A stretch of 64,000 bases of DNA. Origin: a virus (lineage: Duplodnaviria > Heunggongvirae > Uroviricota > Caudoviricetes). The DNA lies in IMG/VR virus record IMGVR_UViG_3300018481_000018, positions 67,759 through 131,758 of that record, one strand, 5' to 3'. How positions within the stretch are numbered: the first letter of the stretch is position 1; every line of letters begins with the position of its first letter. The notes beneath the pieces are model-generated. The model was not told the DNA's origin. It did not search any database and worked only from the letters and a program-made list of their open reading frames with translations. The translations under genes and the position numbers were made by a program. Positions 1 through 64,000 of this stretch are shown here, in pieces.

Positions 1-111
1 GTTGACGTCCGCGTCGGAGATCGAGAAGAACACCAGCGACCCGAGGAACGCCTCCGGAGGAAGGTTCTTGATCGCGTCTGTGTATCCGCTCATGACTTGT
101 GTGTTGCCCAT
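1..111 (-). CDS. hypothetical protein, 5' part only (continues beyond left edge)
   Basis: ATG at 111..109 preceded by AAGGAGG on - strand; frame open to position 1. Confidence 0.45.
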   Translation of the reverse strand, partial: MGNTQVMSGYTDAIKNLPPEAFLGSLVFFSISDADVN

Positions 112-152
112 CAGTGGCCTCCTTGTGGCCTCTTTGAACGCGTGTCTGAACA

Positions 153-587
153 CTACTGCATCGGGATGACACCGAGGCTCTTGTAGACCTCGGCGAGTTC
201 TTCGTCAGTGGGCGGATCGTCGTGGAGCCGGAAGTTGTGCTCGCCGTAGTGGTTGTCGACGTACTGGCAGTACTCGAGTGCGTGGGTGCACGTGCTCGGG
301 TTGTCGCAGCGAAGGCAGATGCTTGCCGAGCAAGCACAATTTTCGCAGAACTGGGAGCCCGGCTCGCCTACGTACGCTTCGCACTGCGGGCACCGGGGGT
401 GGCAGGTGCACGTCTGGTCATACCAGTCGTTTCCACACTTCTGGCAGAACGCGCGGTGCCCACCACTGTGGCCGGGGACGTCGGTACAGATCGTTCCGGC
501 CATGAAGTCCTGTCCGCAGACCGGATTGCCCCACGAGTCGGTGTCCATGAGTCGCATCACAGCCCCCTGTCGATCACCGTCACCCAC
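153..587 (-). CDS. hypothetical Cys-rich protein (144 aa)
   Basis: ORF track; many CxxC pairs; tight spacing with neighbours. Confidence 0.6.
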   Translation of the reverse strand: MGDGDRQGAVMRLMDTDSWGNPVCGQDFMAGTICTDVPGHSGGHRAFCQKCGNDWYDQTCTCHPRCPQCEAYVGEPGSQFCENCACSASICLRCDNPSTCTHALEYCQYVDNHYGEHNFRLHDDPPTDEELAEVYKSLGVIPMQ

Positions 588-677
588 TCGACGAAGTAGC
601 CGAGCTTCTCGATGGCCTCGCGGATCTCATCCCCATCCACCAGGTCAGGATCGCTGGTGTGGATCTCGATGTCCATG

Positions 678-1481
678 TCACCCGCTCCAGTGCAGGTAGG
701 CATGGCCGTCCTGGGCGATCAGGTCCAGGAGCTCGTCGCAGAACTCGACAAGCACGTGCGCGGAGTCGATGTAGGACTCGTGCATCTTGAAGCGGTGGAT
801 GGCGTGCACGCACGGCGTTCCCATGAAGTCCACCCCGGGGATTAGGGCGACCACTTCGAGTGGGTCGCCCAGCCAGAAGTCGCCCTGGGCGGTGCCGAAG
901 GCGTCCCAGCCGGAGTTGTCGGCCTTCTCGGCGTGCTCCATCCGCATGGTGTGGAAGTAGCGCAGCGCCTGTTCCTGATTCATGGGCCCGTCGGTGTCCT
1001 GGGGCCGCAGTGAGATCGCACGCTGGGGATCGGCGCGGTAAACGTGCTCTCCACGCAGCTTCTCCAGGGCGGCTGCGCAGGTCACGGCGCGGTCGCGGCA
1101 CTCCTTAACCTTGGCCGGATCGTCGACCTTGATCAGGTAGTCATTCAGGTCGCCCAGCGGGGAGAAGATCCCGTAGTAGTCGAAGCTGTCGTTGTGCGTG
1201 ACCTCCGGGACGAAGCTGTTGAAGCCGCCGGCGTTGTAGCTCGAGCGCAGGTAGCGTCGGCTGTTGATGTTGTCGGGGTACTTCTGCGAAGGGGTGCTGG
1301 TCGGACCAGGGAGGGCTTCCCGCTCGGCCCACTCAGCCTTCTTCTCATCCTCGGTCCACTCGCCGTATGGCTTGCCGTAGGGGTTGTCGTTCCCTTCGTC
1401 GCTGTCTTCGTTCCAGCGAGCCGCGAAGGCGTCGTGCGCCTCCTGCTCGGCCCTGGTGTAGGTGTAGACGTCCAATCCCAT
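678..1481 (-). CDS. hypothetical protein (267 aa)
   Basis: ORF track; acidic protein-like composition; abuts next gene. Confidence 0.6.
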   Translation of the reverse strand: MGLDVYTYTRAEQEAHDAFAARWNEDSDEGNDNPYGKPYGEWTEDEKKAEWAEREALPGPTSTPSQKYPDNINSRRYLRSSYNAGGFNSFVPEVTHNDSFDYYGIFSPLGDLNDYLIKVDDPAKVKECRDRAVTCAAALEKLRGEHVYRADPQRAISLRPQDTDGPMNQEQALRYFHTMRMEHAEKADNSGWDAFGTAQGDFWLGDPLEVVALIPGVDFMGTPCVHAIHRFKMHESYIDSAHVLVEFCDELLDLIAQDGHAYLHWSG

Positions 1482-1482
1482 G

Positions 1483-1776
1483 TCACTTCTCCTTGGGGTG
1501 GTTGTGCCTGTGCGCGATCAGGCGCAGTTCCTCGTTGCTGTTCGTCCTGAGTTGGGTGAAGCAGGGCCAGCACGTGAAGGTGTACTGGGACTCCGGGATG
1601 GAGTTCTCCCACAGGATCTCCATTGTCCTGTCGTGCGATGTGGTGTTGGGGCCCCGCACCTTGTGCTGTCGATCAGTGCGGGCCACTCGGAAGCAGTGAG
1701 TGCACTGGTAGAGCCTTCGTCCATCGCTTTGAACGGCCGTCCGAAAGCTCAGGCTGGGGCAGAAGGTGGCGGTCAT
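1483..1776 (-). CDS. hypothetical Cys-containing small protein (97 aa)
   Basis: ORF track; 4-nt overlap (ATGA) with upstream gene. Confidence 0.5.
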   Translation of the reverse strand: MTATFCPSLSFRTAVQSDGRRLYQCTHCFRVARTDRQHKVRGPNTTSHDRTMEILWENSIPESQYTFTCWPCFTQLRTNSNEELRLIAHRHNHPKEK

Positions 1777-2471
1777 AGGGCGACCTCCACTTCATGCTCT
1801 TCGATGTAGAGGACCACGCCCTGGCGCTCGGTGAGCTCCTCGATCAGGTCTCCGCATCCCTGAGTGGTCGAGACATCGAACTTGCCCTCTGGGTCGAAGT
1901 TCTCCTGGAGCGTCTTGAACGCGTCCTCTTCGGTGCCATGGACGGTGGTGGCGATCTCGTCGGCGTCCGTGGTCAGGGTCCAGACTCGAACGCGAGCCTT
2001 GACCTCAGCCCCCAGGCTCTGGAGTGCCGCGCGCAGCTCCGCCTCGCTGACCGGCGGCACTTCGGGCTCCTCGTCGCCGTAGATGGTCTTGGCCTCGATC
2101 GTCTCGACCACGTTGTCGGTGACCTTGATCTTCCAGTTGTCGTCGGATTCCTCACCGTCGCAATAGATCTCCCCATTCACCTTGTGGTCGCAGGTGAAGT
2201 TCTTGAGTCGGGGGTCCTCGTTGATGTGCGCCTGGATGTATGCCTTGTCGGACAGCAGCCGAACGATGTAGGCCATCCACTCGGCGGAGTAGTAGAACTT
2301 CTCGCCGTCGTCCCACATGATCTCGGTGCCATCGTCGCTGGGGATCCACTGACACCACAGGCCCGGCTGATCCGGGTCGGAGCCGTTGTGGTTGAGCACC
2401 TCGTCGGGGCCGGCTCCCTGGCCGTACGCGCCCTCGCCTTTGACGAACAACGGCCCGCCAGTACGGTCCAT
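1773..2471 (-). CDS. hypothetical protein (232 aa)
   Basis: ORF track; acidic, protein-like; ATG start (first canonical start after HNH stop). Confidence 0.6.
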   Translation of the reverse strand: MDRTGGPLFVKGEGAYGQGAGPDEVLNHNGSDPDQPGLWCQWIPSDDGTEIMWDDGEKFYYSAEWMAYIVRLLSDKAYIQAHINEDPRLKNFTCDHKVNGEIYCDGEESDDNWKIKVTDNVVETIEAKTIYGDEEPEVPPVSEAELRAALQSLGAEVKARVRVWTLTTDADEIATTVHGTEEDAFKTLQENFDPEGKFDVSTTQGCGDLIEELTERQGVVLYIEEHEVEVAL

Positions 2472-2585
2472 CCGGCGGGTCTGGTTGAACTCCTTGAGGA
2501 AGGTGATCTCGTCGTCGTTCAGCGGTGGCTCGACGGTGACCGAGCCTGAGAAGTAGGTGGTGTAGCCAATAACTACTGCCCTCCT

Positions 2586-3062
2586 TTACTGTACGTGAGT
2601 CCACGACTTGCGGGTCACGATGTTCCGGATCTGCACGTTGCTTACTGAGTAGCGACGTGCGATTGACACGTACGTCTCGCCGCTTTGGGCGGCTTGTCGA
2701 ATCTCTCGTACCTGCTCGGCCGACACCTTGGCGTTGTTGCCCGGCCGACCACGCGAGCCGTGGTTGAACCGATCGCGCTTGAGGCTGTCTTGCATGTTGT
2801 CTGATCGCGTTCCGTCGATGATGTGGTCGGGGTTGCAGCAGGGTGGGTTGTCGCACGTGTGTCGGGCGACAACTGGCCAGCGCCCGTGAGCCAAGAAGAA
2901 GGTGACCCTGGTGGAGTTGACCTTGTTCTTGAAGCCGACGACGGTGATCGAACCGCGTCCCGTGTGGGGGTTGTGACTGTGCTCTGCCCGCCAGGGCCAG
3001 CACTCGTTTGGCCCTCGCACGTCTACCTTGGGCCAGAAGCGACTCGCCAGAGACTGAACCAT
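2586..3062 (-). CDS. HNH homing endonuclease
   Basis: Motif HTCDNPPCCNPDHI typical of phage HNH endonucleases; N-terminal CWPW; ORF track. Confidence 0.75.
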   Translation of the reverse strand: MVQSLASRFWPKVDVRGPNECWPWRAEHSHNPHTGRGSITVVGFKNKVNSTRVTFFLAHGRWPVVARHTCDNPPCCNPDHIIDGTRSDNMQDSLKRDRFNHGSRGRPGNNAKVSAEQVREIRQAAQSGETYVSIARRYSVSNVQIRNIVTRKSWTHVQ

Positions 3063-3080
3063 GTTTGTAGGGTACTTGGT

Positions 3081-3182
3081 TCAGACCTCGAATCCGATGG
3101 CTCGCAGTACCTCAGGGAAAGCGGAGTCGAGCCTGTTCTCCTTGGGCTGCACGAGCCCGATCAGCAGCAGGTCTGCGCCCAT
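3081..3182 (-). CDS. small ORF (33 aa), translationally coupled
   Basis: ATG 3182..3180 overlaps stop of upstream gene (ATGA); MGADLLLIGLVQPKENRLDSAFPEVLRAIGFEV. Confidence 0.3.
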   Translation of the reverse strand: MGADLLLIGLVQPKENRLDSAFPEVLRAIGFEV

Positions 3183-3946
3183 CAGCTGTTCTCCTTCTCC
3201 CAGAAGTTCTCTGCGTCTTCCGTCGTGGTGATGGCTGCCTTGATGTCGTCAGGCACCTCGAGGCTCTCGTCGCGGATCACCTCGTAGCCGTTCTCGACAC
3301 CGCGCTCGGTCTCGATGCGCTTGCGGAAGGCGGCACTGCGGGCGCTCTCGATGTTGTCGGCGTCCCATTCGGCCTTGACCTCGGCGTACGGCCTGCCGTA
3401 CAGCACCTCGGCCGCGAGCTCGTAGGGGTCATGGGCGACCTGGAAGTACTCGCCGTCCTCGATCCGGTAGTGGTCGAGGTTGGAGCCGAAGTCCTCGTCG
3501 GCGTACTTCACCTCGAACTCCTCGTCGGGGAACTTGGCGGAGAGTGCCTCAATGATCGGAATGGGGTGAGACCAGGCGGTCTGGAACGTCAGCCGGCACA
3601 GGTCGCCGGGCAGCGGCTCGATCTCGGTCGAGTAGGCGTTCCACTTGGTGCCCCAGTGCCCGATGTTCCAGGAGTACCAGCACACGACACCCGGCTCGTG
3701 CTGACTGTTGCAGCCGCCCTCCTCCTTGTTGGGCGGGCTCGGGACGATCAGCTCGAAGTCCACGAACCGCTTGGGCAGTTCCTCCTGGGGGTAGGGCCAC
3801 TCGTTGCCGGTGCGCTCCTTGTAGCGGACCTTGGTCTCGGCGTGCTGCTGGTCGTGCGCAGCGATCTCTGCGGCGGTGTGCTCGCGAGTAATCGCGTGGA
3901 TCACCTTCGGGTTCGCGATGATGATGTTGCTGACGTGATTCGGCAT
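3182..3946 (-). CDS. hypothetical protein, possibly DUF1281/Api92-like ferredoxin-fold family (254 aa)
   Basis: N-terminal MPNxxSN motif; strong SD CCAAGGAGGAA before ATG 3946. Confidence 0.6.
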   Translation of the reverse strand: MPNHVSNIIIANPKVIHAITREHTAAEIAAHDQQHAETKVRYKERTGNEWPYPQEELPKRFVDFELIVPSPPNKEEGGCNSQHEPGVVCWYSWNIGHWGTKWNAYSTEIEPLPGDLCRLTFQTAWSHPIPIIEALSAKFPDEEFEVKYADEDFGSNLDHYRIEDGEYFQVAHDPYELAAEVLYGRPYAEVKAEWDADNIESARSAAFRKRIETERGVENGYEVIRDESLEVPDDIKAAITTTEDAENFWEKENS

Positions 3947-3964
3947 GGTTCCTCCTTGGGAATC

Positions 3965-4050
3965 AGGTTTTGAACGTTCGTCGAAACTCCGAATCGACGG
4001 GACGATGGCACTGTCACGCTATGCGTAGGGAACGCCTCATGCGTGACGTG
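3965..4050 (-). repeat. intergenic repeat element A: GAAACTCCGAATCGACGGGACGATGG core plus TCATGCG/TGACGTG heptad-like tail
   Basis: 26-nt core nearly identical to 22511-22537; tail overlaps stop of gene 4037..4327. Confidence 0.65.
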
Positions 4051-4327
4051 CGCGAGCGGCCGCGATGTCTTCGTCCATGCCGGGCCAGTACCCGCGCACG
4101 ATCTCAGTCGGAGCGTGCCCCTCGCCGCCACCAACGCAGTTGCCTCGATGGCGACGCGGAAGGGAGCAGTCGTCCAGATGTAGGCCGTACTGCTCATTCT
4201 CGGGGCGCAGGGCCCCGGCGGGCATCAGGCAGCGCACGCACTGCGTCGTGTCTTCGTTGGGCCCCGCAGGGGGCTTGTGTGGCCCGTCGGGGCACTTGCT
4301 TGGGTCCTGGTAGTAGTCGCCGATCAT
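4037..4327 (-). CDS. hypothetical Cys-rich protein (96 aa)
   Basis: ORF track; 3' end (..ARARHA*) runs into the TCACGCG-type repeat element. Confidence 0.55.
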   Translation of the reverse strand: MIGDYYQDPSKCPDGPHKPPAGPNEDTTQCVRCLMPAGALRPENEQYGLHLDDCSLPRRHRGNCVGGGEGHAPTEIVRGYWPGMDEDIAAARARHA

Positions 4328-4530
4328 GAGCCCTCCATGTCCAGGGTCAACTGTCCCCCGTGTTCGAGGAACAGGTCCTCGTAGTGCTGTCGCGCGTCGT
4401 TGGCCCGGTCACGAGCCTTCCGAGCCTGAGCTTCAAGGCGCGAAGCGGCACGGTCGGCGTTCCGTGCTCGAGCGTAGGCGTGCATGAGCTCGTCCTGCGC
4501 TTCGGGTGGGAGCGGCTCAAGCTTGTTCAT
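4324..4530 (-). CDS. hypothetical basic small protein (68 aa; alt start 4569)
   Basis: ORF track 4324..4569; internal ATG 4530 with GGAAGAGG upstream reduces overlap with upstream gene. Confidence 0.45.
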   Translation of the reverse strand: MNKLEPLPPEAQDELMHAYARARNADRAASRLEAQARKARDRANDARQHYEDLFLEHGGQLTLDMEGS

Positions 4531-4879
4531 CCTCTTCCGCCTGATCTTTCGTCTGGGTCTCCAGGTCATCCAGGTCGACCAACTGGCCAGCCTTCACGTA
4601 GTGGCTCTCTCCGGTCAACATGTCGGTGACCGCGAAGGTGAAGGTGTCCAGGCCGACGTGCGCGATGTGACGCATCGTCGTCTCGACAGCCTCTTGGGGG
4701 GTGGCGGCGTCCTCCACCTGGAGGAGCAGCTGTACGGTCGCCGGCCCCGTGAGCAGTACGGTGGTCCCCAGGTCGTTGACCGCTTGCACGGTCGGAATCA
4801 GGTCGTCGATCGCCGCTCGCACGCGGTCGTCCGTGGTTTCGGCCGTGGTCTCTTCTGAACGGGTGTCAGAATCCGACAT
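4517..4879 (-). CDS. hypothetical protein (120 aa)
   Basis: ATG 4879..4877 (MSDSDTRSEE..) preceded by AAGGAGG; longer ORF-track N-terminus is out-of-frame-looking junk. Confidence 0.55.
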   Translation of the reverse strand: MSDSDTRSEETTAETTDDRVRAAIDDLIPTVQAVNDLGTTVLLTGPATVQLLLQVEDAATPQEAVETTMRHIAHVGLDTFTFAVTDMLTGESHYVKAGQLVDLDDLETQTKDQAEEDEQA

Positions 4880-5459
4880 CAGAGTCGTCCTCCTTCTTGG
4901 TCTGGCGCACCTTGGCGAGTGCGGCGTCGAGCCCCTCGTCCACGGCCGCTTCTCGTTGACTGGTCTCGGTGAACCCGTCCTCGCGCAGGTCGCGCAGCTC
5001 CTGGTCCATGGGCTCGACGTGACCACCGTAGTCCGGATCGTCGCTGTCGCCGCTGGTGTCGTCCGGGTCGATGATGCCTGCGTCACCCTTCTCGCCGGGT
5101 GCGATGATCTCGTAGCCGCGCGCCAGCAGGAACCGGATCACGGCGGCCACTCGGCGGTCTCGGTGCCGCAGGGTCACGGGCAGGGCCGGCTCGGCACTGC
5201 GGCGCTCGAAGGACTTAGTGAAGCGCTCGTCGCGCCACCGCTGCATGAACTCCGGCTCGACCGGCCCGCCCTTGCAGGTGCAAGCACTCGTTTGCTTGGA
5301 GCAGGCTCGGCACGTGGTCCAGGCGACGAAGGTGCCGTCGCCGATCTCGGTCATCATGTGCACCGAGCCATCGGGCCTGCTGTGCTGGACCGTGCGCGGC
5401 TCGTGCTGCTCGTCGACGTCCGGCTCGGTGCCGGTCACGGTCTCGTATGAGTTGGTCAC
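4866..5459 (-). CDS. hypothetical protein (197 aa)
   Basis: ORF track; CxxC..CxC cluster; ATGA overlap with upstream gene. Confidence 0.6.
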   Translation of the reverse strand: MTNSYETVTGTEPDVDEQHEPRTVQHSRPDGSVHMMTEIGDGTFVAWTTCRACSKQTSACTCKGGPVEPEFMQRWRDERFTKSFERRSAEPALPVTLRHRDRRVAAVIRFLLARGYEIIAPGEKGDAGIIDPDDTSGDSDDPDYGGHVEPMDQELRDLREDGFTETSQREAAVDEGLDAALAKVRQTKKEDDSDVGF

Positions 5460-5761
5460 TGACCTCTCGCTTTCTTGGTGATGCGGACAGCGTCTTCTGG
5501 CTCGACCAGCAGTGCGTTGGCCTCTTGGCCGTTGGGCTCCATGGTTGTCACGTCCTCGCGGTTCTCGAACTTGGCGAGGATCAGCTTCCGACCGTGAGAG
5601 TTCGCCAGCTCCTGAGCGACGTGCTCGAGGCTCTTCATGCGCTCCATGTCCGCGCCGATCAGGGGAAGCCAGCCGAGGTTCGGATCCAGGTAGGCGGCAA
5701 CCCCCTCTCCCTCGTCGTCGGTGGTGATCCAGGCGTACAGCCGGTCGATGCTGTGCGTCAC
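5456..5761 (-). CDS. hypothetical protein (101 aa)
   Basis: ORF track; ATGA overlaps both sides. Confidence 0.55.
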   Translation of the reverse strand: MTHSIDRLYAWITTDDEGEGVAAYLDPNLGWLPLIGADMERMKSLEHVAQELANSHGRKLILAKFENREDVTTMEPNGQEANALLVEPEDAVRITKKARGQ

Positions 5762-6282
5762 TGCTCCTCCTTGGGAATGAGGGCGGCCTTGAGCGCCTCC
5801 CCGATGGGGGCGAACGCCGCAGCCTGCTCGGGGGTGGGGCCCTCCGTGTTCATCTTGTCAAGCGCCTCTTGCCACTTCTCGCTCATGTCGACGGGATCGA
5901 CTGCGCCTCGGGCGAAGGCTTCAAGAACGCGGGGCCACTCGGCGATCCACTCGCCATTGGCCTCGACCATGTGCGCCGGCGGCGCGTCGGGGATGCGGAA
6001 GTAGTACGTCGCGTAGGTGCTGTCGAACTCGTCGTCGAAGTCGGCCAGGTACAGCTCGTGAGCGCGCAGCCTGTCAGTGACCTCCTGATAGTCGGGCCGG
6101 TTGCCGCCGCCGTTGCGGGTGTAGATGGCGTAGCGCAGGTCCTCGCCGTCACGCTCCACCCAGGCGTCCCGGAACCGACCGAACTCTCCGAGACTGTCGA
6201 GCTTGAGCATGGCGGCGCACAGAATGCCACGTCGGCCTTCATCTCCGTCGCCCATCACCAGGTTGTAGAGACCGCCGCTCAC
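5758..6282 (-). CDS. hypothetical protein (~174 aa)
   Basis: GTG 6282..6280 overlaps upstream stop (GTGA) and follows GAGGGTGG; alt ATG 6255. Confidence 0.55.
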   Translation of the reverse strand: MSGGLYNLVMGDGDEGRRGILCAAMLKLDSLGEFGRFRDAWVERDGEDLRYAIYTRNGGGNRPDYQEVTDRLRAHELYLADFDDEFDSTYATYYFRIPDAPPAHMVEANGEWIAEWPRVLEAFARGAVDPVDMSEKWQEALDKMNTEGPTPEQAAAFAPIGEALKAALIPKEEQ

Positions 6283-6548
6283 GAGTCCACCCTCACGATC
6301 GAGGTGATCTGCTCGTCGTAGGAGTGGCCCAGGTCGTGCGCCTCGGTCCGCCATGCATCCGTGGGCCCATCTTCCAGGAACTCCTGGACGTTGGCCTCGA
6401 GATCTTCGCCAAGGTCGTTCCGCAGGTCGTCGACAGTGGCGAACTCGGGCCCGCCGGCCGCGACGATCCAGGCCAGGAACTCCTGGTCGTCAACCTCGAT
6501 GGTCGAGGTGCGAAAGACGGTCTCTTCGTAGTTCAGCTTGACCTTCAT
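6279..6548 (-). CDS. hypothetical acidic protein (89 aa)
   Basis: ORF track; SD CCCAAGGAGGCAA before start. Confidence 0.6.
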   Translation of the reverse strand: MKVKLNYEETVFRTSTIEVDDQEFLAWIVAAGGPEFATVDDLRNDLGEDLEANVQEFLEDGPTDAWRTEAHDLGHSYDEQITSIVRVDS

Positions 6549-7048
6549 TCGGTTGCCTCCTTGGGCATGTAGTCATCAACGTCGTTGTACGCCTTGATGT
6601 CCTTGATCTTGGAGAGCCCGCCGTACCTCAGGTCGATGGGCTCCGGGTCTCGCTGCACCGCGCCGGGCGTGAGCATCTCCGTCTGGTAGGAGTTGCTGAT
6701 CAGTCGTCCCTCGGTGAACCCGATGCCGAGGCTGAACTGGAAGCACCACAGATGGAACTGGTTTGCCATGTCCACGATGCGTGACTCAGCCGGGTAGATC
6801 TCTACAGCTTCCCACTCGGGGCCGGCCAGTTGATTCTTGATCCGCTGGAAGTCGCGCCAGTCGCGTGCCGGCTCGCGGTCCTGTCGGCGCACGCTGAGGT
6901 GGATCATCGGTGGTACGTCAGGTTCCTTGGAGTGGTGGACACGCTTGTTCACGACGTACTGGTCGTTGGCCCACTGCTCCTCGGCTCCCAGGTCGATCGG
7001 CTTGCCGTAGCGATGCGGCACCGACCGTTCGAGCTCGTGCCAGGTCAT
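6545..7048 (-). CDS. hypothetical protein (167 aa)
   Basis: ATG 7048..7046 shares 1 nt with upstream stop (TGATG); ORF-track start 7093 would overlap upstream gene by 46 nt. Confidence 0.55.
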   Translation of the reverse strand: MTWHELERSVPHRYGKPIDLGAEEQWANDQYVVNKRVHHSKEPDVPPMIHLSVRRQDREPARDWRDFQRIKNQLAGPEWEAVEIYPAESRIVDMANQFHLWCFQFSLGIGFTEGRLISNSYQTEMLTPGAVQRDPEPIDLRYGGLSKIKDIKAYNDVDDYMPKEATE

Positions 7049-7266
7049 CAGTGGCTCGTGTGCCCAGGGTGGACGTCGGGGTCGTTCCGCCAATCAGGCG
7101 GTTGCCACGCGTTGACGTCGGCGACCTTGGGCTCGGTCGGCGTGTGGATCTGCACGGTGTTCGGCAGGATCTCGATGACTGCCTTCTGCTCGTCGGTCTG
7201 GACATCGAACTCGGCGGTGATGTCCTCGCCGCTGGGCTGATGGATGATCAGAGTCGCTCGGGTCAT
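7048..7266 (-). CDS. hypothetical protein (72 aa)
   Basis: ORF track; coupled to neighbours. Confidence 0.5.
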   Translation of the reverse strand: MTRATLIIHQPSGEDITAEFDVQTDEQKAVIEILPNTVQIHTPTEPKVADVNAWQPPDWRNDPDVHPGHTSH

Positions 7267-7730
7267 GATGCGGCCGCCTCTAGGATGGACCGGATGGCCC
7301 TTTCCTCCTTGGACTGGTCAATGGGGTGCGTCTTCTCCTGCTTGGAGAGCAGATTGCGCGCGAAGAGCGGACAGTCCTTGCGTTTCTGGCCCTGGTGGCC
7401 CTCGAACCTGAGGACCCACTCGCCCTCGACCCACTCGTAGACCGCGAAGTTGAGTGCGACCACGCCGCTGTAGCGGTCCGATCTGTACCTGGTGCCCCGC
7501 TCGGTGCGCGCCACCCACATCAGCGACTTGCGCGCGTCGGCCAGTGAGTAGTGATGGCGGAGTTTGCCCTCGCCTTTGCCGACGAGTTCGTAGTCGTAGA
7601 CCTCTTCACCTTGGGAGTTCGTGACTTTGCCGCGACTGGTGTAGTCAGCGTCCTCGAGCCACGACATCCAGGTCTGGATGGGAGGGAACATCGACGGATC
7701 GTTGGGGATCTTCTTGTTGGAGTAGGCCAT
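7263..7730 (-). CDS. hypothetical protein (155 aa)
   Basis: ORF track; protein-like composition. Confidence 0.6.
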   Translation of the reverse strand: MAYSNKKIPNDPSMFPPIQTWMSWLEDADYTSRGKVTNSQGEEVYDYELVGKGEGKLRHHYSLADARKSLMWVARTERGTRYRSDRYSGVVALNFAVYEWVEGEWVLRFEGHQGQKRKDCPLFARNLLSKQEKTHPIDQSKEERAIRSILEAAAS

Positions 7731-7993
7731 CAGCCGAACGACTCCACCGCGAGGCCCACCAAGTCGGGCCGGTCATCACACTCGAGCACCTCGACGAAGT
7801 ACCCGGCGTTTCCAGACGTCCGCCCAGTCCCGGTGTACTGCATCAGGTACTCCATGGCCCACTCCTCGTGGTCCAGGTCCTCGTTGGGGAAGCCGGCGAC
7901 CAGGCCGGCAGGCGAGGGCTCGTCCACGGTCTGAGTGACCTCGTAGGGGCTCTCGCCGTCGTAGACAGTGGTTGCCTTGATCTTGATCTTCAT
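7730..7993 (-). CDS. hypothetical protein (87 aa)
   Basis: ATG 7993..7991 (MKIKIKATTVYDG..) preceded by GAAGGAGCC; ORF-track N-terminal extension is Arg/Gly-rich junk. Confidence 0.55.
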   Translation of the reverse strand: MKIKIKATTVYDGESPYEVTQTVDEPSPAGLVAGFPNEDLDHEEWAMEYLMQYTGTGRTSGNAGYFVEVLECDDRPDLVGLAVESFG

Positions 7994-8601
7994 CCCAGGC
8001 TCCTTCGGAATGACTCGTCGGCGAGCTTCAGCATCGCCGCCTTCGTGGCTCGTTCGTCGGCAATCTTGCTGTGCAGGGCTTGGCGCTCGAGCTCGACGGC
8101 GGCATCCTTGTTGGCCAGCTCGTCGCCCGTCTCCAGGTCCAGGTTCACGTGCGTTCCGGCCGGCTCGGCCACCTGGCCCTGGTACTCCGGCAGGGGTGTG
8201 CCGAACGGCAGGCCCATGAGTCGTGTCATCGCGGCCTCGCAGGTGCGCAGGCCATAGACCGGTTCGGTGACCTCCACCTCGTCGCCCTCGTGGTGTCGCC
8301 ACTCGAGCATGTCGGGCAGGAACACGATCACGTCGCCGCAGTTCTTGCAGTCGTCCTCCATCGCGGTGTAACGCTCGTGCTCGAAGCGGGTGACCTCGCG
8401 GACCTCAGCCTGCTCGTGACACACCAGGCAGGGAGCGGAGTCGAGATCCTTGCTGCGTCCCTGCGCTTCGGCAGTGCCGCTGGTCTTGACGTCCATGTGC
8501 GCCCCGCAGTGTTCGGCGTGCCAGTAGCGTTCTACCTTCTCATCGGGGAGTGGGTTCGTGAGCTGGCCTTTCTGTTGGGCCAGGCGCTCGTCGTCGTTCA
8601 T
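7990..8601 (-). CDS. hypothetical protein with CxxC motifs (203 aa)
   Basis: ATG 8601..8599 overlaps upstream stop (ATGA); ORF track 7990..8643. Confidence 0.55.
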   Translation of the reverse strand: MNDDERLAQQKGQLTNPLPDEKVERYWHAEHCGAHMDVKTSGTAEAQGRSKDLDSAPCLVCHEQAEVREVTRFEHERYTAMEDDCKNCGDVIVFLPDMLEWRHHEGDEVEVTEPVYGLRTCEAAMTRLMGLPFGTPLPEYQGQVAEPAGTHVNLDLETGDELANKDAAVELERQALHSKIADERATKAAMLKLADESFRRSLG

Positions 8602-8813
8602 GATCCCTCGCAGTCGTTGCCGTGATGACCGCAGACGGGGCATTCGCCAGTGCCGACCTTCGGGTGTGGTCCGCTGTCTTGCTGCACCTCGAAGGTGTCC
8701 CAGTCCATGTCGGGGTCACGCAGGTCGTCGAGCGCGTATTCCTTGGCCTGCTCTTCGGTGTCGGCTGTCACCTGCACTGGGATGCGCACGGTCCAGATCT
8801 TTTCGCCATTCAT
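8598..8813 (-). CDS. hypothetical small protein with C-terminal CPVCGHHGNDC (71 aa)
   Basis: ATG 8813..8811 overlaps upstream stop; upstream ORF-track extension is junk. Confidence 0.5.
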   Translation of the reverse strand: MNGEKIWTVRIPVQVTADTEEQAKEYALDDLRDPDMDWDTFEVQQDSGPHPKVGTGECPVCGHHGNDCEGS

Positions 8814-9304
8814 AGATCCTCCTGCCAGGTGAGAGTGGTGGGTGGTGCGGCCATGAAGATGGGCTGACCTTCGTATTCGACCACCTGGGCGGTGTCGGTG
8901 ACGTAGAGCACGAATCGTTCGGGCCGGTTCGGGTCCACCGCGTCGAACAGCACACGCCCGTCGCTCAGGTTCGGCTTGGAGTAGCGGGCCGTGGGGGTTG
9001 CGATGTGCGGGCACACCTTCATGGCGTACTCCGCGCAGTCCGGGTGCATGGGCGGGTCCAGGAAGAGGTTCTGCTCAGCTGCCAGTGGGCCTCCGATGAA
9101 GGCGATCGGCTGGAACAACGTCGTCCCGCACAGTCCGCACAGATGGTCCTGAATGCAGCGCACGATCTTCTGGCCGTCGATGACGGTGAAGTCTGGACGA
9201 CCGTCCGAATCCATCAGCGTGACGAACGTGATCGGGAAGCCCCGCGCGTCGCGAGGGCGGTTGACGAGTTCAGCCGGCATCGGCACGCTCTGCCAGTCGA
9301 GCAT
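8810..9304 (-). CDS. hypothetical protein, Cys/His metal-binding-like (164 aa)
   Basis: ORF track; CGLCG..HPDC..CPH. Confidence 0.6.
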   Translation of the reverse strand: MLDWQSVPMPAELVNRPRDARGFPITFVTLMDSDGRPDFTVIDGQKIVRCIQDHLCGLCGTTLFQPIAFIGGPLAAEQNLFLDPPMHPDCAEYAMKVCPHIATPTARYSKPNLSDGRVLFDAVDPNRPERFVLYVTDTAQVVEYEGQPIFMAAPPTTLTWQEDL

Positions 9305-9585
9305 CAGAGGTCCTGGATGGTGACGTGGGTCTGGCCCGTGCAGGGTGTCCTGAAGTAGTCGCTGAAGCAGGACAGGCAGGTCCCGTCGTCGTTGCGGAGC
9401 TTGTCCCGGCGGGCAACCAGTTTCTCGATCGCGCCCTCGCCGAAGAAGTCCAGCGCCGCCACGTCGGCGTCCGAACTGCCGTCCGGGTGCAGGATCGTGT
9501 TGAGAGCGAAGATCCCGACGCTGAGCGCGTCCTCGTCGGAGAGATCCTCGTCCCAGGTGGTGGGGTCTTGGAAGTCGATGGTCAC
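9304..9585 (-). CDS. hypothetical acidic protein (93 aa)
   Basis: ORF track; 1-nt overlap with downstream gene. Confidence 0.55.
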   Translation of the reverse strand: MTIDFQDPTTWDEDLSDEDALSVGIFALNTILHPDGSSDADVAALDFFGEGAIEKLVARRDKLRNDDGTCLSCFSDYFRTPCTGQTHVTIQDL

Positions 9586-9594
9586 GGGCCCTCC

Positions 9595-9975
9595 TCAGGG
9601 CTCGGGAGTGACGGTCACGCGGATGCGCGCGCCACTCTGGGTGGTAATGATGAAGTAGTTGAGGTAGTCACCGTTGTTGTCGGTGTCCATGTCGACCTCG
9701 GCGATCTTCATGTTCAACGCCTCGGTGTTGCCGCTCCTGGCTTGGAGGGCCATGCCAACCATCTCGCCTTGCAGGAACGCGGCGTAGATGTTCGCGTCCG
9801 GATGGTGAGGCGATGGCGGAATCGGCTGGCCGGTGATGGAGGAGACTGCTTGGGCAATTTCCTCTACTCTCGGCGGCTTGCTCACGTCGTACGCACAGGC
9901 GCAGCGACTGCCGTCGTAGTGGACCACTTGGCAGCCGCGCTCGTGCAGATCGTGGCTACACGACGGGCACTTCAT
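9595..9975 (-). CDS. hypothetical protein with N-terminal CxxC..C..C (126 aa)
   Basis: ORF track. Confidence 0.55.
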   Translation of the reverse strand: MKCPSCSHDLHERGCQVVHYDGSRCACAYDVSKPPRVEEIAQAVSSITGQPIPPSPHHPDANIYAAFLQGEMVGMALQARSGNTEALNMKIAEVDMDTDNNGDYLNYFIITTQSGARIRVTVTPEP

Positions 9976-10372
9976 CTTCGCCCTTGTCCATGTCCGCCTG
10001 CTCGGCCCGCAGTTCGTCGATGACGTCGTAGGGCACGCTGTATCCCAGGTCGCGCAGCATAGCCACGGTGTCGGCCGCCTCGCCTGGACTGTCCAGGTTG
10101 AAGGTCTCGCCGGCGTACGGCAGTTCGATGCTCTCGCGTCGGTAGTTCGCGCCCTCGTGCTTCTCGTCCATCATGTGCAGGACCTCGAGGTGGCGATGGA
10201 CGAATCGGTGCGCCTGGTCTTCGTCTCTGGGTGGCCATGGCACCTCCTCGGGCAGGTCCACGAGCCAGATGGTTCGGTTGCCGGCGACGTGGATGGTCCA
10301 CTTGCCGGAGACGTTGGCGTAGACGTACAGGTCGCACTTGAAGTCGTCGGTGGACCAGCGGCTGTAGCTCAC
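9956..10372 (-). CDS. hypothetical protein (138 aa)
   Basis: ORF track. Confidence 0.55.
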   Translation of the reverse strand: MSYSRWSTDDFKCDLYVYANVSGKWTIHVAGNRTIWLVDLPEEVPWPPRDEDQAHRFVHRHLEVLHMMDEKHEGANYRRESIELPYAGETFNLDSPGEAADTVAMLRDLGYSVPYDVIDELRAEQADMDKGEDEVPVV

Positions 10373-10686
10373 TCTTCCTCCCGCTCCTTGATGTCGTTCA
10401 TGGCCTTGATGATTGCGGCTTGGCCCTCGTCGGTTTCGAGGTCCGCCTCGACGATGGCGTCGGCCACCAGCCGGAGCTTCTCGGGCACCCGCATCCCGGG
10501 CTGGATCAGCGCGATGATCGGCTTGTCGAGCATGATCATCGCGCCCAGCTCTAGGCAGAACTTGGCGTCGACCCAGAGGTCCTCGTCCTCAGGGATGACG
10601 GTGACCGCCACGAAACTCTCGGCCAGCTTGGGGACCAGCCCCTCCATCACGACCTTCTGGAACTCGTCGTCTTTGCTCATTGTCAC
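10369..10686 (-). CDS. hypothetical protein (105 aa)
   Basis: ORF track; first gene downstream of promoter-like motif at 10692-10733; SD CAGGAGTGA. Confidence 0.6.
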   Translation of the reverse strand: MTMSKDDEFQKVVMEGLVPKLAESFVAVTVIPEDEDLWVDAKFCLELGAMIMLDKPIIALIQPGMRVPEKLRLVADAIVEADLETDEGQAAIIKAMNDIKEREEE

Positions 10687-10691
10687 TCCTG

Positions 10692-10733
10692 AAAATCGGG
10701 TGGTGGGTGGTCGGTGACCAATGTTCGGATTGG
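10692..10733 (-). promoter_or_regulatory. conserved promoter-like motif (CAATCCGAACATT core plus CACCCACCACCC tract)
   Basis: Near-identical 40-mers at 17770, 24368, 28300; lies 5-45 nt upstream of gene start 10686. Confidence 0.55.
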
Positions 10734-10734
10734 G

Positions 10735-11241
10735 TCAGTCGTTGGTGATCTGATCGCCGTCTCGCCACGGCCGGACCGGCTCGATGGTGTGCTCGCGCAC
10801 CGCCGCCCAGATGATCTCGAGCGGGCCCAGGTGGGTCTCGTTGTGCAGGCCCAGGTATCGCCGCTCCAGCCCCGACCAGTCGTTGACGCTGACCATGCCG
10901 GCGCAGGTTGGGCAGCAGTTGTAGCCGCCACGGTTCTTGTAGATCTGGATCTCATCGGCCCCGGTCTTGGGGTTCCGCCAGGCCATGCCGAGGTCGAAGT
11001 CGCTGACCGGCAAGTAGCTACGCTCGGCCAGTGCGACCTGCTCGCCGCAGAAGTCGCAGACGCTCACGAGGAACTGGTCCTCGTACGGGATGGGCAGCAC
11101 CTCGTGGTCGATCTTCTTGAACTGTTCGGAGGGGTGGCCCCAGCGAGCGACGACGCTGCCGTTCTCCTTGAGCAACAGCCAGCTCAGGGTGATCCCGCAT
11201 CGGCCACAGATCATGGTGCCGACCTTGCCCTCCCTGTTCAT
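10735..11241 (-). CDS. hypothetical protein with CGRCG/CDFCG/CCPTC zinc-finger-like motifs (168 aa)
   Basis: ORF track. Confidence 0.6.
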   Translation of the reverse strand: MNREGKVGTMICGRCGITLSWLLLKENGSVVARWGHPSEQFKKIDHEVLPIPYEDQFLVSVCDFCGEQVALAERSYLPVSDFDLGMAWRNPKTGADEIQIYKNRGGYNCCPTCAGMVSVNDWSGLERRYLGLHNETHLGPLEIIWAAVREHTIEPVRPWRDGDQITND

Positions 11242-11342
11242 CAGAACGCCCCTCCCTTGAGTGCCAGTTCAGCCAGGACCCAGCCTGCGAGCGCCGCGAG
11301 GGGCAGGACGATCAGCCAGCCACGCAGGGACAGGCCCGTCAT
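11241..11342 (-). CDS. small membrane peptide (33 aa; alt start 11363)
   Basis: ATG 11342..11340 overlaps upstream stop (ATGA); hydrophobic LIVLPLAALAGWVLAELAL. Confidence 0.35.
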   Translation of the reverse strand: MTGLSLRGWLIVLPLAALAGWVLAELALKGGAF

Positions 11343-11823
11343 GTCTTTCGCTCGGTCAGCCATGACCCCAGGGCCTCCTCGTCGAACACCGTGATGGTGT
11401 CGGTGGATGGGTGGTAGGTGCCGATCGCCCTGACCAGCGTCGAGCCCACGAACACGCGGGCGCTGGTGGGGTAGGCGGTGACCATGCGGCCGGCGGCGTG
11501 CTGGACGCCCGCCTCCCACCGGCCCCGAGCGTCCCGGTTGGCGTACTGCGCAGCGCCGTACTTCCAGCCCTCGTAGTGGACGTCGACGCTGGTCTCTCCG
11601 GCAGGCCGACCAGCGCGGAGCCTGGGTCGATGCCCAGCCTTCCGGCGTCGGTGGGCACGTAGATCACCAGGCTCACGTCGTTGTACACGTAGCGGCCGCG
11701 CTCGTGGTACTGCGGAGCGGCTTGGCACTCCACACACTGGGGCCAGCCCCACTGCGTGTTGTGGGTGGTGTGCGTGGCGTCTCGCCAGCACGTCCACACG
11801 GATGTTGAGGTCGTCGTGGTCAT
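11339..11823 (-). CDS. hypothetical protein split over two frames (apparent -1 frameshift/indel near 11600-11625)
   Basis: N-terminal half is coding-like (high GC3) in the frame of ORF 11356..11823; C-terminal half is coding-like in the frame of ORF 11339..11797; switch at ..CTGCCGGAGAGACCAGC.. Confidence 0.45.
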
Positions 11824-12353
11824 GGCTTCTCCTCGGGGTCGATGCCGTGCTTCTCCAGGAGGGCGGTCAATCGCTCGACCTTCGCCTCGGCCTGCTTGCG
11901 CATGGCCAGCGGCGTGCGGTCCTCGGCGACGGAGATCGACAGCACGTACTGGCTGTCATCGGGCGCGTTGCCCGTCTTGACCTCCCACTCGACGTGGTTG
12001 ATCGCCTGGGGCTGGTGGGCCGAGAAGATCGCGTGAGCCACGCGCCCAAGGTCCAGGCACAGTTCCTCCGGCGGAGCGAATGCCAGCCAACCCTCGTCGC
12101 GGAAGCCGAGGAATTGCCCCTCGTACTCCGCGTCATCCTCGCTGCTCTTGGCCAGCCGCTTGAGGAACTCCGCGTCCAGGTCCTCGGCCGGGCCGTGCGG
12201 GATCCTCATGTGCAGGGCGTGGCGTGACGACGGTTCGATCACCGCGTCGGGCCAGGCCGCGCCGATCATCTGCATGAGCGCGCCGGCCACGTTGAGCGGT
12301 AGCGGCGACTCGATTCGGATGGGCATCCATTCCGACGTGTCCTGGTCGGTCAT
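11820..12353 (-). CDS. hypothetical protein (177 aa)
   Basis: ATG 12353..12351 (MTDQDTSEW..) overlaps upstream stop; ATGA overlap with downstream gene. Confidence 0.55.
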   Translation of the reverse strand: MTDQDTSEWMPIRIESPLPLNVAGALMQMIGAAWPDAVIEPSSRHALHMRIPHGPAEDLDAEFLKRLAKSSEDDAEYEGQFLGFRDEGWLAFAPPEELCLDLGRVAHAIFSAHQPQAINHVEWEVKTGNAPDDSQYVLSISVAEDRTPLAMRKQAEAKVERLTALLEKHGIDPEEKP

Positions 12354-12556
12354 TCCGCGACCTTCATGATGGAGGCGATGGCCTGCTCGACCTCGCGGGC
12401 TGTTACGCGTCGTTCGTCGATGCCGTCCAGGATGTTGGAGGGCAAGTCGTTGCAGCCGGTCGTTTCCCGGCAGGTCTCGCACCGGCCCCAGGACTGGAAC
12501 TCCTTGGGGAACTTCGGGTACCTGCTCTTGTCGGCGCACTCGTTGCAGTAGAACAT
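12350..12556 (-). CDS. hypothetical small Cys protein (68 aa)
   Basis: ORF track; CNEC..CETC..C. Confidence 0.5.
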   Translation of the reverse strand: MFYCNECADKSRYPKFPKEFQSWGRCETCRETTGCNDLPSNILDGIDERRVTAREVEQAIASIMKVAE

Positions 12557-12563
12557 CAGGCCA

Positions 12564-12902
12564 TCAGTCCTCCACGGGAGTCAGGCCGCGCTGCTTGGCC
12601 CACTGATCATCGAACAGGCACTCGTCGGCATCAGCCTGCCTGAGCGCCTGCTTGGGGTAGCCCCGGCCCTCCGGACGAGCGTCTTCGTAGTCCCCGCGCG
12701 CGGCTCGCCGCATCCGTTCGACCTGGGCCTCTGCGAACTTGCGTCGAGTCTTGGGGAACGTCCTGTAGTCCAGGTGCGCCTCGAGCACGGTGGCTTCGTA
12801 GGCGAGCAGGGCTCGCAAGGCGTAGATCTCGTCGACGGCCACGCTCAGGTCGGAGAACGTCACGCCTGGCCGCTCGCGCTTCTCCCAGCGCTGCTTGGCC
12901 AT
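12564..12902 (-). CDS. hypothetical protein (112 aa)
   Basis: ORF track. Confidence 0.55.
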   Translation of the reverse strand: MAKQRWEKRERPGVTFSDLSVAVDEIYALRALLAYEATVLEAHLDYRTFPKTRRKFAEAQVERMRRAARGDYEDARPEGRGYPKQALRQADADECLFDDQWAKQRGLTPVED

Positions 12903-13066
12903 CAGAGACCCTCCGGTCCAGTCAGTTCGAGTCGGTACGGCTCATCCGTGTCGTCGTCTACCAGGTCCAGGTAGGTGCGCCCGGTCCCTTTCGAGTCGTC
13001 GACGACCGAGAACCTGAACGGCACCCCGGTCTCTGCGATCTGGCGCAGCAGTTTCTCGAGGTCCAT
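12902..13066 (-). CDS. hypothetical small acidic protein (54 aa)
   Basis: ATG 13066..13064 (MDLEKLLRQ..) adjacent to upstream stop; ORF-track extension is junk. Confidence 0.4.
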   Translation of the reverse strand: MDLEKLLRQIAETGVPFRFSVVDDSKGTGRTYLDLVDDDTDEPYRLELTGPEGL

Positions 13067-13629
13067 CAGAGCGATCCGCTCATCAGGCGCTGGCCCAGGA
13101 CCTGCTCGGTCAGGGACATGGCGGTTGCTACCTCGTCGTGCTTGTCGCGGACGACCTCCCACGCCTTCTTGAGTTCCTCGAACTCGGTGTGAACGTCCTC
13201 GAAGGTGCGCTCGCCGGCCGTCTCGAGTAGGCGGCGGGCCTTCTTCGCCACGTCGTCGTAGTGCTGGAGTACAGCCTGCGCGTCGCCTTCATACGCCGGG
13301 TTGAGCCGAGCGTCGTGGAAGAGCCGGGTTAGGGCGTGCGGGTCTTGGCGTTGGCACGCCTCGTTCAGCACGTCGGAGTCGAGGCTGAACTTGAAGTCTT
13401 CCGTGACGGGTGAGTAGCCGCCGGTCTTCTTGGAGTACAGCTGGCGTTTGCCCAGCGCCTCGGCGTCATCGGCCCGAGGGAACTTCTGGATCTTCGCCTG
13501 ACCCTTGGTGCCGATGCCGCCCCATGCGGTGACGACGACGCCGTTCTCGGAGAGCAGGACGCAATAGAACTTGTTGTGACTGCCGATCCTGTTCTCCAGG
13601 TACCAGCCGGTGACGGGGATGTTGGTCAT
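13066..13629 (-). CDS. WGR domain-containing protein
   Basis: WYLENRIGSHNKFYCVLLSENGVVVTAWGGIGTKG matches WGR domain consensus (as in PARP N-terminal region). Confidence 0.65.
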   Translation of the reverse strand: MTNIPVTGWYLENRIGSHNKFYCVLLSENGVVVTAWGGIGTKGQAKIQKFPRADDAEALGKRQLYSKKTGGYSPVTEDFKFSLDSDVLNEACQRQDPHALTRLFHDARLNPAYEGDAQAVLQHYDDVAKKARRLLETAGERTFEDVHTEFEELKKAWEVVRDKHDEVATAMSLTEQVLGQRLMSGSL

Positions 13630-13955
13630 GATGCGGCCTCCTCGGGCCTAGACAGGATGGATTGTACGGCTTCAGCAACCTCTTCGTCGGTGGGCTCCAT
13701 GGGTACTAGAGCATCCTCGCGGATCCAGTGGCCGCTTCCGGACTTCCACATCTCATCGTTCAGGTGTGTGGTCACGATGACGTGAGGGTCCTTGTGGTCC
13801 ATGGTGTAGCCGTCGCTTGGGTCGCAGACGATGATCTCGGCGCACTCGGGCACGCCGTTCGAGGTCGGCATGTTCTGTTGCCGGCCGTCTCGGAACCAGT
13901 GTTTGCCCTTCAGTCTGGTGCGGTCACCGGGCTTGAAGTTGACGTACTGAGTCAT
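13626..13955 (-). CDS. hypothetical protein (109 aa)
   Basis: ATG 13955 (MTQYVNFKPGD..) preceded by CAGGAGGGCTG; upstream extension junk. Confidence 0.5.
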   Translation of the reverse strand: MTQYVNFKPGDRTRLKGKHWFRDGRQQNMPTSNGVPECAEIIVCDPSDGYTMDHKDPHVIVTTHLNDEMWKSGSGHWIREDALVPMEPTDEEVAEAVQSILSRPEEAAS

Positions 13956-14208
13956 CAGCCCTCCTGATGCTGGCGATTGCTTCGTTGATCTCGGCCTGCT
14001 TCTCGGCGAGGTGTTCGAGCGCCATGGGCAGCGTGCCACCTTCAGGCGAGTTGCCCTCCGCCAGGAACGCAGGATCGTTGGCAGCGTCGTAAGCCCGGCT
14101 CCACGCCCATGACAGACAGTGCCAGCCGCAAACGCACTCGCCGGCCCACTTGTAGGGCGTGCCGTTGAGGGTGCGCTGGAGTCGGATGGTGACGTGGTGA
14201 TCAGACAT
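13924..14208 (-). CDS. hypothetical protein (94 aa)
   Basis: ORF track. Confidence 0.5.
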   Translation of the reverse strand: MSDHHVTIRLQRTLNGTPYKWAGECVCGWHCLSWAWSRAYDAANDPAFLAEGNSPEGGTLPMALEHLAEKQAEINEAIASIRRADDSVRQLQAR

Positions 14209-14789
14209 CAGTTATCGAACCAGTAGACGATTCTGACGTGCGTCTGATTTCCATCGCACTTGGCGTAGGCGAGATCCTTCAGGCGCTCGAGTGCCTCCGC
14301 CCACTCCTTGTTGACATAGCCTGCGTGGGCTCGGTCGAACAGCGCCTTCCAGTCGACCTGCAAGAGCTCGTCCAGCGTCTGCCAGGAGGGCGTGTGGCCG
14401 TCCTCGCCCCAGGCTTCGTAGTCCTCGCGCACGTTGTCGCAGGCATCTTCAGGGAAGCCTCGTTCCTCCCAGATCTGGTGGTCGCGACCGCGCACGCCAG
14501 CCAGGGCGGAGAACAGCGCGTAGTCACGTCCTGTGTAGAACTTGTCCTCGTACTCGACGTCCCAGGTGGGCAGGCCGTCGTACTCGTCCCGGTAGTCCCC
14601 CACTCCTACCGTGTCGACGGCGGCGATTTTCTCCAGCAGCCACTTGCCAGCGCCGCTCTCGTCTTTGTGCGTCAGCTTCTCGGCGAACGTCCATTCGGGC
14701 GGGCCCTCGGGGACTACTTCGAGAGTAGGGTTCTTCAGCGTCTCTGAGGGGGCCAGGTACTCGACCCTCAGGTGGATGTCGCAGCCCAT
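14208..14789 (-). CDS. hypothetical protein (193 aa)
   Basis: ATG 14789..14787 (MGCDIHLRVEY..) preceded by CAGGAGGACAG; ORF-track N-terminal Arg-rich extension rejected. Confidence 0.6.
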   Translation of the reverse strand: MGCDIHLRVEYLAPSETLKNPTLEVVPEGPPEWTFAEKLTHKDESGAGKWLLEKIAAVDTVGVGDYRDEYDGLPTWDVEYEDKFYTGRDYALFSALAGVRGRDHQIWEERGFPEDACDNVREDYEAWGEDGHTPSWQTLDELLQVDWKALFDRAHAGYVNKEWAEALERLKDLAYAKCDGNQTHVRIVYWFDN

Positions 14790-14791
14790 GA

Positions 14792-15208
14792 TTACTGTCC
14801 TCCTGTGATGCTGGCGATGGCCTCGTCGATGGCCTTCTGTGAGACCGGGCGAGCCTTGCGGGGCTTCTCGGTGGCCTGCCACAGCGGGTGCTCGCTGCGC
14901 CAGTCGCCCTCCTGAACGTGAAACCTGAGCACCCAGCCCTCGCCGGCGTCGTCTACGACCCACTCGTAGACGAAGCCTTCGGCGAGGGGCCGCTCGTAGA
15001 TCTCGCGGCCGTTCAGTTTGGCGGATCGACCTTGCCTGCTGCCCAATTCGCGACCGGTGATGGCGTTCTTGCACTGACCGAGACTGTTGTGCAACTTGAA
15101 GGTGTCGGTGCGGCTGTAGATCCAGGTGGCCCAGCGAGGCTGCGGCGGGAACTTGGCGGGGTCGGGCTGGTTACTCGACCCCGCCAAGAGGGTGCCGGCT
15201 TGGCTCAT
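14792..15208 (-). CDS. hypothetical protein (138 aa)
   Basis: ATG 15208..15206 (MSQAGTLLAG..) overlaps upstream stop (ATGA). Confidence 0.55.
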   Translation of the reverse strand: MSQAGTLLAGSSNQPDPAKFPPQPRWATWIYSRTDTFKLHNSLGQCKNAITGRELGSRQGRSAKLNGREIYERPLAEGFVYEWVVDDAGEGWVLRFHVQEGDWRSEHPLWQATEKPRKARPVSQKAIDEAIASITGGQ

Positions 15209-15696
15209 CGCAGCGCGTCTCGGATGACGTCCGGCACCCCTCCGAGGGCAGGGAGCAGGTTCGGCTCGTCCCACGTGACATGGCCTTGCGCTCCACGCAC
15301 GAACGGCACGACGTAGCTCCAGGACTCGTCCATGGTGACACCCGTGATCTGCACGCACTCGGCCATGCTCTCGCCGGCATCGGCGCGGGCCTGGAGTTCC
15401 CCAGGCTGGAGGGACGGGCCGTTCTCGTACTCCTCCTTGTCGAACATCTTCACGTACGACTCGGCGGACACCAACACCCACTTGGGAGCGCCCAGCTTCT
15501 CCGTCGCCCTGTGCAGGATGTCGCGCAAGGTGGGCTGCATGCCACCCGGCAGCATGCCAGCCAGGGCGAAGATGGTCACCTCGCCCTTGGGGTCGCAGTA
15601 GGCGACCATCGGAATGGCCTGCTCGTTCTCCTCGACCAGGTGCCGGTAGAAGTCGAACGCCTGCTCGGGTGTCAGCATCTTGGTTTCCTCACTCAT
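15205..15696 (-). CDS. hypothetical protein (163 aa)
   Basis: ATG 15696..15694 (MSEETKMLTPEQ..) preceded by GAGGAGGGCG. Confidence 0.6.
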   Translation of the reverse strand: MSEETKMLTPEQAFDFYRHLVEENEQAIPMVAYCDPKGEVTIFALAGMLPGGMQPTLRDILHRATEKLGAPKWVLVSAESYVKMFDKEEYENGPSLQPGELQARADAGESMAECVQITGVTMDESWSYVVPFVRGAQGHVTWDEPNLLPALGGVPDVIRDALR

Positions 15697-15814
15697 CACG
15701 CCCTCCTCGGTGCTTGTGGTGCACGGCGTTGCGTCGGCTCTCGTAGACCGTGGCACTGATCCCAACCAGGACCAGTGCCACGATCGCGAGGAGGATGAGC
15801 AGCAGGATCTCCAT
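15689..15814 (-). CDS. small membrane peptide (41 aa)
   Basis: MEILLLILLAIVALVLVGISATVYE..; stop overlaps downstream start; very high GC3; below ORF-track size cutoff. Confidence 0.35.
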   Translation of the reverse strand: MEILLLILLAIVALVLVGISATVYESRRNAVHHKHRGGRDE

Positions 15815-15972
15815 CAGGCACCTGGGCAGTGGTAGACGGTCACGACCTGCGGACCGTGGTCAGGCTGCCATTCCCACGGGTGAGGTGGATGCGGCTCGGT
15901 CTTGGGCTCGAACTTCCGCCCGCCGTCGACCAGGGTGCCGCAGGGGCTCTCGCCCCCATCTTTCTTCTTCAT
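15814..15972 (-). CDS. small ORF (52 aa)
   Basis: ATG 15972 preceded by AGGAGAG; stop TGA shares a base with next start (TGATG); MKKKDGGESPCGTLVDGG.. Confidence 0.4.
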   Translation of the reverse strand: MKKKDGGESPCGTLVDGGRKFEPKTEPHPPHPWEWQPDHGPQVVTVYHCPGA

Positions 15973-15982
15973 GGATTCTCTC

Positions 15983-17743
15983 CTAGACCTTCTCGAAGAT
16001 CCGCTTGACCGATTCGGGCTTCAGGTCAGAGACGGGGATCACCACGTCGCTGATCTTGTTAAGCAGGCCCACCGGTCCGGTCTGGTAGGTCATGTCGTGA
16101 GCGCCTCCGATGTAGACCGAGTAGACCCGTACGCCGACGCGGTTGCGCTCGGCGTTGAACCTCTCGATCCACGTCTCGTCGAGGTGGGACTGGCCGTCGG
16201 TGATGAAGATGATGTCGGCCTTATCCTTCCCCGACTTGTCGAAGTCCTTGGTCGCCTTCTCCAGCGCCTCGGTGAGCACGCCGTCGAACTGCGTGCCCCC
16301 GTTGGCCTGAGTCCCGAGGAACGACATGACCTTCTCGAACGGCCCCTTGCCCTCGGGGAAGTCGAACCGCTCGCGGTCGTTGTTGTTGCCGAAGAACATC
16401 GCGTAGTAGTCACGATCCTCGTCGGCAGCGAACCGTTGCAGCGCCTCGGCCACGCCCATCGCCCACATGAAGGGCGAGCCCCCCATGGAGCCGGACTTGT
16501 CGATGGCGATCACGATGGGGCCCTTGCCGACCTCTTCGGTGCCGCGCATCTTGTAGACGAGCAGCTCCTTTTCCAGGTATCGGCGGTAGAACTCGTACGT
16601 CGTGTCCTTGTGCCCCAGGAGGGCGAACTGCGCCCGGAGCGTGCGACGAAGGTCGTCACCCGTCTCCACGTCGTACGCCTCGTGTGGCACGTCGTTGACC
16701 CTGGTGGCCTTGACGCCCAGTGCGAACCGCTTCATCTGTCCGATCACCTCGGACAGCGCCTTCATCTCCGGCGTGCGGAGTCGCTCGGCGAATGCCAGTC
16801 GTTCCTCGGGGTTCATGCTGTGCCACTCGCCGTCCTCCAGGCCGATGCCCTTGCGGAGGTTGTCGAGCTCGGATGCTTCGCGCTCGGCGGCGTCCAGCAT
16901 CTTGTTGGCCATGCGGTCGAGGTCGAGGTCGTCCAGCATGGCGTCGAACTCGGCCTCCCACTCCGCCTCGGCCTGGTTCATGGCGTCCTCGGAGTCGGGG
17001 TCGAACTCGTCGTCGCCCTCGCCAGTCAGATCCTCCTCAACCTCGGACCCATCGCCCTCGCCGGGGTCGAAGTCGTCGCCGGGAGATGCGCCGCCGGCAC
17101 CTTGGCTCCCACCCTCGCCCTGGCCTTCACCTGGGCTCGGCTGGCCCTCACCCTGGCCTTCACCGCCCTCGCCTTCGCCTTCACCTTGGCCTTCGCCTTG
17201 GCCCTTTCCGCCACCCTTCTTCTTCTTGCCGCCCGGCTGGGGCGGCGGGGGCGGCGGCGGGATGCGGCCGATGATCTCCCGGAGCGGCTCCGCCATGGCG
17301 TCGAGCGCCACGGTCGCCATCACCGGGTCGTTGACGGTGAACTCCTGGAGCTCCTTGAGCTTGGGGTTGTCCGCCACCTCCTCCAGGATCTTGCGCACCG
17401 GGTAGAGCTCGCGCTCGAGGTTGCGCTTGGCCTCCAGGCGAGGGTTCGCCTTGTAGAAGGACTGGAACAGACCCTCGACCAACTCCGGCGCGGGCTCGAA
17501 GCCTTCGCGGTGCCCGTTCTCACGGTGAGTGTCGCCGATCACCAGGTCTTCCACCAGGTCGTCAACGCTCTCGGTCTTGCGCGCCTCCTTCCACACTCGG
17601 TCGTCCCAGCGGTTGGTCTTGATGACCTTCCGGGACTTCTCCTTGGGCTGGGGCGGCGGGGTGAGGCCAGGACCCAGGAAGCCCTGGTTGCTGGCCATGC
17701 GGGACTTGAGCCTGTCGATGAAACTCACGGGCTGTGTGGTCAT
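15983..17743 (-). CDS. von Willebrand factor type A (vWA) domain protein with Gly/Glu low-complexity linker
   Basis: C-terminal IVIAIDKSGSM..GGTQF..IIFITDGQS: DxSxS metal-ion-dependent adhesion site plus conserved T/D; SD CAAGGAGGGGGA. Confidence 0.8.
   Translation of the reverse strand: MTTQPVSFIDRLKSRMASNQGFLGPGLTPPPQPKEKSRKVIKTNRWDDRVWKEARKTESVDDLVEDLVIGDTHRENGHREGFEPAPELVEGLFQSFYKANPRLEAKRNLERELYPVRKILEEVADNPKLKELQEFTVNDPVMATVALDAMAEPLREIIGRIPPPPPPPQPGGKKKKGGGKGQGEGQGEGEGEGGEGQGEGQPSPGEGQGEGGSQGAGGASPGDDFDPGEGDGSEVEEDLTGEGDDEFDPDSEDAMNQAEAEWEAEFDAMLDDLDLDRMANKMLDAAEREASELDNLRKGIGLEDGEWHSMNPEERLAFAERLRTPEMKALSEVIGQMKRFALGVKATRVNDVPHEAYDVETGDDLRRTLRAQFALLGHKDTTYEFYRRYLEKELLVYKMRGTEEVGKGPIVIAIDKSGSMGGSPFMWAMGVAEALQRFAADEDRDYYAMFFGNNNDRERFDFPEGKGPFEKVMSFLGTQANGGTQFDGVLTEALEKATKDFDKSGKDKADIIFITDGQSHLDETWIERFNAERNRVGVRVYSVYIGGAHDMTYQTGPVGLLNKISDVVIPVSDLKPESVKRIFEKV
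17100..17260 (-). repeat. GC-rich short tandem repeats encoding (GEGQ)n/Gly-Lys low-complexity tract inside the vWA gene
   Basis: ggccttcgccttcaccttggccttcgcc.. periodicity visible in sequence. Confidence 0.6.
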
Positions 17744-17769
17744 TCCCCCTCCTTGGGGTGGGTGTGAAG

Positions 17770-17810
17770 ATTTCGCGTGGGTGGTGCTGGGACTGAATGT
17801 TCGGATTGAG
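17770..17810 (-). promoter_or_regulatory. conserved promoter-like 40-mer (..CAATCCGAACATTCAGTCCCAGCACCACCCACGCGAAATC.. on - strand)
   Basis: Same element as 10692, 24368, 28300; immediately upstream of vWA gene start 17743. Confidence 0.55.
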
Positions 17811-17816
17811 CGCCCA

Positions 17817-18320
17817 TCACCCTCCCTCCCCGCAGTCGCAACCTTGGGGATCGTGTGGCTGTCCGGGCTGGCACCACGGGTAGCGATACCCCTGGAACTC
17901 GGCGGGCGGCTCCATGCCGAACGACCTGTAGAGATCGGCTATCTCCTGTGCGGTGACCTCGGCCGGGGGCCTGGTGCCCGATCCTGGGCAGAGTGCTCTC
18001 TGGAATGGGCCGATGTCGTGCGTCACGAACCGACCGCCGATGTCGGTGTCGGTGTAGTAGCCACACCGCTCGCACAGGTCGGTCGGCTCGCCCTTCAGGA
18101 CGGCCGCATCGTGGCTGGCCGCTTCCAGTCGTCTCTTGATCTCCTCAGCCGAGGCGGGCTTGAGGCGGAGGTACTCACACGCGCTCACCAGGTCACAGCC
18201 AGTGTCGTAGCAGTCCTGGCAGTAGTCGACGTCCGGGCGGCCGTCTCGACCCGAGTGCGTGAACGGAACCCGACTGATCGGCAGGCTCCGCTCACAGCAC
18301 TCGCAGTCTTTGTAAGGCAT
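17817..18320 (-). CDS. hypothetical Cys-rich protein (167 aa)
   Basis: ATG 18320 (MPYKDCECCERS..) adjacent to upstream stop; many CxxC. Confidence 0.55.
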   Translation of the reverse strand: MPYKDCECCERSLPISRVPFTHSGRDGRPDVDYCQDCYDTGCDLVSACEYLRLKPASAEEIKRRLEAASHDAAVLKGEPTDLCERCGYYTDTDIGGRFVTHDIGPFQRALCPGSGTRPPAEVTAQEIADLYRSFGMEPPAEFQGYRYPWCQPGQPHDPQGCDCGEGG

Positions 18321-18322
18321 GG

Positions 18323-19141
18323 TCAGGCCATCACGTGCTCGCCCTGGGTGGCAGGGCAGACCGCGTTCTCGGTCGAATCGTCGAGCACGACCCGGCCGTC
18401 GGCCAGTTGCTTGACGACCGAGACGCACGTGCTGCACATGCCGCGCTTGACCGGCGCGTTGCCAGCTTCGCGCTGGGCGTTGACGGCCTCATCCACGATC
18501 CGATCGCCCTGGGTGGCTCCGGGCTTGTAGCCCGCCTTGGTGGCCCCCTTGGGCTCCTGGTACATGAACAGGTAGCCGCCGCCGTTGTCCAGGACTCCGA
18601 CCCGACCGAGTCGCCCGGTCTTGAGCAGGAAGTCCAGCATGGCCAAGGCGGCCACGCTGTCGGCAGGGTCGACTTCGGCCAGCGCGTCCTCGAACGTTGC
18701 CGGTCCCGTGTTCATCAGTCCACCCAGCGCGCTGTTCACGGCGTTCTGGACGAGCGTCGAAATGTCGGGCTGCGGAGCGGCCGCCGCCGGCTGGGTGGTG
18801 AAGGCGGAGCCCGGAAGGGGCGCGATCCCCAGGTCGGAGCAGAGCCGCTCGTAGATGTCCGGCTTCTCGCCGATGTACTCGTTCAGGTACTCCTCGACCG
18901 TGCGGTCGGGGCCGACGTGCTGCTGGAACAGGTCGTAGTGCTCCGTGATGTGGTCGATCTGGGCGGCGGTGATGATTGCGCCCGGTCGCACGATGTCTTT
19001 CGTCATGGATTCCTCCTGGTGGTGTTCATGGCAAGTGGCGTACGGCCCGTATGGCCCCTGCGAGACGTGCGCGGCGGGGCGGGGAGGTTCGATCCCGTCC
19101 TCGATGCACCGCTCGCAGAGACCATCCAGGTATCCGTCCAT
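18323..19141 (-). CDS. hypothetical protein (272 aa; alt start 19006 with CCAGGAGGAA SD)
   Basis: ORF track; ATG 19141 shares a base with MoxR stop (TGATG). Confidence 0.6.
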   Translation of the reverse strand: MDGYLDGLCERCIEDGIEPPRPAAHVSQGPYGPYATCHEHHQEESMTKDIVRPGAIITAAQIDHITEHYDLFQQHVGPDRTVEEYLNEYIGEKPDIYERLCSDLGIAPLPGSAFTTQPAAAAPQPDISTLVQNAVNSALGGLMNTGPATFEDALAEVDPADSVAALAMLDFLLKTGRLGRVGVLDNGGGYLFMYQEPKGATKAGYKPGATQGDRIVDEAVNAQREAGNAPVKRGMCSTCVSVVKQLADGRVVLDDSTENAVCPATQGEHVMA

Positions 19142-20400
19142 CAGGCCGGCGAGTTGACGGCTGCGGCGTTGGCCAGGTTCTGCTGGGCCGTGGCGTCGAT
19201 GCCGAAGATGTCCTTGCCGATCTGGAGCTTGAACGAGTTCGCCTTGCCGATCACCTCGACCAGCCGAGTGGTCGCCGCACCAGCGGCCTGGGCCTTGGTG
19301 AGGTGCTCGTTGGCCTCAGCGAGCAGGCGGTCGATGTTCTTGACCTGCTCCACGCCGATCCGCTTCTTGCGGCTGTCGTCGACGTCGGGCTTGGACGCGG
19401 CGTTGATCTCGTCACGCACCTTGTCCAGGTCCTCGAGCAGGTCCAGTGCAGCCTTCTCGCCGGGGTTGGTGGCGGCCAGGATGACCGACCGGGCCTCGGG
19501 ACGCTGCTCCTGCACGGTCCACCACATGTTGGCGAGGACGTCCAGGTCGGCGACCTTCACCTCGTTGTGACCCCGGACCCAGGCGTTGGCCATGACGGCG
19601 GCCATGCCTTCGACCGAACGGCGGTCGCTGATGTTGATCTGGGCCTTGCCCTGGCGCAGCTCGTCGCGAATGTCGAAGAACATCGCCACCACCGGGTCGG
19701 ACACCGGCAGGGCCAGCGCCTCCTTGTGGGCCTGGTCGAGCTCGTCGAGCGTGACGATCGTCTTGCTCTGGCCGGGCACCATGGTGCTCACGCCGCGACC
19801 CACCAGGGCCATGCGAGCGATCGCGTCGCCCACCAGGTCGATCTGGTTCTGGCGGTCGGCCACGTAGTCGACGATGTGCCGGATGTGGATTCGGTCCCAC
19901 AGCGCGGCCTGGTCGGCATCGGCGTTCAGCTTGTTGGTGCCGGCGAACATCGAGCGCAGCTCGATCTCGTGCGGGATGCCGTTGTTGTGGAACACCCGCT
20001 CGTTCAGGATCGGCTGCATCGAGTGGAGCAGCGGACCGTTGGCGTTGAAGAACTCGTCGCAGAAGGCGTGAGTCGCCTCCGGCAGCATGCCGGTGGTGAC
20101 GCGGCGGGTCTTGCCGTCCTCGACCATGGCCTTGATGTCAGGCGGGCCGAAGACCTGCGAGGGGTCCGTGGTCTCGTCGAACGCGGACTCGAAGTACACC
20201 GAGCCCTCGATGTGGCTGCACATCCGACGGACGGCGTAGGACTTGCCGGTACCTGCCGGGCCGAGCATGAGCAGGTGCTCCTGAGCGACGGCGGCGACCC
20301 ACATGTCGTGGATCAGGGCCTCGCGCTCCTTGATGTCCTGGCTCATCTCGGCCACGATGTTGAGCACGCGGTCCTGAACGCTCGTGGTAGTGGTGGTCAT
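19141..20400 (-). CDS. MoxR-like AAA+ ATPase (AAA_5 type)
   Basis: Walker A LGPAGTGKS; MoxR-like spacing of later motifs; ATG 20400 preceded by GAGGAGGAGAC; ORF-track N-terminal Arg-rich 145 aa rejected. Confidence 0.8.
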   Translation of the reverse strand: MTTTTTSVQDRVLNIVAEMSQDIKEREALIHDMWVAAVAQEHLLMLGPAGTGKSYAVRRMCSHIEGSVYFESAFDETTDPSQVFGPPDIKAMVEDGKTRRVTTGMLPEATHAFCDEFFNANGPLLHSMQPILNERVFHNNGIPHEIELRSMFAGTNKLNADADQAALWDRIHIRHIVDYVADRQNQIDLVGDAIARMALVGRGVSTMVPGQSKTIVTLDELDQAHKEALALPVSDPVVAMFFDIRDELRQGKAQINISDRRSVEGMAAVMANAWVRGHNEVKVADLDVLANMWWTVQEQRPEARSVILAATNPGEKAALDLLEDLDKVRDEINAASKPDVDDSRKKRIGVEQVKNIDRLLAEANEHLTKAQAAGAATTRLVEVIGKANSFKLQIGKDIFGIDATAQQNLANAAAVNSPA

Positions 20401-20425
20401 GCGAGTCTCCTCCTCGGAGATTGGG

Positions 20426-20446
20426 TTCTGGACGTTCGTCTGAACT
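20426..20446. promoter_or_regulatory. imperfect palindrome GTTCTGGACG-TT-CGTCTGAAC (operator-like family member)
   Basis: ~26 nt upstream of MoxR start; related to sites at 35145, 44976, 46649, 47119. Confidence 0.4.
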
Positions 20447-20465
20447 GGCAGTTCGTTGGTAGCGG

Positions 20466-21701
20466 TCACTCTTGCCGCATGTGCTTGCGCTCGCGGATCG
20501 TTGCCCGAGCCCGTTTCTGCTGGCTTCGCTGTGCAGCCTCTCGGGCGTAGGCGATGAGGGTATCTTCCTCGCCGGTCAGGGACGCAACGGTTCGCGCCTC
20601 GTCCCACTTCTCGGCGATCTCGCCGTGATTCACCTGGGCGTGACAGTTGACCACGAACGTGCCGGTGGGTAGGTGCATGGTCAGGCTGTGCTGGTAGTCG
20701 AACCCGCTTTGAGTTTCGCCGTCGTGGACACTCTCGATGCTGACGGTGACCCCAGAGGCGTCGCCGCTGAGCAGCGCCTTCTGGAAGTCGTTCTCGGTCT
20801 TGTCGTCGATCACCATGCCGATGCCTCGCAGGCATGTTTGGAGCTCCCTGTAGAGGCGAAGGGCCTCGGTCAGGGTGGGCGTGCCGTCGAGGTAGTCGGT
20901 GAGGTCGGTGGTGAAGCCGCTGTGCATGTTCGTCTCGTACAGCTCCAGGTCCATCCAGGTCGGGTTCTCCGGGTCGCGGAGGTCGGGCACTTGAATGGTC
21001 TCGAAGTCGTCGATGTTGCGCACCTGGTTCAGTAGTCCTTCGACCAGCGCTCGCTCGGAGGTGTACTGGTTACGACCCAGCCAAGCAGCCCAGGTTGCCG
21101 GGTCGTCCCGGACGAACTCGCGTGCCGTGGCTGCCGCCTGGGTGTTCGGTGATACCGAGTTGATCAAGGTGTCGAAGGTGTGGTTCTGCACCCTGTAGGC
21201 AGCTGGGTGCAGCGCCTCCCACGCCCTGATCCCCACCGGCGCGGTGCGAGGAAGCATGACTGCGGTCTCGATCTTGTGCGCGCTGGATCCATTGGGATGG
21301 ACCCGGCCAGCGCTGACTACGACCAGCGCTTCGATCGGCAGCGTGGGATGTTTGAAGCGCCACCACACATTCGTCTTCGTGTGGAAGTTTTGGTCGAGGA
21401 CGTACAGCTCGGCGCGCGTCTCGGCCGGCTTGAAGCCCGCCTCGTCCTCGACCCTCTCCTCGTAGTCGTGCAGGGGCATCCAGATCGACGCCGCGTTCTT
21501 CTCGGCGTATGCCTGGACGGTGCGCATCACGAGTTCGTCCATGTCCTTGGTGAACGCGCTCAGGTCGGTGCCCGCGACGCGAACCTTCCGACCCGAGCCG
21601 GACTGCTCGAGCGCGGGTTCGGCCACGATCGTTCCGTCGGTGAGCAGCCACTGGCGCGACTGCTCAAAGTTGGTTCGTGGGTGCCAGGCTGTCTGCCCCA
21701 T
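20466..21701 (-). CDS. hypothetical protein (411 aa)
   Basis: ORF track; SD CGAGGAGGCTCAGC before ATG 21701. Confidence 0.6.
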   Translation of the reverse strand: MGQTAWHPRTNFEQSRQWLLTDGTIVAEPALEQSGSGRKVRVAGTDLSAFTKDMDELVMRTVQAYAEKNAASIWMPLHDYEERVEDEAGFKPAETRAELYVLDQNFHTKTNVWWRFKHPTLPIEALVVVSAGRVHPNGSSAHKIETAVMLPRTAPVGIRAWEALHPAAYRVQNHTFDTLINSVSPNTQAAATAREFVRDDPATWAAWLGRNQYTSERALVEGLLNQVRNIDDFETIQVPDLRDPENPTWMDLELYETNMHSGFTTDLTDYLDGTPTLTEALRLYRELQTCLRGIGMVIDDKTENDFQKALLSGDASGVTVSIESVHDGETQSGFDYQHSLTMHLPTGTFVVNCHAQVNHGEIAEKWDEARTVASLTGEEDTLIAYAREAAQRSQQKRARATIRERKHMRQE

Positions 21702-22491
21702 GCTGAGCCTCCTCGGGCCTCTTGAGTCGGGTGGTCTTGGCGGGTTGTTCGGCTTGGATCAGTGCGAGCAGGCGGTCGATCGCCTGAGTGGTACCCAGAG
21801 GCTTACTGCCTGCCTTCACGATAGGGATGCGTTCTGACATCCCCCACGGCTCGGCGGAGCCGGCAGTGCGGGCCTGGTTCTCGTACCTCAAGTAGCGTCG
21901 TTCGATCAGTTTCTCGTAGCGCACCCAGTCCTCCAGGATCGTCTCATCGACCACGCGTTCGGAGCGACCGGGCCAGCCCTGGTCGAGGGCGGGCTGGATG
22001 GTCCAGCTGCCGGCGCGCGCCTTGAGTTCGACCCAGCGGTTGGTCTGGGAGTAGGTGCGGCACCCGAGCAGGTCCTCGCTGACGTAGTGGCGGCGATCGT
22101 TCCAGTCCTGCAATCCCCGGTAGCCGATGTACTCCATCGGCTTGTCGGCTATGAGCCACTGGTAGCGGCCGTGCAGGTGGCTCCACTGAAGGAAGGGCAC
22201 GTACTCGGTGATCCTGCTGCGGCGGGTGTAGCCCCACATGGTGTTGAACATGAAGCGCCCGCCCCGAGTCAAGGTGAAGTGGGTACTGAGCCCTCGGTCC
22301 CCCCACTGTTGACCAAGGCCGATGCAGTCATCCGGTGAAGGCGAGGAGTCCTGGTGCTGCCACTCCACGCCCCAGGCGAAGCGCCCGAAGGCGCAGACCT
22401 CGTTGCCCCAGGCATTCAGGACGGCTTCCCACTGGCGGAACAGGGCGATTGCTGGTTGCGCGTCGGGTTGCTCGAACAGAGCATCGTTCAT
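21664..22491 (-). CDS. hypothetical protein (275 aa)
   Basis: ORF track; SD GAAGGAGAAACC before ATG 22491; first gene downstream of repeat element B. Confidence 0.6.
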   Translation of the reverse strand: MNDALFEQPDAQPAIALFRQWEAVLNAWGNEVCAFGRFAWGVEWQHQDSSPSPDDCIGLGQQWGDRGLSTHFTLTRGGRFMFNTMWGYTRRSRITEYVPFLQWSHLHGRYQWLIADKPMEYIGYRGLQDWNDRRHYVSEDLLGCRTYSQTNRWVELKARAGSWTIQPALDQGWPGRSERVVDETILEDWVRYEKLIERRYLRYENQARTAGSAEPWGMSERIPIVKAGSKPLGTTQAIDRLLALIQAEQPAKTTRLKRPEEAQHGADSLAPTNQL

Positions 22492-22504
22492 GGTTTCTCC
22501 TTCG

Positions 22505-22600
22505 ATCCATGGAAACTCCGAATCGACGGGACGATGGAGTTGTCACGCCACGCGAATACCGCCTCACGCATCACGCGTCACGCGGCGTGTGTGCGCCTGG
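22505..22600 (-). repeat. intergenic repeat element B: GGAAACTCCGAATCGACGGGACGATGG core plus 3 tandem TCACGCR heptads
   Basis: Homologous copies at 3965-4050 and 37185-37275; heptads overlap stop codon of gene 22571..22921. Confidence 0.7.
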
Positions 22601-22921
22601 CTTCCACGATGGGTGATAGCCGTTGCGGGCCACGTTGGCGGCCGCGCTCAGGCCCTCCTTGATGCCGGTGAGGATGTTGTGGCTGGCCTGGCTCACGCCT
22701 TCTGGGTCGTAGTCGTTCCATCCTCGGCCCTGGTCGTCGCGCTCGCCCTCGATGTCCTTGGCGATCTGCTCGCGTTGCCTGGCGAGCATGTCCTCGGCGA
22801 ATGCGAGCAGGTCCAGTTCAGCCTCCAGTCCTTCAGTGTCGGCGTAGCGGGTCGCGTCCAGGGTCTTGGCGACTCTCGCCATCACCCAGGGGTCCTTGTG
22901 CAAGTCGCTCGTCATCCCCAC
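22571..22921 (-). CDS. hypothetical protein (116 aa) ending ..TPRDA*
   Basis: ORF track; last codons encoded by the heptad repeat. Confidence 0.5.
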   Translation of the reverse strand: MGMTSDLHKDPWVMARVAKTLDATRYADTEGLEAELDLLAFAEDMLARQREQIAKDIEGERDDQGRGWNDYDPEGVSQASHNILTGIKEGLSAAANVARNGYHPSWKPGAHTPRDA

Positions 22922-23322
22922 CCCTTGTCACCGTTGGGCCACAAGAACTCAGGCACCTCGTGGATGACCGTGCCATTCTGGATTCGGTAGCGCGAGAAGT
23001 CGGAGGACTCCTCGCCGTCCAGGTAGAGCGCGCCGATCATGGTCGCGCCCTGCTTCTTCGCGACATCGGCCAAGGTGCCAACTGTCTCGTCCAGGGTGTA
23101 CGCCTTGAACGGCTCCTCGAGGCGGCACTCAACCTCGGTCCAGGAGTTGCCCGAGATCACCGCGATCTGCCCGTTGACCAGGCCCACGGTGTCCGGCGTG
23201 CCGCCCGACTTGCAGATCAACTCGCTTTCACCGTCCTCGTGCATGTCCAGCTGCTCGATCACGCTGTCGGGTAGGGATGGCTCGATCTTGTAGCCCCCTA
23301 TGACGTAAGTCTCGTAGCCCAT
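22912..23322 (-). CDS. hypothetical protein (136 aa)
   Basis: ATG 23322 (MGYETYVIGGYK..) preceded by AAGGAGCACTT; ORF-track extension junk. Confidence 0.55.
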   Translation of the reverse strand: MGYETYVIGGYKIEPSLPDSVIEQLDMHEDGESELICKSGGTPDTVGLVNGQIAVISGNSWTEVECRLEEPFKAYTLDETVGTLADVAKKQGATMIGALYLDGEESSDFSRYRIQNGTVIHEVPEFLWPNGDKGWG

Positions 23323-23705
23323 AAGTGCTCCTTGTGTCCTGGGTGGACCTGGGCTCCGCAGCGGCCGTGACAGGTGTCGCAGACGTACTCGGGCCAGTTG
23401 GCAGTCATCGTTCCCCCGCATCGTTGAGCGGTCAGATCGCGTTGTTCGATGTCGTTGCAGCAGGGAAGCTTCACGCTGATCGCCTCCCAAGGCTCGTGTT
23501 GGCCGTATGTGGAACGCTCGATCTCGTGGGACCAGCAAGTCCACCAATCGCGAGGTCGGCCGTCGGGTGGAGTGTCGACCGGAATCCAGGTCGTGCCGCT
23601 GGTTGCGCCGGTGTGCTTGAGCATCAGCTGGCAGTGGATGCACGGCGAGTTGCGGTAAGGCCCCTTCGGGTAGTGGTTCGGTCGGAGTTGGGTTTGGTCA
23701 CGCAT
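23298..23705 (-). CDS. hypothetical Cys/His-rich protein (135 aa)
   Basis: ORF track. Confidence 0.55.
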   Translation of the reverse strand: MRDQTQLRPNHYPKGPYRNSPCIHCQLMLKHTGATSGTTWIPVDTPPDGRPRDWWTCWSHEIERSTYGQHEPWEAISVKLPCCNDIEQRDLTAQRCGGTMTANWPEYVCDTCHGRCGAQVHPGHKEHLWATRLTS

Positions 23706-24354
23706 CGCCCTTGATCGCCTTCCTCATCCGATCGTGGAACTCGTCCCAGATCGCCTTGTTGACCTCTCGGTCGGGCACGCCTTCGATGGCGTCGAGCTGC
23801 GCCCGTCGCCACGAGTTGACCGCTTCGATCCGCTTGTCCTTCTCATGCTGCTCGAGCGTCTTGGGGGCCCAGCGCTTGGACTCGTTCTCGATCTGGGCGA
23901 TCCGGTTCTGCTCGATCAGCTCAGCATGGATGGCCTCATCGAAGGGCCGCATGAGGTCGAACAGGGCCTGGTTCATGGGCGAGTAGGGCCAGTCCTCTTG
24001 ATCGCGGTCGACCAGCGATCCGTCGTCGAGGTGGTACCACCGACCCTTGCTGCTCTCGGGCTCGTCAGTCCGCCATTCCACCCGGCGGTCGTGCGCGTGG
24101 CACAGGGAGTCCAGGTTCTCCACCATCGGGATTTCGGGCGGAACGTCCACGTCGAGGTCCTCGACGGCGTGAGCGGTGCCGTAGGGCGCGCCAGTCTCGT
24201 AGTGGAACTCCTCGAACAGGTACAGGTGGCCGAACTTCTCGCGGATGCCGATGAAGCCCCGGCTCTCGGCCCGCCACGCGCCGACGACGAGGTTCCGGGA
24301 TCTGATGCGGTAGACGCGTCGATCCACAAGCTCGGGCATGGGGATGGATTCCAT
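23698..24354 (-). CDS. hypothetical protein (218 aa)
   Basis: ORF track; first gene after promoter-like motif at 24368-24408; SD TGAGGAGCC. Confidence 0.6.
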   Translation of the reverse strand: MESIPMPELVDRRVYRIRSRNLVVGAWRAESRGFIGIREKFGHLYLFEEFHYETGAPYGTAHAVEDLDVDVPPEIPMVENLDSLCHAHDRRVEWRTDEPESSKGRWYHLDDGSLVDRDQEDWPYSPMNQALFDLMRPFDEAIHAELIEQNRIAQIENESKRWAPKTLEQHEKDKRIEAVNSWRRAQLDAIEGVPDREVNKAIWDEFHDRMRKAIKGDA

Positions 24355-24367
24355 GAGGCTCCTCAGG

Positions 24368-24408
24368 ATTTCGCGTGGGTGGTGTTGAGGTCCAATGTTC
24401 GGATTGAG
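24368..24408 (-). promoter_or_regulatory. conserved promoter-like 40-mer (CAATCCGAACATTGGACCTCAACACCACCCACGCGAAATC on - strand)
   Basis: Third copy of the long motif; 14 nt upstream of ATG 24354. Confidence 0.55.
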
Positions 24409-24420
24409 GCTAGTCGAAGC

Positions 24421-24858
24421 TCACGCCTCACCTTGGCCGTCCTCTAGGAACTCGTCGGTCGGCTTGTCGCCCGTGAAGTCCGGGTCGATCCCGAACAGGT
24501 CGCTCGCCTTGGGGCGTGAGCGCTCGAGCATCGCGCCCATGACGAAGCCGTCGAAGTACGCCTGCACCGACTTGACGTAGGACTCGTGCGACGCGGGATC
24601 GCCCATCACCCGTATCCAGTCAGCGCCGGTCTCGATGTTGTGCAACGCCATGCCGGCCTGCATGGCGCAGTAGGCGATGGAGTCGAAGTCGCCGAGTGCT
24701 TCGTAGGCGGCTCGCCAGGAGGTCATGGCCTGGTTGATCGACGTGGCTTCCGTCTGGTCAGCCTTGAGCTTCAGGATGATCTCCGACAGCTTCCAGAAGT
24801 CGGGATGCTCCGGACGCTTGATGCCGGTCGGTGCGGTCAGGATGTCGTTGATGTCCAT
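24421..24858 (-). CDS. hypothetical protein (145 aa)
   Basis: ORF track. Confidence 0.55.
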   Translation of the reverse strand: MDINDILTAPTGIKRPEHPDFWKLSEIILKLKADQTEATSINQAMTSWRAAYEALGDFDSIAYCAMQAGMALHNIETGADWIRVMGDPASHESYVKSVQAYFDGFVMGAMLERSRPKASDLFGIDPDFTGDKPTDEFLEDGQGEA

Positions 24859-25262
24859 CAGGTTCCTCCCAGGATGGATTGAATGGCGGCCCGTTCTTCC
24901 TCAGGGTCAACTGGCGGCGGCTTGAGTGGAATCTCGCCGTCCTCCCAGAGGGTGGTGAGGAACTTCATCAGGTCGTACGCCTCCTCCCCTTCGGGAACGG
25001 GGCCGTTCGCGCGCTCCCATTCGGCGATCATGGCTGGGTCGGCTTTCGGAATGTCGAAGGCGCTGGCCCAGGGGACCTCGAAGCAGGTGGTGAACCATTC
25101 CTGCTGGATGTAGACGTCGGGATGATTGCCGATCGCGTCCGCCAGGCCCTTGTTCCACTCTTCGGCAGACGCCTGGGACTTGAAGGCTCCTGTCCAGAGC
25201 GGCTCGGCGGCCTCGACCATCGAGCCACCGCCACTGTGAAGTGCCACGACCCACATACTCAT
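24858..25262 (-). CDS. hypothetical protein (134 aa)
   Basis: ORF track. Confidence 0.55.
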   Translation of the reverse strand: MSMWVVALHSGGGSMVEAAEPLWTGAFKSQASAEEWNKGLADAIGNHPDVYIQQEWFTTCFEVPWASAFDIPKADPAMIAEWERANGPVPEGEEAYDLMKFLTTLWEDGEIPLKPPPVDPEEERAAIQSILGGT

Positions 25263-25480
25263 GGCATGACCTCCCTCAGGACGACACGCTTGCCCTTGAT
25301 GCAGATGCGCTCGCTTTCGAGCTCACCCACTTCACCATCCTTGAGTGCGCAGGCGGTGTTGAAGTCGTCGTGCTGATTCAGGCGCTCGTCCAAACGCTCT
25401 GGGAGCGGCCAGATCGCCCAGGTAACGAACCCGACCAGGCTCAGGTAGACGGCTCCGGCCTTCCAGTTTCGCTCCATCAC
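25259..25480 (-). CDS. hypothetical membrane-associated small protein (73 aa)
   Basis: ORF track; ATGA overlap. Confidence 0.5.
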   Translation of the reverse strand: MMERNWKAGAVYLSLVGFVTWAIWPLPERLDERLNQHDDFNTACALKDGEVGELESERICIKGKRVVLREVMP

Positions 25481-25767
25481 CGCGCCTCCTTGATGCTTTG
25501 GATCGCGGCTTCGATCTCATCGGGCTCGGGAGCCTCGAAGATGACCTCATATCGCTCTACCGGCAACTGCCAGGTGTGAGAGGAGGTCGCGTCGTCGAGG
25601 TGAATCCAGAGGTGCCCGTCGTTGGTGTGCTTGGGCTCGAAAGTCGGCCACTCCTCCTTGACGCGCGGGTCGGCCTCAGGATCGATGAGCGTGCCCACCT
25701 TCCCAATGAAGGAGTCCGAGCTTCCGTCGTCGATCACTATCACGCGGTCGCCGATCTTGACTGCCAT
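25477..25767 (-). CDS. hypothetical protein (96 aa)
   Basis: ORF track. Confidence 0.55.
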   Translation of the reverse strand: MAVKIGDRVIVIDDGSSDSFIGKVGTLIDPEADPRVKEEWPTFEPKHTNDGHLWIHLDDATSSHTWQLPVERYEVIFEAPEPDEIEAAIQSIKEAR

Positions 25768-25771
25768 GTCG

Positions 25772-26098
25772 TTACACCTCGTTGAGGATGTCGATGCGGG
25801 GGAGGTCGCACTCCTCCGCGAACTCGTCGAGGACCTCGGTGAGCGTCATGTTGTGCTGGCTTGGCAGCGTGAGGATGTGGTCGATGTTGTTCTGAACGTG
25901 CGTCCGAACCTCCTGGAGGAACTGCTCCATCCTGAACTTCTTGAGGTAGCCGGCGTCGGCCGGCAAGGTCGTCACTTCGTCGATCACCAGGTCGTCCGGC
26001 GTCTCGGTGATGTGAACCTGGAACATGACGCCCTCGAACGCACGTTCCTCACTCGTGGCGACATAGCCGTCGACTTGCAGTACATGCTTGGTGTTCAC
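25772..26098 (-). CDS. hypothetical protein (108 aa), coupled to ligase gene
   Basis: GTG 26098..26096 overlaps ligase stop (GTGA), preceded by GGAGG; ORF-track start 26149 would overlap ligase by 55 nt. Confidence 0.5.
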   Translation of the reverse strand: MNTKHVLQVDGYVATSEERAFEGVMFQVHITETPDDLVIDEVTTLPADAGYLKKFRMEQFLQEVRTHVQNNIDHILTLPSQHNMTLTEVLDEFAEECDLPRIDILNEV

Positions 26099-26904
26099 AG
26101 CGCCTCCAGGACCTTCTTGTTCACGTGCCGGAGTTGGCCGGTGGTGCATTCGTGCATCGCCTTGTCGTCCCGCTTGCGCAGGATGGTGGGCTGGTAGAGC
26201 CGCCCGCCGGCACCGGTGTAGAGGTAACGCACCTCGAGCACGTCACCCATGGCGATAGTCCCGCCCTTCTCCTTGCCAATCAGACTGGCGCGGCCCACTG
26301 AGACCACATCCCCGTCCTCGACCAGCCCCAGGTCCACGGAGTCCTTGCCGTCGGTTCGGACGCCCGTCACGATGCAGTCGGCGGTCGAGACGAACTTGAG
26401 CTTGAGCCACTCCTCGGTGCGGCCACCGGATCTGTAGGGCGAGTTCGCCTTCTTGAGCATGAGTCCCTCGAAGCCATCTTGCAGAGCGCGGCTGGCGAGT
26501 TTGATCTTCTCGTCGAGCGTCTTCGCCTGAGGTACCAACTTGAAGTCGTTGGGCACCGAGCCCAGGAAGGTCTCCAAGCCTGCGCGCCGCTGGAAGAGCG
26601 GCTTGTCGGCCCACAGCAGTGTGGGCGTCAGGGGCATGTCGAACACCCAGAAGACGTCTCCCACGAGCTCGCCGTCCAGCGCCCACTCCCCTGCCGGGAA
26701 GCGGAAGTCGATCACGCTGCGCGGCAACTTCTTGGAGTAGATCGAGCCGTTGCGGGTGATGGCGTTGCCGGGCATGTCCATGCCGGGCGACATCAGCAGG
26801 ATGCGGTTGCCGTCCAACTTCTGCTCCATGACCCAGGAGTCGTCCTTGATGAATGCTTCGAGCGAGGTCACCTCGGCCGACTTGGCCAGTTGGGGGTACA
26901 ACAT
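26095..26904 (-). CDS. ATP-dependent DNA ligase (minimal, ~269 aa)
   Basis: Adenylation motif I EQKLDGNR; further nucleotidyltransferase motifs (FDxP, EGLMLK, KLK); ATG 26904..26902 overlaps upstream stop; ORF-track N-terminal 118 aa extension is junk. Confidence 0.8.
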   Translation of the reverse strand: MLYPQLAKSAEVTSLEAFIKDDSWVMEQKLDGNRILLMSPGMDMPGNAITRNGSIYSKKLPRSVIDFRFPAGEWALDGELVGDVFWVFDMPLTPTLLWADKPLFQRRAGLETFLGSVPNDFKLVPQAKTLDEKIKLASRALQDGFEGLMLKKANSPYRSGGRTEEWLKLKFVSTADCIVTGVRTDGKDSVDLGLVEDGDVVSVGRASLIGKEKGGTIAMGDVLEVRYLYTGAGGRLYQPTILRKRDDKAMHECTTGQLRHVNKKVLEAL

Positions 26905-27122
26905 CACTTCACCTCCAAGGTGATGATCGGGTCGAACTCGAAGAATCCGACGATGAGGCCGAATCCGTAGATGAGGAAGAAGAAGACGGCCACCGTGAAC
27001 ACGCCAGCGAACAACGCAGGCAGCCAGCCGGGGCCGATCTCGCCCATCCCTGTCACCAGGACCATCCACCAACAGCCAGCTGCGATGAACGGGGCCAGGA
27101 TGAACAGCAGCGACAGCATCAC
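26904..27122 (-). CDS. small integral membrane protein (72 aa, 2-3 TM)
   Basis: ORF track; highly hydrophobic; ATGA overlaps both sides. Confidence 0.5.
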   Translation of the reverse strand: MMLSLLFILAPFIAAGCWWMVLVTGMGEIGPGWLPALFAGVFTVAVFFFLIYGFGLIVGFFEFDPIITLEVK

Positions 27123-27355
27123 TTGCTCCTGACGGGAAACTTCTCGATGTGCCAGAAGTCGCTGTAGTCACTCCGCTGGAGGTTCGCGCTCGCCCAGGAG
27201 GAGCCATCCTCCTGGAGGTACCAGCGCTTGACTTCTGGGCGTGACGCTTTGGCGACATCCGCGTCGACGAATACCTGCTCCACCTCGCTCCCCTCGTAGG
27301 GGAAGACGTGGGTGAGGACGAACACCTCCTCGACGGCTAGCTTCGGCCTAGGCAT
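27119..27355 (-). CDS. hypothetical protein (78 aa)
   Basis: ORF track; coupled between Ku and membrane protein. Confidence 0.5.
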   Translation of the reverse strand: MPRPKLAVEEVFVLTHVFPYEGSEVEQVFVDADVAKASRPEVKRWYLQEDGSSWASANLQRSDYSDFWHIEKFPVRSK

Positions 27356-28203
27356 CAGACGGCCTCACGCTCCGCCTTGGCGGCCTCCACGGACGCCGAG
27401 AGCATGGCCAGGAGGTCCGGTGCGGCAGCGGGGGCCGCAGCGACCACGCGCTCGCCCTCGGCGGGCTTGCCGAAGTCGCCGGCACTGGCCTTCTCGTCGG
27501 CGAACGTCTGGATCAGGGCGGTTCGCTCGTCGGTGAAGTCCAGTGGCTGGTCCTCCCACACGGTCTTGATGAGCGTGCCCATCATGGCGACCTCGGCGTC
27601 GACGACCTCGGTCTCCGGGAACTCGCGCTGCTCACGAACAGCGTCGGTGTGGTGCACGAGCCACAGTCGCCCGTCGGGCATCAGGACGCAGGGCTTCGGC
27701 TTGCCTCGCGTGGTGAGCTCGCAGACCGCCATCGCGTTCTGCTCGCGCATCGCCTTGAACAGCGTCGCCATGAGCTTGGTTGCCACCGGGTCCGGCTTGC
27801 CCTTGGCCTTGCCTGAGTCGCCCTTGCGCGGCTCGGTGTAGAGCAGGCCGGAGGGGACGAAGTGACCCTGGTGGAAGTTGTGCTGCGGCTCGAACTCCCG
27901 GACGACCAGGGTGTCGGGCTGGAGCGTGAACAGTTGCTCGATCTCGTGGTCCTCCACGTAGACCGGGCCGTACTCGGTGTCGATCTTCTTGATGACCTCT
28001 GCGCCGGGTTCGAGCAGCTCGCCCGTTTCCTTGTTGGTCAGGCCGCGACCCACGGGAGCCTCGCCGTCGTCGGTGACGACGAACTGCTTGCGCGTGATGC
28101 CGTGGTCGGACACGGTGCCGGTGTAGAGGGTGATCGGGATGTTGACGAGGTTGAACGAGAGGTTGACCTTGTTCAGCGAGCGACCGCTGGGCTGTGCCTT
28201 CAT
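27355..28203 (-). CDS. ku: Ku-like DNA end-binding protein (non-homologous end-joining)
   Basis: N-terminus LSFNLVNIPITLYTGT matches bacterial Ku core (cf. ISFGLVNIPVKLY); 282 aa; C-terminal Ala/Lys tail. Confidence 0.8.
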   Translation of the reverse strand: MKAQPSGRSLNKVNLSFNLVNIPITLYTGTVSDHGITRKQFVVTDDGEAPVGRGLTNKETGELLEPGAEVIKKIDTEYGPVYVEDHEIEQLFTLQPDTLVVREFEPQHNFHQGHFVPSGLLYTEPRKGDSGKAKGKPDPVATKLMATLFKAMREQNAMAVCELTTRGKPKPCVLMPDGRLWLVHHTDAVREQREFPETEVVDAEVAMMGTLIKTVWEDQPLDFTDERTALIQTFADEKASAGDFGKPAEGERVVAAAPAAAPDLLAMLSASVEAAKAEREAV

Positions 28204-28236
28204 GGTGGCCTCCTGGGGCCTAGGTTTGGACGAGTG

Positions 28237-28635
28237 TCAGTTTCTGCTGGCGAACCAGTTGTCGACACGCGCCGCAAGAGCGTATCGCGCATCGTCGAGC
28301 CGTTGGAGCAGATTTCGTCGTGGGCGTTCCGGGACTGAACGTTCGGAATGCTCCAGAGCGCAGAGCGCCGGGTAGAGGTCGGGCATGTCTCGCACGCACG
28401 TCAGGACCTCGATCACGAGGTCTCGGTCATGCGGGATCTTGTCGTCGTCCGTCGCGCCCGCTCCGACGCTTCGACCGTGGAAGAAGCCCCGGACGTAGCC
28501 CATGACGGCCGCATCCTTGACGAGCTGTTGCTCGTGCTCGGTCATGGCCTCCCACATCTTGCCGGCGGCGGTCAGGCGTTCGTTGTCGCGGGCTGCGAGG
28601 TACGCCTCGAAGCCCTCAGGCAGGCTGGTGGTCAT
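28237..28635 (-). CDS. hypothetical protein (132 aa); 3' end contains promoter-like 40-mer
   Basis: ATG 28635 overlaps upstream stop; C-terminal codons coincide with motif copy at 28300-28341. Confidence 0.5.
   Translation of the reverse strand: MTTSLPEGFEAYLAARDNERLTAAGKMWEAMTEHEQQLVKDAAVMGYVRGFFHGRSVGAGATDDDKIPHDRDLVIEVLTCVRDMPDLYPALCALEHSERSVPERPRRNLLQRLDDARYALAARVDNWFASRN
28300..28341 (-). promoter_or_regulatory. promoter-like 40-mer embedded in coding 3' end, 95-135 nt upstream of Ku start
   Basis: CATTCCGAACGTTCAGTCCCGGAACGCCCACGACGAAATC (- strand) matches 30/40 positions of the 17770 copy. Confidence 0.5.
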
Positions 28636-29114
28636 TCCTGCACCTGCTCCGAGAAGGAGGCGAAGATGGACTCCACGACCCCCTCGACGCTGCCCGGAGT
28701 GGCCAGGAGCGCGTTCCAGGCGATGTAGGACTGGCTCTCGGGCTCCTCGTTGGTGCCAGCGATATGCCTGGGCACGAGCGGGTACTCGTGGTGCCCCACG
28801 GACTCGACTGCCATGGTGGTGACGAAGCGATCTCCCTCGAAGAACACCAGCACGTCGCCCATCGACAGCGAGCGGTTCTTGCGCTGGCGGTAGGCGGTCA
28901 CCTGAGGCGCGTAGACGCCCAGGTCGGCCCTGATCGCTGTCAGGTGGTTGGCGCCGTCGACGTTGCACAGCGTCCACACCAGGTCGGCGGCCTGCTCCGG
29001 GTTATCGGCCACGATCTCGAAGTCGTGAGCGTGGAACAACTCGGAACCCTCAGAGTGGTAGCTGGCGAACATGCCCGGCCCCACAGCGTGCAGCACCTTG
29101 ACGGTGAGGTTCAT
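28632..29114 (-). CDS. hypothetical protein (160 aa)
   Basis: ATG 29114 (MNLTVKVLHAV..); ORF-track N-terminal extension junk. Confidence 0.5.
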   Translation of the reverse strand: MNLTVKVLHAVGPGMFASYHSEGSELFHAHDFEIVADNPEQAADLVWTLCNVDGANHLTAIRADLGVYAPQVTAYRQRKNRSLSMGDVLVFFEGDRFVTTMAVESVGHHEYPLVPRHIAGTNEEPESQSYIAWNALLATPGSVEGVVESIFASFSEQVQE

Positions 29115-29395
29115 GACTCGTCCTTCCAATGAGTGTGCCGCCACGGGTTGTCCGCTCGCGCGGCCTCCTTGGCGGGTGTGGACCCTTCGTCCCAGGATGA
29201 GTACGTGACGTTCCGAGTGCGAACGAAGAACCGCTCGACCTCGGACATGTCCATGTTGTGCTCGTGCTCGTTCATCTCGTGGTAGTACAGGGCGGCCTTG
29301 GTCAGGGCGCTGTCGGCGCTGACACAACTTGCCACGAACTTCACCTCGCCGCCTTGGGTCGTGGTGAAGACGCCGTGCTGGACGGTGGTGATCAC
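29111..29395 (-). CDS. hypothetical protein (94 aa)
   Basis: GTG 29395..29393 overlaps upstream stop (GTGA). Confidence 0.45.
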   Translation of the reverse strand: MITTVQHGVFTTTQGGEVKFVASCVSADSALTKAALYYHEMNEHEHNMDMSEVERFFVRTRNVTYSSWDEGSTPAKEAARADNPWRHTHWKDES

Positions 29396-29601
29396 TCGAT
29401 CGCCTTGAGCAGCTCCGCCCAGCGGGAGTTGGTGGCTCTGTACTGACTGGCGGCTGGGAACTCCCCACTCCCCAGGAACGCCCACAGGTAGCTAAGCGAG
29501 TCCATCGCGCCGTATAGGTACTCGGGATCGAGCGTGTCGACGTCCGCGTCCTTGATCTTGTCTCGCAACTGGAGCAGTTGCTCCTGAGTGATCTGGGCCA
29601 T
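29392..29601 (-). CDS. hypothetical protein (69 aa)
   Basis: ORF track. Confidence 0.5.
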   Translation of the reverse strand: MAQITQEQLLQLRDKIKDADVDTLDPEYLYGAMDSLSYLWAFLGSGEFPAASQYRATNSRWAELLKAIE

Positions 29602-29604
29602 GTC

Positions 29605-30084
29605 CTATCCCTTCACTGGGACGACCTTGAGGCCGGCCTCGGTGGTGACGACTTTCTCCTTGAGCTTCTTGGCGCGCTTGCGCCAGTTGTCGTCGCGCCG
29701 CAGGTCGTCCAGAATGATGCCGATCCACACCACGTCGACCAGGATGTCGACGCTGTTCTGTAGGCCGGGCCCACCGAACACGGTGAGCGCAAGGTCTGCG
29801 ATGAACACCAGCAACATGGGCACGCGGGCCACGTTCAGCAGGCGCGTGGACCGCACGACCAGGTTCACCCAGAAGCTGGCGGTTAGCGTGATCTTCTCCG
29901 CACTCTTCTTGGACAGGCGTTTGAAATACCACTGAGGCGCGTGCGGCCACGCGAAGATGAACGAGTCATCCTCGAACTTGATCGTTGGCATGAAGATCCG
30001 CGCAATGATCCGGACCGCCCAGGTGAGGGTGAACCAGATGATGAGGAGGTTCAGGGCGATCTCTATGGCGATCATCGTTTCCAC
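29605..30084 (-). CDS. integral membrane protein (159 aa)
   Basis: ORF track; several hydrophobic helices. Confidence 0.55.
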   Translation of the reverse strand: METMIAIEIALNLLIIWFTLTWAVRIIARIFMPTIKFEDDSFIFAWPHAPQWYFKRLSKKSAEKITLTASFWVNLVVRSTRLLNVARVPMLLVFIADLALTVFGGPGLQNSVDILVDVVWIGIILDDLRRDDNWRKRAKKLKEKVVTTEAGLKVVPVKG

Positions 30085-30617
30085 ACTCCAAACAGGGAGT
30101 CGGGCTTCCCGTCGCTGAACTTACCTCCGTAGAAGGTTCGTTCCTCGACCTGGAAGCCATGACGTTGCAGGTCGCCGGCGTGAACCTCGGCTACGTGTGT
30201 GGGGTCCATGCCCAGCACGTCCATGGTCATGGGGTTGGGCGTCGAGACGACGATACCGACGGTGGCCGCCGACTGCATTCGCTTGACCAGGAGCTCCCAG
30301 TTGTTCAGGTGCTCCAGGAGCTCGAGCGCGACGAACCAGTGAGCCTCGCGGGGCGGGGTCCAGTCGTTCAGATCGGTGCCGTCGATGCCGCCGTCCACGG
30401 GGATGTAGCGACCGCGCCAGCCGAACTCACCGCGCAGGCAGTAGTCGAACTCGGTCATGCCAGCCCCGACGTCGAACACCGTCATGGCATCGGTCAGGCC
30501 GATGGCGTGCATGACCCTGATGGAGTGGCGATACCGGATGGCACGCCACTGGTACTTCCCGGTTCGGTCGTCTGCGTACTGATCGCAGTTGGCGATCGTG
30601 GGAGTCCAGTCGGTCAC
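30072..30617 (-). CDS. putative small SAM-dependent methyltransferase (181 aa)
   Basis: VFDVGAGMTEF (motif I-like), acidic residue after next strand (IPVDG), FVALELLEHL; GTG 30617 overlaps upstream stop, SD GAGGGAGGAC. Confidence 0.45.
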   Translation of the reverse strand: MTDWTPTIANCDQYADDRTGKYQWRAIRYRHSIRVMHAIGLTDAMTVFDVGAGMTEFDYCLRGEFGWRGRYIPVDGGIDGTDLNDWTPPREAHWFVALELLEHLNNWELLVKRMQSAATVGIVVSTPNPMTMDVLGMDPTHVAEVHAGDLQRHGFQVEERTFYGGKFSDGKPDSLFGVWKR

Positions 30618-30799
30618 AAGTCCTCCCTCGGGGTCCTGGGGGCGGGAGTGACGCCCTCTTTGGCGCACTCTTCGGCGTGGTACTTGCGGTACTCCTCGGG
30701 ATGGGCCCGCCGCAAGCGCTTGAGCGCTCGCTGGCGGGCCCTGCTAGCGGCACGAATCTGCTGCCGCTGGCGTTCCCGAGCCTCGGGGGTGCGAGGCAT
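30614..30799 (-). CDS. small Arg/Lys-rich protein (61 aa), possible nucleic-acid binder
   Basis: ATG 30799 overlaps upstream stop; MPRTPEARERQRQQIRAASRARQRALKRLRRAHPEEY.. Confidence 0.45.
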   Translation of the reverse strand: MPRTPEARERQRQQIRAASRARQRALKRLRRAHPEEYRKYHAEECAKEGVTPAPRTPREDL

Positions 30800-31380
30800 T
30801 ACTGGTCCTGCGGCTCCGGGGCCGGGGGCTCTGGCCTGACGTCCACCACGGCGGTAGCCAAGCGGCAGTAGTCCAGTTCCCAGGTCTCCACGGCCTCGCG
30901 GTCGAAGTCCTGGTTCTCCCTCACCGCCGCCAGTGCCTCGTACTGTCGACGGCACTTGAAGACCACTACGTCGCCAGGAAGCAACGCGGTGGCCTTGGTG
31001 TCACTGACCTTGAGGATGGACACGCTGCCCTCGCGGGCCAGCTCGGTGCTCGGCGAGGAGCTCTGCACCAGGATGCGGACGAAGCCCTTCCCCCCGGTCA
31101 CCTCGCCGAAGTACGAACCGCTGAACGATCCGTAGCCGCCGAACACAGTGCCGCCCGAAGAGCCTTGGGCGGGTGCGATCTGGCGAGTGACCGAGTTGAC
31201 CTCGGCCACGATCTCGCCCTCGATCGTGTACACCTCATCGTCCACGGCGACCTTGGAGCCGACCTTGTAGGACTGGCTGGAGTCGGACTCGACCTCCGGC
31301 TCCTCGTTGGCGGCCGAGCAGCCACTCAGCAGCGCTCCGGCCAGAATCGGCACAACCAGCATCCTCCTCATGACAGGCAC
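30799..31380 (-). CDS. putative lipoprotein (193 aa)
   Basis: Signal peptide plus lipobox LLSGC; ORF track. Confidence 0.55.
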   Translation of the reverse strand: MPVMRRMLVVPILAGALLSGCSAANEEPEVESDSSQSYKVGSKVAVDDEVYTIEGEIVAEVNSVTRQIAPAQGSSGGTVFGGYGSFSGSYFGEVTGGKGFVRILVQSSSPSTELAREGSVSILKVSDTKATALLPGDVVVFKCRRQYEALAAVRENQDFDREAVETWELDYCRLATAVVDVRPEPPAPEPQDQ

Positions 31381-31547
31381 CTTTCGATGTCGCGTTGTTC
31401 TTGGGCAGAGCCGGACTCGCCCGTGGAGTAGCAGTCGCCTTCACTTGTGAGCACCGTGAACACTGCCCACAGCACGAACACAACGACTGCGCCCAGCACC
31501 AGGATCAGGCAGCCGTTCGCCGCACCGGCTTCGTTCCGATGCTTCAC
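31368..31547 (-). CDS. small membrane protein (59 aa)
   Basis: GTG 31547 overlaps upstream stop (GTGA); TM segment LILVLGAVVVFVLWAVFTVL. Confidence 0.4.
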   Translation of the reverse strand: MKHRNEAGAANGCLILVLGAVVVFVLWAVFTVLTSEGDCYSTGESGSAQEQRDIERCLS

Positions 31548-32449
31548 TGGGGCGACCCGCCGTACAGGAACTGGTCGCGGTACGGGTTGCCGCACGACGG
31601 GGTGGTGACACACAGGTAGCGGAGGTATTCCTCGACTCCGCCGAACCCGTTGATCTCCTCCCGCTTCGCACGCGCCTCGGCCGCAGCCAGCGCCTCCTGC
31701 GCCTTGGCGGTTGCCACGTCGGCCTGCGCCTTCGCCTCAGCTGCGCGAGCCTGCGCGATTCCCGCCTGCTCGTCGGCGATGGCCTGGACGAGGTTGCCGT
31801 CCACCGGCTCCGGCTTCTGGATCAGGACCGTGAAGTCACGGAAGAAGTCACCACCTGCCTGCTCGTTCACCAAGCCCTCGATCGACTCGCGGACCTCGGT
31901 CTGCATCTCCAGGCGCACCGCGTCGTCGTTCCACACGTCGCGCCATTCGTACTCGGAGGCGACCCGGACCAGTGTGTTGTCCAGCGGTTTGCCGATGATG
32001 TCGTTGAGCATGTCCACCCAGCCGCTCGGGTAGTCGGCCGAAGTGGTCTCTCCGTCGTCGGTCACGTCGGCCTGGATCGCCGCGTCGTAGCGGGCCGCGA
32101 CCTCTTCGTGCATCTCTCGGAGCACCGTGCAGTCGGTGTCGAGGCGGAACGTCAGGCGGACCGGCACGTACAGCTCGGCGGAGTCGGACGACACCACCTT
32201 GAACCTGCCGCGCTCGGCGTTGCCCGACTCGGACGCTTCGTAGCTGATCTGGCGGGTCGGGTAGTAGTAGTAGCGGTCGCCGGGTGAGAAGTCCCTAGAG
32301 GACGGCTCGATGCAGTCCTTGAACTTCTTCGCCTGGGTGGCTCCGCCGGAGTAGTGGACGCCCTTCAGGTCGGCGGGCGCTGATGTGGTCGAGCACCCGG
32401 TCAACAGCAGCGCCAGGGCTGCCACGGTTCCTCCGATGATCTTCTTCAC
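31544..32449 (-). CDS. putative lipoprotein (301 aa)
   Basis: MKKIIGGTVAALALLLTGCS signal/lipobox; Ala/Glu-rich coiled-coil C-terminus. Confidence 0.6.
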   Translation of the reverse strand: MKKIIGGTVAALALLLTGCSTTSAPADLKGVHYSGGATQAKKFKDCIEPSSRDFSPGDRYYYYPTRQISYEASESGNAERGRFKVVSSDSAELYVPVRLTFRLDTDCTVLREMHEEVAARYDAAIQADVTDDGETTSADYPSGWVDMLNDIIGKPLDNTLVRVASEYEWRDVWNDDAVRLEMQTEVRESIEGLVNEQAGGDFFRDFTVLIQKPEPVDGNLVQAIADEQAGIAQARAAEAKAQADVATAKAQEALAAAEARAKREEINGFGGVEEYLRYLCVTTPSCGNPYRDQFLYGGSPQ

Positions 32450-32700
32450 AGTTCGTTACCCCTCTTGCGGTAGGTCGCGTTGGCTTCGTCCAGCGCGATG
32501 CGTGCGAATGAATCTCCGAGCGCGATGTGCTCGGGGGCTTGCATCTGGATGTTCTGCCGCATCGCCAGGAGGCGGCCGTACTCCTCCCGCTCTCCGCGAG
32601 TCAGGCTGTCCCTGCGGGGACCGATCGTGTTGTAGACCAATACGCCGATCCCTGCCAGCGCCAGCACTCCGAGAATGCTGGCAAGGACGATGAGTCCCAT
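32446..32700 (-). CDS. membrane protein (84 aa)
   Basis: ATG 32700 (MGLIVLASILGVLALAGIGVLV..) shares a base with upstream stop. Confidence 0.5.
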   Translation of the reverse strand: MGLIVLASILGVLALAGIGVLVYNTIGPRRDSLTRGEREEYGRLLAMRQNIQMQAPEHIALGDSFARIALDEANATYRKRGNEL

Positions 32701-32978
32701 TACGAGTCCTCCTTGGGGGTCACGCGGTTCATGAGGAGCACGGTCATCTCGTGGATTTCGGTGTCTCCGTCGGGCCAGGCGTTGAGCCAGTCGGCCGCCT
32801 CCTGAGGGGTGTCGAACGGCCCGTGGTAGGTCACCGACTCCCGCTGCGTCTCCTCGTCCTCGACGTCGATTTCGCGACCCTCGGAGTCGGTGTTGTACTC
32901 GATCATGGCGAACCAGCACTCGCCGAAGCCGGCGGAAGTGATGATGTTGCCGTCGTCGTCACGGGGCAGGTCGGTCAT
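32700..32978 (-). CDS. hypothetical acidic protein (92 aa)
   Basis: ORF track. Confidence 0.55.
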   Translation of the reverse strand: MTDLPRDDDGNIITSAGFGECWFAMIEYNTDSEGREIDVEDEETQRESVTYHGPFDTPQEAADWLNAWPDGDTEIHEMTVLLMNRVTPKEDS

Positions 32979-33310
32979 GCGCTACTCCTCTGGTAGATCA
33001 CGTTGTCGCCTCCGCGCGTCTGCGGGTGGCGAACGTAGCCCTTCGCTCTTAGACGGATGTCCAGAACGTCGATCACGGCATCCTCGACCACGTGGCCGAG
33101 TTCGTAGCGCACGTCCTGAGAGCACGCCTCACATATGCCCGCGACGACGACATCGCCACCGAATCGTCTGGTACCGACGGTGTGGATCAGCAGCTTGTCG
33201 TGCTGGCAGGTGTTTGCCGCCTTCTTCTTGCGCCAACGGCCCACGTACTTGCAGATCACGGCCCCAACGAGGCAGCCGATGGCGAATGCGATCAGGACGA
33301 GAACGCTCAT
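32975..33310 (-). CDS. membrane-anchored protein (111 aa)
   Basis: N-terminal TM MSVLVLIAFAIGCLVGAVI; ATGA overlap. Confidence 0.5.
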   Translation of the reverse strand: MSVLVLIAFAIGCLVGAVICKYVGRWRKKKAANTCQHDKLLIHTVGTRRFGGDVVVAGICEACSQDVRYELGHVVEDAVIDVLDIRLRAKGYVRHPQTRGGDNVIYQRSSA

Positions 33311-33699
33311 CGGTCATCCTTCCGGTTGTTGAGGTAGTCCGCCACGACGTTGCGCGCGTCCTCGGCGTCCCACATGCCCTGGTCGATCATGGTGACGACC
33401 TGGTGGAGCATGTCCAGGTCGGGCCTGCCGTGACCCGCCTCGAAGGGCTGCGTCACCTCGACGCGTCGCGCCTTGGCCAACTCAGCATTGGCCTCGCGCG
33501 TCTCGGCCTCCACCTCGTCGGCGATGTCGAGCACGAACATCATGGAGGACAGGAGCGCCTGCTTGAACTGCGACTTCTGGAAGCCCTCCAGGTCGTCCCA
33601 GGGCGTCTCAACGAGGCCGGCCTGCACGTTGGCCTCGTGAGTCCGGCTCGCCATGCGCTCCATGATCTCGGTCAGATTGTGCTCGCTGCGGTTGGTCAT
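33307..33699 (-). CDS. hypothetical protein (130 aa)
   Basis: ATG 33699 (MTNRSEHNLTEIM..) overlaps upstream stop. Confidence 0.5.
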   Translation of the reverse strand: MTNRSEHNLTEIMERMASRTHEANVQAGLVETPWDDLEGFQKSQFKQALLSSMMFVLDIADEVEAETREANAELAKARRVEVTQPFEAGHGRPDLDMLHQVVTMIDQGMWDAEDARNVVADYLNNRKDDR

Positions 33700-34082
33700 T
33701 CGGGCACCTCCACGCTGTTGCCGGGGAACACGCAGAGCCCGTGGTCGGACCTGTCCAGCAGGTCCGCCGGCACCCAGCCGCCTCCCCGCTCGACGCAGTT
33801 GGCCTCGCGGCCCGCCTCGCTGGTCTTGTAGTCCTCGGGCGTTTGTGGGTCGTCGTCGATCCAAATGGCCCAGATGCCGGCGGTCAGGACCAGCGCCACG
33901 GCGAAGGCGATGCCGGTCGAGATCCAGGCCATGGTGCGCTGGGCCTTCCGGTTCTCCTTGGCGACCTTGATGTCCCGGTTGGCCTCGATCTGCACGAGCT
34001 CGCGCTGTTGCTCAGCCTCGAACCGAAGTCGGTCCATCGTTTCGATGTGCGTCTCGGGGATGGTGAAGTCCTCGGTCATCAC
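33696..34082 (-). CDS. membrane protein (128 aa)
   Basis: TM MAWISTGIAFAVALVLTAGIWAIWI; ORF track. Confidence 0.5.
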   Translation of the reverse strand: MMTEDFTIPETHIETMDRLRFEAEQQRELVQIEANRDIKVAKENRKAQRTMAWISTGIAFAVALVLTAGIWAIWIDDDPQTPEDYKTSEAGREANCVERGGGWVPADLLDRSDHGLCVFPGNSVEVPE

Positions 34083-34723
34083 TCCACCTCACGCATGGTC
34101 TCGACGTTGTAGACCTTGTAGTTCGGGCTGTCGAGGTCCTGGCGCACCCTGCCCCAGGTCGAGTGGGCCGCGCCTATGAACCACTCGCCGTCGTGCTTGG
34201 AATGGGTCCTGACGGGGCGGTCGTACACCGTCTCGACGGTCAGGTAGGTGCCGTCCGCAAAGTAGTCCTTGCGACGGTTCTCGACCTCGGAGCGAACCGT
34301 ACGCGCTCGCTCGAGCTCGGCCTCGGCTCGCTCGACGGCTCGGTTGGCTACCTCCAGCTCGCGCTCGTCCTGGGTCATGGGCTTGACCTTGGCGACCTCA
34401 CGCTGCTTGGACCTGGATGCCCTGTAGATGTCCTCCTGCGAGATGCCGAGCGCCACTCTGCCGACCTCGACCTTCAGGGCGCTTGCCCGCTCGGACAGGC
34501 TGGGGTGTTGGGTCGCTCCCCGCTTGAACCTTTCCAGTCTCTTGACCAGCTCGATGGCGTCGCGCCTCTTGCCGTACTCGTCGTGGCTCCTGCCGTACTC
34601 GGCCTGGAGCGTGCGCCACTCCTCCTCGATGGCCAGGAGGTTCAGGTTGAGGTTGTTGTGCTTGCGCTCCTCGCAGCAGGTTCCCAGCGGGTGGCATCCG
34701 CACGCGCTGTGGCAGATGGGCAT
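34079..34723 (-). CDS. hypothetical coiled-coil protein with N-terminal Cys cluster (214 aa)
   Basis: ORF track; MPICHSACGCHPLGTCCEE. Confidence 0.55.
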   Translation of the reverse strand: MPICHSACGCHPLGTCCEERKHNNLNLNLLAIEEEWRTLQAEYGRSHDEYGKRRDAIELVKRLERFKRGATQHPSLSERASALKVEVGRVALGISQEDIYRASRSKQREVAKVKPMTQDERELEVANRAVERAEAELERARTVRSEVENRRKDYFADGTYLTVETVYDRPVRTHSKHDGEWFIGAAHSTWGRVRQDLDSPNYKVYNVETMREVE

Positions 34724-34724
34724 G

Positions 34725-35114
34725 TCAGTTCTCCTCGTGGTAGGGAACGAAGGCGGGCGTCTTGACGGTCCTGGTCACGGTGGCACCGTCCAGAGCCTCG
34801 CAGTACCAGCGGTAGGCGGCTGCGAACTGCTGGGTGAACCCGGTCTCGTCGGTCACGTCCCAGAACGCACCGCCTTCGACCTTGACGACTGAGGTGATGA
34901 CCCGCTTGCCGCCGCGAGCCTGACCCTTGACGAAGGGCCGCACCGTCATGCCCTTCTCCAGGTGCTTGGTCTTGATCACCCCGTCATGGATGGACTGGAC
35001 CTCCGTGGGCACCAGGCCCGGTCGGACGACCTTGGCCTTGCCGTCGGAGTCGACCTGGGCGACCTGGCGCTGCTTGGCCAGGTTGGCGAGGAGTGTGGGG
35101 TTCGGCGTGGACAT
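34725..35114 (-). CDS. hypothetical protein (129 aa)
   Basis: ATG 35114 (MSTPNPTLLANL..) preceded by CAGGAGGCTATG; ORF-track 124-aa N-terminal extension junk. Confidence 0.5.
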   Translation of the reverse strand: MSTPNPTLLANLAKQRQVAQVDSDGKAKVVRPGLVPTEVQSIHDGVIKTKHLEKGMTVRPFVKGQARGGKRVITSVVKVEGGAFWDVTDETGFTQQFAAAYRWYCEALDGATVTRTVKTPAFVPYHEEN

Positions 35115-35144
35115 GACATAGCCTCCTGGGGCTTCGGTTGGGAT

Positions 35145-35160
35145 TCTGACGGGCGTCAGA
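35145..35160. promoter_or_regulatory. palindrome TCTGACG-GG-CGTCAGA (operator-like family)
   Basis: 30 nt upstream of gene start 35114; family members at 20426, 44976, 46649, 47119. Confidence 0.45.
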
Positions 35161-35224
35161 ACCTCGTCCCCCGCCTGGCCTCGGAACCAGGGCGGGCCGC
35201 TTTGACGGCGCTCGGGGGCAGCGG

Positions 35225-36148
35225 CTAGTTCCCGCTGAGGCGGCGACGCATGCCTGCGCCGCCGATCAATGCCAGACCACCGACCACCAGCCAGGCCCAC
35301 AGGCTGTTGTCGTTGCTGGTCGGGGTGCTGCTCAGGCCAGCGTCGACCGCTGTGGGAACCTCCGGCATGGCCGGCGTCTCGGGCTGGTCGGGCTGGCTCG
35401 GCTGCTCCGGCACCTCGTGGATCACGGGCGGGCTCACCGGGGGCTGGCAGTCCGGGTTGTAGATCGGTCGCCCAATCGTCGGACACTCGACCGGAGGCTC
35501 GTCACACTGGCCCGGCTCGACCGGCGTCTCGGTGACCGTGACCGCGTTCCACGGCTCGCCCAGGACCCACTCGCTGGTGCCCTCGTCCCAGACGTACGGG
35601 GTGGTGGTCACCGTGTGGATGGTCACCTGCACCTTGTCGTCGCAGTCGAGCGAGGTCTCCGAGGTCTCCTGGACCAGCGGCTCGGGCTGCTCAGGCTGGT
35701 CGGGCGGACACTCCACGGCCGGGTGGTCGAAGGCGAAGCGGTATTCGGTCAGGTAGTCGTAGACCTTCACCCGCTCCAAGTAGAACCAGTCGCCTTTGCC
35801 GGAGCCGCCGTGACTGCGGAAGTACGGGCCTTCGACGCCGACGTTGTGGGGGTCGCCCTTCACGTTGGGCTGCCAGCGCGGGTCGGGGAACGGCGGCGGC
35901 TGAGTGTTGGACTCCCACGGGCCGTTCCAGGAGTACCGCTGCCAGCCCTCCTCGACGAGCACCTCAGTGGTGCGCTTGTCGACCTGGTACCAGCCGGGTC
36001 CGGGCGACTCGGCGACCCATCCGGTCGTCTCGGTCCAGGCGTCCTTGGGGGCGCAATCGTCGGTCGCAGTGGCTGGTGCGATGGTGATGGAGAAGAGACC
36101 CAGGCTCACGGCCAGGAGGGTCAGGATGGTGATGAGCAGGCGCTTCAT
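35225..36148 (-). CDS. secreted Pro-rich surface protein with N-terminal signal peptide and C-terminal TM anchor plus RRR tail (307 aa)
   Basis: MKRLLITILTLLAVSLGLFS..; C-terminal LWAWLVVGGLALIGGAGMRRRLSGN; SD GAAAGGAGCG. Confidence 0.6.
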   Translation of the reverse strand: MKRLLITILTLLAVSLGLFSITIAPATATDDCAPKDAWTETTGWVAESPGPGWYQVDKRTTEVLVEEGWQRYSWNGPWESNTQPPPFPDPRWQPNVKGDPHNVGVEGPYFRSHGGSGKGDWFYLERVKVYDYLTEYRFAFDHPAVECPPDQPEQPEPLVQETSETSLDCDDKVQVTIHTVTTTPYVWDEGTSEWVLGEPWNAVTVTETPVEPGQCDEPPVECPTIGRPIYNPDCQPPVSPPVIHEVPEQPSQPDQPETPAMPEVPTAVDAGLSSTPTSNDNSLWAWLVVGGLALIGGAGMRRRLSGN

Positions 36149-36198
36149 GAAGCGCTCCTTTCGAGAGGGTGGTGCAGTTGGGGGTAGAGCGGGGGGCA

Positions 36199-36231
36199 GC
36201 CGGGAGCCTACGTCAGTTGCAGGCTCCCGGC
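36199..36231. terminator. perfect 11-bp stem hairpin GCCGGGAGCCT/AGGCTCCCGGC
   Basis: Seen directly; between convergent ends of gene 36239.. and promoter region of 36148 gene; no U-tract. Confidence 0.5.
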
Positions 36232-36238
36232 GTGATGC

Positions 36239-36679
36239 TCAGTAGCGACGTGTCGTGCTGCCGAGCAGGCGGTGGTAGTCGGCGGTGGAGACCGGGACCT
36301 TGACCTCGGCGCTCATCTCCAGGAGTTCGATTGCGGTGGAGAGTTCCTGGGTGTCGCGTTCCAGGTTCTGCTTGATCTGTTCGAGGTAGTACTTGGCGTG
36401 CTCGACCTCGTAGCGGTGTCCCTCCTTCTTGGGCTTCTCCGGCACGCTCTTGGTGCTGCTGGCGAGGTTGCCGGCTGCGGTGGTCCGGATCTCACCGGCC
36501 TTGAGCATCTTGGCGACCTTGGCGAACCACTTCGCGGTCGCGGCGGCGTGGTCGTACTTCGAGTCGGCCAGCGCTTGGTACTTGTCGATCTCGACCTGGT
36601 AGTTGGCGGTGATCTCGTCGATCTTCGCCTGGAGCTTGGCGATCAGGTCGGCACGGTTGATCTTGATGTGGGCTTCCAC
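36239..36679 (-). CDS. hypothetical coiled-coil protein (146 aa)
   Basis: GTG 36679 preceded by AAGGAGGCGTGAC; ORF-track 36239..37141 N-terminal 154 aa (Pro/Ser/Arg) is wrong-frame junk. Confidence 0.5.
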   Translation of the reverse strand: MEAHIKINRADLIAKLQAKIDEITANYQVEIDKYQALADSKYDHAAATAKWFAKVAKMLKAGEIRTTAAGNLASSTKSVPEKPKKEGHRYEVEHAKYYLEQIKQNLERDTQELSTAIELLEMSAEVKVPVSTADYHRLLGSTTRRY

Positions 36680-36680
36680 G

Positions 36681-37109
36681 TCACGCCTCCTTGGTGAGGT
36701 TCTGCTGGGCGACGTCACCGCTCTCGGTCTTGAACACGACGACGGCGGCGACCCGGCCCTTGCCCGAGCTGGCCACGATCTCGGGCTTGCCGGTCTTGTG
36801 GACCCGGACGATGGCCTCGGCAAGTGCGGGCCCACCGTAGACGCGGCCCTTGGTGTGCTTGTAGCCCTGCTTCTCGACCAGCGCGTCGGCGGGGTTCTTG
36901 GCCTCGACAGCCTCGGCAGCGAGCGCCTCGGCAGCCTCCTCCTCAGAGAAGCCGGCGGCGAGCAGCGTGGCGGTGGCGTCGAGCTCGGGTTCGGGCTGCG
37001 TGTTCTTGCGGATGCGGTCGAAGGCGACCTTGGCCTTGGCCTGGGTACCCAGAACGGCGACGAGCGCCTGGAACTGCGGGTCGTTCTTGGTGGCGGCGTT
37101 GATGCCCAT
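36681..37109 (-). CDS. hypothetical protein (142 aa)
   Basis: ATG 37109 (MGINAATKNDPQF..) preceded by CACAGGAGGCCACC. Confidence 0.55.
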   Translation of the reverse strand: MGINAATKNDPQFQALVAVLGTQAKAKVAFDRIRKNTQPEPELDATATLLAAGFSEEEAAEALAAEAVEAKNPADALVEKQGYKHTKGRVYGGPALAEAIVRVHKTGKPEIVASSGKGRVAAVVVFKTESGDVAQQNLTKEA

Positions 37110-37184
37110 GATGGTGGCCTCCTGTGGCCTCGTGTGGACACGCTGCACGGGATCGTGCGGCGTGGGGGATTCTTCTTCGGTTCC

Positions 37185-37275
37185 TCGGACTACTCCGAAA
37201 TGTTGGGACGAAAGAGTTGTCACGCTACGTGTAGAACGCCTCACGCGTCACGCATCATGCGTCACGCGGTGTGCG
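37185..37275 (-). repeat. intergenic repeat element C: CTCCGAAATGTTGGGACGAAAGAGTTGTCACGC core plus 4 tandem TCACGCG/TCATGCG heptads
   Basis: Homologous to 3965-4050 and 22505-22600; heptads overlap stop of gene 37255..37623. Confidence 0.7.
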
Positions 37276-37623
37276 ACCCAGGATCGAGGCGATGGCTTCC
37301 TGCTCGGCCGCCTCAGCCTTGAGCAACTGGGCAGCGGCCAGTTTGTCGTGGTGAGCCATGACGTACTCGACCGCATCCTTGGCCTCCTTCAGTCCGATGC
37401 CGGCTCGCTGACGCACCTCCTTGATGGCGTTGATCTTCTTCTCGGGGATGTAGACGAGGATGTCCTCCTCGCCCATGATCCATTCGGCCACACCCACCAC
37501 ATCGACACCCTCCAGGGCGATGGCGAGCGTGCGTCCGCCGATGTCGATCATCTCGATGGCGGCGGCGATCGCCATGGAGGGTTGACGCTTGGACAGCGCC
37601 CTGATCCTCTCCTCGAAGTTCAC
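37255..37623 (-). CDS. ribosomal protein L7/L12 (bL12) C-terminal-domain-like protein
   Basis: KINAIKEVRQRAGIGLKEAKDAVE closely parallels bL12 CTD [24 protein letters not shown]; ends ..TPRDA* inside heptad repeat. Confidence 0.6.
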   Translation of the reverse strand: MNFEERIRALSKRQPSMAIAAAIEMIDIGGRTLAIALEGVDVVGVAEWIMGEEDILVYIPEKKINAIKEVRQRAGIGLKEAKDAVEYVMAHHDKLAAAQLLKAEAAEQEAIASILGRTPRDA

Positions 37624-39029
37624 GCTTCACTCACTCCCTTCACCATGTCCTCGCCGGTGACCAGCATGGCGAGGTGCTCGATCAGCGCCTCGGCGGCCTC
37701 AGCTGCGCTGGCGTACTTGAGCGTGGGCCGCAGCGGCTGGCGTACCGCAGGCTCGTCAGGAAGGTAGAACAACTCGAAGTCGCTCGCCATCACTGCGTGC
37801 GGACGACCACCTGGGCCCCGCATCGACCAGCCGATCATGTGCTGGTCGAACGAGTCGATCACCGAGATGATGAAACCCGGCAGCCAGTCGAACTCGTTGC
37901 GGACGTACTGACGAGCGGCGTCGCCTCGGGCCTTGCGAGCCCGGTCCATTGTCCACTCCTTGCCGTCCCGGTTGCGACCGGTCGTGGCGTTGACCACGGC
38001 CTGCCACAACCACTCACCCTCACCGTCAGGAGCCGAGCGGAACACGTCCTCGGCGTGCTTGCGCCACTTGAACGCGCCGTCGGCCCTGGTGTTGTCGAGC
38101 AGCAACTCGGCCAGCACGTCGAGTCCACGCTCTGCGATAGCAGCGTTGATCGCCGTGGCCAGCAGGGCGGGGTCGATACCACCAGGACGCTGGAACCTCG
38201 CGCCCTGGAACGCTGGCGCTCGGTCGGCCTTGAACCGGCTCATCATCGGGTCGTCGCCGACGCCGTTGATGTTGGCCATGATCGTGGCTACCAGGTCGAT
38301 GTTCTGCCACTTCAGGTTGTGCGAGCGGAAGTACACGTCGATCATCGTGTCCATCACTCGGTTGTTGGTGACCTGCATCAGCCACTTGCGAGCCTTGCTG
38401 ATCTGCTTGCGCTCAGCTCGCTCGTCATCGGTCAGCTGGTCACCGGGCACGTCACCCGTGCGCTTGGTCTCGCCACCGATCTGCTCGGCGGCCACCTCCA
38501 GCACGTCCAGGTCCTGATCGGACTTGGCGAGCATCAGCGCCATGGACTCGAGCACGTTGGCACCCACGTCGTCGGCGACGTCTCCGAGGTACCGGCCAGC
38601 CCAGCGTCGCTTGCTCTCAGCGATTCGGACGACCGTCGGAAACATGTGGGCCATGACTGCCCACGCCTGCTTCATGCGTGCTTCGTCGGGCTGACTCGGC
38701 GAGTTGACGATCTCGTCGAAGGCCAGCTTGCGCGCAGCTCGGGCACGAGCCGTCGCCTTGCGCTTCAGGCTCTTGTCGGCCTTGGCTGCCGCCAGTCCCT
38801 CGAACCTCGCCTCTTCCAAGGCGAGGCCCATGTTGTCACCCAGGCCGTCGACCTGGACCATGTTGCGAGCGGGATGCTTGTCGGACCCCTTGCGCAAGCC
38901 GGCGTCGGCCATGCTTGCGAGGTCGTGGTTGGCGAACGGGTTGTCCTCGGGACGATCCACCTTGGCTCGCTTGTGCTCCTCGAGCGCAGCGGTCAGGCGT
39001 TCGACCAGGGATCGGTCAGTCGTCTTCAT
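37620..39029 (-). CDS. hypothetical protein (469 aa)
   Basis: ORF track; SD CCCAAGGAGGCC before ATG 39029. Confidence 0.65.
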   Translation of the reverse strand: MKTTDRSLVERLTAALEEHKRAKVDRPEDNPFANHDLASMADAGLRKGSDKHPARNMVQVDGLGDNMGLALEEARFEGLAAAKADKSLKRKATARARAARKLAFDEIVNSPSQPDEARMKQAWAVMAHMFPTVVRIAESKRRWAGRYLGDVADDVGANVLESMALMLAKSDQDLDVLEVAAEQIGGETKRTGDVPGDQLTDDERAERKQISKARKWLMQVTNNRVMDTMIDVYFRSHNLKWQNIDLVATIMANINGVGDDPMMSRFKADRAPAFQGARFQRPGGIDPALLATAINAAIAERGLDVLAELLLDNTRADGAFKWRKHAEDVFRSAPDGEGEWLWQAVVNATTGRNRDGKEWTMDRARKARGDAARQYVRNEFDWLPGFIISVIDSFDQHMIGWSMRGPGGRPHAVMASDFELFYLPDEPAVRQPLRPTLKYASAAEAAEALIEHLAMLVTGEDMVKGVSEA

Positions 39030-39050
39030 GCGGCCTCCTTGGGCCTGTGT

Positions 39051-39401
39051 TCAGTGGTTCAGGTAGTCGATGTACGAGTCGTCGAGTGAGTGCTCACCGG
39101 AGCCTGAGTAGTAGTAGCCGTCGTCCGGGTCGGGCGGTGCCTCACCGTAGGCCTGGGCCATGGCGAGCGTGTCACGCTCGATGTCCTCGTCGGTCTCGTC
39201 GGGGCAGTACCCATCCTGCATGTAGTGCTTGGTCGAGCCGCACCGACACGCGCGACCCTGGAGCTCGGCGAGCCGGTCCAGGCAGGCGGTGCAGTTGACG
39301 TTGGTCGAGCAGTCCCGGACCAGGTTGTCCTTGTCCGGAGTTGCGCCACACAGCGTGGCCTGCACGTCGTTGGTCTTGAGGTCGAACAGGTGGCGCGTCA
39401 T
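39051..39401 (-). CDS. hypothetical Cys-rich acidic protein (116 aa)
   Basis: ATG 39401 (MTRHLFDLKTND..); codons upstream to the ORF-track GTG 39467 have low GC3. Confidence 0.5.
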   Translation of the reverse strand: MTRHLFDLKTNDVQATLCGATPDKDNLVRDCSTNVNCTACLDRLAELQGRACRCGSTKHYMQDGYCPDETDEDIERDTLAMAQAYGEAPPDPDDGYYYSGSGEHSLDDSYIDYLNH

Positions 39402-39489
39402 GGCCGACGCTCGCGGGTGTACTCCGGCAGGCCCAGGAACTCGCCGGTTGGCGTCATGAACCACCACCAGAATGCTTTCAATGCGCGCT

Positions 39490-39660
39490 TCATGAGGAGA
39501 TCCTTCCTTCGGGGTCGCACCCCACGTAGATCTTGTCGCCGATCCAGCCAGCGACGTAGCCCTCGGGCAGGTCGAAGGTGGGCCGGAAGTTGGCTGGGTC
39601 GAACGGGACGTCGTAGCGGTTGCACAGGTCGTGCAATGCCTTCTGTTGGGCCTCGGTCAT
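39490..39660 (-). CDS. hypothetical small protein (56 aa)
   Basis: ATG 39660 overlaps upstream stop (ATGA); ORF-track 123-aa N-terminal extension junk. Confidence 0.4.
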   Translation of the reverse strand: MTEAQQKALHDLCNRYDVPFDPANFRPTFDLPEGYVAGWIGDKIYVGCDPEGRISS

Positions 39661-39899
39661 GGTCGCTCCTTGTGGTGGATGGCGTTGTGCTCCCTGCGTA
39701 GCTCGAAGCACACCACGCAGGGGTTGAACACCTGGCTGATGGGCGTGGGCCCGGATCTGATGACCTTGGGGACGCCGCAGAAGGCGGTCACCGTGTCGCC
39801 GATCCCCACGTCTGGCAAGCACGTGGCGCACGCGCCGTGTACTGGTGCGTGCGCCGACGTGGTGGATTGCTCTACGCGCTCCTCGGTTGCTGTCGTCAC
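39657..39899 (-). CDS. hypothetical Cys-rich protein (80 aa)
   Basis: ORF track; ATGA overlaps both sides. Confidence 0.45.
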   Translation of the reverse strand: MTTATEERVEQSTTSAHAPVHGACATCLPDVGIGDTVTAFCGVPKVIRSGPTPISQVFNPCVVCFELRREHNAIHHKERP

Positions 39900-40339
39900 T
39901 TCTGCGACTCCTTCCAGGCGAGGAACTCGGCGAGATCCTCCTCCTTGACGTCGTGCTGGGCCAGGGTGTTGGCCAGCCTGATCTTGTCCTGGACGTAGCC
40001 GCCACCGGGCTGCCGGCGCTTGTACTCACTCGCCAGGAACTCGTTGATGCGGCGGCCGAGCAGGGAGTTGCGGTCCTTGTCGCCTCGGATGCCCTTGTAC
40101 TGCTCGAACAGGTGGTTGTACGGAGCCTTGCGGCTCTTGGGGCTCAGGTCCTGGAAGTGCTCGACCATCTCTGGGGTGAACACGATCTCGGACACCGGCA
40201 TCTTGTGCGGGTCGACGCCCTCAGGTGCCCACGGCACGATGCTGGGCTGCCTGGTGACCGGACGGACCAGTGCGGGTGCGTCCGGGTTCAGGCCGGCGGC
40301 CAGCAGGGTCTCGCGGCGCTGGGCTTCGGTCTTGGGCAT
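39896..40339 (-). CDS. hypothetical protein (147 aa)
   Basis: ORF track; SD CACAAGGAGGCAA. Confidence 0.55.
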   Translation of the reverse strand: MPKTEAQRRETLLAAGLNPDAPALVRPVTRQPSIVPWAPEGVDPHKMPVSEIVFTPEMVEHFQDLSPKSRKAPYNHLFEQYKGIRGDKDRNSLLGRRINEFLASEYKRRQPGGGYVQDKIRLANTLAQHDVKEEDLAEFLAWKESQK

Positions 40340-40379
40340 GGTTGTTGCCTCCTTGTGCTGGTTTGAACGGGTGTCTGGA

Positions 40380-40736
40380 TCAGTTGCCGGTGACGAGCAT
40401 GAGCAAGAGCGCGCCCATCATCAGCGAGCCGAACAGGATCGCTCCGAGGTCGAAGTCGTTGCTGTCGGTCACCTTGCGTCGCAGGCCGTTGTGGATCACG
40501 GATGCCGTGTCGATGAGCAGGTAGACCGCCAGCGTGACGTACTGCCAGGAGAGGTGATCCGCGCCGGTGACCAGCAGCGCCATCTGCGCCACGTTCCAGA
40601 GCGTCATCACCACGATCGTGACGGGCCCGCGCCTGAAGGGACGGGTGGTGAGCCAGATGCCGATGAACAGATCCAAGACCAGCCAGACGAACAGCACCTG
40701 GTGCTGCCAGGACATGTCGGTGTAGAGCTCGTACAT
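40380..40736 (-). CDS. integral membrane protein (118 aa)
   Basis: ATG 40736 (MYELYTDMSWQHQVLFVWLVL..) preceded by CCCAAGGAGGCCACC. Confidence 0.5.
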   Translation of the reverse strand: MYELYTDMSWQHQVLFVWLVLDLFIGIWLTTRPFRRGPVTIVVMTLWNVAQMALLVTGADHLSWQYVTLAVYLLIDTASVIHNGLRRKVTDSNDFDLGAILFGSLMMGALLLMLVTGN

Positions 40737-40770
40737 AGGTGGCCTCCTTGGGCCTCGGTGTTGCGGGTGG

Positions 40771-40986
40771 TCAGCGCCGGTCGTCCTGAGTAGGAGCCAG
40801 TCGGTCGGTCTCGTCGTGAATGACGACACCTGGGGTCTCGCGGAGCGCGTCGCCGTGCTCCTTGGCGTGGTGGGCGCAGAACCGAAGTTCTCCACCCGTG
40901 GGCAAGGTGGCGAGCAGGTACGCCTGCGCTCCACAGCGGTCACAGCGGTCGATGGCGGTCAGGGACTGTGCGGCCTGGACGGTCAT
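40771..40986 (-). CDS. hypothetical protein with CDRCG..C..HH (71 aa)
   Basis: ATG 40986 preceded by AGAGGAGGAGTC. Confidence 0.5.
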   Translation of the reverse strand: MTVQAAQSLTAIDRCDRCGAQAYLLATLPTGGELRFCAHHAKEHGDALRETPGVVIHDETDRLAPTQDDRR

Positions 40987-41026
40987 GACTCCTCCTCTGT
41001 TGAGTTGTTCATCGGTTACTGCTGGG

Positions 41027-41638
41027 TCAGGTTGTGCTGACGGGGTGCAGGGCGGCGACGTTGGGGTCGTCGTCACACGTCTTGCAGATCGGCCGACCGG
41101 GGTTGTCGTCGTTGATGTGACCACCCTCAGCGCACTCATCGGGGTTGTCCCAGGTGATCGCTCGCACGCTCACGTCGGAGTCGCCGATGATCCGGTTGAG
41201 TAGGTCCTCGCCGTACCCCGTGGCCTGCGCGACAGCTTCACTGGCGGCCGTCTTGCAGATCTCCTCGATACTGGCCGAGTGGTGCTCGTTCAGGTCCACG
41301 GTGAAGGTGACCAGTTGGATGCCGAAGAAGGAGACGAAGGAACCGGTCACGTGGTACGCGGTGATGGCACCGGACTCGACGGCAGCGCCTAGCACGGCGT
41401 CCATGAACTCCTTGCCGTGGGTGTCGCCGAACACCTGGTACTCAGCGACCAGGCGCAGCGGCACGGTGTCGGTGGTGGTCTCGGTCATGGTGGTCCTCGT
41501 TTCCTGTGCGTTGAGTTGTGCGTTGAGTGCGGCCTGGCAGGTGGGGCAGTACCACCGTCCATGGATCGTCGGCGCGGTGGTGCCACCCTCCTCCCAAACC
41601 AGCGGGGTGAAGTGGATGCTGCATGCGTCAGGCTTCAT
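41027..41638 (-). CDS. hypothetical protein (203 aa; alt start 41488)
   Basis: ORF track; ATGA overlap with upstream gene supports 41638. Confidence 0.5.
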   Translation of the reverse strand: MKPDACSIHFTPLVWEEGGTTAPTIHGRWYCPTCQAALNAQLNAQETRTTMTETTTDTVPLRLVAEYQVFGDTHGKEFMDAVLGAAVESGAITAYHVTGSFVSFFGIQLVTFTVDLNEHHSASIEEICKTAASEAVAQATGYGEDLLNRIIGDSDVSVRAITWDNPDECAEGGHINDDNPGRPICKTCDDDPNVAALHPVSTT

Positions 41639-41907
41639 GACAACCTCGCTGCGAGACTTCTGAGCAGGCGCTCGATGGGCTCACGCTGCTGGTTGTTGTC
41701 GAGGGTGATCCGGTACTCGACCTTGGTCATCACCCGCTTGGTGAACCAGCCGCGTTGGCCGATCACCTTCTCGTTGAGCGCGGTGACGGAGACTGCACTG
41801 TCGGGGCATCCCTCCTGCACTCGATCGGCCATGTAGCGCAGCGACCGCATGAATCCGTCGACCTCATCGGCGTAGCCCCACACGCGGCCGGTGATCACCC
41901 CGGTCAC
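41635..41907 (-). CDS. hypothetical protein (90 aa)
   Basis: ORF track. Confidence 0.5.
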   Translation of the reverse strand: MTGVITGRVWGYADEVDGFMRSLRYMADRVQEGCPDSAVSVTALNEKVIGQRGWFTKRVMTKVEYRITLDNNQQREPIERLLRSLAARLS

Positions 41908-42947
41908 ACCACACCGACCCTGACCAGGTGCTCGAGCGCCTCGTCGTAGGTCTTGCCGGTCACCTTGGCGAACGCTTCGACCTTGGCAACCTTGGCCTTG
42001 GCGTCAGGCTCGACCACAGCCACCAGGCGCTCCTGCTCGGGGGCGTCCTTGAACAGCCGCTTGTGGAGCTTGCGCACCTCGGCGTAGGTGACGTCGGGAC
42101 TGAGCAGCGTCTCGCCCAGCGAGTGCAGCACCTTGTTGTACGGGCTGCGCTCGTCGCGTGACACGGCCTCGTCCAGGTTGACCTCGGTGAAGTCCAGGGC
42201 GGGCACCTTCTTGCCGTTGACGGCGAACCCTCCCATCCACTTCTTGTGCAGGCTCTGCTCGGCGCGGTCAGCCTTCAACTGCGCCTTGTCGCGGGCCTCA
42301 CGCTCGGCCTTCTCGCGGATAGCCTGCTCCCTGCGCTCGGCCAGCGCAAGAGCCTCCTCGGCCTCCATCAGGTCACGCGCCTTGCCGGCCGCCTCGGCCA
42401 ACTCGGCGTTGGTGAAGTTGCTCAGGTTGAGCACGGGCTCCTCCTTCCACTCGGGCTTCTCGACACGGGCGTCGTGAATCACGATGCCCTGCTTGCCGTT
42501 GGTGCGTACCAGGGCACACGCCTGGCACACGGCGGTCCTAGGCATGGCGGTCAGGATCGCCAGATCCACGCCCTCGGGTGCGATCTCCACCATGAGCGGG
42601 CTCTGGCAGTCCGCGCAGTTGGTCTCGATCCAGCCCTCGCTGCGCAGGTCGATCTCCACGCCGTTGATCACGGTCACGGGCATGTCGGCCAGGCTCGGTT
42701 CGGGCTCGGCCCTGACTCCGGTGTGGGTCTGCTCGGAGTGGCTGCACGCGCACAGCTTGAAGCCGTCCTGGACTGTGCCGGAGGGCAGGAAGCCTTCGCA
42801 CTCAGCCTTGCAGCGCACTGCGCCACACGCCTTGCCGAGAATGGCCTTGGGCTGGGGTGTCACGTCGACACCAGCCTTCAGGTTGGTCTTCACGCGCTCG
42901 AGCGCCTCGATCTGCTCAGGTGAGAGCAGGTTGTTGATGTCGGTCAT
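41904..42947 (-). CDS. hypothetical protein, Cys-rich N-half plus Ala/Glu/Arg coiled-coil (347 aa)
   Basis: ATG 42947 (MTDINNLLSPEQ..) preceded by GGAAGGATAGACGC and overlapping upstream stop. Confidence 0.6.
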   Translation of the reverse strand: MTDINNLLSPEQIEALERVKTNLKAGVDVTPQPKAILGKACGAVRCKAECEGFLPSGTVQDGFKLCACSHSEQTHTGVRAEPEPSLADMPVTVINGVEIDLRSEGWIETNCADCQSPLMVEIAPEGVDLAILTAMPRTAVCQACALVRTNGKQGIVIHDARVEKPEWKEEPVLNLSNFTNAELAEAAGKARDLMEAEEALALAERREQAIREKAEREARDKAQLKADRAEQSLHKKWMGGFAVNGKKVPALDFTEVNLDEAVSRDERSPYNKVLHSLGETLLSPDVTYAEVRKLHKRLFKDAPEQERLVAVVEPDAKAKVAKVEAFAKVTGKTYDEALEHLVRVGVV

Positions 42948-43138
42948 GCGTCTATCCTTCCGTGGTTCTCGACCCCGTGCTCGGAGTCGATCTTGTGGTG
43001 CTCGCGCACGATGGCGCGCTTGAGCAGGGGCCAGATCAGCCCCAGGAACAGCAGGTCGACGAGGATCATGAAGGTCACCTCGGCGGCCATGTGGGCAGGG
43101 TCGGCGACGATGTGCCACCACGCGGCCAGGAAGTCCAT
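42944..43138 (-). CDS. small membrane protein (64 aa)
   Basis: ORF track; TM FMILVDLLFLGLIWPLL. Confidence 0.45.
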   Translation of the reverse strand: MDFLAAWWHIVADPAHMAAEVTFMILVDLLFLGLIWPLLKRAIVREHHKIDSEHGVENHGRIDA

Positions 43139-43260
43139 CAGGGCAGCGCCTTCCCGATCACGTAGACCAGGAGGACCATCCCTCCCACGTAGGCCAGGGC
43201 GGCCACGGCGTAGAGCGTGGCCCCGGTCTTGGACAGCTGGCGCGCTCTGTGCTTGCTCAT
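43138..43260 (-). CDS. small membrane peptide (40 aa)
   Basis: ATG 43260 preceded by GGAGGCATCGG and overlapping upstream stop (ATGA); MSKHRARQLSKTGATLYAVAALAYVGGMVLLVYVIGKALP. Confidence 0.35.
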   Translation of the reverse strand: MSKHRARQLSKTGATLYAVAALAYVGGMVLLVYVIGKALP

Positions 43261-43442
43261 CCGATGCCTCCGAACTTCTCGTAGGGGCTGGGCTCGGCCG
43301 GCTCGGCGACGGCCGGCGGCTTGGCGCGCAGCGTGAAGGGTGGGCGCTCCACCTTGGCTCGGCGGTCGGCTCGCACCTGAGCGATCAGGCGGCGTTGGGT
43401 CCTGGCAGCCTTGACTGCCTTGGCGCGTTCGGTGGGTGTCAT
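43257..43442 (-). CDS. small basic protein (61 aa)
   Basis: ATG 43442 (MTPTERAKAVKAAR..) shares a base with upstream stop. Confidence 0.45.
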   Translation of the reverse strand: MTPTERAKAVKAARTQRRLIAQVRADRRAKVERPPFTLRAKPPAVAEPAEPSPYEKFGGIG

Positions 43443-44413
43443 CACATGCTCCTCGATGTGAAGGGGTTGGGGCCTGGGCGGTTGCTCAGGCTGGTGGTAG
43501 GCCGGTTGCCCGGTCGTGGTGTTGGGCGTGGTGCCCGTTTCGGCACGGGCAGGAAGGGGTTGCGGCCGGGCCTCGGGCCCATGCCTGCATCCGGTACGGG
43601 GATGGGCTCGGGACGTGGAGCCTTGGCGCGCTGGCCCTCCTGCAAGAGCAGCATCCGCAGCGTGTTGCCGGGTGCGCGGTCCTCGCGCTCGCCGTACTTG
43701 GCCACGATCCACTCGCGGCCGAGCATCACAGCCTCAGCCACGGGCCTGGCCACCCAGGACTGGTGGGTCTTGACGTACTCGCCCGCCAGGCGCAGCACCT
43801 CGACGACGTGCTTGGACTCGACGCACAGGTCCTCAGCCAGTTGCCACACCCGGACGTAGTTGCCCTCGCGCAGCGGCTCGGGGCGCACCGGGTTCGGGCC
43901 CTCGATCACCCACGCGTCACCCAGGGCGTCGAAGAACTCGCTGGTGGGCGTGGCGAGCCAGTGGCGGTCGAACTCGTCCTCGGGCCAGTCCTCCTGTTCG
44001 GGCTCCTCGTACTGCTCGCAGTCCAGCCGGAAGGGAGAGCAGTCGTGGTGGTCGGAGCAGGAGTACTCGGGCTCGCCGTTGAGCAACTCGCGCTCCCAGT
44101 CGGCCAGCGGCTCCCACTCGGGCTCGCTCTGGACCGGCTCGGACCAGCCCAGGAGTTCGCGCTCCCAGTCAGCCAGGGGCTCTTCGTAGCGCTCGTCGGG
44201 CTCGGGCTGACGCTTCCACCAGTCGATCTGCCCGGCGGCGCTCAGGCCGTCGCCCACCATGCGCTCGGGCTCGGGCTCGGCGAGGCTCTCGACGATGGCC
44301 TGGCGCTTGGTCAGGCCATCGGGCTTGCGCCCGCACCAGTAGCACCCCTGGCAGCCGTCGCTGCGGCCGGCACGGTGTGTGCCCTTGATGCGAGGGTGAT
44401 CGGTGTTGCTCAT
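43442..44413 (-). CDS. hypothetical protein with internal duplicated PLADWERELL segment (323 aa)
   Basis: ATG 44413 (MSNTDHPRIKG..) preceded by GAAGGGAGATGCACA. Confidence 0.6.
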   Translation of the reverse strand: MSNTDHPRIKGTHRAGRSDGCQGCYWCGRKPDGLTKRQAIVESLAEPEPERMVGDGLSAAGQIDWWKRQPEPDERYEEPLADWERELLGWSEPVQSEPEWEPLADWERELLNGEPEYSCSDHHDCSPFRLDCEQYEEPEQEDWPEDEFDRHWLATPTSEFFDALGDAWVIEGPNPVRPEPLREGNYVRVWQLAEDLCVESKHVVEVLRLAGEYVKTHQSWVARPVAEAVMLGREWIVAKYGEREDRAPGNTLRMLLLQEGQRAKAPRPEPIPVPDAGMGPRPGRNPFLPVPKRAPRPTPRPGNRPTTSLSNRPGPNPFTSRSM

Positions 44414-44548
44414 TGTGCATCTCCCTTCGGAGTGTCTGCTCGGGCTGAGCAGGCCGAGCCAACGCACAAGCGCCCGCACCCGGACAGGTGAGGGTTTGCC
44501 TCACCCACCCAGGGGTCACGCTTGTGCGCTGGACAGCCCGCTAGCGGG

Positions 44549-44944
44549 CTAGGAGAGGACCAGGACGTGGTGGACGTGCGCCCACGCCACCTGGGCCTCG
44601 TGGTACTTGGAGCCGTAGACCGGGCTCTCGAGCCTGCCGGTGTGCGGCTGGACGACGATGCCCTCCTCGGTCGGGAAGTGGCCGGTGCGCGCCTGGATGG
44701 AGCCGCGCGTCAGTCGCTGGTCGATCGTGGGCAGCGCCTTGGCCTCGACCAGGACTGTGGCCTCGTCCCCGATGAACACGGCGAAGTCACCCGTCTCGTC
44801 GTAGTAGTCCGGCACCCGGAACACCGTGATGTCGGGCTGGATGGCGCTGGCTGGCTTCCTGCGCGGCTTGCGCACTCGGGCCGGCGCGTCAGGGTCGACG
44901 ACGGCGAGCAGGTTCTCGGTCATCTGGCTCTGGGTGGTGGTCAT
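44549..44944 (-). CDS. hypothetical protein (131 aa)
   Basis: ORF track; SD CCCCAAGGAGGCAGCC. Confidence 0.6.
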   Translation of the reverse strand: MTTTQSQMTENLLAVVDPDAPARVRKPRRKPASAIQPDITVFRVPDYYDETGDFAVFIGDEATVLVEAKALPTIDQRLTRGSIQARTGHFPTEEGIVVQPHTGRLESPVYGSKYHEAQVAWAHVHHVLVLS

Positions 44945-44975
44945 GGCTGCCTCCTTGGGGCATCGGTGTTGCGTG

Positions 44976-44999
44976 TGACTTCGGACGGGCGTCTGAAGT
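44976..44999. promoter_or_regulatory. imperfect palindrome GACTTCGGACG-GG-CGTCTGAAGTC (operator-like)
   Basis: 32 nt upstream of ATG 44944; one mismatch between arms. Confidence 0.5.
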
Positions 45000-45129
45000 C
45001 AGTTGTGCGGGTTGCGCTTGTCGTGCACCGCGATCGCCACGATGGCGAGTGCGGCCACGACCAGCAGGAACAGGCCGGTGGGCGAGAGCACGAGTGCCGC
45101 GATGGCCTCGCGTGCGGTCGGCTCGTCCA
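44998..45129 (-). CDS. small membrane peptide (43 aa)
   Basis: ATG 45129 adjacent to upstream stop; MDEPTAREAIAALVLSPTGLFLLVVAALAIVAIAVHDKRNPHN; high GC3. Confidence 0.35.
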
Positions 45130-45429
45130 TCAGGCACCGAAGTCGTCGAAGCTCAGGGCCGCGTAGGTCCTGCGCAGTCGGACGTGGAGCATCCGCATGG
45201 TCAGGCTCTGGGGCCTGCGCTGCGGGTTGCGGGCCAGGATGCGCTTGACCACGGCCTGACTCACGGGCCTACCGCCCGCGTCCTCGCTGTGGAAGATCAC
45301 CTGAGCCCGGATCGGGTCAGGGTGGGTGAGCAGCAGCCGCGCCTCCTCGTCGAGCATGGGCGTGTCGCCCCAACTGCGCCGGTCGAAGTTGGGGCTGATC
45401 GGGTCCAGGCTGTCGTCGTACTCGCTCAT
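45130..45429 (-). CDS. hypothetical protein (99 aa)
   Basis: ATG 45429 (MSEYDDSLDPI..) adjacent to upstream stop. Confidence 0.5.
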   Translation of the reverse strand: MSEYDDSLDPISPNFDRRSWGDTPMLDEEARLLLTHPDPIRAQVIFHSEDAGGRPVSQAVVKRILARNPQRRPQSLTMRMLHVRLRRTYAALSFDDFGA

Positions 45430-45430
45430 G

Positions 45431-45781
45431 TCAGTAGCCCATCTGCTCGGCGTAGTGGTCACGCTGGCTGCGCGCCTCGGTGTCGCACTCGTCGCGGCAG
45501 AACGTCGCCTCGACTGCGCGGTTGCCCTCGTCGGTCACCTCGTGCCAGGACAGGCGCGAGGTGTCGTCGTCGGCGAAGTAGGTCACGTTCAGCGTGGCCC
45601 CGGCGAGCGGCACGAAGGACACCACCGAGGCGAGCACGCGGTTCTTGAAGGCGTGCTCGCTGTGCTGGTCCTCGGGCGAGACCTGCTCGCCTCCGGGCTC
45701 CTGCGCCATGACCCAGGACCTGTCCAGCGGCCCGTCGCAGTCGATCGAGCGGCTCTCCAGGTGTGCGTGCAGTGCGCTCAT
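45431..45781 (-). CDS. hypothetical protein (116 aa)
   Basis: ATG 45781 (MSALHAHLESRS..) preceded by GAAAGGAGGTGCGCG. Confidence 0.55.
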   Translation of the reverse strand: MSALHAHLESRSIDCDGPLDRSWVMAQEPGGEQVSPEDQHSEHAFKNRVLASVVSFVPLAGATLNVTYFADDDTSRLSWHEVTDEGNRAVEATFCRDECDTEARSQRDHYAEQMGY

Positions 45782-45823
45782 CGCGCACCTCCTTTCGTCA
45801 GGGTTGACGGTCAACCCAAGGCC

Positions 45824-45852
45824 GGGGGCCAGCGCCCGAAACGCTGGCCCCC
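45824..45852 (-). terminator. 11-bp perfect stem hairpin GGGGGCCAGCG(cccgaaa)CGCTGGCCCCC
   Basis: 32 nt downstream of stop of gene 45886..46503; adjacent palindrome GGGTTGACGGTCAACCC at 45801-45817. Confidence 0.5.
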
Positions 45853-45885
45853 ACCCTGCTGCGACCGTCAGGCCGTCAGGGTTGC

Positions 45886-46503
45886 TCAGACCTGCGCGGC
45901 CACGGCCGCGTCGATCTCGTGGCGGTCGAACTTGCCGGTCTCGGCGAGCGACTCGCGCAGCGCCCACTCCGAGCGCGGCGTGATCCGGCCCATCGCGTCA
46001 CGCGGGCCGTCGGCCGGGCGCACCTTGGCCGGCGCGTTGGCGTCAACCTTGGCGACCTGGCGGGTGCCCTTGCGACCCTTGGCCTTCGAGCCCTTCTTGG
46101 CGCTCGACTTCTTGGCCTTGGCGGCCGACTTGGTGCCCACGCTGGGCGTGCCGAACTCGCCGGTCAGGACCTTGGTCTTGCGGCCCTCGCCGATGGCCCA
46201 CGGGCCCGTGAGCTCCTGCTCGCCCGCCACGACCGCCTCGGCGATCGCGTTGACCGACAGGCCCTGCGCCCACTTGTGGGTGCGCTTGAACGCGGCCTGG
46301 TTCTTGCGGGTCAGGTACCGGACCTCGCCCTTGGGCGCGGCCTTGGTGCCCTTGGCCTTGGTGCTGGCCTTCGAGCCCGCCTTGGAGCCCTTCTTGGCCG
46401 TGTTGGGCACGTTGCCCTCCAGGGCCGACAGCAGCGCGGTGATCTGCTCGCCGAGGGTCTCGACGGACTGCTCGAGCACGCTGATGCGGGTGTTGTTCGT
46501 CAT
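45886..46503 (-). CDS. lysine/alanine-rich histone H1-like DNA-binding protein (205 aa)
   Basis: Repeated AKKGSKA/KAKG tracts; ORF track. Confidence 0.55.
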   Translation of the reverse strand: MTNNTRISVLEQSVETLGEQITALLSALEGNVPNTAKKGSKAGSKASTKAKGTKAAPKGEVRYLTRKNQAAFKRTHKWAQGLSVNAIAEAVVAGEQELTGPWAIGEGRKTKVLTGEFGTPSVGTKSAAKAKKSSAKKGSKAKGRKGTRQVAKVDANAPAKVRPADGPRDAMGRITPRSEWALRESLAETGKFDRHEIDAAVAAQV

Positions 46504-46648
46504 GACATGACCTCCTGGGTCGGTTGCGTGCCTGGACTTCCCAGGTCACGCGCCTGCGGCATCGCATGACCGCCGTCGAATCGGCGGCCCGCTGTGCGCC
46601 CACAGGCTGGATGTGCGTCTATGTGCAGACGACACGCCCACCGAGCCG

Positions 46649-46670
46649 CTTCAAACGGGCGTCTGAAGCG
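46649..46670. promoter_or_regulatory. imperfect palindrome CTTCAAACG-GG-CGTCTGAAG (operator-like)
   Basis: Intergenic 46504-46685; family consensus. Confidence 0.45.
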
Positions 46671-46685
46671 GTCGGAAGGGGTGTG

Positions 46686-47066
46686 TCAGGCGGGGGTGCC
46701 CTGGATGTAGCACCCGTAGTTGCTGTTGTGCGCCACGACCCTGCGGCCGTGCTCGTTGGCGTAGACCTTGCAACCGAAGGCGCACTCGCTCATGGCGACC
46801 TCGCCCCAGGTGCCCTCGGGCAGGGGCTCGGTCACGCCGATCTCCACAGGGCGGCCCTCCATGAGCGCCTGCTCGGTGGGGGACATCTGGCGCTCCAGCA
46901 CGTGGCTCAGGCGCACGGTGGTGTCCACGCCGTCCTCCAGGGCCGCCTGAGCGGGGGTCCGGGAGAAGCGGTGCTTGCGCGTCTGGGGCACGTGCACCTT
47001 GGCCGGCGCGATCGGGGTCACCTCGGCGAGCAGGTGCTTGGGCAGGGTGGTGGTGGTGTCCTGCAT
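46686..47066 (-). CDS. hypothetical protein (126 aa)
   Basis: ORF track; SD GCCCAAGGAGGCAACCCC. Confidence 0.6.
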   Translation of the reverse strand: MQDTTTTLPKHLLAEVTPIAPAKVHVPQTRKHRFSRTPAQAALEDGVDTTVRLSHVLERQMSPTEQALMEGRPVEIGVTEPLPEGTWGEVAMSECAFGCKVYANEHGRRVVAHNSNYGCYIQGTPA

Positions 47067-47118
47067 GGGGTTGCCTCCTTGGGCATCTGCACATAGGGGC
47101 TTTCCCTAGGTGCGGTTC

Positions 47119-47132
47119 TGGACGGGCGTCCA
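47119..47132. promoter_or_regulatory. perfect palindrome TGGACG-GG-CGTCCA (operator-like)
   Basis: 53 nt upstream of ATG 47066. Confidence 0.5.
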
Positions 47133-47136
47133 TAGC

Positions 47137-47156
47137 GCGCCCTCCTGGGAGGGCGG
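47137..47156 (-). terminator. GC hairpin GCGCCCTCC..GGAGGGCG downstream of gene 47170..47397
   Basis: Inverted repeat seen in sequence. Confidence 0.35.
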
Positions 47157-47169
47157 CTAAAGCAGCCGG

Positions 47170-47397
47170 TCAGAGGGTGGGGCTCAGGTAGACGCCCTGG
47201 TGGTCGCAGTAGGGCGAGCACCAGGGCACCGTGGGGAGCGTGCCGTAGATCGCCATGCGCACAGTGGAGTGGGTGCGCTTGGAGTCCTGGCGCTGGTTGC
47301 GCCGGGTGCCCTCATGCGCCTCTGCGCACAGGGTGTTGAAGGTGGCCCCGATGTCGGGGTCATGGGTGCGGTAGACCGTCACCATGCGACGTTTCAT
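47170..47397 (-). CDS. hypothetical protein (75 aa)
   Basis: ORF track; SD CTGAGGAGGCGCG. Confidence 0.5.
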   Translation of the reverse strand: MKRRMVTVYRTHDPDIGATFNTLCAEAHEGTRRNQRQDSKRTHSTVRMAIYGTLPTVPWCSPYCDHQGVYLSPTL

Positions 47398-47666
47398 GCG
47401 CGCCTCCTCAGGCGTAGTGGGTTCTGGTGCTCGAGCGCGTCCTGCACGCGCTCGCTTAGCTCGACACGCTGGGTGGTGCGGTCACGGTCGAACCGGGCGA
47501 TAGCGGACATCTCGCCACGGGCCTTGCTGTGGGCGTAGTGCTTGCGCATCCGGTGCGTCACGCCCACCCGGTAGTCAGGCGCACCGTGGTTGAACCGGGG
47601 CCGTGCTGCCACCAGGGCGATCAGGTCACGCCCCTGCTGGGTGCGGGCCTCGTACTGGGCGCTCAT
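47394..47666 (-). CDS. hypothetical basic protein (90 aa)
   Basis: ATG 47666 overlaps upstream stop (ATGA). Confidence 0.5.
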   Translation of the reverse strand: MSAQYEARTQQGRDLIALVAARPRFNHGAPDYRVGVTHRMRKHYAHSKARGEMSAIARFDRDRTTQRVELSERVQDALEHQNPLRLRRRA

Positions 47667-47920
47667 GCGAACACCGGGTGAGTGCCGTCGATCACGGACA
47701 CGGGCACAACGGCGGTCACGAAGTAGCAACCCCGAGGCGCAGGGGCCGAGCACACGATCGCTCCCCCCAGGCCCAGGATCACGCGCCTGAAGTTAGCCAG
47801 GTGCTCAGCAGCAACCGTCTCTGTGGGCAGGGCGTGCATGACCACAGGTGCACTCGTGGTGTAGGGCACGGTCAGTGTGGTGGTGGGAGTAGGGGCGTGT
47901 GTGTGCTTGCGTCGGAACAT
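47663..47920 (-). CDS. hypothetical protein (85 aa)
   Basis: ORF track; SD ACAGGAGGACTGACCC. Confidence 0.5.
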   Translation of the reverse strand: MFRRKHTHAPTPTTTLTVPYTTSAPVVMHALPTETVAAEHLANFRRVILGLGGAIVCSAPAPRGCYFVTAVVPVSVIDGTHPVFA

Positions 47921-48051
47921 GGGTCAGTCCTCCTGTGTGTGGGTCAGCGTTGCGCAGCGGATTGCGGCGCAGATTGGAGCGCTGTTATGCACATATGGGC
48001 GGGGTCGTGACGTGTCCAAGGAGGGACATGTACACATAGCGTCCGATATGC

Positions 48052-48104
48052 GTGCCTGGGAGGGGAGTCGAACCCCTCTGAGCGGCCTTGAACCGCGCCA
48101 GGCA
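48052..48104 (-). other. tRNA-like fragment lacking D-arm (acceptor stem, anticodon-like stem-loop, T-arm GGGGTTCGACTCCCC); possible attP core or tRNA remnant
   Basis: Manual fold on - strand: GCCTGGC|GC|GGTTCAAGGCCGC|TCAG|AGGGGTTCGACTCCCCT|CCCAGGC; 6/7 acceptor pairs. Confidence 0.4.
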
Positions 48105-48123
48105 CCCCTTGCAGGGGTGTGCG

Positions 48124-48453
48124 TCAGAGGCCGAGGGCCTTGAGCGCCTGCTCAGGGGTCTTGCCGGCGTCGCGCAGGACCTGCGCCTCGGTCCAGCGGT
48201 CCATGAGCGCCTTGCAGGTGCCCGCCTTGCGCCCGTGGGCGGCCTTGCGGGTGATCTTCGAGTTCCACGCCTTGCGCTGGGCGCGCGTCAGCGCCTGTGC
48301 GGGCTTGGCGTCAGCCTTGGGGGCCTTCGCCTTGCGCGTGGTCTTGGCGGGCGCGTCCACCTCCAGGTGCGCGAGCAGCCTGTCGATGTTGGTGCTCAGC
48401 GCCTCGACCGAGGTCTCCAGGCGTGCGATCCGGTGTGCGTGCGTTGCGGCCAT
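48124..48453 (-). CDS. small basic Lys/Ala-rich protein (109 aa), possible DNA-binding/regulatory
   Basis: ORF track; SD ACAAGGAGCC. Confidence 0.55.
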   Translation of the reverse strand: MAATHAHRIARLETSVEALSTNIDRLLAHLEVDAPAKTTRKAKAPKADAKPAQALTRAQRKAWNSKITRKAAHGRKAGTCKALMDRWTEAQVLRDAGKTPEQALKALGL

Positions 48454-48640
48454 GATGGCTCCTTGTGTGTGTCGAGCCTCCTTGTGAGCCTCGATTCACC
48501 CTTGATCGAGCGACCCTCTAATCGGCTCTGCGTCGCATCCATGTTTCTGACGATGCCCCCCCCGTTCTGGCAAGTCTTTTCCACGCTCAGCGAGAAGGGG
48601 TACGCCACGTACCCAGACACAGCTCGGGTTGGCTGAGCTC

Positions 48641-48656
48641 CCTTGTTCGGATTGGG
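48641..48656 (-). promoter_or_regulatory. promoter-like motif copy (CCCAATCCGAACAAGG on - strand)
   Basis: Matches CAATCCGAACA core; start of 520-bp non-coding region. Confidence 0.4.
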
Positions 48657-49158
48657 CAGGCGCACAGCAGGCACTCCCAGAGACCACTGCACACAGCAGA
48701 GATACAGACGCGCGTCGATATTCGGGCCCCAGGTGTCTCCCCAGCTCAGCGCGGTGGACTGGCCGGTTTACCCGTCACGCGTAGATCAGGTAGATCCGCA
48801 GGGCTCACCGCTCTTCCCCAGGACCACGAGGGTCGGTCAGTAGCAGGAGACGGGCCCTCGAGCTCACAGCCGGCACCAGACAGCCCAGGACCGTCAGATG
48901 GGCACCCGGGCGCACAGCATGGGTCACGGTTCGCCCAGGACGAGCTCCGACGAGCTCCTGGATTACGCGCGAATTACCGCGCGGGCCGAATTTTCGTCGA
49001 TCGCCTGCGGCGATGGATTCCTGCTGGGCCTGTGAGCTGGGCCTGTACCGCGCGTGTGATGTGCGTGAACCAGAGAGCACCGCCTGCGTAGTATTTTCAG
49101 ACAGGCGTTCAAAGTGGCGTTGTGTGCATGGGAATGTGGTTGACCGTTCGGACGAGTG

Positions 49159-49521
49159 TCAGGAAGAGGCGCTTTCTTCCTCGGCGCGCCTACGGAGCCA
49201 GTCGGAGACGTACTGGGCGTTGGCCATCCGCTCCTGGACTCGGTCCGGTCTCCTGGGAGCGTCAGCCCACTGGCCGGTCTGCCAGGCGTCGGCAGCTTCG
49301 CGCAGGGCAGTGGCCTTGATCTGCTGGATGGCGCTGGCTCGGTAGACCGGGACCCGGGGCCGGTGGGACAGGCTGGCGTGGCTACGCAGGCTCGCTTCGG
49401 CGTCCTCGCGGGTCTTGTTGCCCTGGCTGTGCGTCCAGCCACACCGGTCGATGGCGCAGACGGCCTCCCACTCGCTCCATCGGGCCTGTTGCACGTAGCC
49501 GATCTGCTCGTCATCAGTCAT
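49159..49521 (-). CDS. hypothetical protein (120 aa)
   Basis: ORF track; very high GC3. Confidence 0.55.
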   Translation of the reverse strand: MTDDEQIGYVQQARWSEWEAVCAIDRCGWTHSQGNKTREDAEASLRSHASLSHRPRVPVYRASAIQQIKATALREAADAWQTGQWADAPRRPDRVQERMANAQYVSDWLRRRAEEESASS

Positions 49522-49819
49522 GGGACTGGCTCTCCTGCTGTCGGACCACTTCGGCGCAACTCGGGCAGAAGGTGAGCACTACATCGAGGTCATGACCCTG
49601 GTCGTCGTCGGCCTTCTCGTCCGGGAAGCACGAGCCGTAGCAGGCCAGCCACCCGAACTTCTTGACCCCGACGCGCGACCACCGCCGCGTGACCGTGACC
49701 GCCGCGCCGCAGCCCATGAGGGACGGCACCCCGTCACAGCGGTACTCCCAACCGCCACCCACCTTCTCGGCCAGACCGTCGAAGCCAGTCCATCCGTTCC
49801 TTCGCGCCAACGTGGTCAT
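49514..49819 (-). CDS. hypothetical Cys-containing protein (~101 aa)
   Basis: ATG 49819 (MTTLARRNGWTGF..) overlaps upstream stop; ORF track 49514..49894. Confidence 0.45.
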   Translation of the reverse strand: MTTLARRNGWTGFDGLAEKVGGGWEYRCDGVPSLMGCGAAVTVTRRWSRVGVKKFGWLACYGSCFPDEKADDDQGHDLDVVLTFCPSCAEVVRQQESQSHD

Positions 49820-50016
49820 GGTGCGGCGGGGATAAACTTGTACTCCACCTCCGAGGCCCAGGTCGTCTTTTGCAGGTGCTGGTACCTGTCCCACGCAGTG
49901 TCGCGAAACTTGATGACCTCCTCGTGGCGCACGATCTCGCCGTTGTCGTACGACGTGTACGAGACGAGGTAGTTCAGGGCCGGGTCCTCGTAGCCCGAGG
50001 TTGGCTCGTGCCTCAT
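49816..50016 (-). CDS. hypothetical protein (66 aa)
   Basis: ORF track; ATGA coupling. Confidence 0.45.
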   Translation of the reverse strand: MRHEPTSGYEDPALNYLVSYTSYDNGEIVRHEEVIKFRDTAWDRYQHLQKTTWASEVEYKFIPAAP

Positions 50017-50219
50017 GCGTCCTCCTGGACTCGTAGGTTCTCGGGCATCACGTGATCCTCGCGGGGGCTGGCCAGGTCGTTGAAAGCCTCGTCGATGCGC
50101 GCCGTCTCGGCTGGGAAGTCGCGCGCGAGCTCGTGTCCCAGCCGGGTTCCATCACAGTGCGCCAGGTTGCAGCTGTGCGTCACCATCGCGCACCGCGTTT
50201 GCGGGCGATCGCGATACAC
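50013..50219 (-). CDS. hypothetical protein (68 aa)
   Basis: ORF track. Confidence 0.4.
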   Translation of the reverse strand: MYRDRPQTRCAMVTHSCNLAHCDGTRLGHELARDFPAETARIDEAFNDLASPREDHVMPENLRVQEDA

Positions 50220-50398
50220 CGTGGGCAGTCGACCTGGGCCCAGTCATCGGTCCAGGTGCCAGCCTTGGGTCCGCACACCGTGTCGGTGTCGCGGTTTCTC
50301 GGCCGGCCGGGTTTCGGCTTGGCGTAGTAGACGCCGTGCACGGTCTCGGTGGTGATTCTGGGTTTGGTCTCAGTCTTGGTCGACATGCCCGGCATCAT
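50180..50398 (-). CDS. hypothetical basic protein (~72 aa)
   Basis: ATG candidates 50398/50395/50386 right after promoter-like motif; ORF-track start 50416 is TTG inside the motif. Confidence 0.4.
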   Translation of the reverse strand: MMPGMSTKTETKPRITTETVHGVYYAKPKPGRPRNRDTDTVCGPKAGTWTDDWAQVDCPRCIAIARKRGARW

Positions 50399-50402
50399 AC
50401 CT

Positions 50403-50419
50403 GGCAATCCGAACAAAGG
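50403..50419 (+). promoter_or_regulatory. promoter-like motif GGCAATCCGAACAAAGG at divergent switch region
   Basis: CAATCCGAACA core; last - strand gene starts at 50398, first + strand gene at 50430. Confidence 0.5.
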
Positions 50420-50429
50420 GCGCTAGTCT

Positions 50430-50675
50430 GTGCTCGTGAACTCTCCTTGGAACAAGGCCAGTGGCGATCAACGACTCGTAGCGCTGACCCAGGCATCATG
50501 GCTCATGTCGGCGGCGGGGATCGGGTTGGCAATCGGCTGGCTGGTGGAGAACACCGATGCGGGGCCTGATGACATCGGCCTGTACCTGGTACTCACGTTC
50601 TTCTTGATCTCGGCCGGGTTGCGGATCCATGCCTCTCGCTACAGGCATCACCACCGTAAGGACTCTGGGCTGTGA
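50430..50675 (+). CDS. small membrane protein (start uncertain: GTG 50430/50436 or ATG 50505)
   Basis: ORF track; TM LVLTFFLISAGL; GC3 rises after 50505. Confidence 0.4.
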   Translation: MLVNSPWNKASGDQRLVALTQASWLMSAAGIGLAIGWLVENTDAGPDDIGLYLVLTFFLISAGLRIHASRYRHHHRKDSGL

Positions 50676-50857
50676 CGGAGTTCCAGTGCCCGTACGCCGA
50701 GAAGGGTCAGAGCCGGTGCCATCCGGCGATCTGCGACTGCTTCATCGAAACTCATCCCGATGACCCGTTCGGTCTGCATCCTGAGGACTTCCTGGTCAAC
50801 GGACACCGCTATGACCTGGAGGGCCACATGGCCGATTGTCCTGGATGTCTCCCATGA
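50672..50857 (+). CDS. hypothetical Cys/His-rich small protein (61 aa)
   Basis: ORF track; ATGA overlap. Confidence 0.5.
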   Translation: MTEFQCPYAEKGQSRCHPAICDCFIETHPDDPFGLHPEDFLVNGHRYDLEGHMADCPGCLP

Positions 50858-51126
50858 GCGTCACCTTGACTGACAGTGAGGTCGCCCTGACGTGTCAGGA
50901 CGGTCGATGCAACGTGCCGCACTTTCATGCCAGTGCGATTCACGCGATCAAGGCGGACGCGATGGCCAGGGTGCTCGAGCGCGAGGCCGAGTCGCTGATC
51001 CAGGAGACCTGCTCGGGCAACTACAACCCGAACGCGTGCGAGACCTGCCGAGTAGTGGAGGGCTTGCGCGCTACGGCGGCTTACATCCGGGCCGACTATC
51101 TGAAGAATCACTTCAACGAGTCCTGA
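50854..51126 (+). CDS. hypothetical protein (90 aa)
   Basis: ATG 50854 overlaps upstream stop (ATGA). Confidence 0.5.
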   Translation: MSVTLTDSEVALTCQDGRCNVPHFHASAIHAIKADAMARVLEREAESLIQETCSGNYNPNACETCRVVEGLRATAAYIRADYLKNHFNES

Positions 51127-51139
51127 GGAGGACCATCTG

Positions 51140-51289
51140 ATGGAGACCTACGCGTTCTGCGAGTACGGCGACTGTCGCGTGCTGCTGTTCCAGATCGAGG
51201 ACCCCGCCGGCGATACGGCCGTGAACGGCAACTGCCCCAGCTGTGGCCGCTTCGGTCGGACCAAGGACAAGGCCAGTGCCGGAGACTGA
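51140..51289 (+). CDS. zinc-ribbon small protein (49 aa)
   Basis: ATG 51140 preceded by TGAGGAGGACC; CxxC..CPSC; below ORF-track size cutoff. Confidence 0.5.
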   Translation: METYAFCEYGDCRVLLFQIEDPAGDTAVNGNCPSCGRFGRTKDKASAGD

Positions 51290-51671
51290 GCCCTACCAGG
51301 GCACGCAGCGTTGGTTCGGGCAGGCGTTCGACTCGCCGATGTACGAGGGCATGCCCGAGGTTCCCACTCCGGTCGGCAAGGACTGCGGCTTCTGCGATGA
51401 GCCGATCCTCGAGGGCGAGCCCGGCCTGACGATGCCGGGCCTCGTGAAGCAAGGTGCGGACTGGGAGCCGATTCAGATGGCCATCCATACCGAGTGCCAG
51501 ATCCGCTCGGTCCTCGGTGGTCCCTCACACCTGGACGGCACCTGCTCGTGCCACTCGGACTGCGGCCCAGTCGAGAACGTCGTCGCTGGCAAGACTGACC
51601 GCGAGGAAGCGCGCGAGGTCATTGCTCGCGTGTGGGGCCCCGATTGGCAGACCTCTGCTGTACGGCCCTAG
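51276..51671 (+). CDS. hypothetical Cys-rich protein (131 aa)
   Basis: GTG 51276 preceded by AAGGACAAGG; GC3 rises from there; ORF track 51243..51671. Confidence 0.5.
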   Translation: MPETEPYQGTQRWFGQAFDSPMYEGMPEVPTPVGKDCGFCDEPILEGEPGLTMPGLVKQGADWEPIQMAIHTECQIRSVLGGPSHLDGTCSCHSDCGPVENVVAGKTDREEAREVIARVWGPDWQTSAVRP

Positions 51672-51674
51672 CGG

Positions 51675-51839
51675 TCAGGCGTTGTCGACGCCCTTCAGCT
51701 CGTCGATGAGCTCTTCAAGCCGCTGGTCGTAGGCGCGCTCACGTGCCGAGTCGACCTGCGCCCAGCTGATCAGCATGCCCAGGATCGCGCCCACCAGGAA
51801 GGCGATGAGCAGCGGCACCGCCTTGTCGAAGAGCTTCAT
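51675..51839 (-). CDS. small membrane protein (54 aa)
   Basis: ATG 51839 (MKLFDKAVPLLIAFLVGAILGMLISW..); near-saturated GC3. Confidence 0.45.
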   Translation of the reverse strand: MKLFDKAVPLLIAFLVGAILGMLISWAQVDSARERAYDQRLEELIDELKGVDNA

Positions 51840-51854
51840 GTGTTCATCGTAGGG

Positions 51855-51868
51855 CAATCCGAACAAAG
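51855..51868 (+). promoter_or_regulatory. promoter-like motif CAATCCGAACAAAG upstream of tRNA cluster
   Basis: Same core as other copies; ~95 nt before first tRNA. Confidence 0.5.
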
Positions 51869-51962
51869 ATCGTGTACCCTCGCCGCATGAGATTCGGAAG
51901 GCACTGGCGCAACTCCGCCTGATCGTCGGCTACGTGCGGCCGGCGATCAGCCATGGCCCGTA

Positions 51963-52034
51963 GCTCAGCGGAAAGAGCACCCGCCTCCTAAGCGGTTGGC
52001 GCAGGTTCGAGTCCTGCCGGGCCAGCACGAGTGG
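51963..52034 (+). tRNA. tRNA-Arg (anticodon CCT)
   Basis: Manual cloverleaf: acceptor TGGCCCG/CGGGCCA, D-stem GCTC/GAGC, anticodon loop CTCCTAA, T-arm GCAGG-TTCGAGT-CCTGC. Confidence 0.75.
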
Positions 52035-52039
52035 GCATA

Positions 52040-52113
52040 GCTCAAGTTGGCAGAGCATCGGTCTCCAAAACCGAAGGTTGCAGGTTCGAGCCCTGCTGCC
52101 CATGCGATCCGGA
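52040..52113 (+). tRNA. tRNA-Trp (anticodon CCA)
   Basis: Manual cloverleaf: anticodon stem TCGGT/ACCGA perfect, loop CTCCAAA, T-arm GCAGG-TTCGAGC-CCTGC. Confidence 0.75.
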
Positions 52114-52168
52114 CTACGACCTCGGCCGAGATGAGGCACGAGCATCAATGATCCGGACTGGTCCCGTA

Positions 52169-52241
52169 GCTCAAGTGGCAGAGCGCCCGGCCCGAAGCTG
52201 GGAGGCTGGAGGTTCGAGTCCTCCCGGGAACGCAGGATGGG
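52169..52241 (+). tRNA. tRNA, isotype uncertain (anticodon loop CCCGAAG reads CGA with C33; short variable arm)
   Basis: Acceptor GGTCCCG/CGGGAAC (one G.A mismatch), D-arm GCTC-AAGTGGCA-GAGC, T-arm GGAGG-TTCGAGT-CCTCC. Confidence 0.55.
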
Positions 52242-52599
52242 CATGTGTTTGCATAAAGGCGCATAAGTGCACTAAGTTAGCCTACTTAGCGCCTAAGTCG
52301 CCCCATAGCCGCTCGTTCGGGGGCGAATTGGACATATAACACCCGTCTGTACAGGCAATTCGGGACCGGTTCTCGAATCCTGGCAAATCAGATGGACAAG
52401 TCTTTCGATTTTGCAGACAAGGCGACACAGTAGGTGGTATGGCTGCCGGTCACCCCTACCCGCACAGCCGTGTCAGGAACATGGCTGAGCTCTATACGCG
52501 CGCCTACTGGCGCTACTACGTCGTGGCGGTGACGTGGGCAGGAGTCAGTTGCGCGTGCTTCCAACTCCTGCCCGCACCGTTCTCGCCTAGGTAGTCGCC

Positions 52600-53214
52600 C
52601 TACTCGTAGATCTCCAGGGCGGCGTGGCCGAACAGGCAGCCGCCTCCAGCCTTCGCGGCTCCCCATCCTCCGCCGCCGGCGAGCGCTCCAATCACGGCGA
52701 GGCCGCCGCAGCGGAACATCAGCTTGTTCGTCTCCAGGAGCGTGTTGTTCACGGCCTTCTGGCCCGCGCCGCAGGTCGACTGGTTCACGCTGATCGGGTT
52801 CCAGATGATGCACGAGTTGAACTTCAGGTTCTCGCGCCACCAGTCGATCGGGCCTGCCTGGGCCTTCCAGGTGCCAGCTGCCTGCATGGCTGCCTGCTTC
52901 TTGGCGAGACGCTTGCGGATGTGCTTGGGCAGTCTCTTGCCCTTGGCGTTGCCGAGCTTGCCCTTGTCGAACTGGCGGGTCCTCTTCTTGGCCCACTCGT
53001 TCTGACAGTCCGTCTCGCAGACCGGGTACTTCAGACTGGCTCCCGCTACAGGACCCTCGGTCGCATTGGTGGCTGGTGCCCCTTCGGCCGTCTTCGCGTC
53101 GTAGACGAGCATCCCAATGAGTAGGACCAGGACTACCGGGGCGACTGTCAGCCACCACTTCTTCGTTCCGATCGCGTTCTTCAGGTGGCTCTCTCTCTGT
53201 TCGGTGTCGTTCAT
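52600..53214 (-). CDS. membrane-anchored Cys-containing protein (204 aa)
   Basis: ATG 53214 preceded by GAAGGAGTGTC; TM WWLTVAPVVLVLLIGMLVY; Gly-rich C-terminus. Confidence 0.55.
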   Translation of the reverse strand: MNDTEQRESHLKNAIGTKKWWLTVAPVVLVLLIGMLVYDAKTAEGAPATNATEGPVAGASLKYPVCETDCQNEWAKKRTRQFDKGKLGNAKGKRLPKHIRKRLAKKQAAMQAAGTWKAQAGPIDWWRENLKFNSCIIWNPISVNQSTCGAGQKAVNNTLLETNKLMFRCGGLAVIGALAGGGGWGAAKAGGGCLFGHAALEIYE

Positions 53215-53264
53215 GACACTCCTTCGTGACATGCGTCCGGGGGAGACGCTTCCGAGTCCGAACT

Positions 53265-53293
53265 GAATGTTCGGATTCCCAATGTTCGGTTAC
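53265..53293 (-). promoter_or_regulatory. two tandem promoter-like motif copies (GAATGTTCGGATTCCCAATGTTCGGTTAC)
   Basis: Seen in sequence; 50-80 nt upstream of - strand gene start 53214. Confidence 0.5.
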
Positions 53294-53439
53294 AGCAGCG
53301 CAAAGGTCAATGCTCGTCGTGTACCTTCTGTGGCGGTCGGGCCTCGCGTCCCTCCGATGGGAGGGGAAGTGACCTCACTGGATCGAGAGCCGGTGAGCGA
53401 TCGGGGAAGAGCGCGGGGCCTGACCGTTTGTCTCGGCGC

Positions 53440-53452
53440 GTCGAAACCGACG
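53440..53452 (+). promoter_or_regulatory. motif variant GTCGAAACCGACG (cf. GTCGAAACCGAACATT at 61905)
   Basis: ~30 nt upstream of ATG 53482. Confidence 0.3.
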
Positions 53453-53481
53453 GCCGTCCATTCAGGGTGATACTGGCGGCC

Positions 53482-53757
53482 ATGATGATGGAGACGCTGC
53501 GCCTGATGGAGAAGCAGTACGACGTCGTGCTCGGGCCATGTCCAGGCTGCCAGCTCTGGCAGCTCGACTACACATACACCGCCGCCCAGACCTACACCTC
53601 GATCCGAATCAGTGAGATGTTCGAGTTCGGGTCCTCGGATCCCGTGACCTTCCCGGACATCGACATCTCCGGCTTCCACGAGGCCGTGGAGAGCGCTCTC
53701 CAGGAGCATCTCGAGGAGTGCCCGCACCTCCAGCGCGCGCTGTTCGACTTCGGCTGA
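53482..53757 (+). CDS. hypothetical protein with CPGC (91 aa; ORF-track start 53428)
   Basis: ATG triplet at 53482-53490; GC3 rises there. Confidence 0.45.
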   Translation: MMMETLRLMEKQYDVVLGPCPGCQLWQLDYTYTAAQTYTSIRISEMFEFGSSDPVTFPDIDISGFHEAVESALQEHLEECPHLQRALFDFG

Positions 53758-53896
53758 TTTTTCCGAACAAACGCGGCGAAGTTCCTGGTGAACGTCGTGG
53801 CCGTCATCTAATGTGCATAGCAGCCGGCGTGGCGGAGGACCCCGTTGCTCTCCACGCCGGTCACCATGCCGCTACCAACAGGCCCTGGGAGGCCGA

Positions 53897-54154
53897 GTGA
53901 CTTCCAGTCCGTGTGAACTTCACGAGCTGACGAACTGCTCGACGTGCACTGGCGTCGACAAGCGTCACGAGGAGACCTTGCGAGAAGTGCCCTGGGATCG
54001 AGGCTCCCTGCCCAGGATCAGGGGTGGGCCGACTATCTGGGCGCAGTACGCCGGCAACTGCCTCAGCTGCGGCCGTCGCTGGGAGCCGGGGGCCCCGATT
54101 CATCGTTCCGAGGAGTACGACGGTTGGATCGGCGTGGAGTGCTGCGCATCATGA
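53897..54154 (+). CDS. zinc-ribbon-like small protein (85 aa)
   Basis: GTG 53897 preceded by GGGAGG; CxxC..CxxC..CC; upstream ORF-track codons have low GC3. Confidence 0.45.
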   Translation: MTSSPCELHELTNCSTCTGVDKRHEETLREVPWDRGSLPRIRGGPTIWAQYAGNCLSCGRRWEPGAPIHRSEEYDGWIGVECCAS

Positions 54155-54840
54155 GTGGCTCGAAAGCTGGGCCGCCTCCCGGGTTACCTATGAACATGCG
54201 TCTGGATCCGATCGTCGCCGAGCAGGGCCCCTGGATCTGGTGGGTGGTCACCGACTATGGCCTGCGAACGGCCTGGACAGGAGAACCGATGAAGTGTCCT
54301 GTGTGCGGAGGTGGTCGCGAGGCGATGCCGACCTGTGATGAGTGCCGGGGGACTGGCTTCGTGAACCACGTGCCGTTTGCCGATCGGCCTTGGGACGAGA
54401 TCGTTCCGCATCTGTGGCTCGGCGGTCACGACTGTCAGCCGAACGGGGCCGCTGGATGCCCGGACGGCAACGTGTTCATCCACGAGAAGGATGGCTTCGA
54501 CTTGGTGGTGAGTCTTCACTATCGGTTCGGCAACTCGCCTCCGATGTTCACCGAGCACCACACCTATCGACTGGCCGATTCGGATCTGGATCCCGAGCAT
54601 CACACCCATCTCGACGAGATGGCCGAGGTCGTGGAGAAGTCGGTACGCAACGGCCGCAAGACTCTTGTGCGATGCCAGGCCGGCCTGAACCGCTCGGCCC
54701 TGATCGCGGGGTTAGCCATGCTGCGGCTGGGCTACTCGGCCGATGATGCGATTCGGGCGATGCGCCAGAAGCGCTCGCCCTACGTTCTGTGCAACGAGTC
54801 GTTCGTTGCCTACCTCAAGGACAAGGAGAAGGAGAACTGA
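54151..54840 (+). CDS. dual-specificity protein phosphatase with N-terminal CxxC zinc ribbon
   Basis: CX5R active-site loop VRCQAGLNRSALIAG (HCxxGxxRS-type); ATG 54151 overlaps upstream stop (ATGA). Confidence 0.7.
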   Translation: MSGSKAGPPPGLPMNMRLDPIVAEQGPWIWWVVTDYGLRTAWTGEPMKCPVCGGGREAMPTCDECRGTGFVNHVPFADRPWDEIVPHLWLGGHDCQPNGAAGCPDGNVFIHEKDGFDLVVSLHYRFGNSPPMFTEHHTYRLADSDLDPEHHTHLDEMAEVVEKSVRNGRKTLVRCQAGLNRSALIAGLAMLRLGYSADDAIRAMRQKRSPYVLCNESFVAYLKDKEKEN

Positions 54841-55523
54841 TGGTCAAGATGGCTCTGGTGTCGCGGTCCACTTTGGATGGGCCCACCGATGAAGAGATCA
54901 TGCACGTGCTCGGCCTGACGGCCACCTCGACCGGGCAGCTGTGCGATCGCCTGCGCAACCTGTTCACAGGTCGCGACATTCACTCGGGCGAGAAGTTGCT
55001 CACCGAGATGCAGCAGCGGGTCCGCCAGGTGAACGTAGCCAACGGGTGGTTCGACGAGGATCGGTCCTTGGGCGACGGGATCGCCCTGATTCACTCGGAG
55101 ATCTCGGAAATGTTCGAGGCGTACCGCGACCACGGGTTCCGCGACGCGACCCTCGATCACCTTGGCTCGGGGAAGCTGGAAGATCGAGGCAAGTTGCCCA
55201 AGCCTGAAGGCTTCGGGTCCGAGGCTGCCGATGTGCTGGTGCGGATCCTGGATGAGTCCGACCGTCAGGGTTGGACCCTGGATTGGCCCACGCTCCAGGA
55301 GGTTTCGGACTGGGACTACGACGACTTCGACAACCAGGCGACCGTGGGCGCGCACATTGCGAGCATGCATCAGCTGACCGCTCGGGTCGAGATCAACAAG
55401 CTGCTGAGCTACCTCGTGACGTGGTGCCGGCGACTCGATGACATCCACCTCCAGGAGGAGTTCGAGCGGAAGCTGGCCTACAACGCCACGCGCGGCCACA
55501 AGCACGGCGGGAAGCTCCTGTGA
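54840..55523 (+). CDS. MazG-like nucleoside triphosphate pyrophosphohydrolase
   Basis: ALIHSEISEMFEAYR and EAADVLVRILD helices match MazG EExxE/D metal-binding pattern; TGATG overlap. Confidence 0.7.
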   Translation: MVKMALVSRSTLDGPTDEEIMHVLGLTATSTGQLCDRLRNLFTGRDIHSGEKLLTEMQQRVRQVNVANGWFDEDRSLGDGIALIHSEISEMFEAYRDHGFRDATLDHLGSGKLEDRGKLPKPEGFGSEAADVLVRILDESDRQGWTLDWPTLQEVSDWDYDDFDNQATVGAHIASMHQLTARVEINKLLSYLVTWCRRLDDIHLQEEFERKLAYNATRGHKHGGKLL

Positions 55524-55858
55524 ACGGGGCAGAGCGCATCGCTGCCGAGCGTCGTCGGCAGGTCGAGGGGGAGGGGTATGACCCCGAGCATGATGCCGAG
55601 CACCGAAGCGGCGCTTTGGCGTACGCGGCTGCCTGCTATGCCGCACCGGAGACGATCTATCACCTGACTGTTGACGAGCATGTCGATCCCGATGGCGTGC
55701 CCGTCGGGAAGATGGTGTGGCATGAGCCGTGGCCGACGCAGTGGAAGCGTCGCGCGCAGAACACCACCACGCGCGTCGATCGCCTCGACGACCTGACCAA
55801 GGCCGGCGCACTGATTGCGGCCGAGATCGACCGGCTGCTTGCCCAGGAGGAGCTGTGA
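55520..55858 (+). CDS. hypothetical protein (112 aa)
   Basis: GTG 55520 overlaps upstream stop (GTGA); ORF track. Confidence 0.55.
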   Translation: MNGAERIAAERRRQVEGEGYDPEHDAEHRSGALAYAAACYAAPETIYHLTVDEHVDPDGVPVGKMVWHEPWPTQWKRRAQNTTTRVDRLDDLTKAGALIAAEIDRLLAQEEL

Positions 55859-56037
55859 GGCAGGTCTGCAACGAGGACTACTGGAAGGGCATGGAGCAGG
55901 TGCTCGCTCGCAACGGCGATCCAGAGAACCCCGGCGAGCCATGCGGGAGAATCTTCGACGACTTCGATCACTCGACCATCTGCCCTCACGAGTACTTCCC
56001 GCCTGGCCCGGTCATCCGTTCTGATGGGGCGACCTGA
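55855..56037 (+). CDS. hypothetical small protein (60 aa)
   Basis: GTG 55855 overlapping upstream stop, preceded by CAGGAGGAG. Confidence 0.45.
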   Translation: MRQVCNEDYWKGMEQVLARNGDPENPGEPCGRIFDDFDHSTICPHEYFPPGPVIRSDGAT

Positions 56038-56672
56038 TGCGCGCGACGTTCCGCCCTCTCCGCATGGAGACCTGGGACGGCGAGCCGACGCCGGATTGGG
56101 AGCGTCGCTCTCGGAACACGTTCTCAGCCTCCTGGCTGGACACGTTGGACCTGCTGGGTCGCGAGCTCGAGCACCTCGGCGCGGAGCGGTTCGTGATCGA
56201 AGCTGACTTCGCGGAATCAGACATCCGTCTGGATGGGATGCCACGTTCCGGCGCGAAGGCTCCGAAGTTTCCCGGCATCCGAGTGGCGTTCGACTCCAAG
56301 CACGGCCCTCTGGTCTACCAGGCCGACAACTGCCTCTACTGGCAGCACAACGTCCGGTCGATCGCCCTAGGTCTTCAGGCGTTGCGCGCGGTTGACCGAT
56401 ACGGCATCACTCACAGGGCCGAGCAGTACACCGGCTTCAAGGCCCTGCCGAGCGGGGGTAGCAACGGCGGGATCACCGCCGAAGAGGCCAAGGCGCTGCT
56501 GGTCAACCGAAGTGGCATGCGCGAGTGGCCTACCAACCCGGATGCTGTTCGCAAGCTGGTGCGCCTGGCTCGGGCCCGGGCGCATCCTGACGTCTTCGAT
56601 GGTGACCACGCTCCTTGGAACGAGGTCGAAGGTGCGATCACGCACCTGAGGAAGGAGAGGGTGATCGCATGA
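56037..56672 (+). CDS. hypothetical protein with C-terminal J-domain-like segment
   Basis: ..LVRLARARAHPDVFDGDHAPWNEVEGAITHL contains HPD tripeptide in J-domain-like helical context; TGATG coupling. Confidence 0.5.
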   Translation: MRATFRPLRMETWDGEPTPDWERRSRNTFSASWLDTLDLLGRELEHLGAERFVIEADFAESDIRLDGMPRSGAKAPKFPGIRVAFDSKHGPLVYQADNCLYWQHNVRSIALGLQALRAVDRYGITHRAEQYTGFKALPSGGSNGGITAEEAKALLVNRSGMREWPTNPDAVRKLVRLARARAHPDVFDGDHAPWNEVEGAITHLRKERVIA

Positions 56673-56818
56673 TCTGTCGTCTACGAGTGGCGCTCTTCGG
56701 TTTCCAGAAGGGGCATGACTGGAAGCCGATTACGGGAACGACGACGCACTTCAAGGGGAAGCTGTCTTCGGCCCAGTACTGCCAACGGTGCGGCGAGAAC
56801 GGATGGAGGATCTTGTGA
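56669..56818 (+). CDS. small zinc-ribbon-like protein (49 aa)
   Basis: ATG 56669 overlaps upstream stop (ATGA); MICRLRVALFGFQKGHDW..CQRCGENGW. Confidence 0.4.
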   Translation: MICRLRVALFGFQKGHDWKPITGTTTHFKGKLSSAQYCQRCGENGWRIL

Positions 56819-57348
56819 GGGTCGACCAGCAGATACGCAGGAAGGGTTGGTGCGGCTTGATGAGTGAGCATCGAGGCGCTTGCTACCGCCCTGTGCATGA
56901 TGACGATCTGCACGTCACCGAAGCCGGTGATGAGTGGCATGCGGAGCTGACCGACATGGAGCGGCGCGTTCCCATCGAGCCCACGCGCACCCGGCCGGGC
57001 GACCAGGTGCTGCCTGATGGCGATGAGACCCTCTCCTCCGATCAGGAGTTCTTGATCGAGGCGGTTCAGCGGCGGCGAGAGCTGGGGGTTGAGCGGTATG
57101 GCCAAGAGCATCGCCCGTTCAACGGCCGCGACACTCTCCAGGACCTGTTCGAAGAGCAACTGGACTTCATGGTCTACCTGACCTCTCTCAAGCGGATGTC
57201 GGAGGCGTCCAGGGAAGAGGTGGTGCTGGTCATCGCCACCGAGCTCGGCAAGAACGGGTTCCAGGAGATCGTCAGCACGGCGATGGCCGACCAGATCTAC
57301 GTCCGGCTTCAGAGTTGGCTTGCCGCCAAGATGATGGAGGGGCAGTGA
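56815..57348 (+). CDS. hypothetical protein, possibly all-alpha NTP-pyrophosphatase-like (177 aa)
   Basis: GTG 56815 overlapping upstream stop, preceded by GGAGGAT; ELGVERYGQ..DLFEEQLDFMVYL. Confidence 0.45.
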   Translation: MRVDQQIRRKGWCGLMSEHRGACYRPVHDDDLHVTEAGDEWHAELTDMERRVPIEPTRTRPGDQVLPDGDETLSSDQEFLIEAVQRRRELGVERYGQEHRPFNGRDTLQDLFEEQLDFMVYLTSLKRMSEASREEVVLVIATELGKNGFQEIVSTAMADQIYVRLQSWLAAKMMEGQ

Positions 57349-57947
57349 CCGAGAAGGAGACTGCTCGCGTTGCGATGGAGTGGCCTGTCGACCTCAAGGA
57401 TCAGGTGCGCGAGAAGGTGGGTCCGCGTGGCCTGACTGACTTCACCATCGATGCGGTGCGAGCCAAGCTCGCCACTCATACCGCACACCAGGCCGCCGTC
57501 GAGGAGCTCGAAGAGGTCAAGTTCCTCGCACAGCAGCTGGCTGACGCGATCGCCCTGGGCGGTGACTACGAGGACACGGCAGAGACGCTTCGGCTGTTTG
57601 ACCTGCCGTCGTGGATCGAGACCACTGGCTGGTCCGATGAGCTTGTGGCCATCGTGCGGGACGAGGATGACTACCGACCTGCGCACCCTCCAGACAGGGG
57701 CCCGATTCGTCCCGTCGAGGATCATGAACTGCCGGCCGTGGGTGACCCGGGCACTGTCCGATCCGCGCCTCCTGTGGCCCCCAAGGGAGATCTTCTCGAA
57801 CGAGTGCGTAACAAAGCACGGGAGAAGGGAGTTGATCTCAGTGGAGTTGACCTCAGGCCGGCAACGGAGATCGAGGCTCCCCCGGCTACGAATGCCTGTC
57901 CAAACTGCGGCAGCGAGCTTGTTGCCGGCGAATGCTGGGAGTGCTGA
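57345..57947 (+). CDS. hypothetical protein with C-terminal CPNCG..C..C (200 aa)
   Basis: GTG 57345 overlaps upstream stop (GTGA). Confidence 0.5.
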   Translation: MTEKETARVAMEWPVDLKDQVREKVGPRGLTDFTIDAVRAKLATHTAHQAAVEELEEVKFLAQQLADAIALGGDYEDTAETLRLFDLPSWIETTGWSDELVAIVRDEDDYRPAHPPDRGPIRPVEDHELPAVGDPGTVRSAPPVAPKGDLLERVRNKAREKGVDLSGVDLRPATEIEAPPATNACPNCGSELVAGECWEC

Positions 57948-57951
57948 ACAT

Positions 57952-58683
57952 ATGCCTAGAACCGAGAAGGTCATCGTCGCCAACTTCTATGGAGGCGGCA
58001 ACAAGCAAGGGGATCGGCTGCGACGTTGGCTCTCCTTCATCGGGTTCCATGTTGTCTTGATCTCCGAGCTCGGCCATCTGATCGACGAGCTCGAGAAGAT
58101 CGGCAAGGTCTACTACAACCGCAAGGAGTCCAGGCCCTACGACGTGGGGATTCTCGTCTCCAGTTCTGTGATGAACCGGTCTGCGCGAGCGATCTCCTGG
58201 ATGGGCGGGAAGTTGACGCCCTTCGTCCGGCGCAAGGGTCCGGCCAAGCGTCTGTGGCGCGACCGCTGGTTCGTGCGCGTGCGGATCTGGGGTCGGGTCT
58301 ACTACTCGATCCACGCCAATGCAGCGATCACGGGCCCGAAGGGGAACTGGGTCCACAACAAGGGTGCCGCCGTCTGGAAGGAGGCCCTCCGCGAGCTCCA
58401 GGGGATGATCCGCGAGGACATCAAGAAGGGGCTGCGGGTCCGAGTTGGCGGTGACTTCAACATGATCGAGAGCGATGCGGAGAACGCGCCCAATGACTTC
58501 TTCGAAGAGCTCGGCATGAGGCATGTGCACGATCGAGTCATGTGGTTCGGGTGGAACCCCGACACTGACAGGCTCGTGGAGCACAGGGTCCTCGGCATTG
58601 CTCCAGGAGCCGATGCTCACAACGTTCTGGTCGTCAAGCTTCGGCGCATTCGACGCAAGCGGAACCGCAAGAATCGCCGCTGA
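57952..58683 (+). CDS. endonuclease/exonuclease/phosphatase (EEP) superfamily-like protein (243 aa)
   Basis: VGGDFN motif and HANAAITGP; ATG 57952; ORF-track upstream part junk. Confidence 0.55.
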   Translation: MPRTEKVIVANFYGGGNKQGDRLRRWLSFIGFHVVLISELGHLIDELEKIGKVYYNRKESRPYDVGILVSSSVMNRSARAISWMGGKLTPFVRRKGPAKRLWRDRWFVRVRIWGRVYYSIHANAAITGPKGNWVHNKGAAVWKEALRELQGMIREDIKKGLRVRVGGDFNMIESDAENAPNDFFEELGMRHVHDRVMWFGWNPDTDRLVEHRVLGIAPGADAHNVLVVKLRRIRRKRNRKNRR

Positions 58684-58695
58684 TCCAGTTGCCTC

Positions 58696-58709
58696 AATCC
58701 GAACATTCG
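58696..58709 (+). promoter_or_regulatory. promoter-like motif CAATCCGAACATTC
   Basis: Exact core; followed ~220 nt later by intrinsic terminator. Confidence 0.5.
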
Positions 58710-58962
58710 GGCATCATTGGTCCTGGCGCAGGATGGCTAGAAACGGGAACCGGTGGTGTGAACACTGGCCCCCTCGGAGTCCATGACCGCATGCAAGAGC
58801 CGTTGCTTTGGGAGTGCACCCCGGGTCTCGGTGGCTACAGACGGGTGGGGCTTCGGCCCGGATGAGGACCGTGTGCACCGCGAGCGGAATGCTGCTGATC
58901 TGAAACCAGGTTTCTGCGCCACCGTGAAAGCCCCGATTCGTTACCGCATCGGGGCTTTTTCG
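58710..58962 (+). ncRNA. candidate small non-coding RNA (promoter-to-terminator unit, ~230 nt)
   Basis: Bounded by motif at 58696 and hairpin+U-tract at 58927-58962; no ORF with RBS inside. Confidence 0.35.
58927..58962 (+). terminator. rho-independent terminator AAAGCCCCGAT(tcgttaccgc)ATCGGGGCTTTTTCG
   Basis: 11-bp stem plus T5 tract; only canonical U-tract terminator in window. Confidence 0.75.
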
Positions 58963-59048
58963 TGCGCTAGGGTTGGTCTCGGTCGGGTTGGGCGTCACGG
59001 CCCCCTCGCAGCCAGTCCCGTTGAGTACTACTCCAGGAGGTTGCGATC

Positions 59049-59471
59049 ATGTCTGTCCGCGCGAAGTTCTTTGTTACCAGGCTGGTGAACCCCGAGGGTG
59101 CCACGGCCGCCGAAGTCGGTCTGACGCCCGTGTGTCGGGGTGTCGAGAACGCCCTGTGGTCTCAGGCCACTCCGTCCGGCTCGATCACGATGCATGTCAA
59201 GAACAACCCGGCCTTCGAGCAGTTCGAGCAAGGTGCCGAGTACGAGGTGACCTTCCGCAAGGTTGAGAAGCCCATGCCTGGTGACGGTCACCAGGTCAAG
59301 CCGGTCACCAACATGCACGGGTGGGACGTGTGCGAGATCTGTGGTGCTCACCTCGGTGCCAGTCACGCGCTGGTCGAGAGGGAGACCTGGCGAGCGGGGT
59401 ACGGCCCCGACAGTGAGGCGTACAAGAAGGCCCTGGTCATGCACGAGGAGACGTACGCCAAGGCTGAGTGA
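59049..59471 (+). CDS. hypothetical protein (140 aa)
   Basis: ORF track; SD CCAGGAGGTTGCGATC. Confidence 0.6.
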   Translation: MSVRAKFFVTRLVNPEGATAAEVGLTPVCRGVENALWSQATPSGSITMHVKNNPAFEQFEQGAEYEVTFRKVEKPMPGDGHQVKPVTNMHGWDVCEICGAHLGASHALVERETWRAGYGPDSEAYKKALVMHEETYAKAE

Positions 59472-59692
59472 GGTGTGGGGCCGGGCCCGGCTATCGCACT
59501 ACCCGCAAGCGGGCGGCTGTGCGCCGGTTCGCTCGAGGAAGAGTCCCGGCCCCCTTAACACCAGACACCTGTTGCTGGAAGGCACCAGTCGTGAAGAATC
59601 AGCACGCGCCGATCTTCACTTGTGTCCCCCGACGGTTGTCGGGTTGCGCCACAGGCTACTACGACACGACGGAGAATGAGGGTTTCAGACGC

Positions 59693-60523
59693 ATGTCTGG
59701 AATCTTGTGGCACCATTCCTTCATGGAGCAAGTGAAGCTCGAGCCTGAAGTGCTCGACAACGCGTGGGCCGACTACAAGCTCAAGGGCGATCTCTCAGCT
59801 CGCAACGACCTTGCTCTCCACTACGTATCGCTGGTACGCGTGGTCGCGTTCAAGATCGCTGCGCAGCTGCCGAAGATGGTCGACCGCGAGGACCTGATGT
59901 CGTACGGGCTCTTCGGGCTCCTCGACGCGATCGAGAAGTATGACTTCGACAAGCAGGTGAAGTTCGAGACCTACGCGGTCACCAGGATCCGAGGAAGCAT
60001 CTTCGACGAGATCCGGGGCCTGGACTGGGTGCCCCGAACCGTCAGGGCCAAGGCCAGGGACATCGAGCGAGCGGAAACCGAGCTTCATGCCAAGCTCGGC
60101 CGGCCGGCAGCGGATGCGGAGGTGGCGGCGCACCTGGGCGTGACGCTGATCGACCTCTGGCAGACCCAAGCCCTGGCAGATAACGGCGTCGTCAACAGCT
60201 ACTACGACGACATCGGGGAGGGTGGAGCCGATGGCAAGACGGTGAGCGAGCGGTTCGCCTACACGAAGGCGGCCTACGATCCGACAGCCAATCCCGAGGA
60301 TCTCTACGCATCGCAGGAGGTTTGCGAGCTCTTGGCCGAAGCGGTCGACATGCTCCCTCAGCGATCAAAGACCATCCTCGTCCTCTACTACCTCTACGAG
60401 ATGACCCTGGCCGAGATCGGCGACATCCTCGGGGTCACGGAAAGCCGCGTGTGTCAGCTACAGAGCAAGCTCCTTCAGACACTTCACGTGTCCCTCGCGG
60501 AGGGACTCGTGGCGGCAGCTTGA
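59693..60523 (+). CDS. sigma-70 family RNA polymerase sigma factor (FliA/WhiG-like)
   Basis: Region 2 YGLFGLLDAIEKYD..FETYAVTRIRGSIFDEIR; region 4 HTH LTLAEIGDILGVTESRVCQLQSKLL; ATG 59693 after GGAGAATGAGGG; ORF-track upstream 75 aa rejected. Confidence 0.75.
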   Translation: MSGILWHHSFMEQVKLEPEVLDNAWADYKLKGDLSARNDLALHYVSLVRVVAFKIAAQLPKMVDREDLMSYGLFGLLDAIEKYDFDKQVKFETYAVTRIRGSIFDEIRGLDWVPRTVRAKARDIERAETELHAKLGRPAADAEVAAHLGVTLIDLWQTQALADNGVVNSYYDDIGEGGADGKTVSERFAYTKAAYDPTANPEDLYASQEVCELLAEAVDMLPQRSKTILVLYYLYEMTLAEIGDILGVTESRVCQLQSKLLQTLHVSLAEGLVAAA

Positions 60524-60625
60524 GCTGCCCGCGCTGCACCACCCAGGACGCCTGCTCCTGGTACTGCCCGGTCCACGATCAGCACCACGTCGTGCCCAGC
60601 CTTGTTCAGGCTTGTCTCGAGCGCG

Positions 60626-60877
60626 CTACTGCGCCGCCTGCTTGATCGACTCGATGGCTTCGTCGATCTCGGCCTGGGAGACTCGCTTCTCAAGTCCGGG
60701 CATCGCGCCCCGGATCCTGTCGTAGTCGCCCTCCAGGACGGACTTCGAGAGCAGGGCTTTCTGGAACTCGCTCATCTTGATGCCCACGTCATCGAGAGCG
60801 GCCTGCATTGATTCGGCGTAGACGTCGAGGAACATAGCTTGCCGGCCGTGGTTGGGCTCGTTCCACCCGTCAGGCAT
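60626..60877 (-). CDS. hypothetical protein (83 aa)
   Basis: ORF track; high GC3. Confidence 0.5.
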   Translation of the reverse strand: MPDGWNEPNHGRQAMFLDVYAESMQAALDDVGIKMSEFQKALLSKSVLEGDYDRIRGAMPGLEKRVSQAEIDEAIESIKQAAQ

Positions 60878-61259
60878 GGCTGCGCCACAGGCAATCGTTG
60901 CAGGTGATCCCGTGGTCCCTCAGGGTCGCGGTGTGGCCAGGGTTGCCGTCGCGATGCCGGTCCCATTGATCAGGCGCGGAGAGTTTCTCGACCTTCTTAC
61001 GAGGCATGGCCTCGCGGATCGACTTCAGGGCCTGACTGATCTCTTCCTCGGTGGGGGGCTCGGGCCCGGGTTCGGACCCTAGCGTCCAGGGGATGTGAGC
61101 CGTGGTCGTCGTGGGCGCGATGGTCGTGTAGGTGAGGCTGTCGGTGTTGTTGGTGATCATGATCTGGGAGTTGTCGAGCGGGATCCACTGCGTGCCGTCC
61201 CAAACTCTCACCTGGCCGTTGTTAGCCAGCTGCATGTCGCCCGCGCTCTGCATCGTCAT
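60870..61259 (-). CDS. hypothetical protein (129 aa)
   Basis: ORF track. Confidence 0.55.
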   Translation of the reverse strand: MTMQSAGDMQLANNGQVRVWDGTQWIPLDNSQIMITNNTDSLTYTTIAPTTTTAHIPWTLGSEPGPEPPTEEEISQALKSIREAMPRKKVEKLSAPDQWDRHRDGNPGHTATLRDHGITCNDCLWRSHA

Positions 61260-61879
61260 GCCATCGCCCTCCTGATGGACTCCACCGCTGCCGCCTCTTC
61301 ATCGGCCGGCACGGGCGGTGGTTGCGCCGTGCCCAGCGAGTTCTCGACCACCTGGAAGCCGACGGACTCGAGACTCTGGTCGATCTCGATCACGTGGTCT
61401 CTCCACTCGGCCGTTCTTGCCGGCCGCGTCTCGGTCCAGCCATTGACCTCTTCGGGGGGGATGGTGATCGCGAGCGGCTTGAAGCGCTGGACGAGCAGGC
61501 GCGTCAGTACGTTCATCCAGTCCCTGAACGTCCCAGTGCTGGCTGTATGCGCCGTCAACGTCTCGTCAGTCACCGCGTAGATGGCGGCCTCCATGAAGTC
61601 TTGGTTCGTTCTTCGGCTCCGGATCTCGATTCGGAACTCGTCTCGTTGGAAGTCGCGCGTGACCGCGAACTCTGTCCTGACGCCGAAGGGGGCCAACTGT
61701 CCACGAACCAGGCTGTCCAGGCCCTGGCCCAAACGCTGGGCCACTTGTTCCTCGAGTGCGATCTCATTGGCCCTGGCGCTGACGATGCGGCCAGGTTCCC
61801 GCTCGGCCGCCATGCGAGCCTCGGCTCTCTTCAGGACTTCTGCAAGGCGGGATCCGTGAGAAGTGAGCTTGGCCGTCAT
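61256..61879 (-). CDS. hypothetical protein (~207 aa; ORF-track start 61918)
   Basis: ATG 61879 (MTAKLTSHG..); 61918 start lies inside the + oriented promoter motif. Confidence 0.5.
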   Translation of the reverse strand: MTAKLTSHGSRLAEVLKRAEARMAAEREPGRIVSARANEIALEEQVAQRLGQGLDSLVRGQLAPFGVRTEFAVTRDFQRDEFRIEIRSRRTNQDFMEAAIYAVTDETLTAHTASTGTFRDWMNVLTRLLVQRFKPLAITIPPEEVNGWTETRPARTAEWRDHVIEIDQSLESVGFQVVENSLGTAQPPPVPADEEAAAVESIRRAMA

Positions 61880-61904
61880 GGGCCAAGAGTAGTCCCGTGG
61901 CGTG

Positions 61905-61920
61905 TCGAAACCGAACATTG
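61905..61920 (+). promoter_or_regulatory. promoter-like motif GTCGAAACCGAACATTGAG
   Basis: CCGAACATT core 14 nt upstream of ATG 61934; divergent region. Confidence 0.45.
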
Positions 61921-61933
61921 AGATGCGATTGGC

Positions 61934-62227
61934 ATGATGTCGGTCGTGACAGCCAAGCCAGCCCGTCCGGATCGTTACGTCGTCGACCGAATGGGTACGT
62001 CAGACCCTGCGACGTCGGAGTACTTCGTCCTCGACATCGTGAACGACTGGCAGGCGCGTGAGGCGGTCGCCAGGTTGGGCAACATGTACAGGCAGCACGG
62101 CAAGGCGCAGTTGGCCGAAGAGTGCTTCGCTGCGCTCAAGGCGACCAACGATGCGCACGGCAAGATCATGGAGGCCCGGAACCCCCAAAGGAAGAAGGGC
62201 AGCAAGAAGGAAGTCGTGCACCCATAG
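61934..62227 (+). CDS. hypothetical protein (97 aa)
   Basis: ORF track. Confidence 0.5.
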   Translation: MMSVVTAKPARPDRYVVDRMGTSDPATSEYFVLDIVNDWQAREAVARLGNMYRQHGKAQLAEECFAALKATNDAHGKIMEARNPQRKKGSKKEVVHP

Positions 62228-62269
62228 GTGCCGATGACCGACCATGCGCGCGCGAGAGGAGGTGACAAC

Positions 62270-62563
62270 ATGAGCGATGACAAGAAGCAGGAAGAGGCCC
62301 CGTTCATCGACCCCAACAGCGGGGCGAGCATGCAGCCCGGTGCCTTCGTCTCAGGCCCAGCTCTGGCCGCCGAGGTGCCGGCGGCCGAAGAGCCGACCGA
62401 GCCGGATGCCGAGCCGGACGAGGACGAGGGTGAGTACTCCGAGCTCCTGAGCGGGACGGTGGGCGACGTCCAGGACTACCTGGAGGAGAACCCGGACGAG
62501 AGGGACGCTGTGGTCGCGGCCGAGAAGGCCGGCCAGAACCGCAAGGGGATCGTCGAGAGCTGA
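62270..62563 (+). CDS. hypothetical acidic protein (97 aa)
   Basis: ATG 62270 preceded by GAGAGGAGGTGACAAC; ORF track 62228..62563. Confidence 0.55.
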   Translation: MSDDKKQEEAPFIDPNSGASMQPGAFVSGPALAAEVPAAEEPTEPDAEPDEDEGEYSELLSGTVGDVQDYLEENPDERDAVVAAEKAGQNRKGIVES

Positions 62564-62574
62564 TTCTCCACAGA

Positions 62575-62627
62575 GTTAGGCCCCCTCTGTCGCCGGGCTG
62601 CAAGCGGGTGACGTGAGGGGGCCTAAC
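62575..62627. terminator. 13-bp perfect inverted repeat GTTAGGCCCCCTC..GAGGGGGCCTAAC (27-nt spacer) between convergent genes
   Basis: Seen in sequence; followed by direct repeats TGCTCGTTGC x2. Confidence 0.45.
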
Positions 62628-62728
62628 TGCGGCTGCTCGTTGCTCTCATGCGATGTTGCTCCTGCTCGTTGCGGTAAAAAGAACATCCGTCTGAAACAGG
62701 ATACCGAACATCTGTGTGCATGGAAAAG

Positions 62729-62956
62729 TCAGGCCAGTCTGGAGTCGAGCGTGAAGGTCGTGACAGTCGTCTCCCAGCGGCCACCCTCCCAGGCCACCTC
62801 GAGTTCCAGGTCGCCTTCGGGTAGGACGTAGTAGAAGTACCAGCACGGCTGGTCGTCGAGCTCTTCGATCTCGACGGGCCGCAGGTGTCCCAGGCCCTTG
62901 TGGTCCATGAACTGCTGCGCCACGCGCGCTTGGGGCGTGGTCGTGTCGATGTTCAA
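62729..62956 (-). CDS. hypothetical protein (75 aa)
   Basis: TTG 62956 overlapping upstream stop (TTGA), preceded by GAGGGGAAG. Confidence 0.45.
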   Translation of the reverse strand: MNIDTTTPQARVAQQFMDHKGLGHLRPVEIEELDDQPCWYFYYVLPEGDLELEVAWEGGRWETTVTTFTLDSRLA

Positions 62957-63291
62957 GACTTCCCCTCGCAGACATGGTTGGTGAGCAGTCCGCTGAGACT
63001 GTCCACTGTGGCTTCGGCGATGCGGAGCTTGTGGTTGAGCAACACCTTCTCGTCGATCGACTTAAACAGCTCCGCGTAGATCCCGCACATGCTTGGCACC
63101 AGGGCGGTCAGCATGCCTTCGTAGAGAACCGGGTCGAAGACGTAGTTATGGGTCTCCCAGAAGACCACCAGGGTCCGGATGTGCTTGAGCACGGCCTGTT
63201 CGAGGTTCTGGTCGTTCCTGCCCATCAGGTACTTGGCAGCCTCGGCCGGCAAGTGTGAGGCCACCTCCTCTAGCGGGGTGTCGGGCATCAT
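62953..63291 (-). CDS. hypothetical protein (112 aa)
   Basis: ATG 63291 overlaps upstream stop (ATGA); ORF track 62953..63321. Confidence 0.5.
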   Translation of the reverse strand: MMPDTPLEEVASHLPAEAAKYLMGRNDQNLEQAVLKHIRTLVVFWETHNYVFDPVLYEGMLTALVPSMCGIYAELFKSIDEKVLLNHKLRIAEATVDSLSGLLTNHVCEGKS

Positions 63292-63923
63292 CTGGCACCC
63301 CCAGGAAGCGCCTTCCACCATGCCTTGAGCATGATCCCCATCGCCTGCGCCGAGCCGTAGATGGTGATCGCCTCATCCAGGTATTCCGCCATCGCGATCC
63401 CTCCAAACGAGGTGGCTGCGTGAGCCTCTGGGTCACCATGCCTGGGCACGGTCATGAATCCGTTCGTCGGCAGCTTCTCTCCGCGCCGGAGTCGTCTGCC
63501 GCCCTCTAGTTTGCCGTGCGTCGGCTTCAATGACACGGACTTCTCGATCTTGTACTGGTACATCTGGACCTTGAGCCAGCTGTAGTCGTTGTCGTCCAGG
63601 ATCTCCAACGCGGCCTTGATCGCGGACTGAAGGTTCACCTGGGGCTCGAGCTTCTTCAGCTGATTCGTCGCCAACTCGAGCTTGTTCTCGGCCACGATGA
63701 GGTCGGCCCTGACGTCATCGAAGCGCGCCATCAGCTGGCACATCGGGCACTTCACCTGATCGTCCGCAGCGATGTAGTAGTCGATGGCGTGGGTCTCGCA
63801 GCGGTGTTTCTTGCCGTAGTCGGAGTCCTGGCTCAGGAGCTCGGTCTGGACTGGCGTGGCGCGGACGCGGGTGGCCCCACGCTTGTTGACCAAGCGCGCC
63901 TGTGGCGGTTGGTACTTCGCCAC
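63288..63923 (-). CDS. hypothetical protein with CxxC and coiled coil (211 aa)
   Basis: GTG 63923 immediately after upstream TGA; ORF track. Confidence 0.55.
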   Translation of the reverse strand: MAKYQPPQARLVNKRGATRVRATPVQTELLSQDSDYGKKHRCETHAIDYYIAADDQVKCPMCQLMARFDDVRADLIVAENKLELATNQLKKLEPQVNLQSAIKAALEILDDNDYSWLKVQMYQYKIEKSVSLKPTHGKLEGGRRLRRGEKLPTNGFMTVPRHGDPEAHAATSFGGIAMAEYLDEAITIYGSAQAMGIMLKAWWKALPGGAR

Positions 63924-64000
63924 TCAGTGCCCTTCCATCAGGTCGTTGTAGTTGAACTTCGTGCCGAGCGCGTCTTTGATGCTGATGCGCTCGGTGGTGT
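63924..64000 (-). CDS. hypothetical protein, 3' end only (..TTERISIKDALGTKFNYNDLMEGH*)
   Basis: Open frame from right edge to TGA at 63926..63924. Confidence 0.4.
   Translation of the reverse strand, partial: TTERISIKDALGTKFNYNDLMEGH

Follow-up and report, generated by a model that had tools for sequence, protein, structure and literature searches.

Mycobacteriophages of cluster A carry stoperators and those of cluster K start-associated sequences, in both cases single sites of 13 bp that recur tens of times, and Bacillus phage SPO1 encodes a sigma factor, gp28, that has its own promoter class. Contiguous 7-bp repeats are found on pSM19035, a Streptococcus pyogenes plasmid with six heptad sites: its omega protein, a ribbon-helix-helix ParB, recognises promoter-overlapping runs of 7-10 contiguous WATCACW heptads, which may be direct or inverted, and at least four contiguous heptads are needed to activate the plasmid's ParA (PMC9499535). 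Promoters of the FliA/WhiG class combine a -35 TAAA, 15 nt and a -10 GCCGATAA (PMC8325347). Here we describe an element that joins a bipartite core to contiguous 7-bp repeats, found in a window of 64 kb (the whole stretch of DNA that was analysed, 64,000 nucleotides) that is part of a 144,413-bp metagenomic contig. The element is genuine, conserved and non-coding, most likely serves gene control in a new family of large phage-like replicons, and is of a known type, promoter plus operator.

Three copies of a composite intergenic element

The window has a G+C content of 62-69% and, from 1 to ~50 kb, consists mostly of small, tightly packed minus-strand genes. Megablast of window segments found no near relatives among deposited phages and plasmids, and tblastn of the MoxR, VWA and sigma proteins gave distant phage matches only. 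The 140 window ORFs match 48 PHROG families and have few Pfam matches (including Ku, ATP-dependent ligase, MoxR, VWA, SPFH, dual-specificity phosphatase, WGR, HNH and DUF1281_C); no structural genes were seen in the window. Two distant relatives are IMG/VR viral contigs (147.7 and 66.9 kb); other relatives lie on 134-147 kb contigs, one of them deposited as a Nonomuraea MAG contig and one carrying a phage integrase. Given this context, the replicon is taken here to be a large phage-like element whose host is probably an actinobacterium.

Profile search of the window with filters off (model R1, built from 15 sites) finds three copies of the element only, A, B and C, at 48-60 bits, the next match scoring 9 bits. 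A repeat search of the window recovered the same three as one repeat family, in agreement with the places given in an earlier note on this DNA. All three are on the gene (minus) strand, with a stop codon on the upstream side and a ribosome-binding site (RBS) and start codon on the downstream side, in intergenic regions that contrast with the tight gene packing in the rest of the genome (Table 1). Read along the gene strand, each copy passes from the end of the upstream ORF through GCGTGAN heptads and a gap ending in CGCGTR (14 nt in B and C, 16 nt in A) to the box GCGTGACA; then come 6 nt, TCGTCCC, 5-6 nt and TTCGGAGT, followed by 20-82 nt of leader, GGAGG and the start. The core can be written as CGCGTR-GCGTGACA, N22, GAGT. 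Its box, which had been spotted as GTCACGC on the opposite strand, is exact in all three copies, as is the longer pattern GCGTGACA-N6-TCGTCCC. Copies A and B have an exact 26-mer in common, GAAACTCCGAATCGACGGGACGATGG; the string originally written for this 26-nt core has 27 letters, the first G of which is absent from A. That chance would hardly produce such identity is borne out by a 25-mer of the A/B core, which has two matches in the window and none in 100 shuffles. The core ends 36 nt (A), 20 nt (B) and 82 nt (C) before the start of the next gene, which corrects a first estimate of ~40-90 nt.

Table 1. Window coordinates of the element copies, their flanking genes and other features discussed
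Feature	Position	Strand	Description
Copy A, profile match	3981-4038	minus	48.3 bits, E 5e-14
Copy A, box GCGTGACA	4012-4019	minus	exact pattern match
Copy A, TCGTCCC	3999-4005	minus	exact pattern match
Copy A, TTCGGAGT	3986-3993	minus	exact pattern match
Copy A, heptads			one inverted GTCACGC and, adjoining, one direct GCATGAG; no tandem array
Copy B, region	22509-22583	minus
Copy B, profile match	22509-22569	minus	59.9 bits
Copy B, box GCGTGACA	22541-22548	minus
Copy B, TCGTCCC	22528-22534	minus
Copy B, TTCGGAGT	22515-22522	minus
Copy B, heptads	22563-22583	minus	GCGTGAC GCGTGAT GCGTGAG; 3 contiguous; TRF period 7
Copy C, region	37188-37267	minus
Copy C, profile match	37188-37246	minus	56.8 bits
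Copy C, box	37218-37225	minus
Copy C, TCGTCCC	37205-37211	minus
Copy C, TTCGGAGT	37192-37199	minus
Copy C, heptads	37240-37267	minus	GCGTGAC GCATGAT GCGTGAC GCGTGAG; 4 contiguous; TRF period 7
Upstream ORF of A	4037-4327	minus	96 aa, ..ARHA*; TGA 4037-4039 inside GCATGAG
Upstream ORF of B	22571-22921	minus	116 aa, ..TPRDA*; TGA 22571-22573
Upstream ORF of C	37255-37623	minus	122 aa, ..TPRDA*; TGA 37255-37257; L7/L12 C-terminal-like domain
First gene after A	3182-3946	minus	254 aa, DUF1281_C / Api92-like; RBS AAGGAGG 3951-3957
First gene after B	21664-22491	minus	275 aa, no known family
First gene after C	36681-37109	minus	142 aa, conserved; 82-nt leader; AGGAGG 37118-37123
Leader hairpin of C	37145-37158	minus	GCACG-ATCC-CGTGC
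VWA-domain protein	15983-17743	minus	in the block headed by copy B
MoxR-type AAA+ ATPase	19141-20835	minus	in the block headed by copy B
ATP-dependent DNA ligase	26095-27258	minus	close to Ku; end-joining pair
Ku-like protein	27355-28203	minus	close to ligase; end-joining pair
DUF7455 protein	~40792-40980	minus	small; CxxC...CxHH zinc-ribbon-like motif
tRNA cluster	51954-52233	plus	Arg-CCT, Trp-CCA, Ser-CGA
FliA/WhiG-family sigma factor	59468-60523	plus	351 aa; Pfam sigma-70 regions 2, 3 and 4
Second upstream repeat	17769-17810, 24367-24408, 28311-28352	minus
Second upstream repeat, further occurrences	near 10700-10730 and 53260-53300

The gene after copy B is the first of a block that continues into the genes for the MoxR ATPase and the VWA protein; the phage homologs nearest to these two come from Bacillus phage 0305phi8-36 and a Moorella phage. 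After copy C, the downstream gene is the 142-aa frame and not a longer overlapping ORF. Its product is kept in at least 31 metagenomic relatives, with an invariant C-terminal domain (KGRVYGGP..AEAIVRVHKTGKPEIV.SSG.GR....V....SGDV..QNL), and has no Pfam or PHROG match; its AlphaFold2 model (pLDDT 82) found no match with E<0.08 in a PDB fold search. The leader of this gene, 83-181 nt long across the window (37110-37190) and loci L071-L083, L066 and L006, contains in most relatives, 25-45 nt ahead of the start, a putative hairpin built on GCAC-loop-GTGC, and GGAGG often sits in the loop of a GGCC...GGCC stem.

Several further features of the genome were observed alongside. A second upstream repeat, (A)ATCCGAACATT, ~15 nt, CCCACGCGAAATC, precedes the RBS and start of other minus-strand genes, those for VWA and Ku among them, by 10-110 nt; at 53274 its first box falls within the palindrome TCCGAAC-N5-GTTCGGA. 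The repeat probably represents a further class of promoter or operator in this genome. Ku/ligase end-joining pairs are known in a few mycobacteriophages, and here both genes are also present in four relatives (L006, L074, L085 and L086). The DUF7455 gene is kept in all relatives (L071, at 385-621, L073, L074 and L075), where it precedes the C-type element by a few genes, and the small L7/L12 C-terminal-like protein directly upstream of C is conserved in L071.

Conservation among metagenomic relatives

Relatives of the element were reached via its flanking proteins. The exact core pattern has 0 matches in viral, genome and metagenome collections; neither the protein downstream of B alone nor an alignment of the 142-aa family gave related loci in viral contigs, and the family alignment gave eight loci in JGI metagenomes. 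The earlier note had named absence from related genomes among the things that together would speak against the element; instead, at least 16 distinct relatives from metagenomes, with 28-77% protein identity, show the same layout at orthologous places, and several of them sit on contigs of 134-148 kb. Two are B-type: L001 (64% protein identity) has an identical 21-nt triple heptad and a core that differs at five positions, and in L003 (28%) the heptads are arranged as inverted repeats. The C-type, upstream of the 142-aa gene, comprises 13 loci with 36-77% identity where measured (L071/L072, L073, L074, L075, L076, L077, L079/L080, L081-L083, L066 and L006). In the A-type loci L084 and L086, which carry orthologs of the gene after copy A, the core is kept with just 1-2 heptads, as in A itself; in L085 there is no intergenic gap at the A-type gene, and a diverged copy follows a member of the same upstream gene family. 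Sites outside the training set were scored by the profile at 41 bits (L079), 34.5 (L083), 20.7 (L003) and 17.3 (L085).

The intergenic sequence is about as well kept as the coding sequence that flanks it, with 77.5% identity against 74-87% between B and L001 and 85.5% against 83% between C and L071. An alignment of 16 sites gives the consensus gcGTsAc GcGTatt nCGCGTr / GCGTGAcA / a.tCcaTCGTCaC.g.tTTtcG / GAGTa, with box variants GCGTGACA, GCGTGAGA and GCGTGAAA. Box and GAGT are separated by 22 nt in 16 of these 16 sites; in three further sites the distance deviates, by -2 nt in two and by +1 nt in one. The element therein consists of two conserved blocks at a fixed N22, with a spacer whose sequence differs between clades. 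Leader length varies among relatives and in some exceeds that of the window copies, which is how a 5' UTR behind a promoter would behave.

These data bear on the proposal, also made in the earlier note, that the element is a small mobile one (MITE-like or cassette-like) that inserts at gene ends and supplies stops in three frames. The A and B cores are 26/26 identical, whereas B differs from its L001 ortholog at five core positions; moreover, the otherwise unrelated genes upstream of B and C share an element-encoded TPRDA*, and three heptads close all frames. Against this, the copies keep orthologous positions even where protein identity drops to 28-36%, they have a fixed orientation and a fixed distance to the downstream start, and no terminal inverted repeats of at least 10 nt are present. 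Profile scans of the window and related loci found no copy inside a gene or in reversed orientation, and there are only 1-3 copies per 20-64 kb. The closeness of A and B could equally result from gene conversion or from co-evolution with a trans factor common to both. We therefore consider mobility highly unlikely and set this proposal aside.

Heptads, stop codons and known signal classes

B and C are the sole clusters of at least three GCRTGA in the 64-kb window, so that a description of every tail as three or four tandem heptads is right for B (three) and C (four) and wrong for A, which has one direct and one inverted unit only. The box has the form of a heptad too, and exactly 14 nt into the spacer comes a second such unit, nCGTCAC, which is heptad-like. 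Across the window copies and relatives, 32 of 55 upstream heptad-like matches are in phase 0 with the box, against ~8 expected. Heptad count had been singled out as something that might differ among relatives, and it does, ranging from ~0 to 10 (up to about ten in-phase units in L074). Orientation varies too: heptads are inverted in A, L003, L006 and L082 and direct in B, C, L001 and L071. Motif and phase are thus kept while number and orientation vary, with no kept RNA fold, a pattern expected of DNA sites for a cooperatively binding protein. To judge from the sequence, the earlier suggestion of 'iterons or tandem transcription-factor sites' is therefore borne out as to kind, with protein binding putative. 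Because copy A and its orthologs have no tandem array, the heptads are, if these copies are functional, not needed for the core.

Scanning IMG/VR for tandem GCGTGAN arrays gave 67 loci, among which only L006 and L066 are true relatives, and a control scan with the permuted heptad GGCTGAN gave at least 120. We accordingly dropped the notion of a GCGTGAN system widespread across viruses. Heptad arrays of arbitrary sequence are common in viral contigs, and for this reason tandem heptads alone are weak evidence. Arrays in such contigs (IMG/VR loci L004-L070 and L087-L166) are often followed by an inverted array. A literature search for the heptad string found no paper.

Heptad arrays could also be centromere-like (parS) or replication-iteron sites of a plasmid-like prophage that double as operators. 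In favour of this, promoter-like regions are overlapped by several dispersed arrays, each with 3-4 or more contiguous 7-bp repeats, and pSM19035 offers a precedent in its six omega-bound sites that double as operators (PMC9499535). However, Pfam searches of the window and ~160 kb of related loci found no ParA, ParB, ribbon-helix-helix or Rep family, and the phage integrase in one relative points to integration rather than plasmid maintenance. The sites are dispersed, show no inflection of cumulative GC skew and have no Rep family nearby, and copy A and its orthologs lack arrays altogether. Replication or partition sites are, on this evidence, an unlikely reading of the arrays.

The earlier note had placed the upstream stop codons inside the heptads, with tails ARHA*, TPRDA* and TPRDA*, and its coordinates and tails are correct for all three copies; in B, heptads 1-2 encode the last four codons and the TGA. 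A script found that at 15 of 19 related sites the upstream ORF ends 8-50 nt before the box, and that the last sense codon is GCG or GCA in all 15 such ORFs. This follows automatically, because each heptad reads GCG/TGA and three heptads close all three frames: an ORF that enters the array ends within three heptads. The ..RDA* tail is likewise inevitable in any ORF that has passed one heptad and entered the next, and we rejected its constancy as a meaningful signal. The upstream ORFs of B and C are unrelated except for the tail TPRDA, and among relatives the upstream gene changes while the array stays. Stop-codon overlap is an incidental by-product that needs no special explanation.

It had also been proposed that the overlap serves termination-reinitiation coupling between the flanking genes, and a stop does lie inside the repeat in 3/3 copies and at those 15/19 related sites. 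But 79-145 nt separate stop and start in the window, and up to ~200 nt in relatives, every start is served by a strong GGAGG site of its own, and the GCG or GCA before the stop comes simply from the reading of the heptad, the repeat remaining where the upstream gene differs. Coupling can hardly be credited, and this part of the earlier note finds no support.

Since the site lies at a gene end, the element might act as RNA, either as a terminator or attenuator of the upstream gene or as a processing or stability site, and copy A, L003 and L006 can form strong inverted-heptad hairpins. Only inverted-heptad arrangements fold well (L003, z = -3.0), though; direct heptads give no hairpin. No conserved fold was found, the z values of the window copies (-0.5 to -1.3; -0.3 to -1.3 with L001 included) being not significant, and the pairing register of the core differs between B and its ortholog L001; what is kept is sequence, not structure. 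On the gene strand at B and C, the two copies scanned, there is no intrinsic terminator (GC-rich hairpin and T-run). At the gathering threshold the element has no Rfam match, and the window gives three tRNAs only. An action at the RNA level thus appears improbable.

Nor does the core fit the consensus of a housekeeping promoter. A search for sigma-70 sites (TTGACA, 16-18 nt, TATAAT; at least 9/12 matches, with A2 and T6 of the -10) gave 0 sites in 22400-22700 and 37050-37350; the GTGACA in the box matches 5/6 of a sigma-70 -35, with no TAnnnT at 16-18 nt. No copy matches the FliA/WhiG consensus TAAA-N15-GCCGATAA within three mismatches. The best -10-like 8-mer, GTCGATTC, has three mismatches to that consensus and is in the wrong register, and the likeness is limited to several relatives, in which a CCGAT-like motif follows the box at a distance of 11 nt.

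A proposed control region and its comparison with known systems

The window encodes a sigma factor of its own, which scores 217 bits against TIGR02479 FliA_WhiG (cut-off 189.6); the model that it fits best, WhiG, gives 256 bits, which falls short of the equivalog cut-off. Its gene belongs to a small plus-strand cluster that diverges from the main minus-strand block. Searches for a regulator of the heptads were negative: no ribbon-helix-helix or other DNA-binding family was found among the 140 window ORFs (Pfam E<=1e-3; 64 of 144 kb), and no DNA-binding Pfam family among ten small neighbouring ORFs at E<=0.5.

We favour, with moderate confidence, the reading that each copy is a transcriptional control region for a block of genes in a large phage-like element, with a promoter-like core and an in-phase heptad operator array. 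The downstream part of ~35 nt would form the bipartite core, CGCGTR-GCGTGA(C/G)A, 22 nt with TCGTCAC or TCGTCCC, and GAGT. Transcription would start just after it, giving a leader of ~20-80 nt with the GGAGG site. Because the housekeeping sigma-70 consensus is not fitted, the core is most likely read by a specialised form of RNA polymerase, for which the FliA/WhiG-family sigma factor would be the obvious candidate; we infer this pairing as a guess, the canonical consensus being unmatched in the core. The GCGTGAN heptads are most likely the sites of a cooperative regulator that coats the promoter as an array, as omega does, and that could either repress or activate. Copy A, almost devoid of heptads, would then be the least regulated copy. 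The control region abuts the upstream gene, so that stops arise as a by-product of TGA-bearing heptads.

A fuller version of this scheme is possible but doubtful in its entirety. It holds that a phage-like family of ~135-148 kb, probably actinobacterial, has private promoters for a few key gene blocks, served by its own FliA/WhiG-type sigma factor, and that a GC-rich omega-like heptad array extends through the -35 box into the spacer, with heptad number setting regulatory strength block by block. If the control-region reading is true, the element marks the starts of the main transcription units in an otherwise uncharacterised family of large phage-like replicons, and profile R1 is a ready search model for such control points in metagenomes. 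It would also provide a second, GC-rich case of regulation by protein arrays on 7-bp repeats, for which the only well-studied example is a Firmicute plasmid.

Among phage systems, stoperators and start-associated sequences resemble the element in being short intergenic motifs that recur in one genome in fixed orientation to genes and are shared within a lineage. The element differs from both in being a composite of ~60-90 bp (array plus bipartite core), in its ~3 copies per 64 kb and in its 7-bp periodicity. With SPO1 gp28 and the FliA/WhiG systems it has in common a sigma factor of the genome's own together with a few near-identical, non-housekeeping bipartite boxes, although these boxes do not match TAAA-N15-GCCGATAA.

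The omega system offers the closest parallel for the heptads. The consensus here is GC-rich, GCGTGA(C/T/G) rather than WATCACW, with only the GTGA/TCAC core in common; window sites have 0-4 good repeats and not 7-10; and the replicon is phage-like, with a host that is probably an actinobacterium and no omega- or ParA-like gene in the 64 kb. Yet two or more contiguous 7-bp repeats, as in omega sites, are present at B (three) and C (four), A having one plus one, and the omega unit read on its other strand, WGTGATW, shares the GTGA core with the unit here, CGTGAYG. Both systems contain contiguous non-palindromic 7-bp repeats, direct or inverted, in several arrays per replicon that overlap promoters or promoter-like regions. 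We accordingly regard the heptads as analogous to the omega system, a likeness of arrangement that carries no claim to membership.

Follow-up and report, generated by a model that had tools for sequence, protein, structure and literature searches.

The window analysed here is a stretch of 64,000 nucleotides that covers part of a phage genome of roughly 144 kb. The phage belongs, with the relatives that share its recurrent motif, to an uncultivated actinobacterial phage family that is represented by contigs of 80-147 kb and is present in many metagenomes. The window contains a long leftward gene array, a tRNA cluster, a sigma factor gene and a repeated 13-mer, CAATCCGAACATT, arranged as follows.

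10720-10732, − strand: exact CAATCCGAACATT in a 48-bp gap, 36 nt upstream of the gene at 10369-10686, with a degenerate extended element after the motif
17769-17808, − strand: exact motif (17796-17808) and exact 18-mer CACCACCCACGCGAAATC (17769-17786), upstream of a VWA-protein gene (15983-17743)
24367-24406, − strand: exact motif (24394-24406) and exact 18-mer (24367-24384), upstream of the gene at 23698-24354
28338-28350, − strand: variant CATTCCGAACGTT with a degenerate extended element, 135 nt upstream of a Ku-like gene (27355-28203)
48642-48654, − strand: copy CAATCCGAACAAG without the extended element, 190 nt upstream of the gene at 48124-48453
50384-50438, no single strand: divergent control region with the motif at 50405-50417 (+)
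51855-51880, + strand: motif CAATCCGAACAAA (51855-51867) and TACCCT (51875-51880), 87 nt upstream of the tRNA cluster
51954-52233, + strand: cluster of tRNA-Arg, tRNA-Trp and tRNA-Ser, downstream of a motif copy
53254-53293, − strand: tandem pair (53281-53293 and 53266-53278, 15 bp apart), upstream of a 210-aa gene (52600-53232)
53759-53771, + strand: copy TTTTCCGAACAAA, directly after the gene at 53482-53757
58695-58707, + strand: exact copy in front of the operon formed by the leader, a 140-aa gene and the sigma gene
58713-58964, + strand: conserved structured leader of about 250 nt, between the motif and the gene at 59049-59471
59693-60523, + strand: FliA/WhiG-family sigma of 276 aa with sigma-70 regions 2, 3 and 4, from profile searches
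61877-61936, no single strand: divergent junction with motif GAAACCGAACATT at 61907-61919 (+) and ATG at 61934
62700-62712, + strand: copy GATACCGAACATC at a convergent gene junction, facing no co-directional gene and conserved in relative L001

With up to two mismatches allowed on both strands of the window, CAATCCGAACATT had 11 matches where 0.47 were expected, and none of 100 shuffles reached 11, which confirms the recurrent promoter-like motif described in an earlier note on this DNA. Exact copies lie at 10720-10732, 17796-17808 and 24394-24406 (−) and at 58695-58707 (+); one copy has a single mismatch (53266-53278, −) and five have two (28338-28350 and 48642-48654, −; 50405-50417, 51855-51867 and 61907-61919, +). 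A further two-mismatch match at 3551-3563 is within a gene and probably due to chance. Nine of the ten real copies are intergenic, and all ten are oriented toward a downstream gene or the tRNA cluster. The tenth, previously placed at 28326-28339, was found at 28338-28350, which is not a gap but the low-GC3 3′ tail of the ORF at 28237-28977 (−). The commonest 11-mer of the window was CAATCCGAACA (n=7). Additional copies were detected at 53759-53771 (+) and 62700-62712 (+), together with an inverted partial copy at 53254-53266 (+); about 14 copies are visible in the window and at least four more within the next 9 kb. A variant reported at 53440, GAAACCGACGG, is present but weak, while the copy described ahead of the tRNAs is indeed there (motif 51855-51867, +; tRNAs 51954-52233). 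The extended element attributed to four leftward copies is exact in two of them and degenerate at 10720 and 28338. The leftward copies had also been described as preceding the first genes of gene strings, but they occupy gaps of 48-73 bp within one long leftward gene array and therefore are not ahead of first genes.

The distribution of the motif was similar across the phage family. In 242 kb from 11 loci, the pattern A[AT]NCCGAACA occurred 46 times, with 39 occurrences in intergenic DNA, which makes up 15.7 % of the sequence. Thirty-one of the 39 intergenic occurrences face the next gene, and three of the eight exceptions are at locus ends. In L012 and L013, with sigma factors 58 % and 56 % identical to that of the window, CCGAACA(TT) ranks first among intergenic 7-9-mers, and equivalent sites A-F hold the motif in all relatives. 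Every copy in the window contains CGA. Information content is restricted to the 12 bp of the motif, with none upstream; the 3′ ACA is conserved as strongly as CCG, and many copies end in AAA. The motif and the phage sigma gene were found together in every relative examined, and GX15bay, a terminase relative without the sigma, is also without the motif. The motif is non-random, intergenic, co-oriented with genes and conserved at equivalent positions in the family.

The sigma gene at 59693-60523 had been called FliA/WhiG-like, and profile scores place its product in that family: TIGR02479 was matched with 217 bits (cutoff 189.6), PF04542, PF04539 and PF04545 were each matched above cutoff, and the nearest solved structure is Streptomyces WhiG (6PFV, E=3e-62). 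The Streptomyces WhiG equivalog, NF004935, was rejected as an assignment at 255.8 bits, below its cutoff of 343. In a Pseudomonas sigma-28 structure, residues Y76, R80, R82, D87, D93, R97 and R104 read −12G, the flipped −11A and the extended −10 (PMC12784957). The equivalent residues of the phage sigma (Y94, R98, R100, D105, D111, R115 and R122) are invariant in 8 of 8 phage sigmas, as is the SRVCQ segment corresponding to the −35-reading residues (Pseudomonas S224 and Q228). The −35-reading helix ESRVCQLQSK is invariant in the phage sigmas and identical in a cellular homologue, and the DNA-reading segments are identical to those of a cellular homologue from Nonomuraea. Judged by profiles and residues, the protein is a true FliA/WhiG-family member with conserved DNA-reading residues.

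For Actinoplanes missouriensis, the consensus is CTCA-N16-17-GCCGAACT for WhiG1 and T(A/C)AA-N16-GCCGATAA for WhiG2; the central CGA is highly conserved in both −10 elements, and the −35 box of WhiG promoters in the host is strongly conserved as well (PMC12871210). CCGAAC corresponds to positions 2-7 of GCCGAACT, including the invariant CGA, and agreement with GCCGAACT is 6/7 bases for TCCGAAC and 6/8 for the motif reading TCCGAACA. The motif also agrees with the sigma-28 −10 pattern GCCGA(T/A)(A/C)(A/T) and its central CGA, and the chance of CCGAAC or CCGATA in a random 13-mer, on either strand, is roughly estimated at less than about 1 %. None of the 62 intergenic CCGAACA sites in the 11 loci had a −35 box (T(A/C)AA or CTCA at N15-18). 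No canonical WhiG promoter was found in any intergenic region examined, which leaves the motif as the only candidate target of the sigma there. The invariant and cellular-like −35 helix of the sigma, on the other hand, argues that its true targets have a −35 box.

For the rightward gene at the 61907 junction and its equivalents in 8 loci, nothing but the motif is conserved upstream, and TANNNT is missing. No sigmaA-like −10 was found for the rightward gene at this junction; the leftward side has a leaderless start (CAT, 61877-61879) and a −10 (reverse complement TACTCT, 61886-61891). TANNNT is also missing after the terminase gene, where the motif stands between a hairpin terminator and the next genes, and copies without TANNNT include those at 10720, 17796, 24394, 58695 and 61907. 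The 58695 copy is conserved in L001, L005, L008 and L011; conservation starts at the motif and runs into the structured RNA, the 3′ end of which is an intrinsic terminator (58926-58964), and the upstream flank is not conserved. The conserved copy at the convergent junction counts against reading the motif as a promoter.

TANNNT follows CCGRACA at exactly 8-9 nt in 7 of 51 sites (about 15 %), compared with about 0.6 expected by a rough estimate from base composition, and most sites have no −10-like hexamer within 40 nt. In the TANNNT-bearing sites, the motif extends from about −31 to −19, and poor hexamers (CTGGCA, ATGCCA) stand at −35. On this sequence context, motif copies 8-9 nt before TANNNT occupy the spacer of leaderless, sigmaA-like promoters, an operator geometry. 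The divergent region at 50384-50438 has a leaderless start (CAT, 50384-50386) and a sigmaA-like −10 (reverse complement TATGAT, 50394-50399) on its leftward side, and a −10 (TAGTCT, 50424-50429) and a leaderless GTG (50436) on its rightward side; one motif copy likewise lies between two divergent leaderless sigmaA-like promoters at L013 974. A sigmaA-like TAATGT is found 39 nt downstream of the 53759 copy, as in L002 and L010.

Motif copies are also clustered. In the window, the second tandem member at 53281-53293 (−) reads GTAACCGAACATT, and with the tandem pair the inverted partial copy at 53254-53266 (+) gives TCCGAAC-N5-GTTCGGA. L002, L010 and L011 use CCGGACA, with G at the would-be flipped −11, and L010 has it in place of CCGAACA at an equivalent site. 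CCGGACA forms tandem arrays with a spacing of 19-20 bp or 9 bp as well as inverted pairs, and clusters were found at L010 6698-6743 and L011 9776-9934, with a triple array at L002 15666-15690. The sigma factors of CCGGACA-carrying relatives showed no compensating change. The earlier note had proposed either a phage-specific promoter class or an operator overlapping promoters. The promoter class is favoured by the non-random, oriented and conserved distribution, the match to the WhiG1 −10 and the true FliA/WhiG sigma, but the lack of a WhiG −35 box, the sigmaA spacer geometry and the CCGGACA arrays count against it and keep the operator option alive.

We give about an even chance to the motif being a −35-independent promoter class, most likely read by the phage WhiG/FliA sigma. 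The box, c-A-A-t-C-C-G-A-A-C-A-t, would be of the extended −10 type and would form the core element of a promoter specific to this phage family. We infer that host core RNA polymerase carrying the phage WhiG/FliA-family sigma would recognise it without a −35 box and start transcription about 7-9 nt downstream of CCGAACA. Some copies would (re)initiate transcription inside the 50-kb leftward gene array, others would drive the tRNAs, the divergent junctions and the genes past the terminator of the terminase gene, and the copy before the leader and sigma operon would provide positive feedback. At a few early junctions the box would be superimposed on host sigmaA leaderless promoters, so that host sigmaA could transcribe these genes at first and the phage sigma could take over later. 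More tentatively, these phages may have taken a cellular-type WhiG/FliA sigma for a −35-less 12-bp extended −10, CAATCCGAACAT, overlaid on sigmaA leaderless promoters to give a sigma switch on the same DNA, with the sigma operon gated by a hitherto undescribed leader RNA of about 250 nt with a terminator.

The motif might instead be an asymmetric stoperator-like site for a phage DNA-binding protein, comparable with those of mycobacteriophage L5, which we consider the main alternative, though a less likely one. Copies in the spacers of sigmaA early promoters would then block initiation and those in short operon gaps would block elongation in an orientation-dependent manner, keeping a prophage silent or timing gene expression. 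Stoperators are 13-bp asymmetric sites with more than 20 copies, located in promoters and short intergenic spaces, and their orientation tracks transcription (PMC9283540). The motif has all of these published properties but fewer visible copies (about 14 and at least four). Blocking sites would also suit the fixed 8-9 nt spacing between motif and TANNNT in 7/51 sites, the single copy between divergent leaderless promoters (50384-50438 and L013 974), the tandem and inverted clusters in the window (53254-53293), L010, L011 and L002, and the absence of a −35 box. L002 carries an integrase, which suggests that it is temperate, and in every relative the gene directly after one motif copy codes for a small winged-helix protein of LexA type whose recognition helix is conserved. 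However, the proteins tested yielded no repressor resembling L5 gp71 or CI: the L5 gp71 type (monomeric, with HTH and stoperator domains) was not found among about 30 regulatory-region proteins, from part of the roughly 144-kb genome, scanned against Pfam, NCBIfam or PHROGs, or in the two compared with solved structures. The 11-12 bp motif persists at 56 % sigma identity, whereas immunity specificities normally diverge in related temperate phages; the expected divergence of sites was not seen, with only L002, L010 and L011 adding CCGGACA. Moreover, several divergently transcribed genes and those after the terminase terminator would be left without a recognisable promoter, and the match of CCGAAC to the WhiG1 −10 would become a coincidence.

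It is unlikely that a host sigma uses the motif as its promoter element, be it a sigma of WhiG1/FliA type or sigmaA with RACATT as a weak −10, which would leave the phage sigma to a different task, for instance taking over the host WhiG regulon for motility or development. Since the DNA-reading segments of the phage sigma and the Nonomuraea homologue are the same, the two kinds of sigma would recognise identical sites, and the RACATT register tolerates the CCGGACA variant because AACATT and GACATT both keep A at −11 and T at −7. Bacillus phages have been reported to carry homologues of sporulation sigmas, which are thought to act on the host. One study reports sporulation genes in gut phages (PMC10294663). 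Yet the AAA ending of many copies removes the −7 T, the −35 box so strongly conserved in host WhiG promoters is absent, and the motif accompanies the phage sigma gene in all relatives examined and is missing from the sigma-less terminase relative. Less probable still is that the motif binds an activator encoded by the phage, similar to T4 MotA or to an activator of late genes; such a protein would recruit host sigmaA polymerase to promoters with a poor −35. The small winged-helix protein is a candidate activator and the TANNNT sites have the motif at about −31 to −19 with poor −35 hexamers, but no more than about 15 % of sites have a −10-like hexamer at the needed distance, and the majority lack one within 40 nt. 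A MotA-type arrangement has a host-sigma −10 at a fixed distance downstream of every box, and here this was seen at 7/51.

If the motif is a promoter of the phage sigma, this would be the first known sigma-28-family sigma to serve a phage's own transcription programme; a literature search for a phage using such a sigma on its own genes found none. It would also be a natural WhiG/FliA-type sigma working without a −35, with a bearing on promoter recognition by group 3 sigmas, and oriented CAATCCGAACAT would provide a one-line rule for transcription units in a large uncultivated phage family. If the motif is a stoperator, asymmetric and orientation-dependent repression would extend to an unrelated phage lineage; to our knowledge, such repression is known only from Cluster A mycobacteriophages.

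The WhiG1/FliA promoters of Actinomycetota share with the phage motif the CCGAAC core with its CGA, and the phage encodes in cis a sigma from that family whose DNA-reading residues agree. In contrast to them, the motif is without a −35 (0/62), begins with T rather than the G of WhiG1, conserves an upstream CAA and the 3′ ACA instead, and stands at phage genes and tRNAs, not at flagellar or developmental genes. The operators and stoperators of Cluster A phages (L5 gp71, TipsytheTRex repressor) are similarly asymmetric sites of about 13 bp, oriented and with many copies in promoters and short gaps. The L5 stoperator, GGTGGMTGTCAAG, is unrelated in sequence, however, and the proteins tested here included no homologous repressor; the phage motif is also undiverged in distant relatives, and several copies are the sole candidate promoter of their gene. 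Promoter classes of phage sigmas are known from Bacillus phage SPO1 (gp28, gp33/34) and from T4 (gp55), whose late promoters, TATAAATA, have no −35. As in SPO1 and T4, the phage carries its own sigma and has a short, highly conserved, oriented box before transcription units, and, as at T4 late promoters, one extended −10-type box would suffice here with no −35. The candidate sigma differs in being a full three-domain sigma-28-family protein with near-cellular DNA-reading residues, and some motif copies overlap sigmaA-type promoters. Thermus phage P23-45 has −35-less middle and late promoters of the extended −10 type; they are served by the host primary sigma and phage proteins that disable −35 recognition, and P23-45 itself encodes no sigma. 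The two phages would share a class of promoters in which the extended −10 is sufficient, but the phage described here encodes its own sigma.

The CCGAACA motif (12–13 bp, oriented) was far more frequent in the window than expected, with 11 occurrences of CAATCCGAACATT at ≤2 mismatches compared with 0.47 predicted, and CAATCCGAACA was the commonest 11-mer.

Motif copies in the window
10720, 17796, 24394, 28338, 48642, 53266, 53281 (−): leftward copies
50405, 51855, 58695, 61907 (+): rightward copies
53759, 62700, 53254: three additional copies, 53254 being an inverted partial copy
53254–53293: cluster with two copies in direct and one in inverted orientation

Apart from a match at 3551, within a gene and probably a chance occurrence, all copies were intergenic except 28338, which lies within an ORF, in its low-GC3 tail. 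All were oriented towards the next gene or the tRNAs, bar 62700 and the inverted partial copy at 53254. The earlier note had described a recurrent motif in front of genes and of the tRNA cluster; nearly all copies are indeed intergenic and gene-facing, and the copy at 51855 points at the tRNAs. Its extended consensus of ~40 bp in four leftward copies was only partly borne out; an 18-mer of this element is exact at only two copies and degenerate at two more. At least four more copies lie nearby in the same genome, beyond the window. An origin as a mobile repeat was ruled out, as similarity does not reach beyond ~40 bp and unrelated genes flank the copies. A role of the 13-mer itself at the RNA level was also ruled out: no structure is common to the copies, and a palindrome containing the motif (53258–53278) would sit upstream of the predicted start site. 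The copy at 62700–62712 (+), like that at 7864–7876 of the related phage locus L001, lies at a convergent gene junction with a conserved CCGTCTGAAACAGGATA before the motif, and in another relative, L007, the motif at the equivalent spot runs the opposite way with respect to this flank. This convergent-junction copy is accounted for by neither a promoter nor an operator model.

The window has a G+C content of 64 % and comprises one long run of small leftward genes (1 to ~50.4 kb) followed by a regulatory region of mixed orientation (50.4–64 kb). Recognisable genes include those for a MoxR-type ATPase, a VWA protein, an ATP-dependent ligase, a Ku-like protein, a dual-specificity phosphatase and three tRNAs. 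No close relative of the window was found among GenBank phages searched by DNA; GenBank phage matches to the sigma factor had ≤41 % identity, with none from a named actinobacterial phage. Neither the sigma protein nor the 40-bp extended motif had matches in scans of IMG/VR, and a scan of GTDB genomes with the sigma protein gave a sole, unrelated match of 42 %. Sigma homologues pointed to many syntenic metagenomic contigs (15–141 kb) that also encode RusA and the terminase large subunit, with an integrase seen in L002 alone. The terminase of L005 shares 44 % identity with that of Caudovirales GX15bay, which has neither a WhiG-like sigma factor nor the motif. The sigma factor of a complete 144,413-bp JGI contig falls in the same 90 %-identity cluster as that of the window; more than 100 relatives bear the sigma gene, and the other full-length contigs measure 80–147 kb. 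Contig L016 (ENA ERZ27251452 k141_275179; its coordinates plus 58359 give those of the window) matches the right end of the window with 100 % identity across 5,641 bp and adds 9.3 kb of the same genome, reaching through the terminase and portal region (window-equivalent 58360–73275). The source is a large, uncultivated actinobacterial phage, probably temperate.

Other features of the phage genome
26095–27258 (−) and 27355–28203 (−): adjoining ATP-dependent DNA ligase-like and Ku-like genes that make up an end-joining pair carried by the phage, with a variant of the motif 135 nt ahead of the Ku gene
15983–17743 (−) and 19141–20835 (−): ViaA-like VWA protein and MoxR/RavA-type AAA+ ATPase, an unusual phage cargo, with two small genes and one motif copy between them
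48454–49158 and 52234–52599: 365–700 bp without a convincing ORF, the latter relatively AT-rich, bordering motif copies and the tRNA cluster; they may contain attP, small RNAs or other regulatory sites
L016 11795–12154: HNH-like leftward gene situated after the post-terminase motif copy and before the next rightward gene

Several of the terminase large subunits (P0153, P0160, P0177, P0189 and P0210) have 830–900 aa compared with ~540 aa and carry extra domains (PF14528, PF13403 and PF14890), which suggests that in some relatives this gene holds an insertion element, possibly an intein.

CCGAACA was the top intergenic word in the relatives, including L012 and L013, whose sigma factors are 58 and 56 % identical. 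Across 11 loci (242 kb), intergenic DNA makes up 15.7 % of the sequence and contained 39 of the 46 matches to A[AT]NCCGAACA, of which 31 were gene-facing. Alignment of 50–62 sites limited the information to cAAtCCG(A/G)ACAt, with unconserved flanks on both sides.

Equivalent motif positions in the relatives
Site A: ahead of the operon of the 140-aa gene and the sigma gene
Site B: ahead of a small rightward gene at a divergent junction (window 61907)
Site C: ahead of a 63-aa gene
Site D: ahead of the winged-helix gene and RusA
Site E: ahead of the phosphatase block
Site F: past the terminator downstream of the terminase gene

The product of 59693–60523 (+) passed the FliA/WhiG family model (217 bits, cutoff 189.6), in agreement with its initial description as a FliA/WhiG-like sigma factor. 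It fell below the cutoff of the Streptomyces WhiG equivalog model, and its closest solved structure is Streptomyces WhiG. The published promoter consensus sequences are CTCA-N16-17-GCCGAACT for WhiG1 and T(A/C)AA-N16-GCCGATAA for WhiG2, both with a highly conserved central CGA (PMC12871210). By this WhiG1 consensus, the CCGAAC contained in the phage motif, TCCGAACA, is identical to the WhiG1 −10 core. In the Pseudomonas sigma-28 open complex, GCCGATAA occupies −15 to −8 with A-11 flipped out; G-12 is read by R80, the extended −10 by R97 and the −35 by S224 and Q228, with D87 contacting −13/−12 (PMC12784957). Counterparts of all these residues were present in the aligned phage sigma factor, and the DNA-reading residues were invariant in eight phage sigma factors and a cellular Nonomuraea homologue. 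On the Pseudomonas register, transcription would start ~8 nt past CCGAACA.

A WhiG-type −35 box was found at none of 62 sites, nor was any −35 element found upstream of the motif at fixed or variable spacing, despite strict conservation of the −35-reading helix of the phage sigma factor. Failure of this −35 test means that the motif does not qualify as a canonical sigma-28 promoter. Canonical WhiG promoters (TAAA/TCAA/CTCA, N15–17, NCCGA) gave scattered matches, mostly coding and none conserved, and were not found in the intergenic regions examined, including 10 kb of the structural module. A conserved hairpin, CGTCTC...GAGACG, occurs ahead of a small gene, ~70 nt past a motif copy (L001 9815–9875, L005 14455–14520 and L007 14195–14260); its loop, with (G/T/C)CCGATAAC, resembles a canonical sigma-28 −10 element, but a −35 box is absent.

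The sigmaA-like −10 hexamer TANNNT showed a sharp peak 8–9 nt after CCGRACA (7 of 51 sites), which places the motif at ~−31 to −19 of sigmaA-like promoters; the tRNA-facing copy has TACCCT (from 51875) at 9 nt. The motif was ruled out as the −35 box of a nearby TANNNT, as the gap of 8–9 nt is too short. A simple sigma-70 consensus scan of 47.5–64 kb gave no matches, and a terminator scan gave no enrichment. At 50384–50438, one motif copy lies midway between two divergent, putatively leaderless promoters (−10 hexamers 50394–50399 and 50424–50429), and the architecture at L013 974 is the same. Of the two genes at site B, the leftward one clearly has a sigmaA-type leaderless promoter (TACTCT, six bases, ATG); the rightward one is without a −10-like hexamer in all relatives, with the motif alone 15–30 nt upstream. 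The order at site F is terminase gene, strong hairpin, motif and next genes, with no TANNNT. Hexamers of this type (TATGAT, TAGTCT, GATACT and TACTCT; 50384–50438, 53469–53484, 61877–61891 and L013 952–1000) lie 6–7 nt from ATG/GTG starts, a spacing that implies leaderless transcripts at divergent junctions. The longest-ORF starts at 50416, 53428 and 61918 are probably too long, and the real starts are likely to be 50386, 53482 and 61879.

At site A, conservation begins at the motif, the DNA upstream being unconserved, and extends into a region of ~250 nt (58713–58964, +) between the motif copy and the operon of the 140-aa gene (59049–59471) and sigma gene. Equivalents occur at L001 2713–3035, L005 9020–9290, L008 8880–9235 and L011 9156–9425. 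This leader contains conserved blocks (GAACGGGAACC, GGCCCCCTCGGAGTCC, GGATGAGGAC and CTGATCTGAAACC) and several compensatory base pairs, and ends in a classic intrinsic terminator (58926–58964). Rfam identified three tRNAs only, with no match to the leader at 58.7–59.0 kb. Its features resemble those of a structured leader, attenuator or small RNA not described before, which would gate the sigma operon.

Some relatives carry a CCGGACA variant, as AAACCGGACA in L002 and L010 and as GCCCGGACA in L011. It takes the place of CCGAACA at site C of L010; at sites A and D it follows CCGAACA by 19–20 bp.

Positions of the CCGGACA variant in the relatives
L010: 5918–5960, 6698–6743, 10673–10716, 12582–12607
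L002: 9661–9686, 14651–14676, 15666–15690 (the last a triple 9-bp array)
L011: 9776–9934

Inverted or direct clusters precede the sigma gene, and the arrays (tandem, triple or inverted) concentrate there, beside an HTH_17/MerR-type gene that is extra in the CCGGACA lineages and absent from that of the window. The arrays are likely to be an operator set for a lineage-specific regulator. The G of CCGGACA at the flipped −11 position is not easily squared with a sigma factor that has stayed the same. Among candidate repressors, no relative of the 210-aa protein (52600–53232) beside the tandem copies was found in Pfam, NCBIfam, PHROG or PDB, and none of the 140-aa protein upstream of sigma in Pfam, NCBIfam or PDB, the latter matching only one PHROG, weakly, whose function is unknown. 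In every relative, the gene immediately after a motif copy codes for a small LexA-type winged-helix protein whose recognition helix is conserved (L016 7209–7484, window-equivalent 65568–65843), so a conserved DNA-binding reader is available.

On balance the motif is probably a promoter element of some kind; that it is read specifically by the phage WhiG-family sigma factor, without a −35, has about an even chance. The phage promoter class proposed in the earlier note is supported by the WhiG1 −10 core and the retained DNA-reading residues, but not by a −35 box. Further support comes from the site B rightward gene and the site F genes, which have the motif and no −10-like hexamer, from conservation starting at the motif at site A, from the failure to find a canonical WhiG promoter in the intergenic regions examined and from the joint absence of sigma factor and motif in GX15bay. 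A promoter does not fit the lack of −35 boxes set against a strictly conserved −35-reading helix, the TANNNT spacing, the CCGGACA variant in L002, L010 and L011, the direct and inverted copies at 53254–53293 or the copy at 62700 facing a convergent gene.

The same misfitting features characterise the operator and stoperator sites described in mycobacteriophage L5 (PMC9283540), and the winged-helix protein could serve as reader of a stoperator-like or other protein-binding site. This alternative is nevertheless rather unlikely: no L5-like or CI-like repressor was found among the proteins tested, several genes would lack a promoter, the match of CCGAAC to the WhiG1 core must be coincidence, and immunity sites normally diverge between relatives, whereas the phage motif does not. 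A promoter read by a host sigma factor appears improbable, and an activator box more improbable still. A workable synthesis retains the promoter reading, in which CCGAACA would be a sigma-dependent box, the CCGGACA arrays of some lineages would be operators of a separate, lineage-specific regulator, and TANNNT-linked copies would represent superimposed host sigmaA and phage-sigma promoters. If the motif is a promoter, it adds to the known pairing of a phage sigma factor with its cognate promoter.
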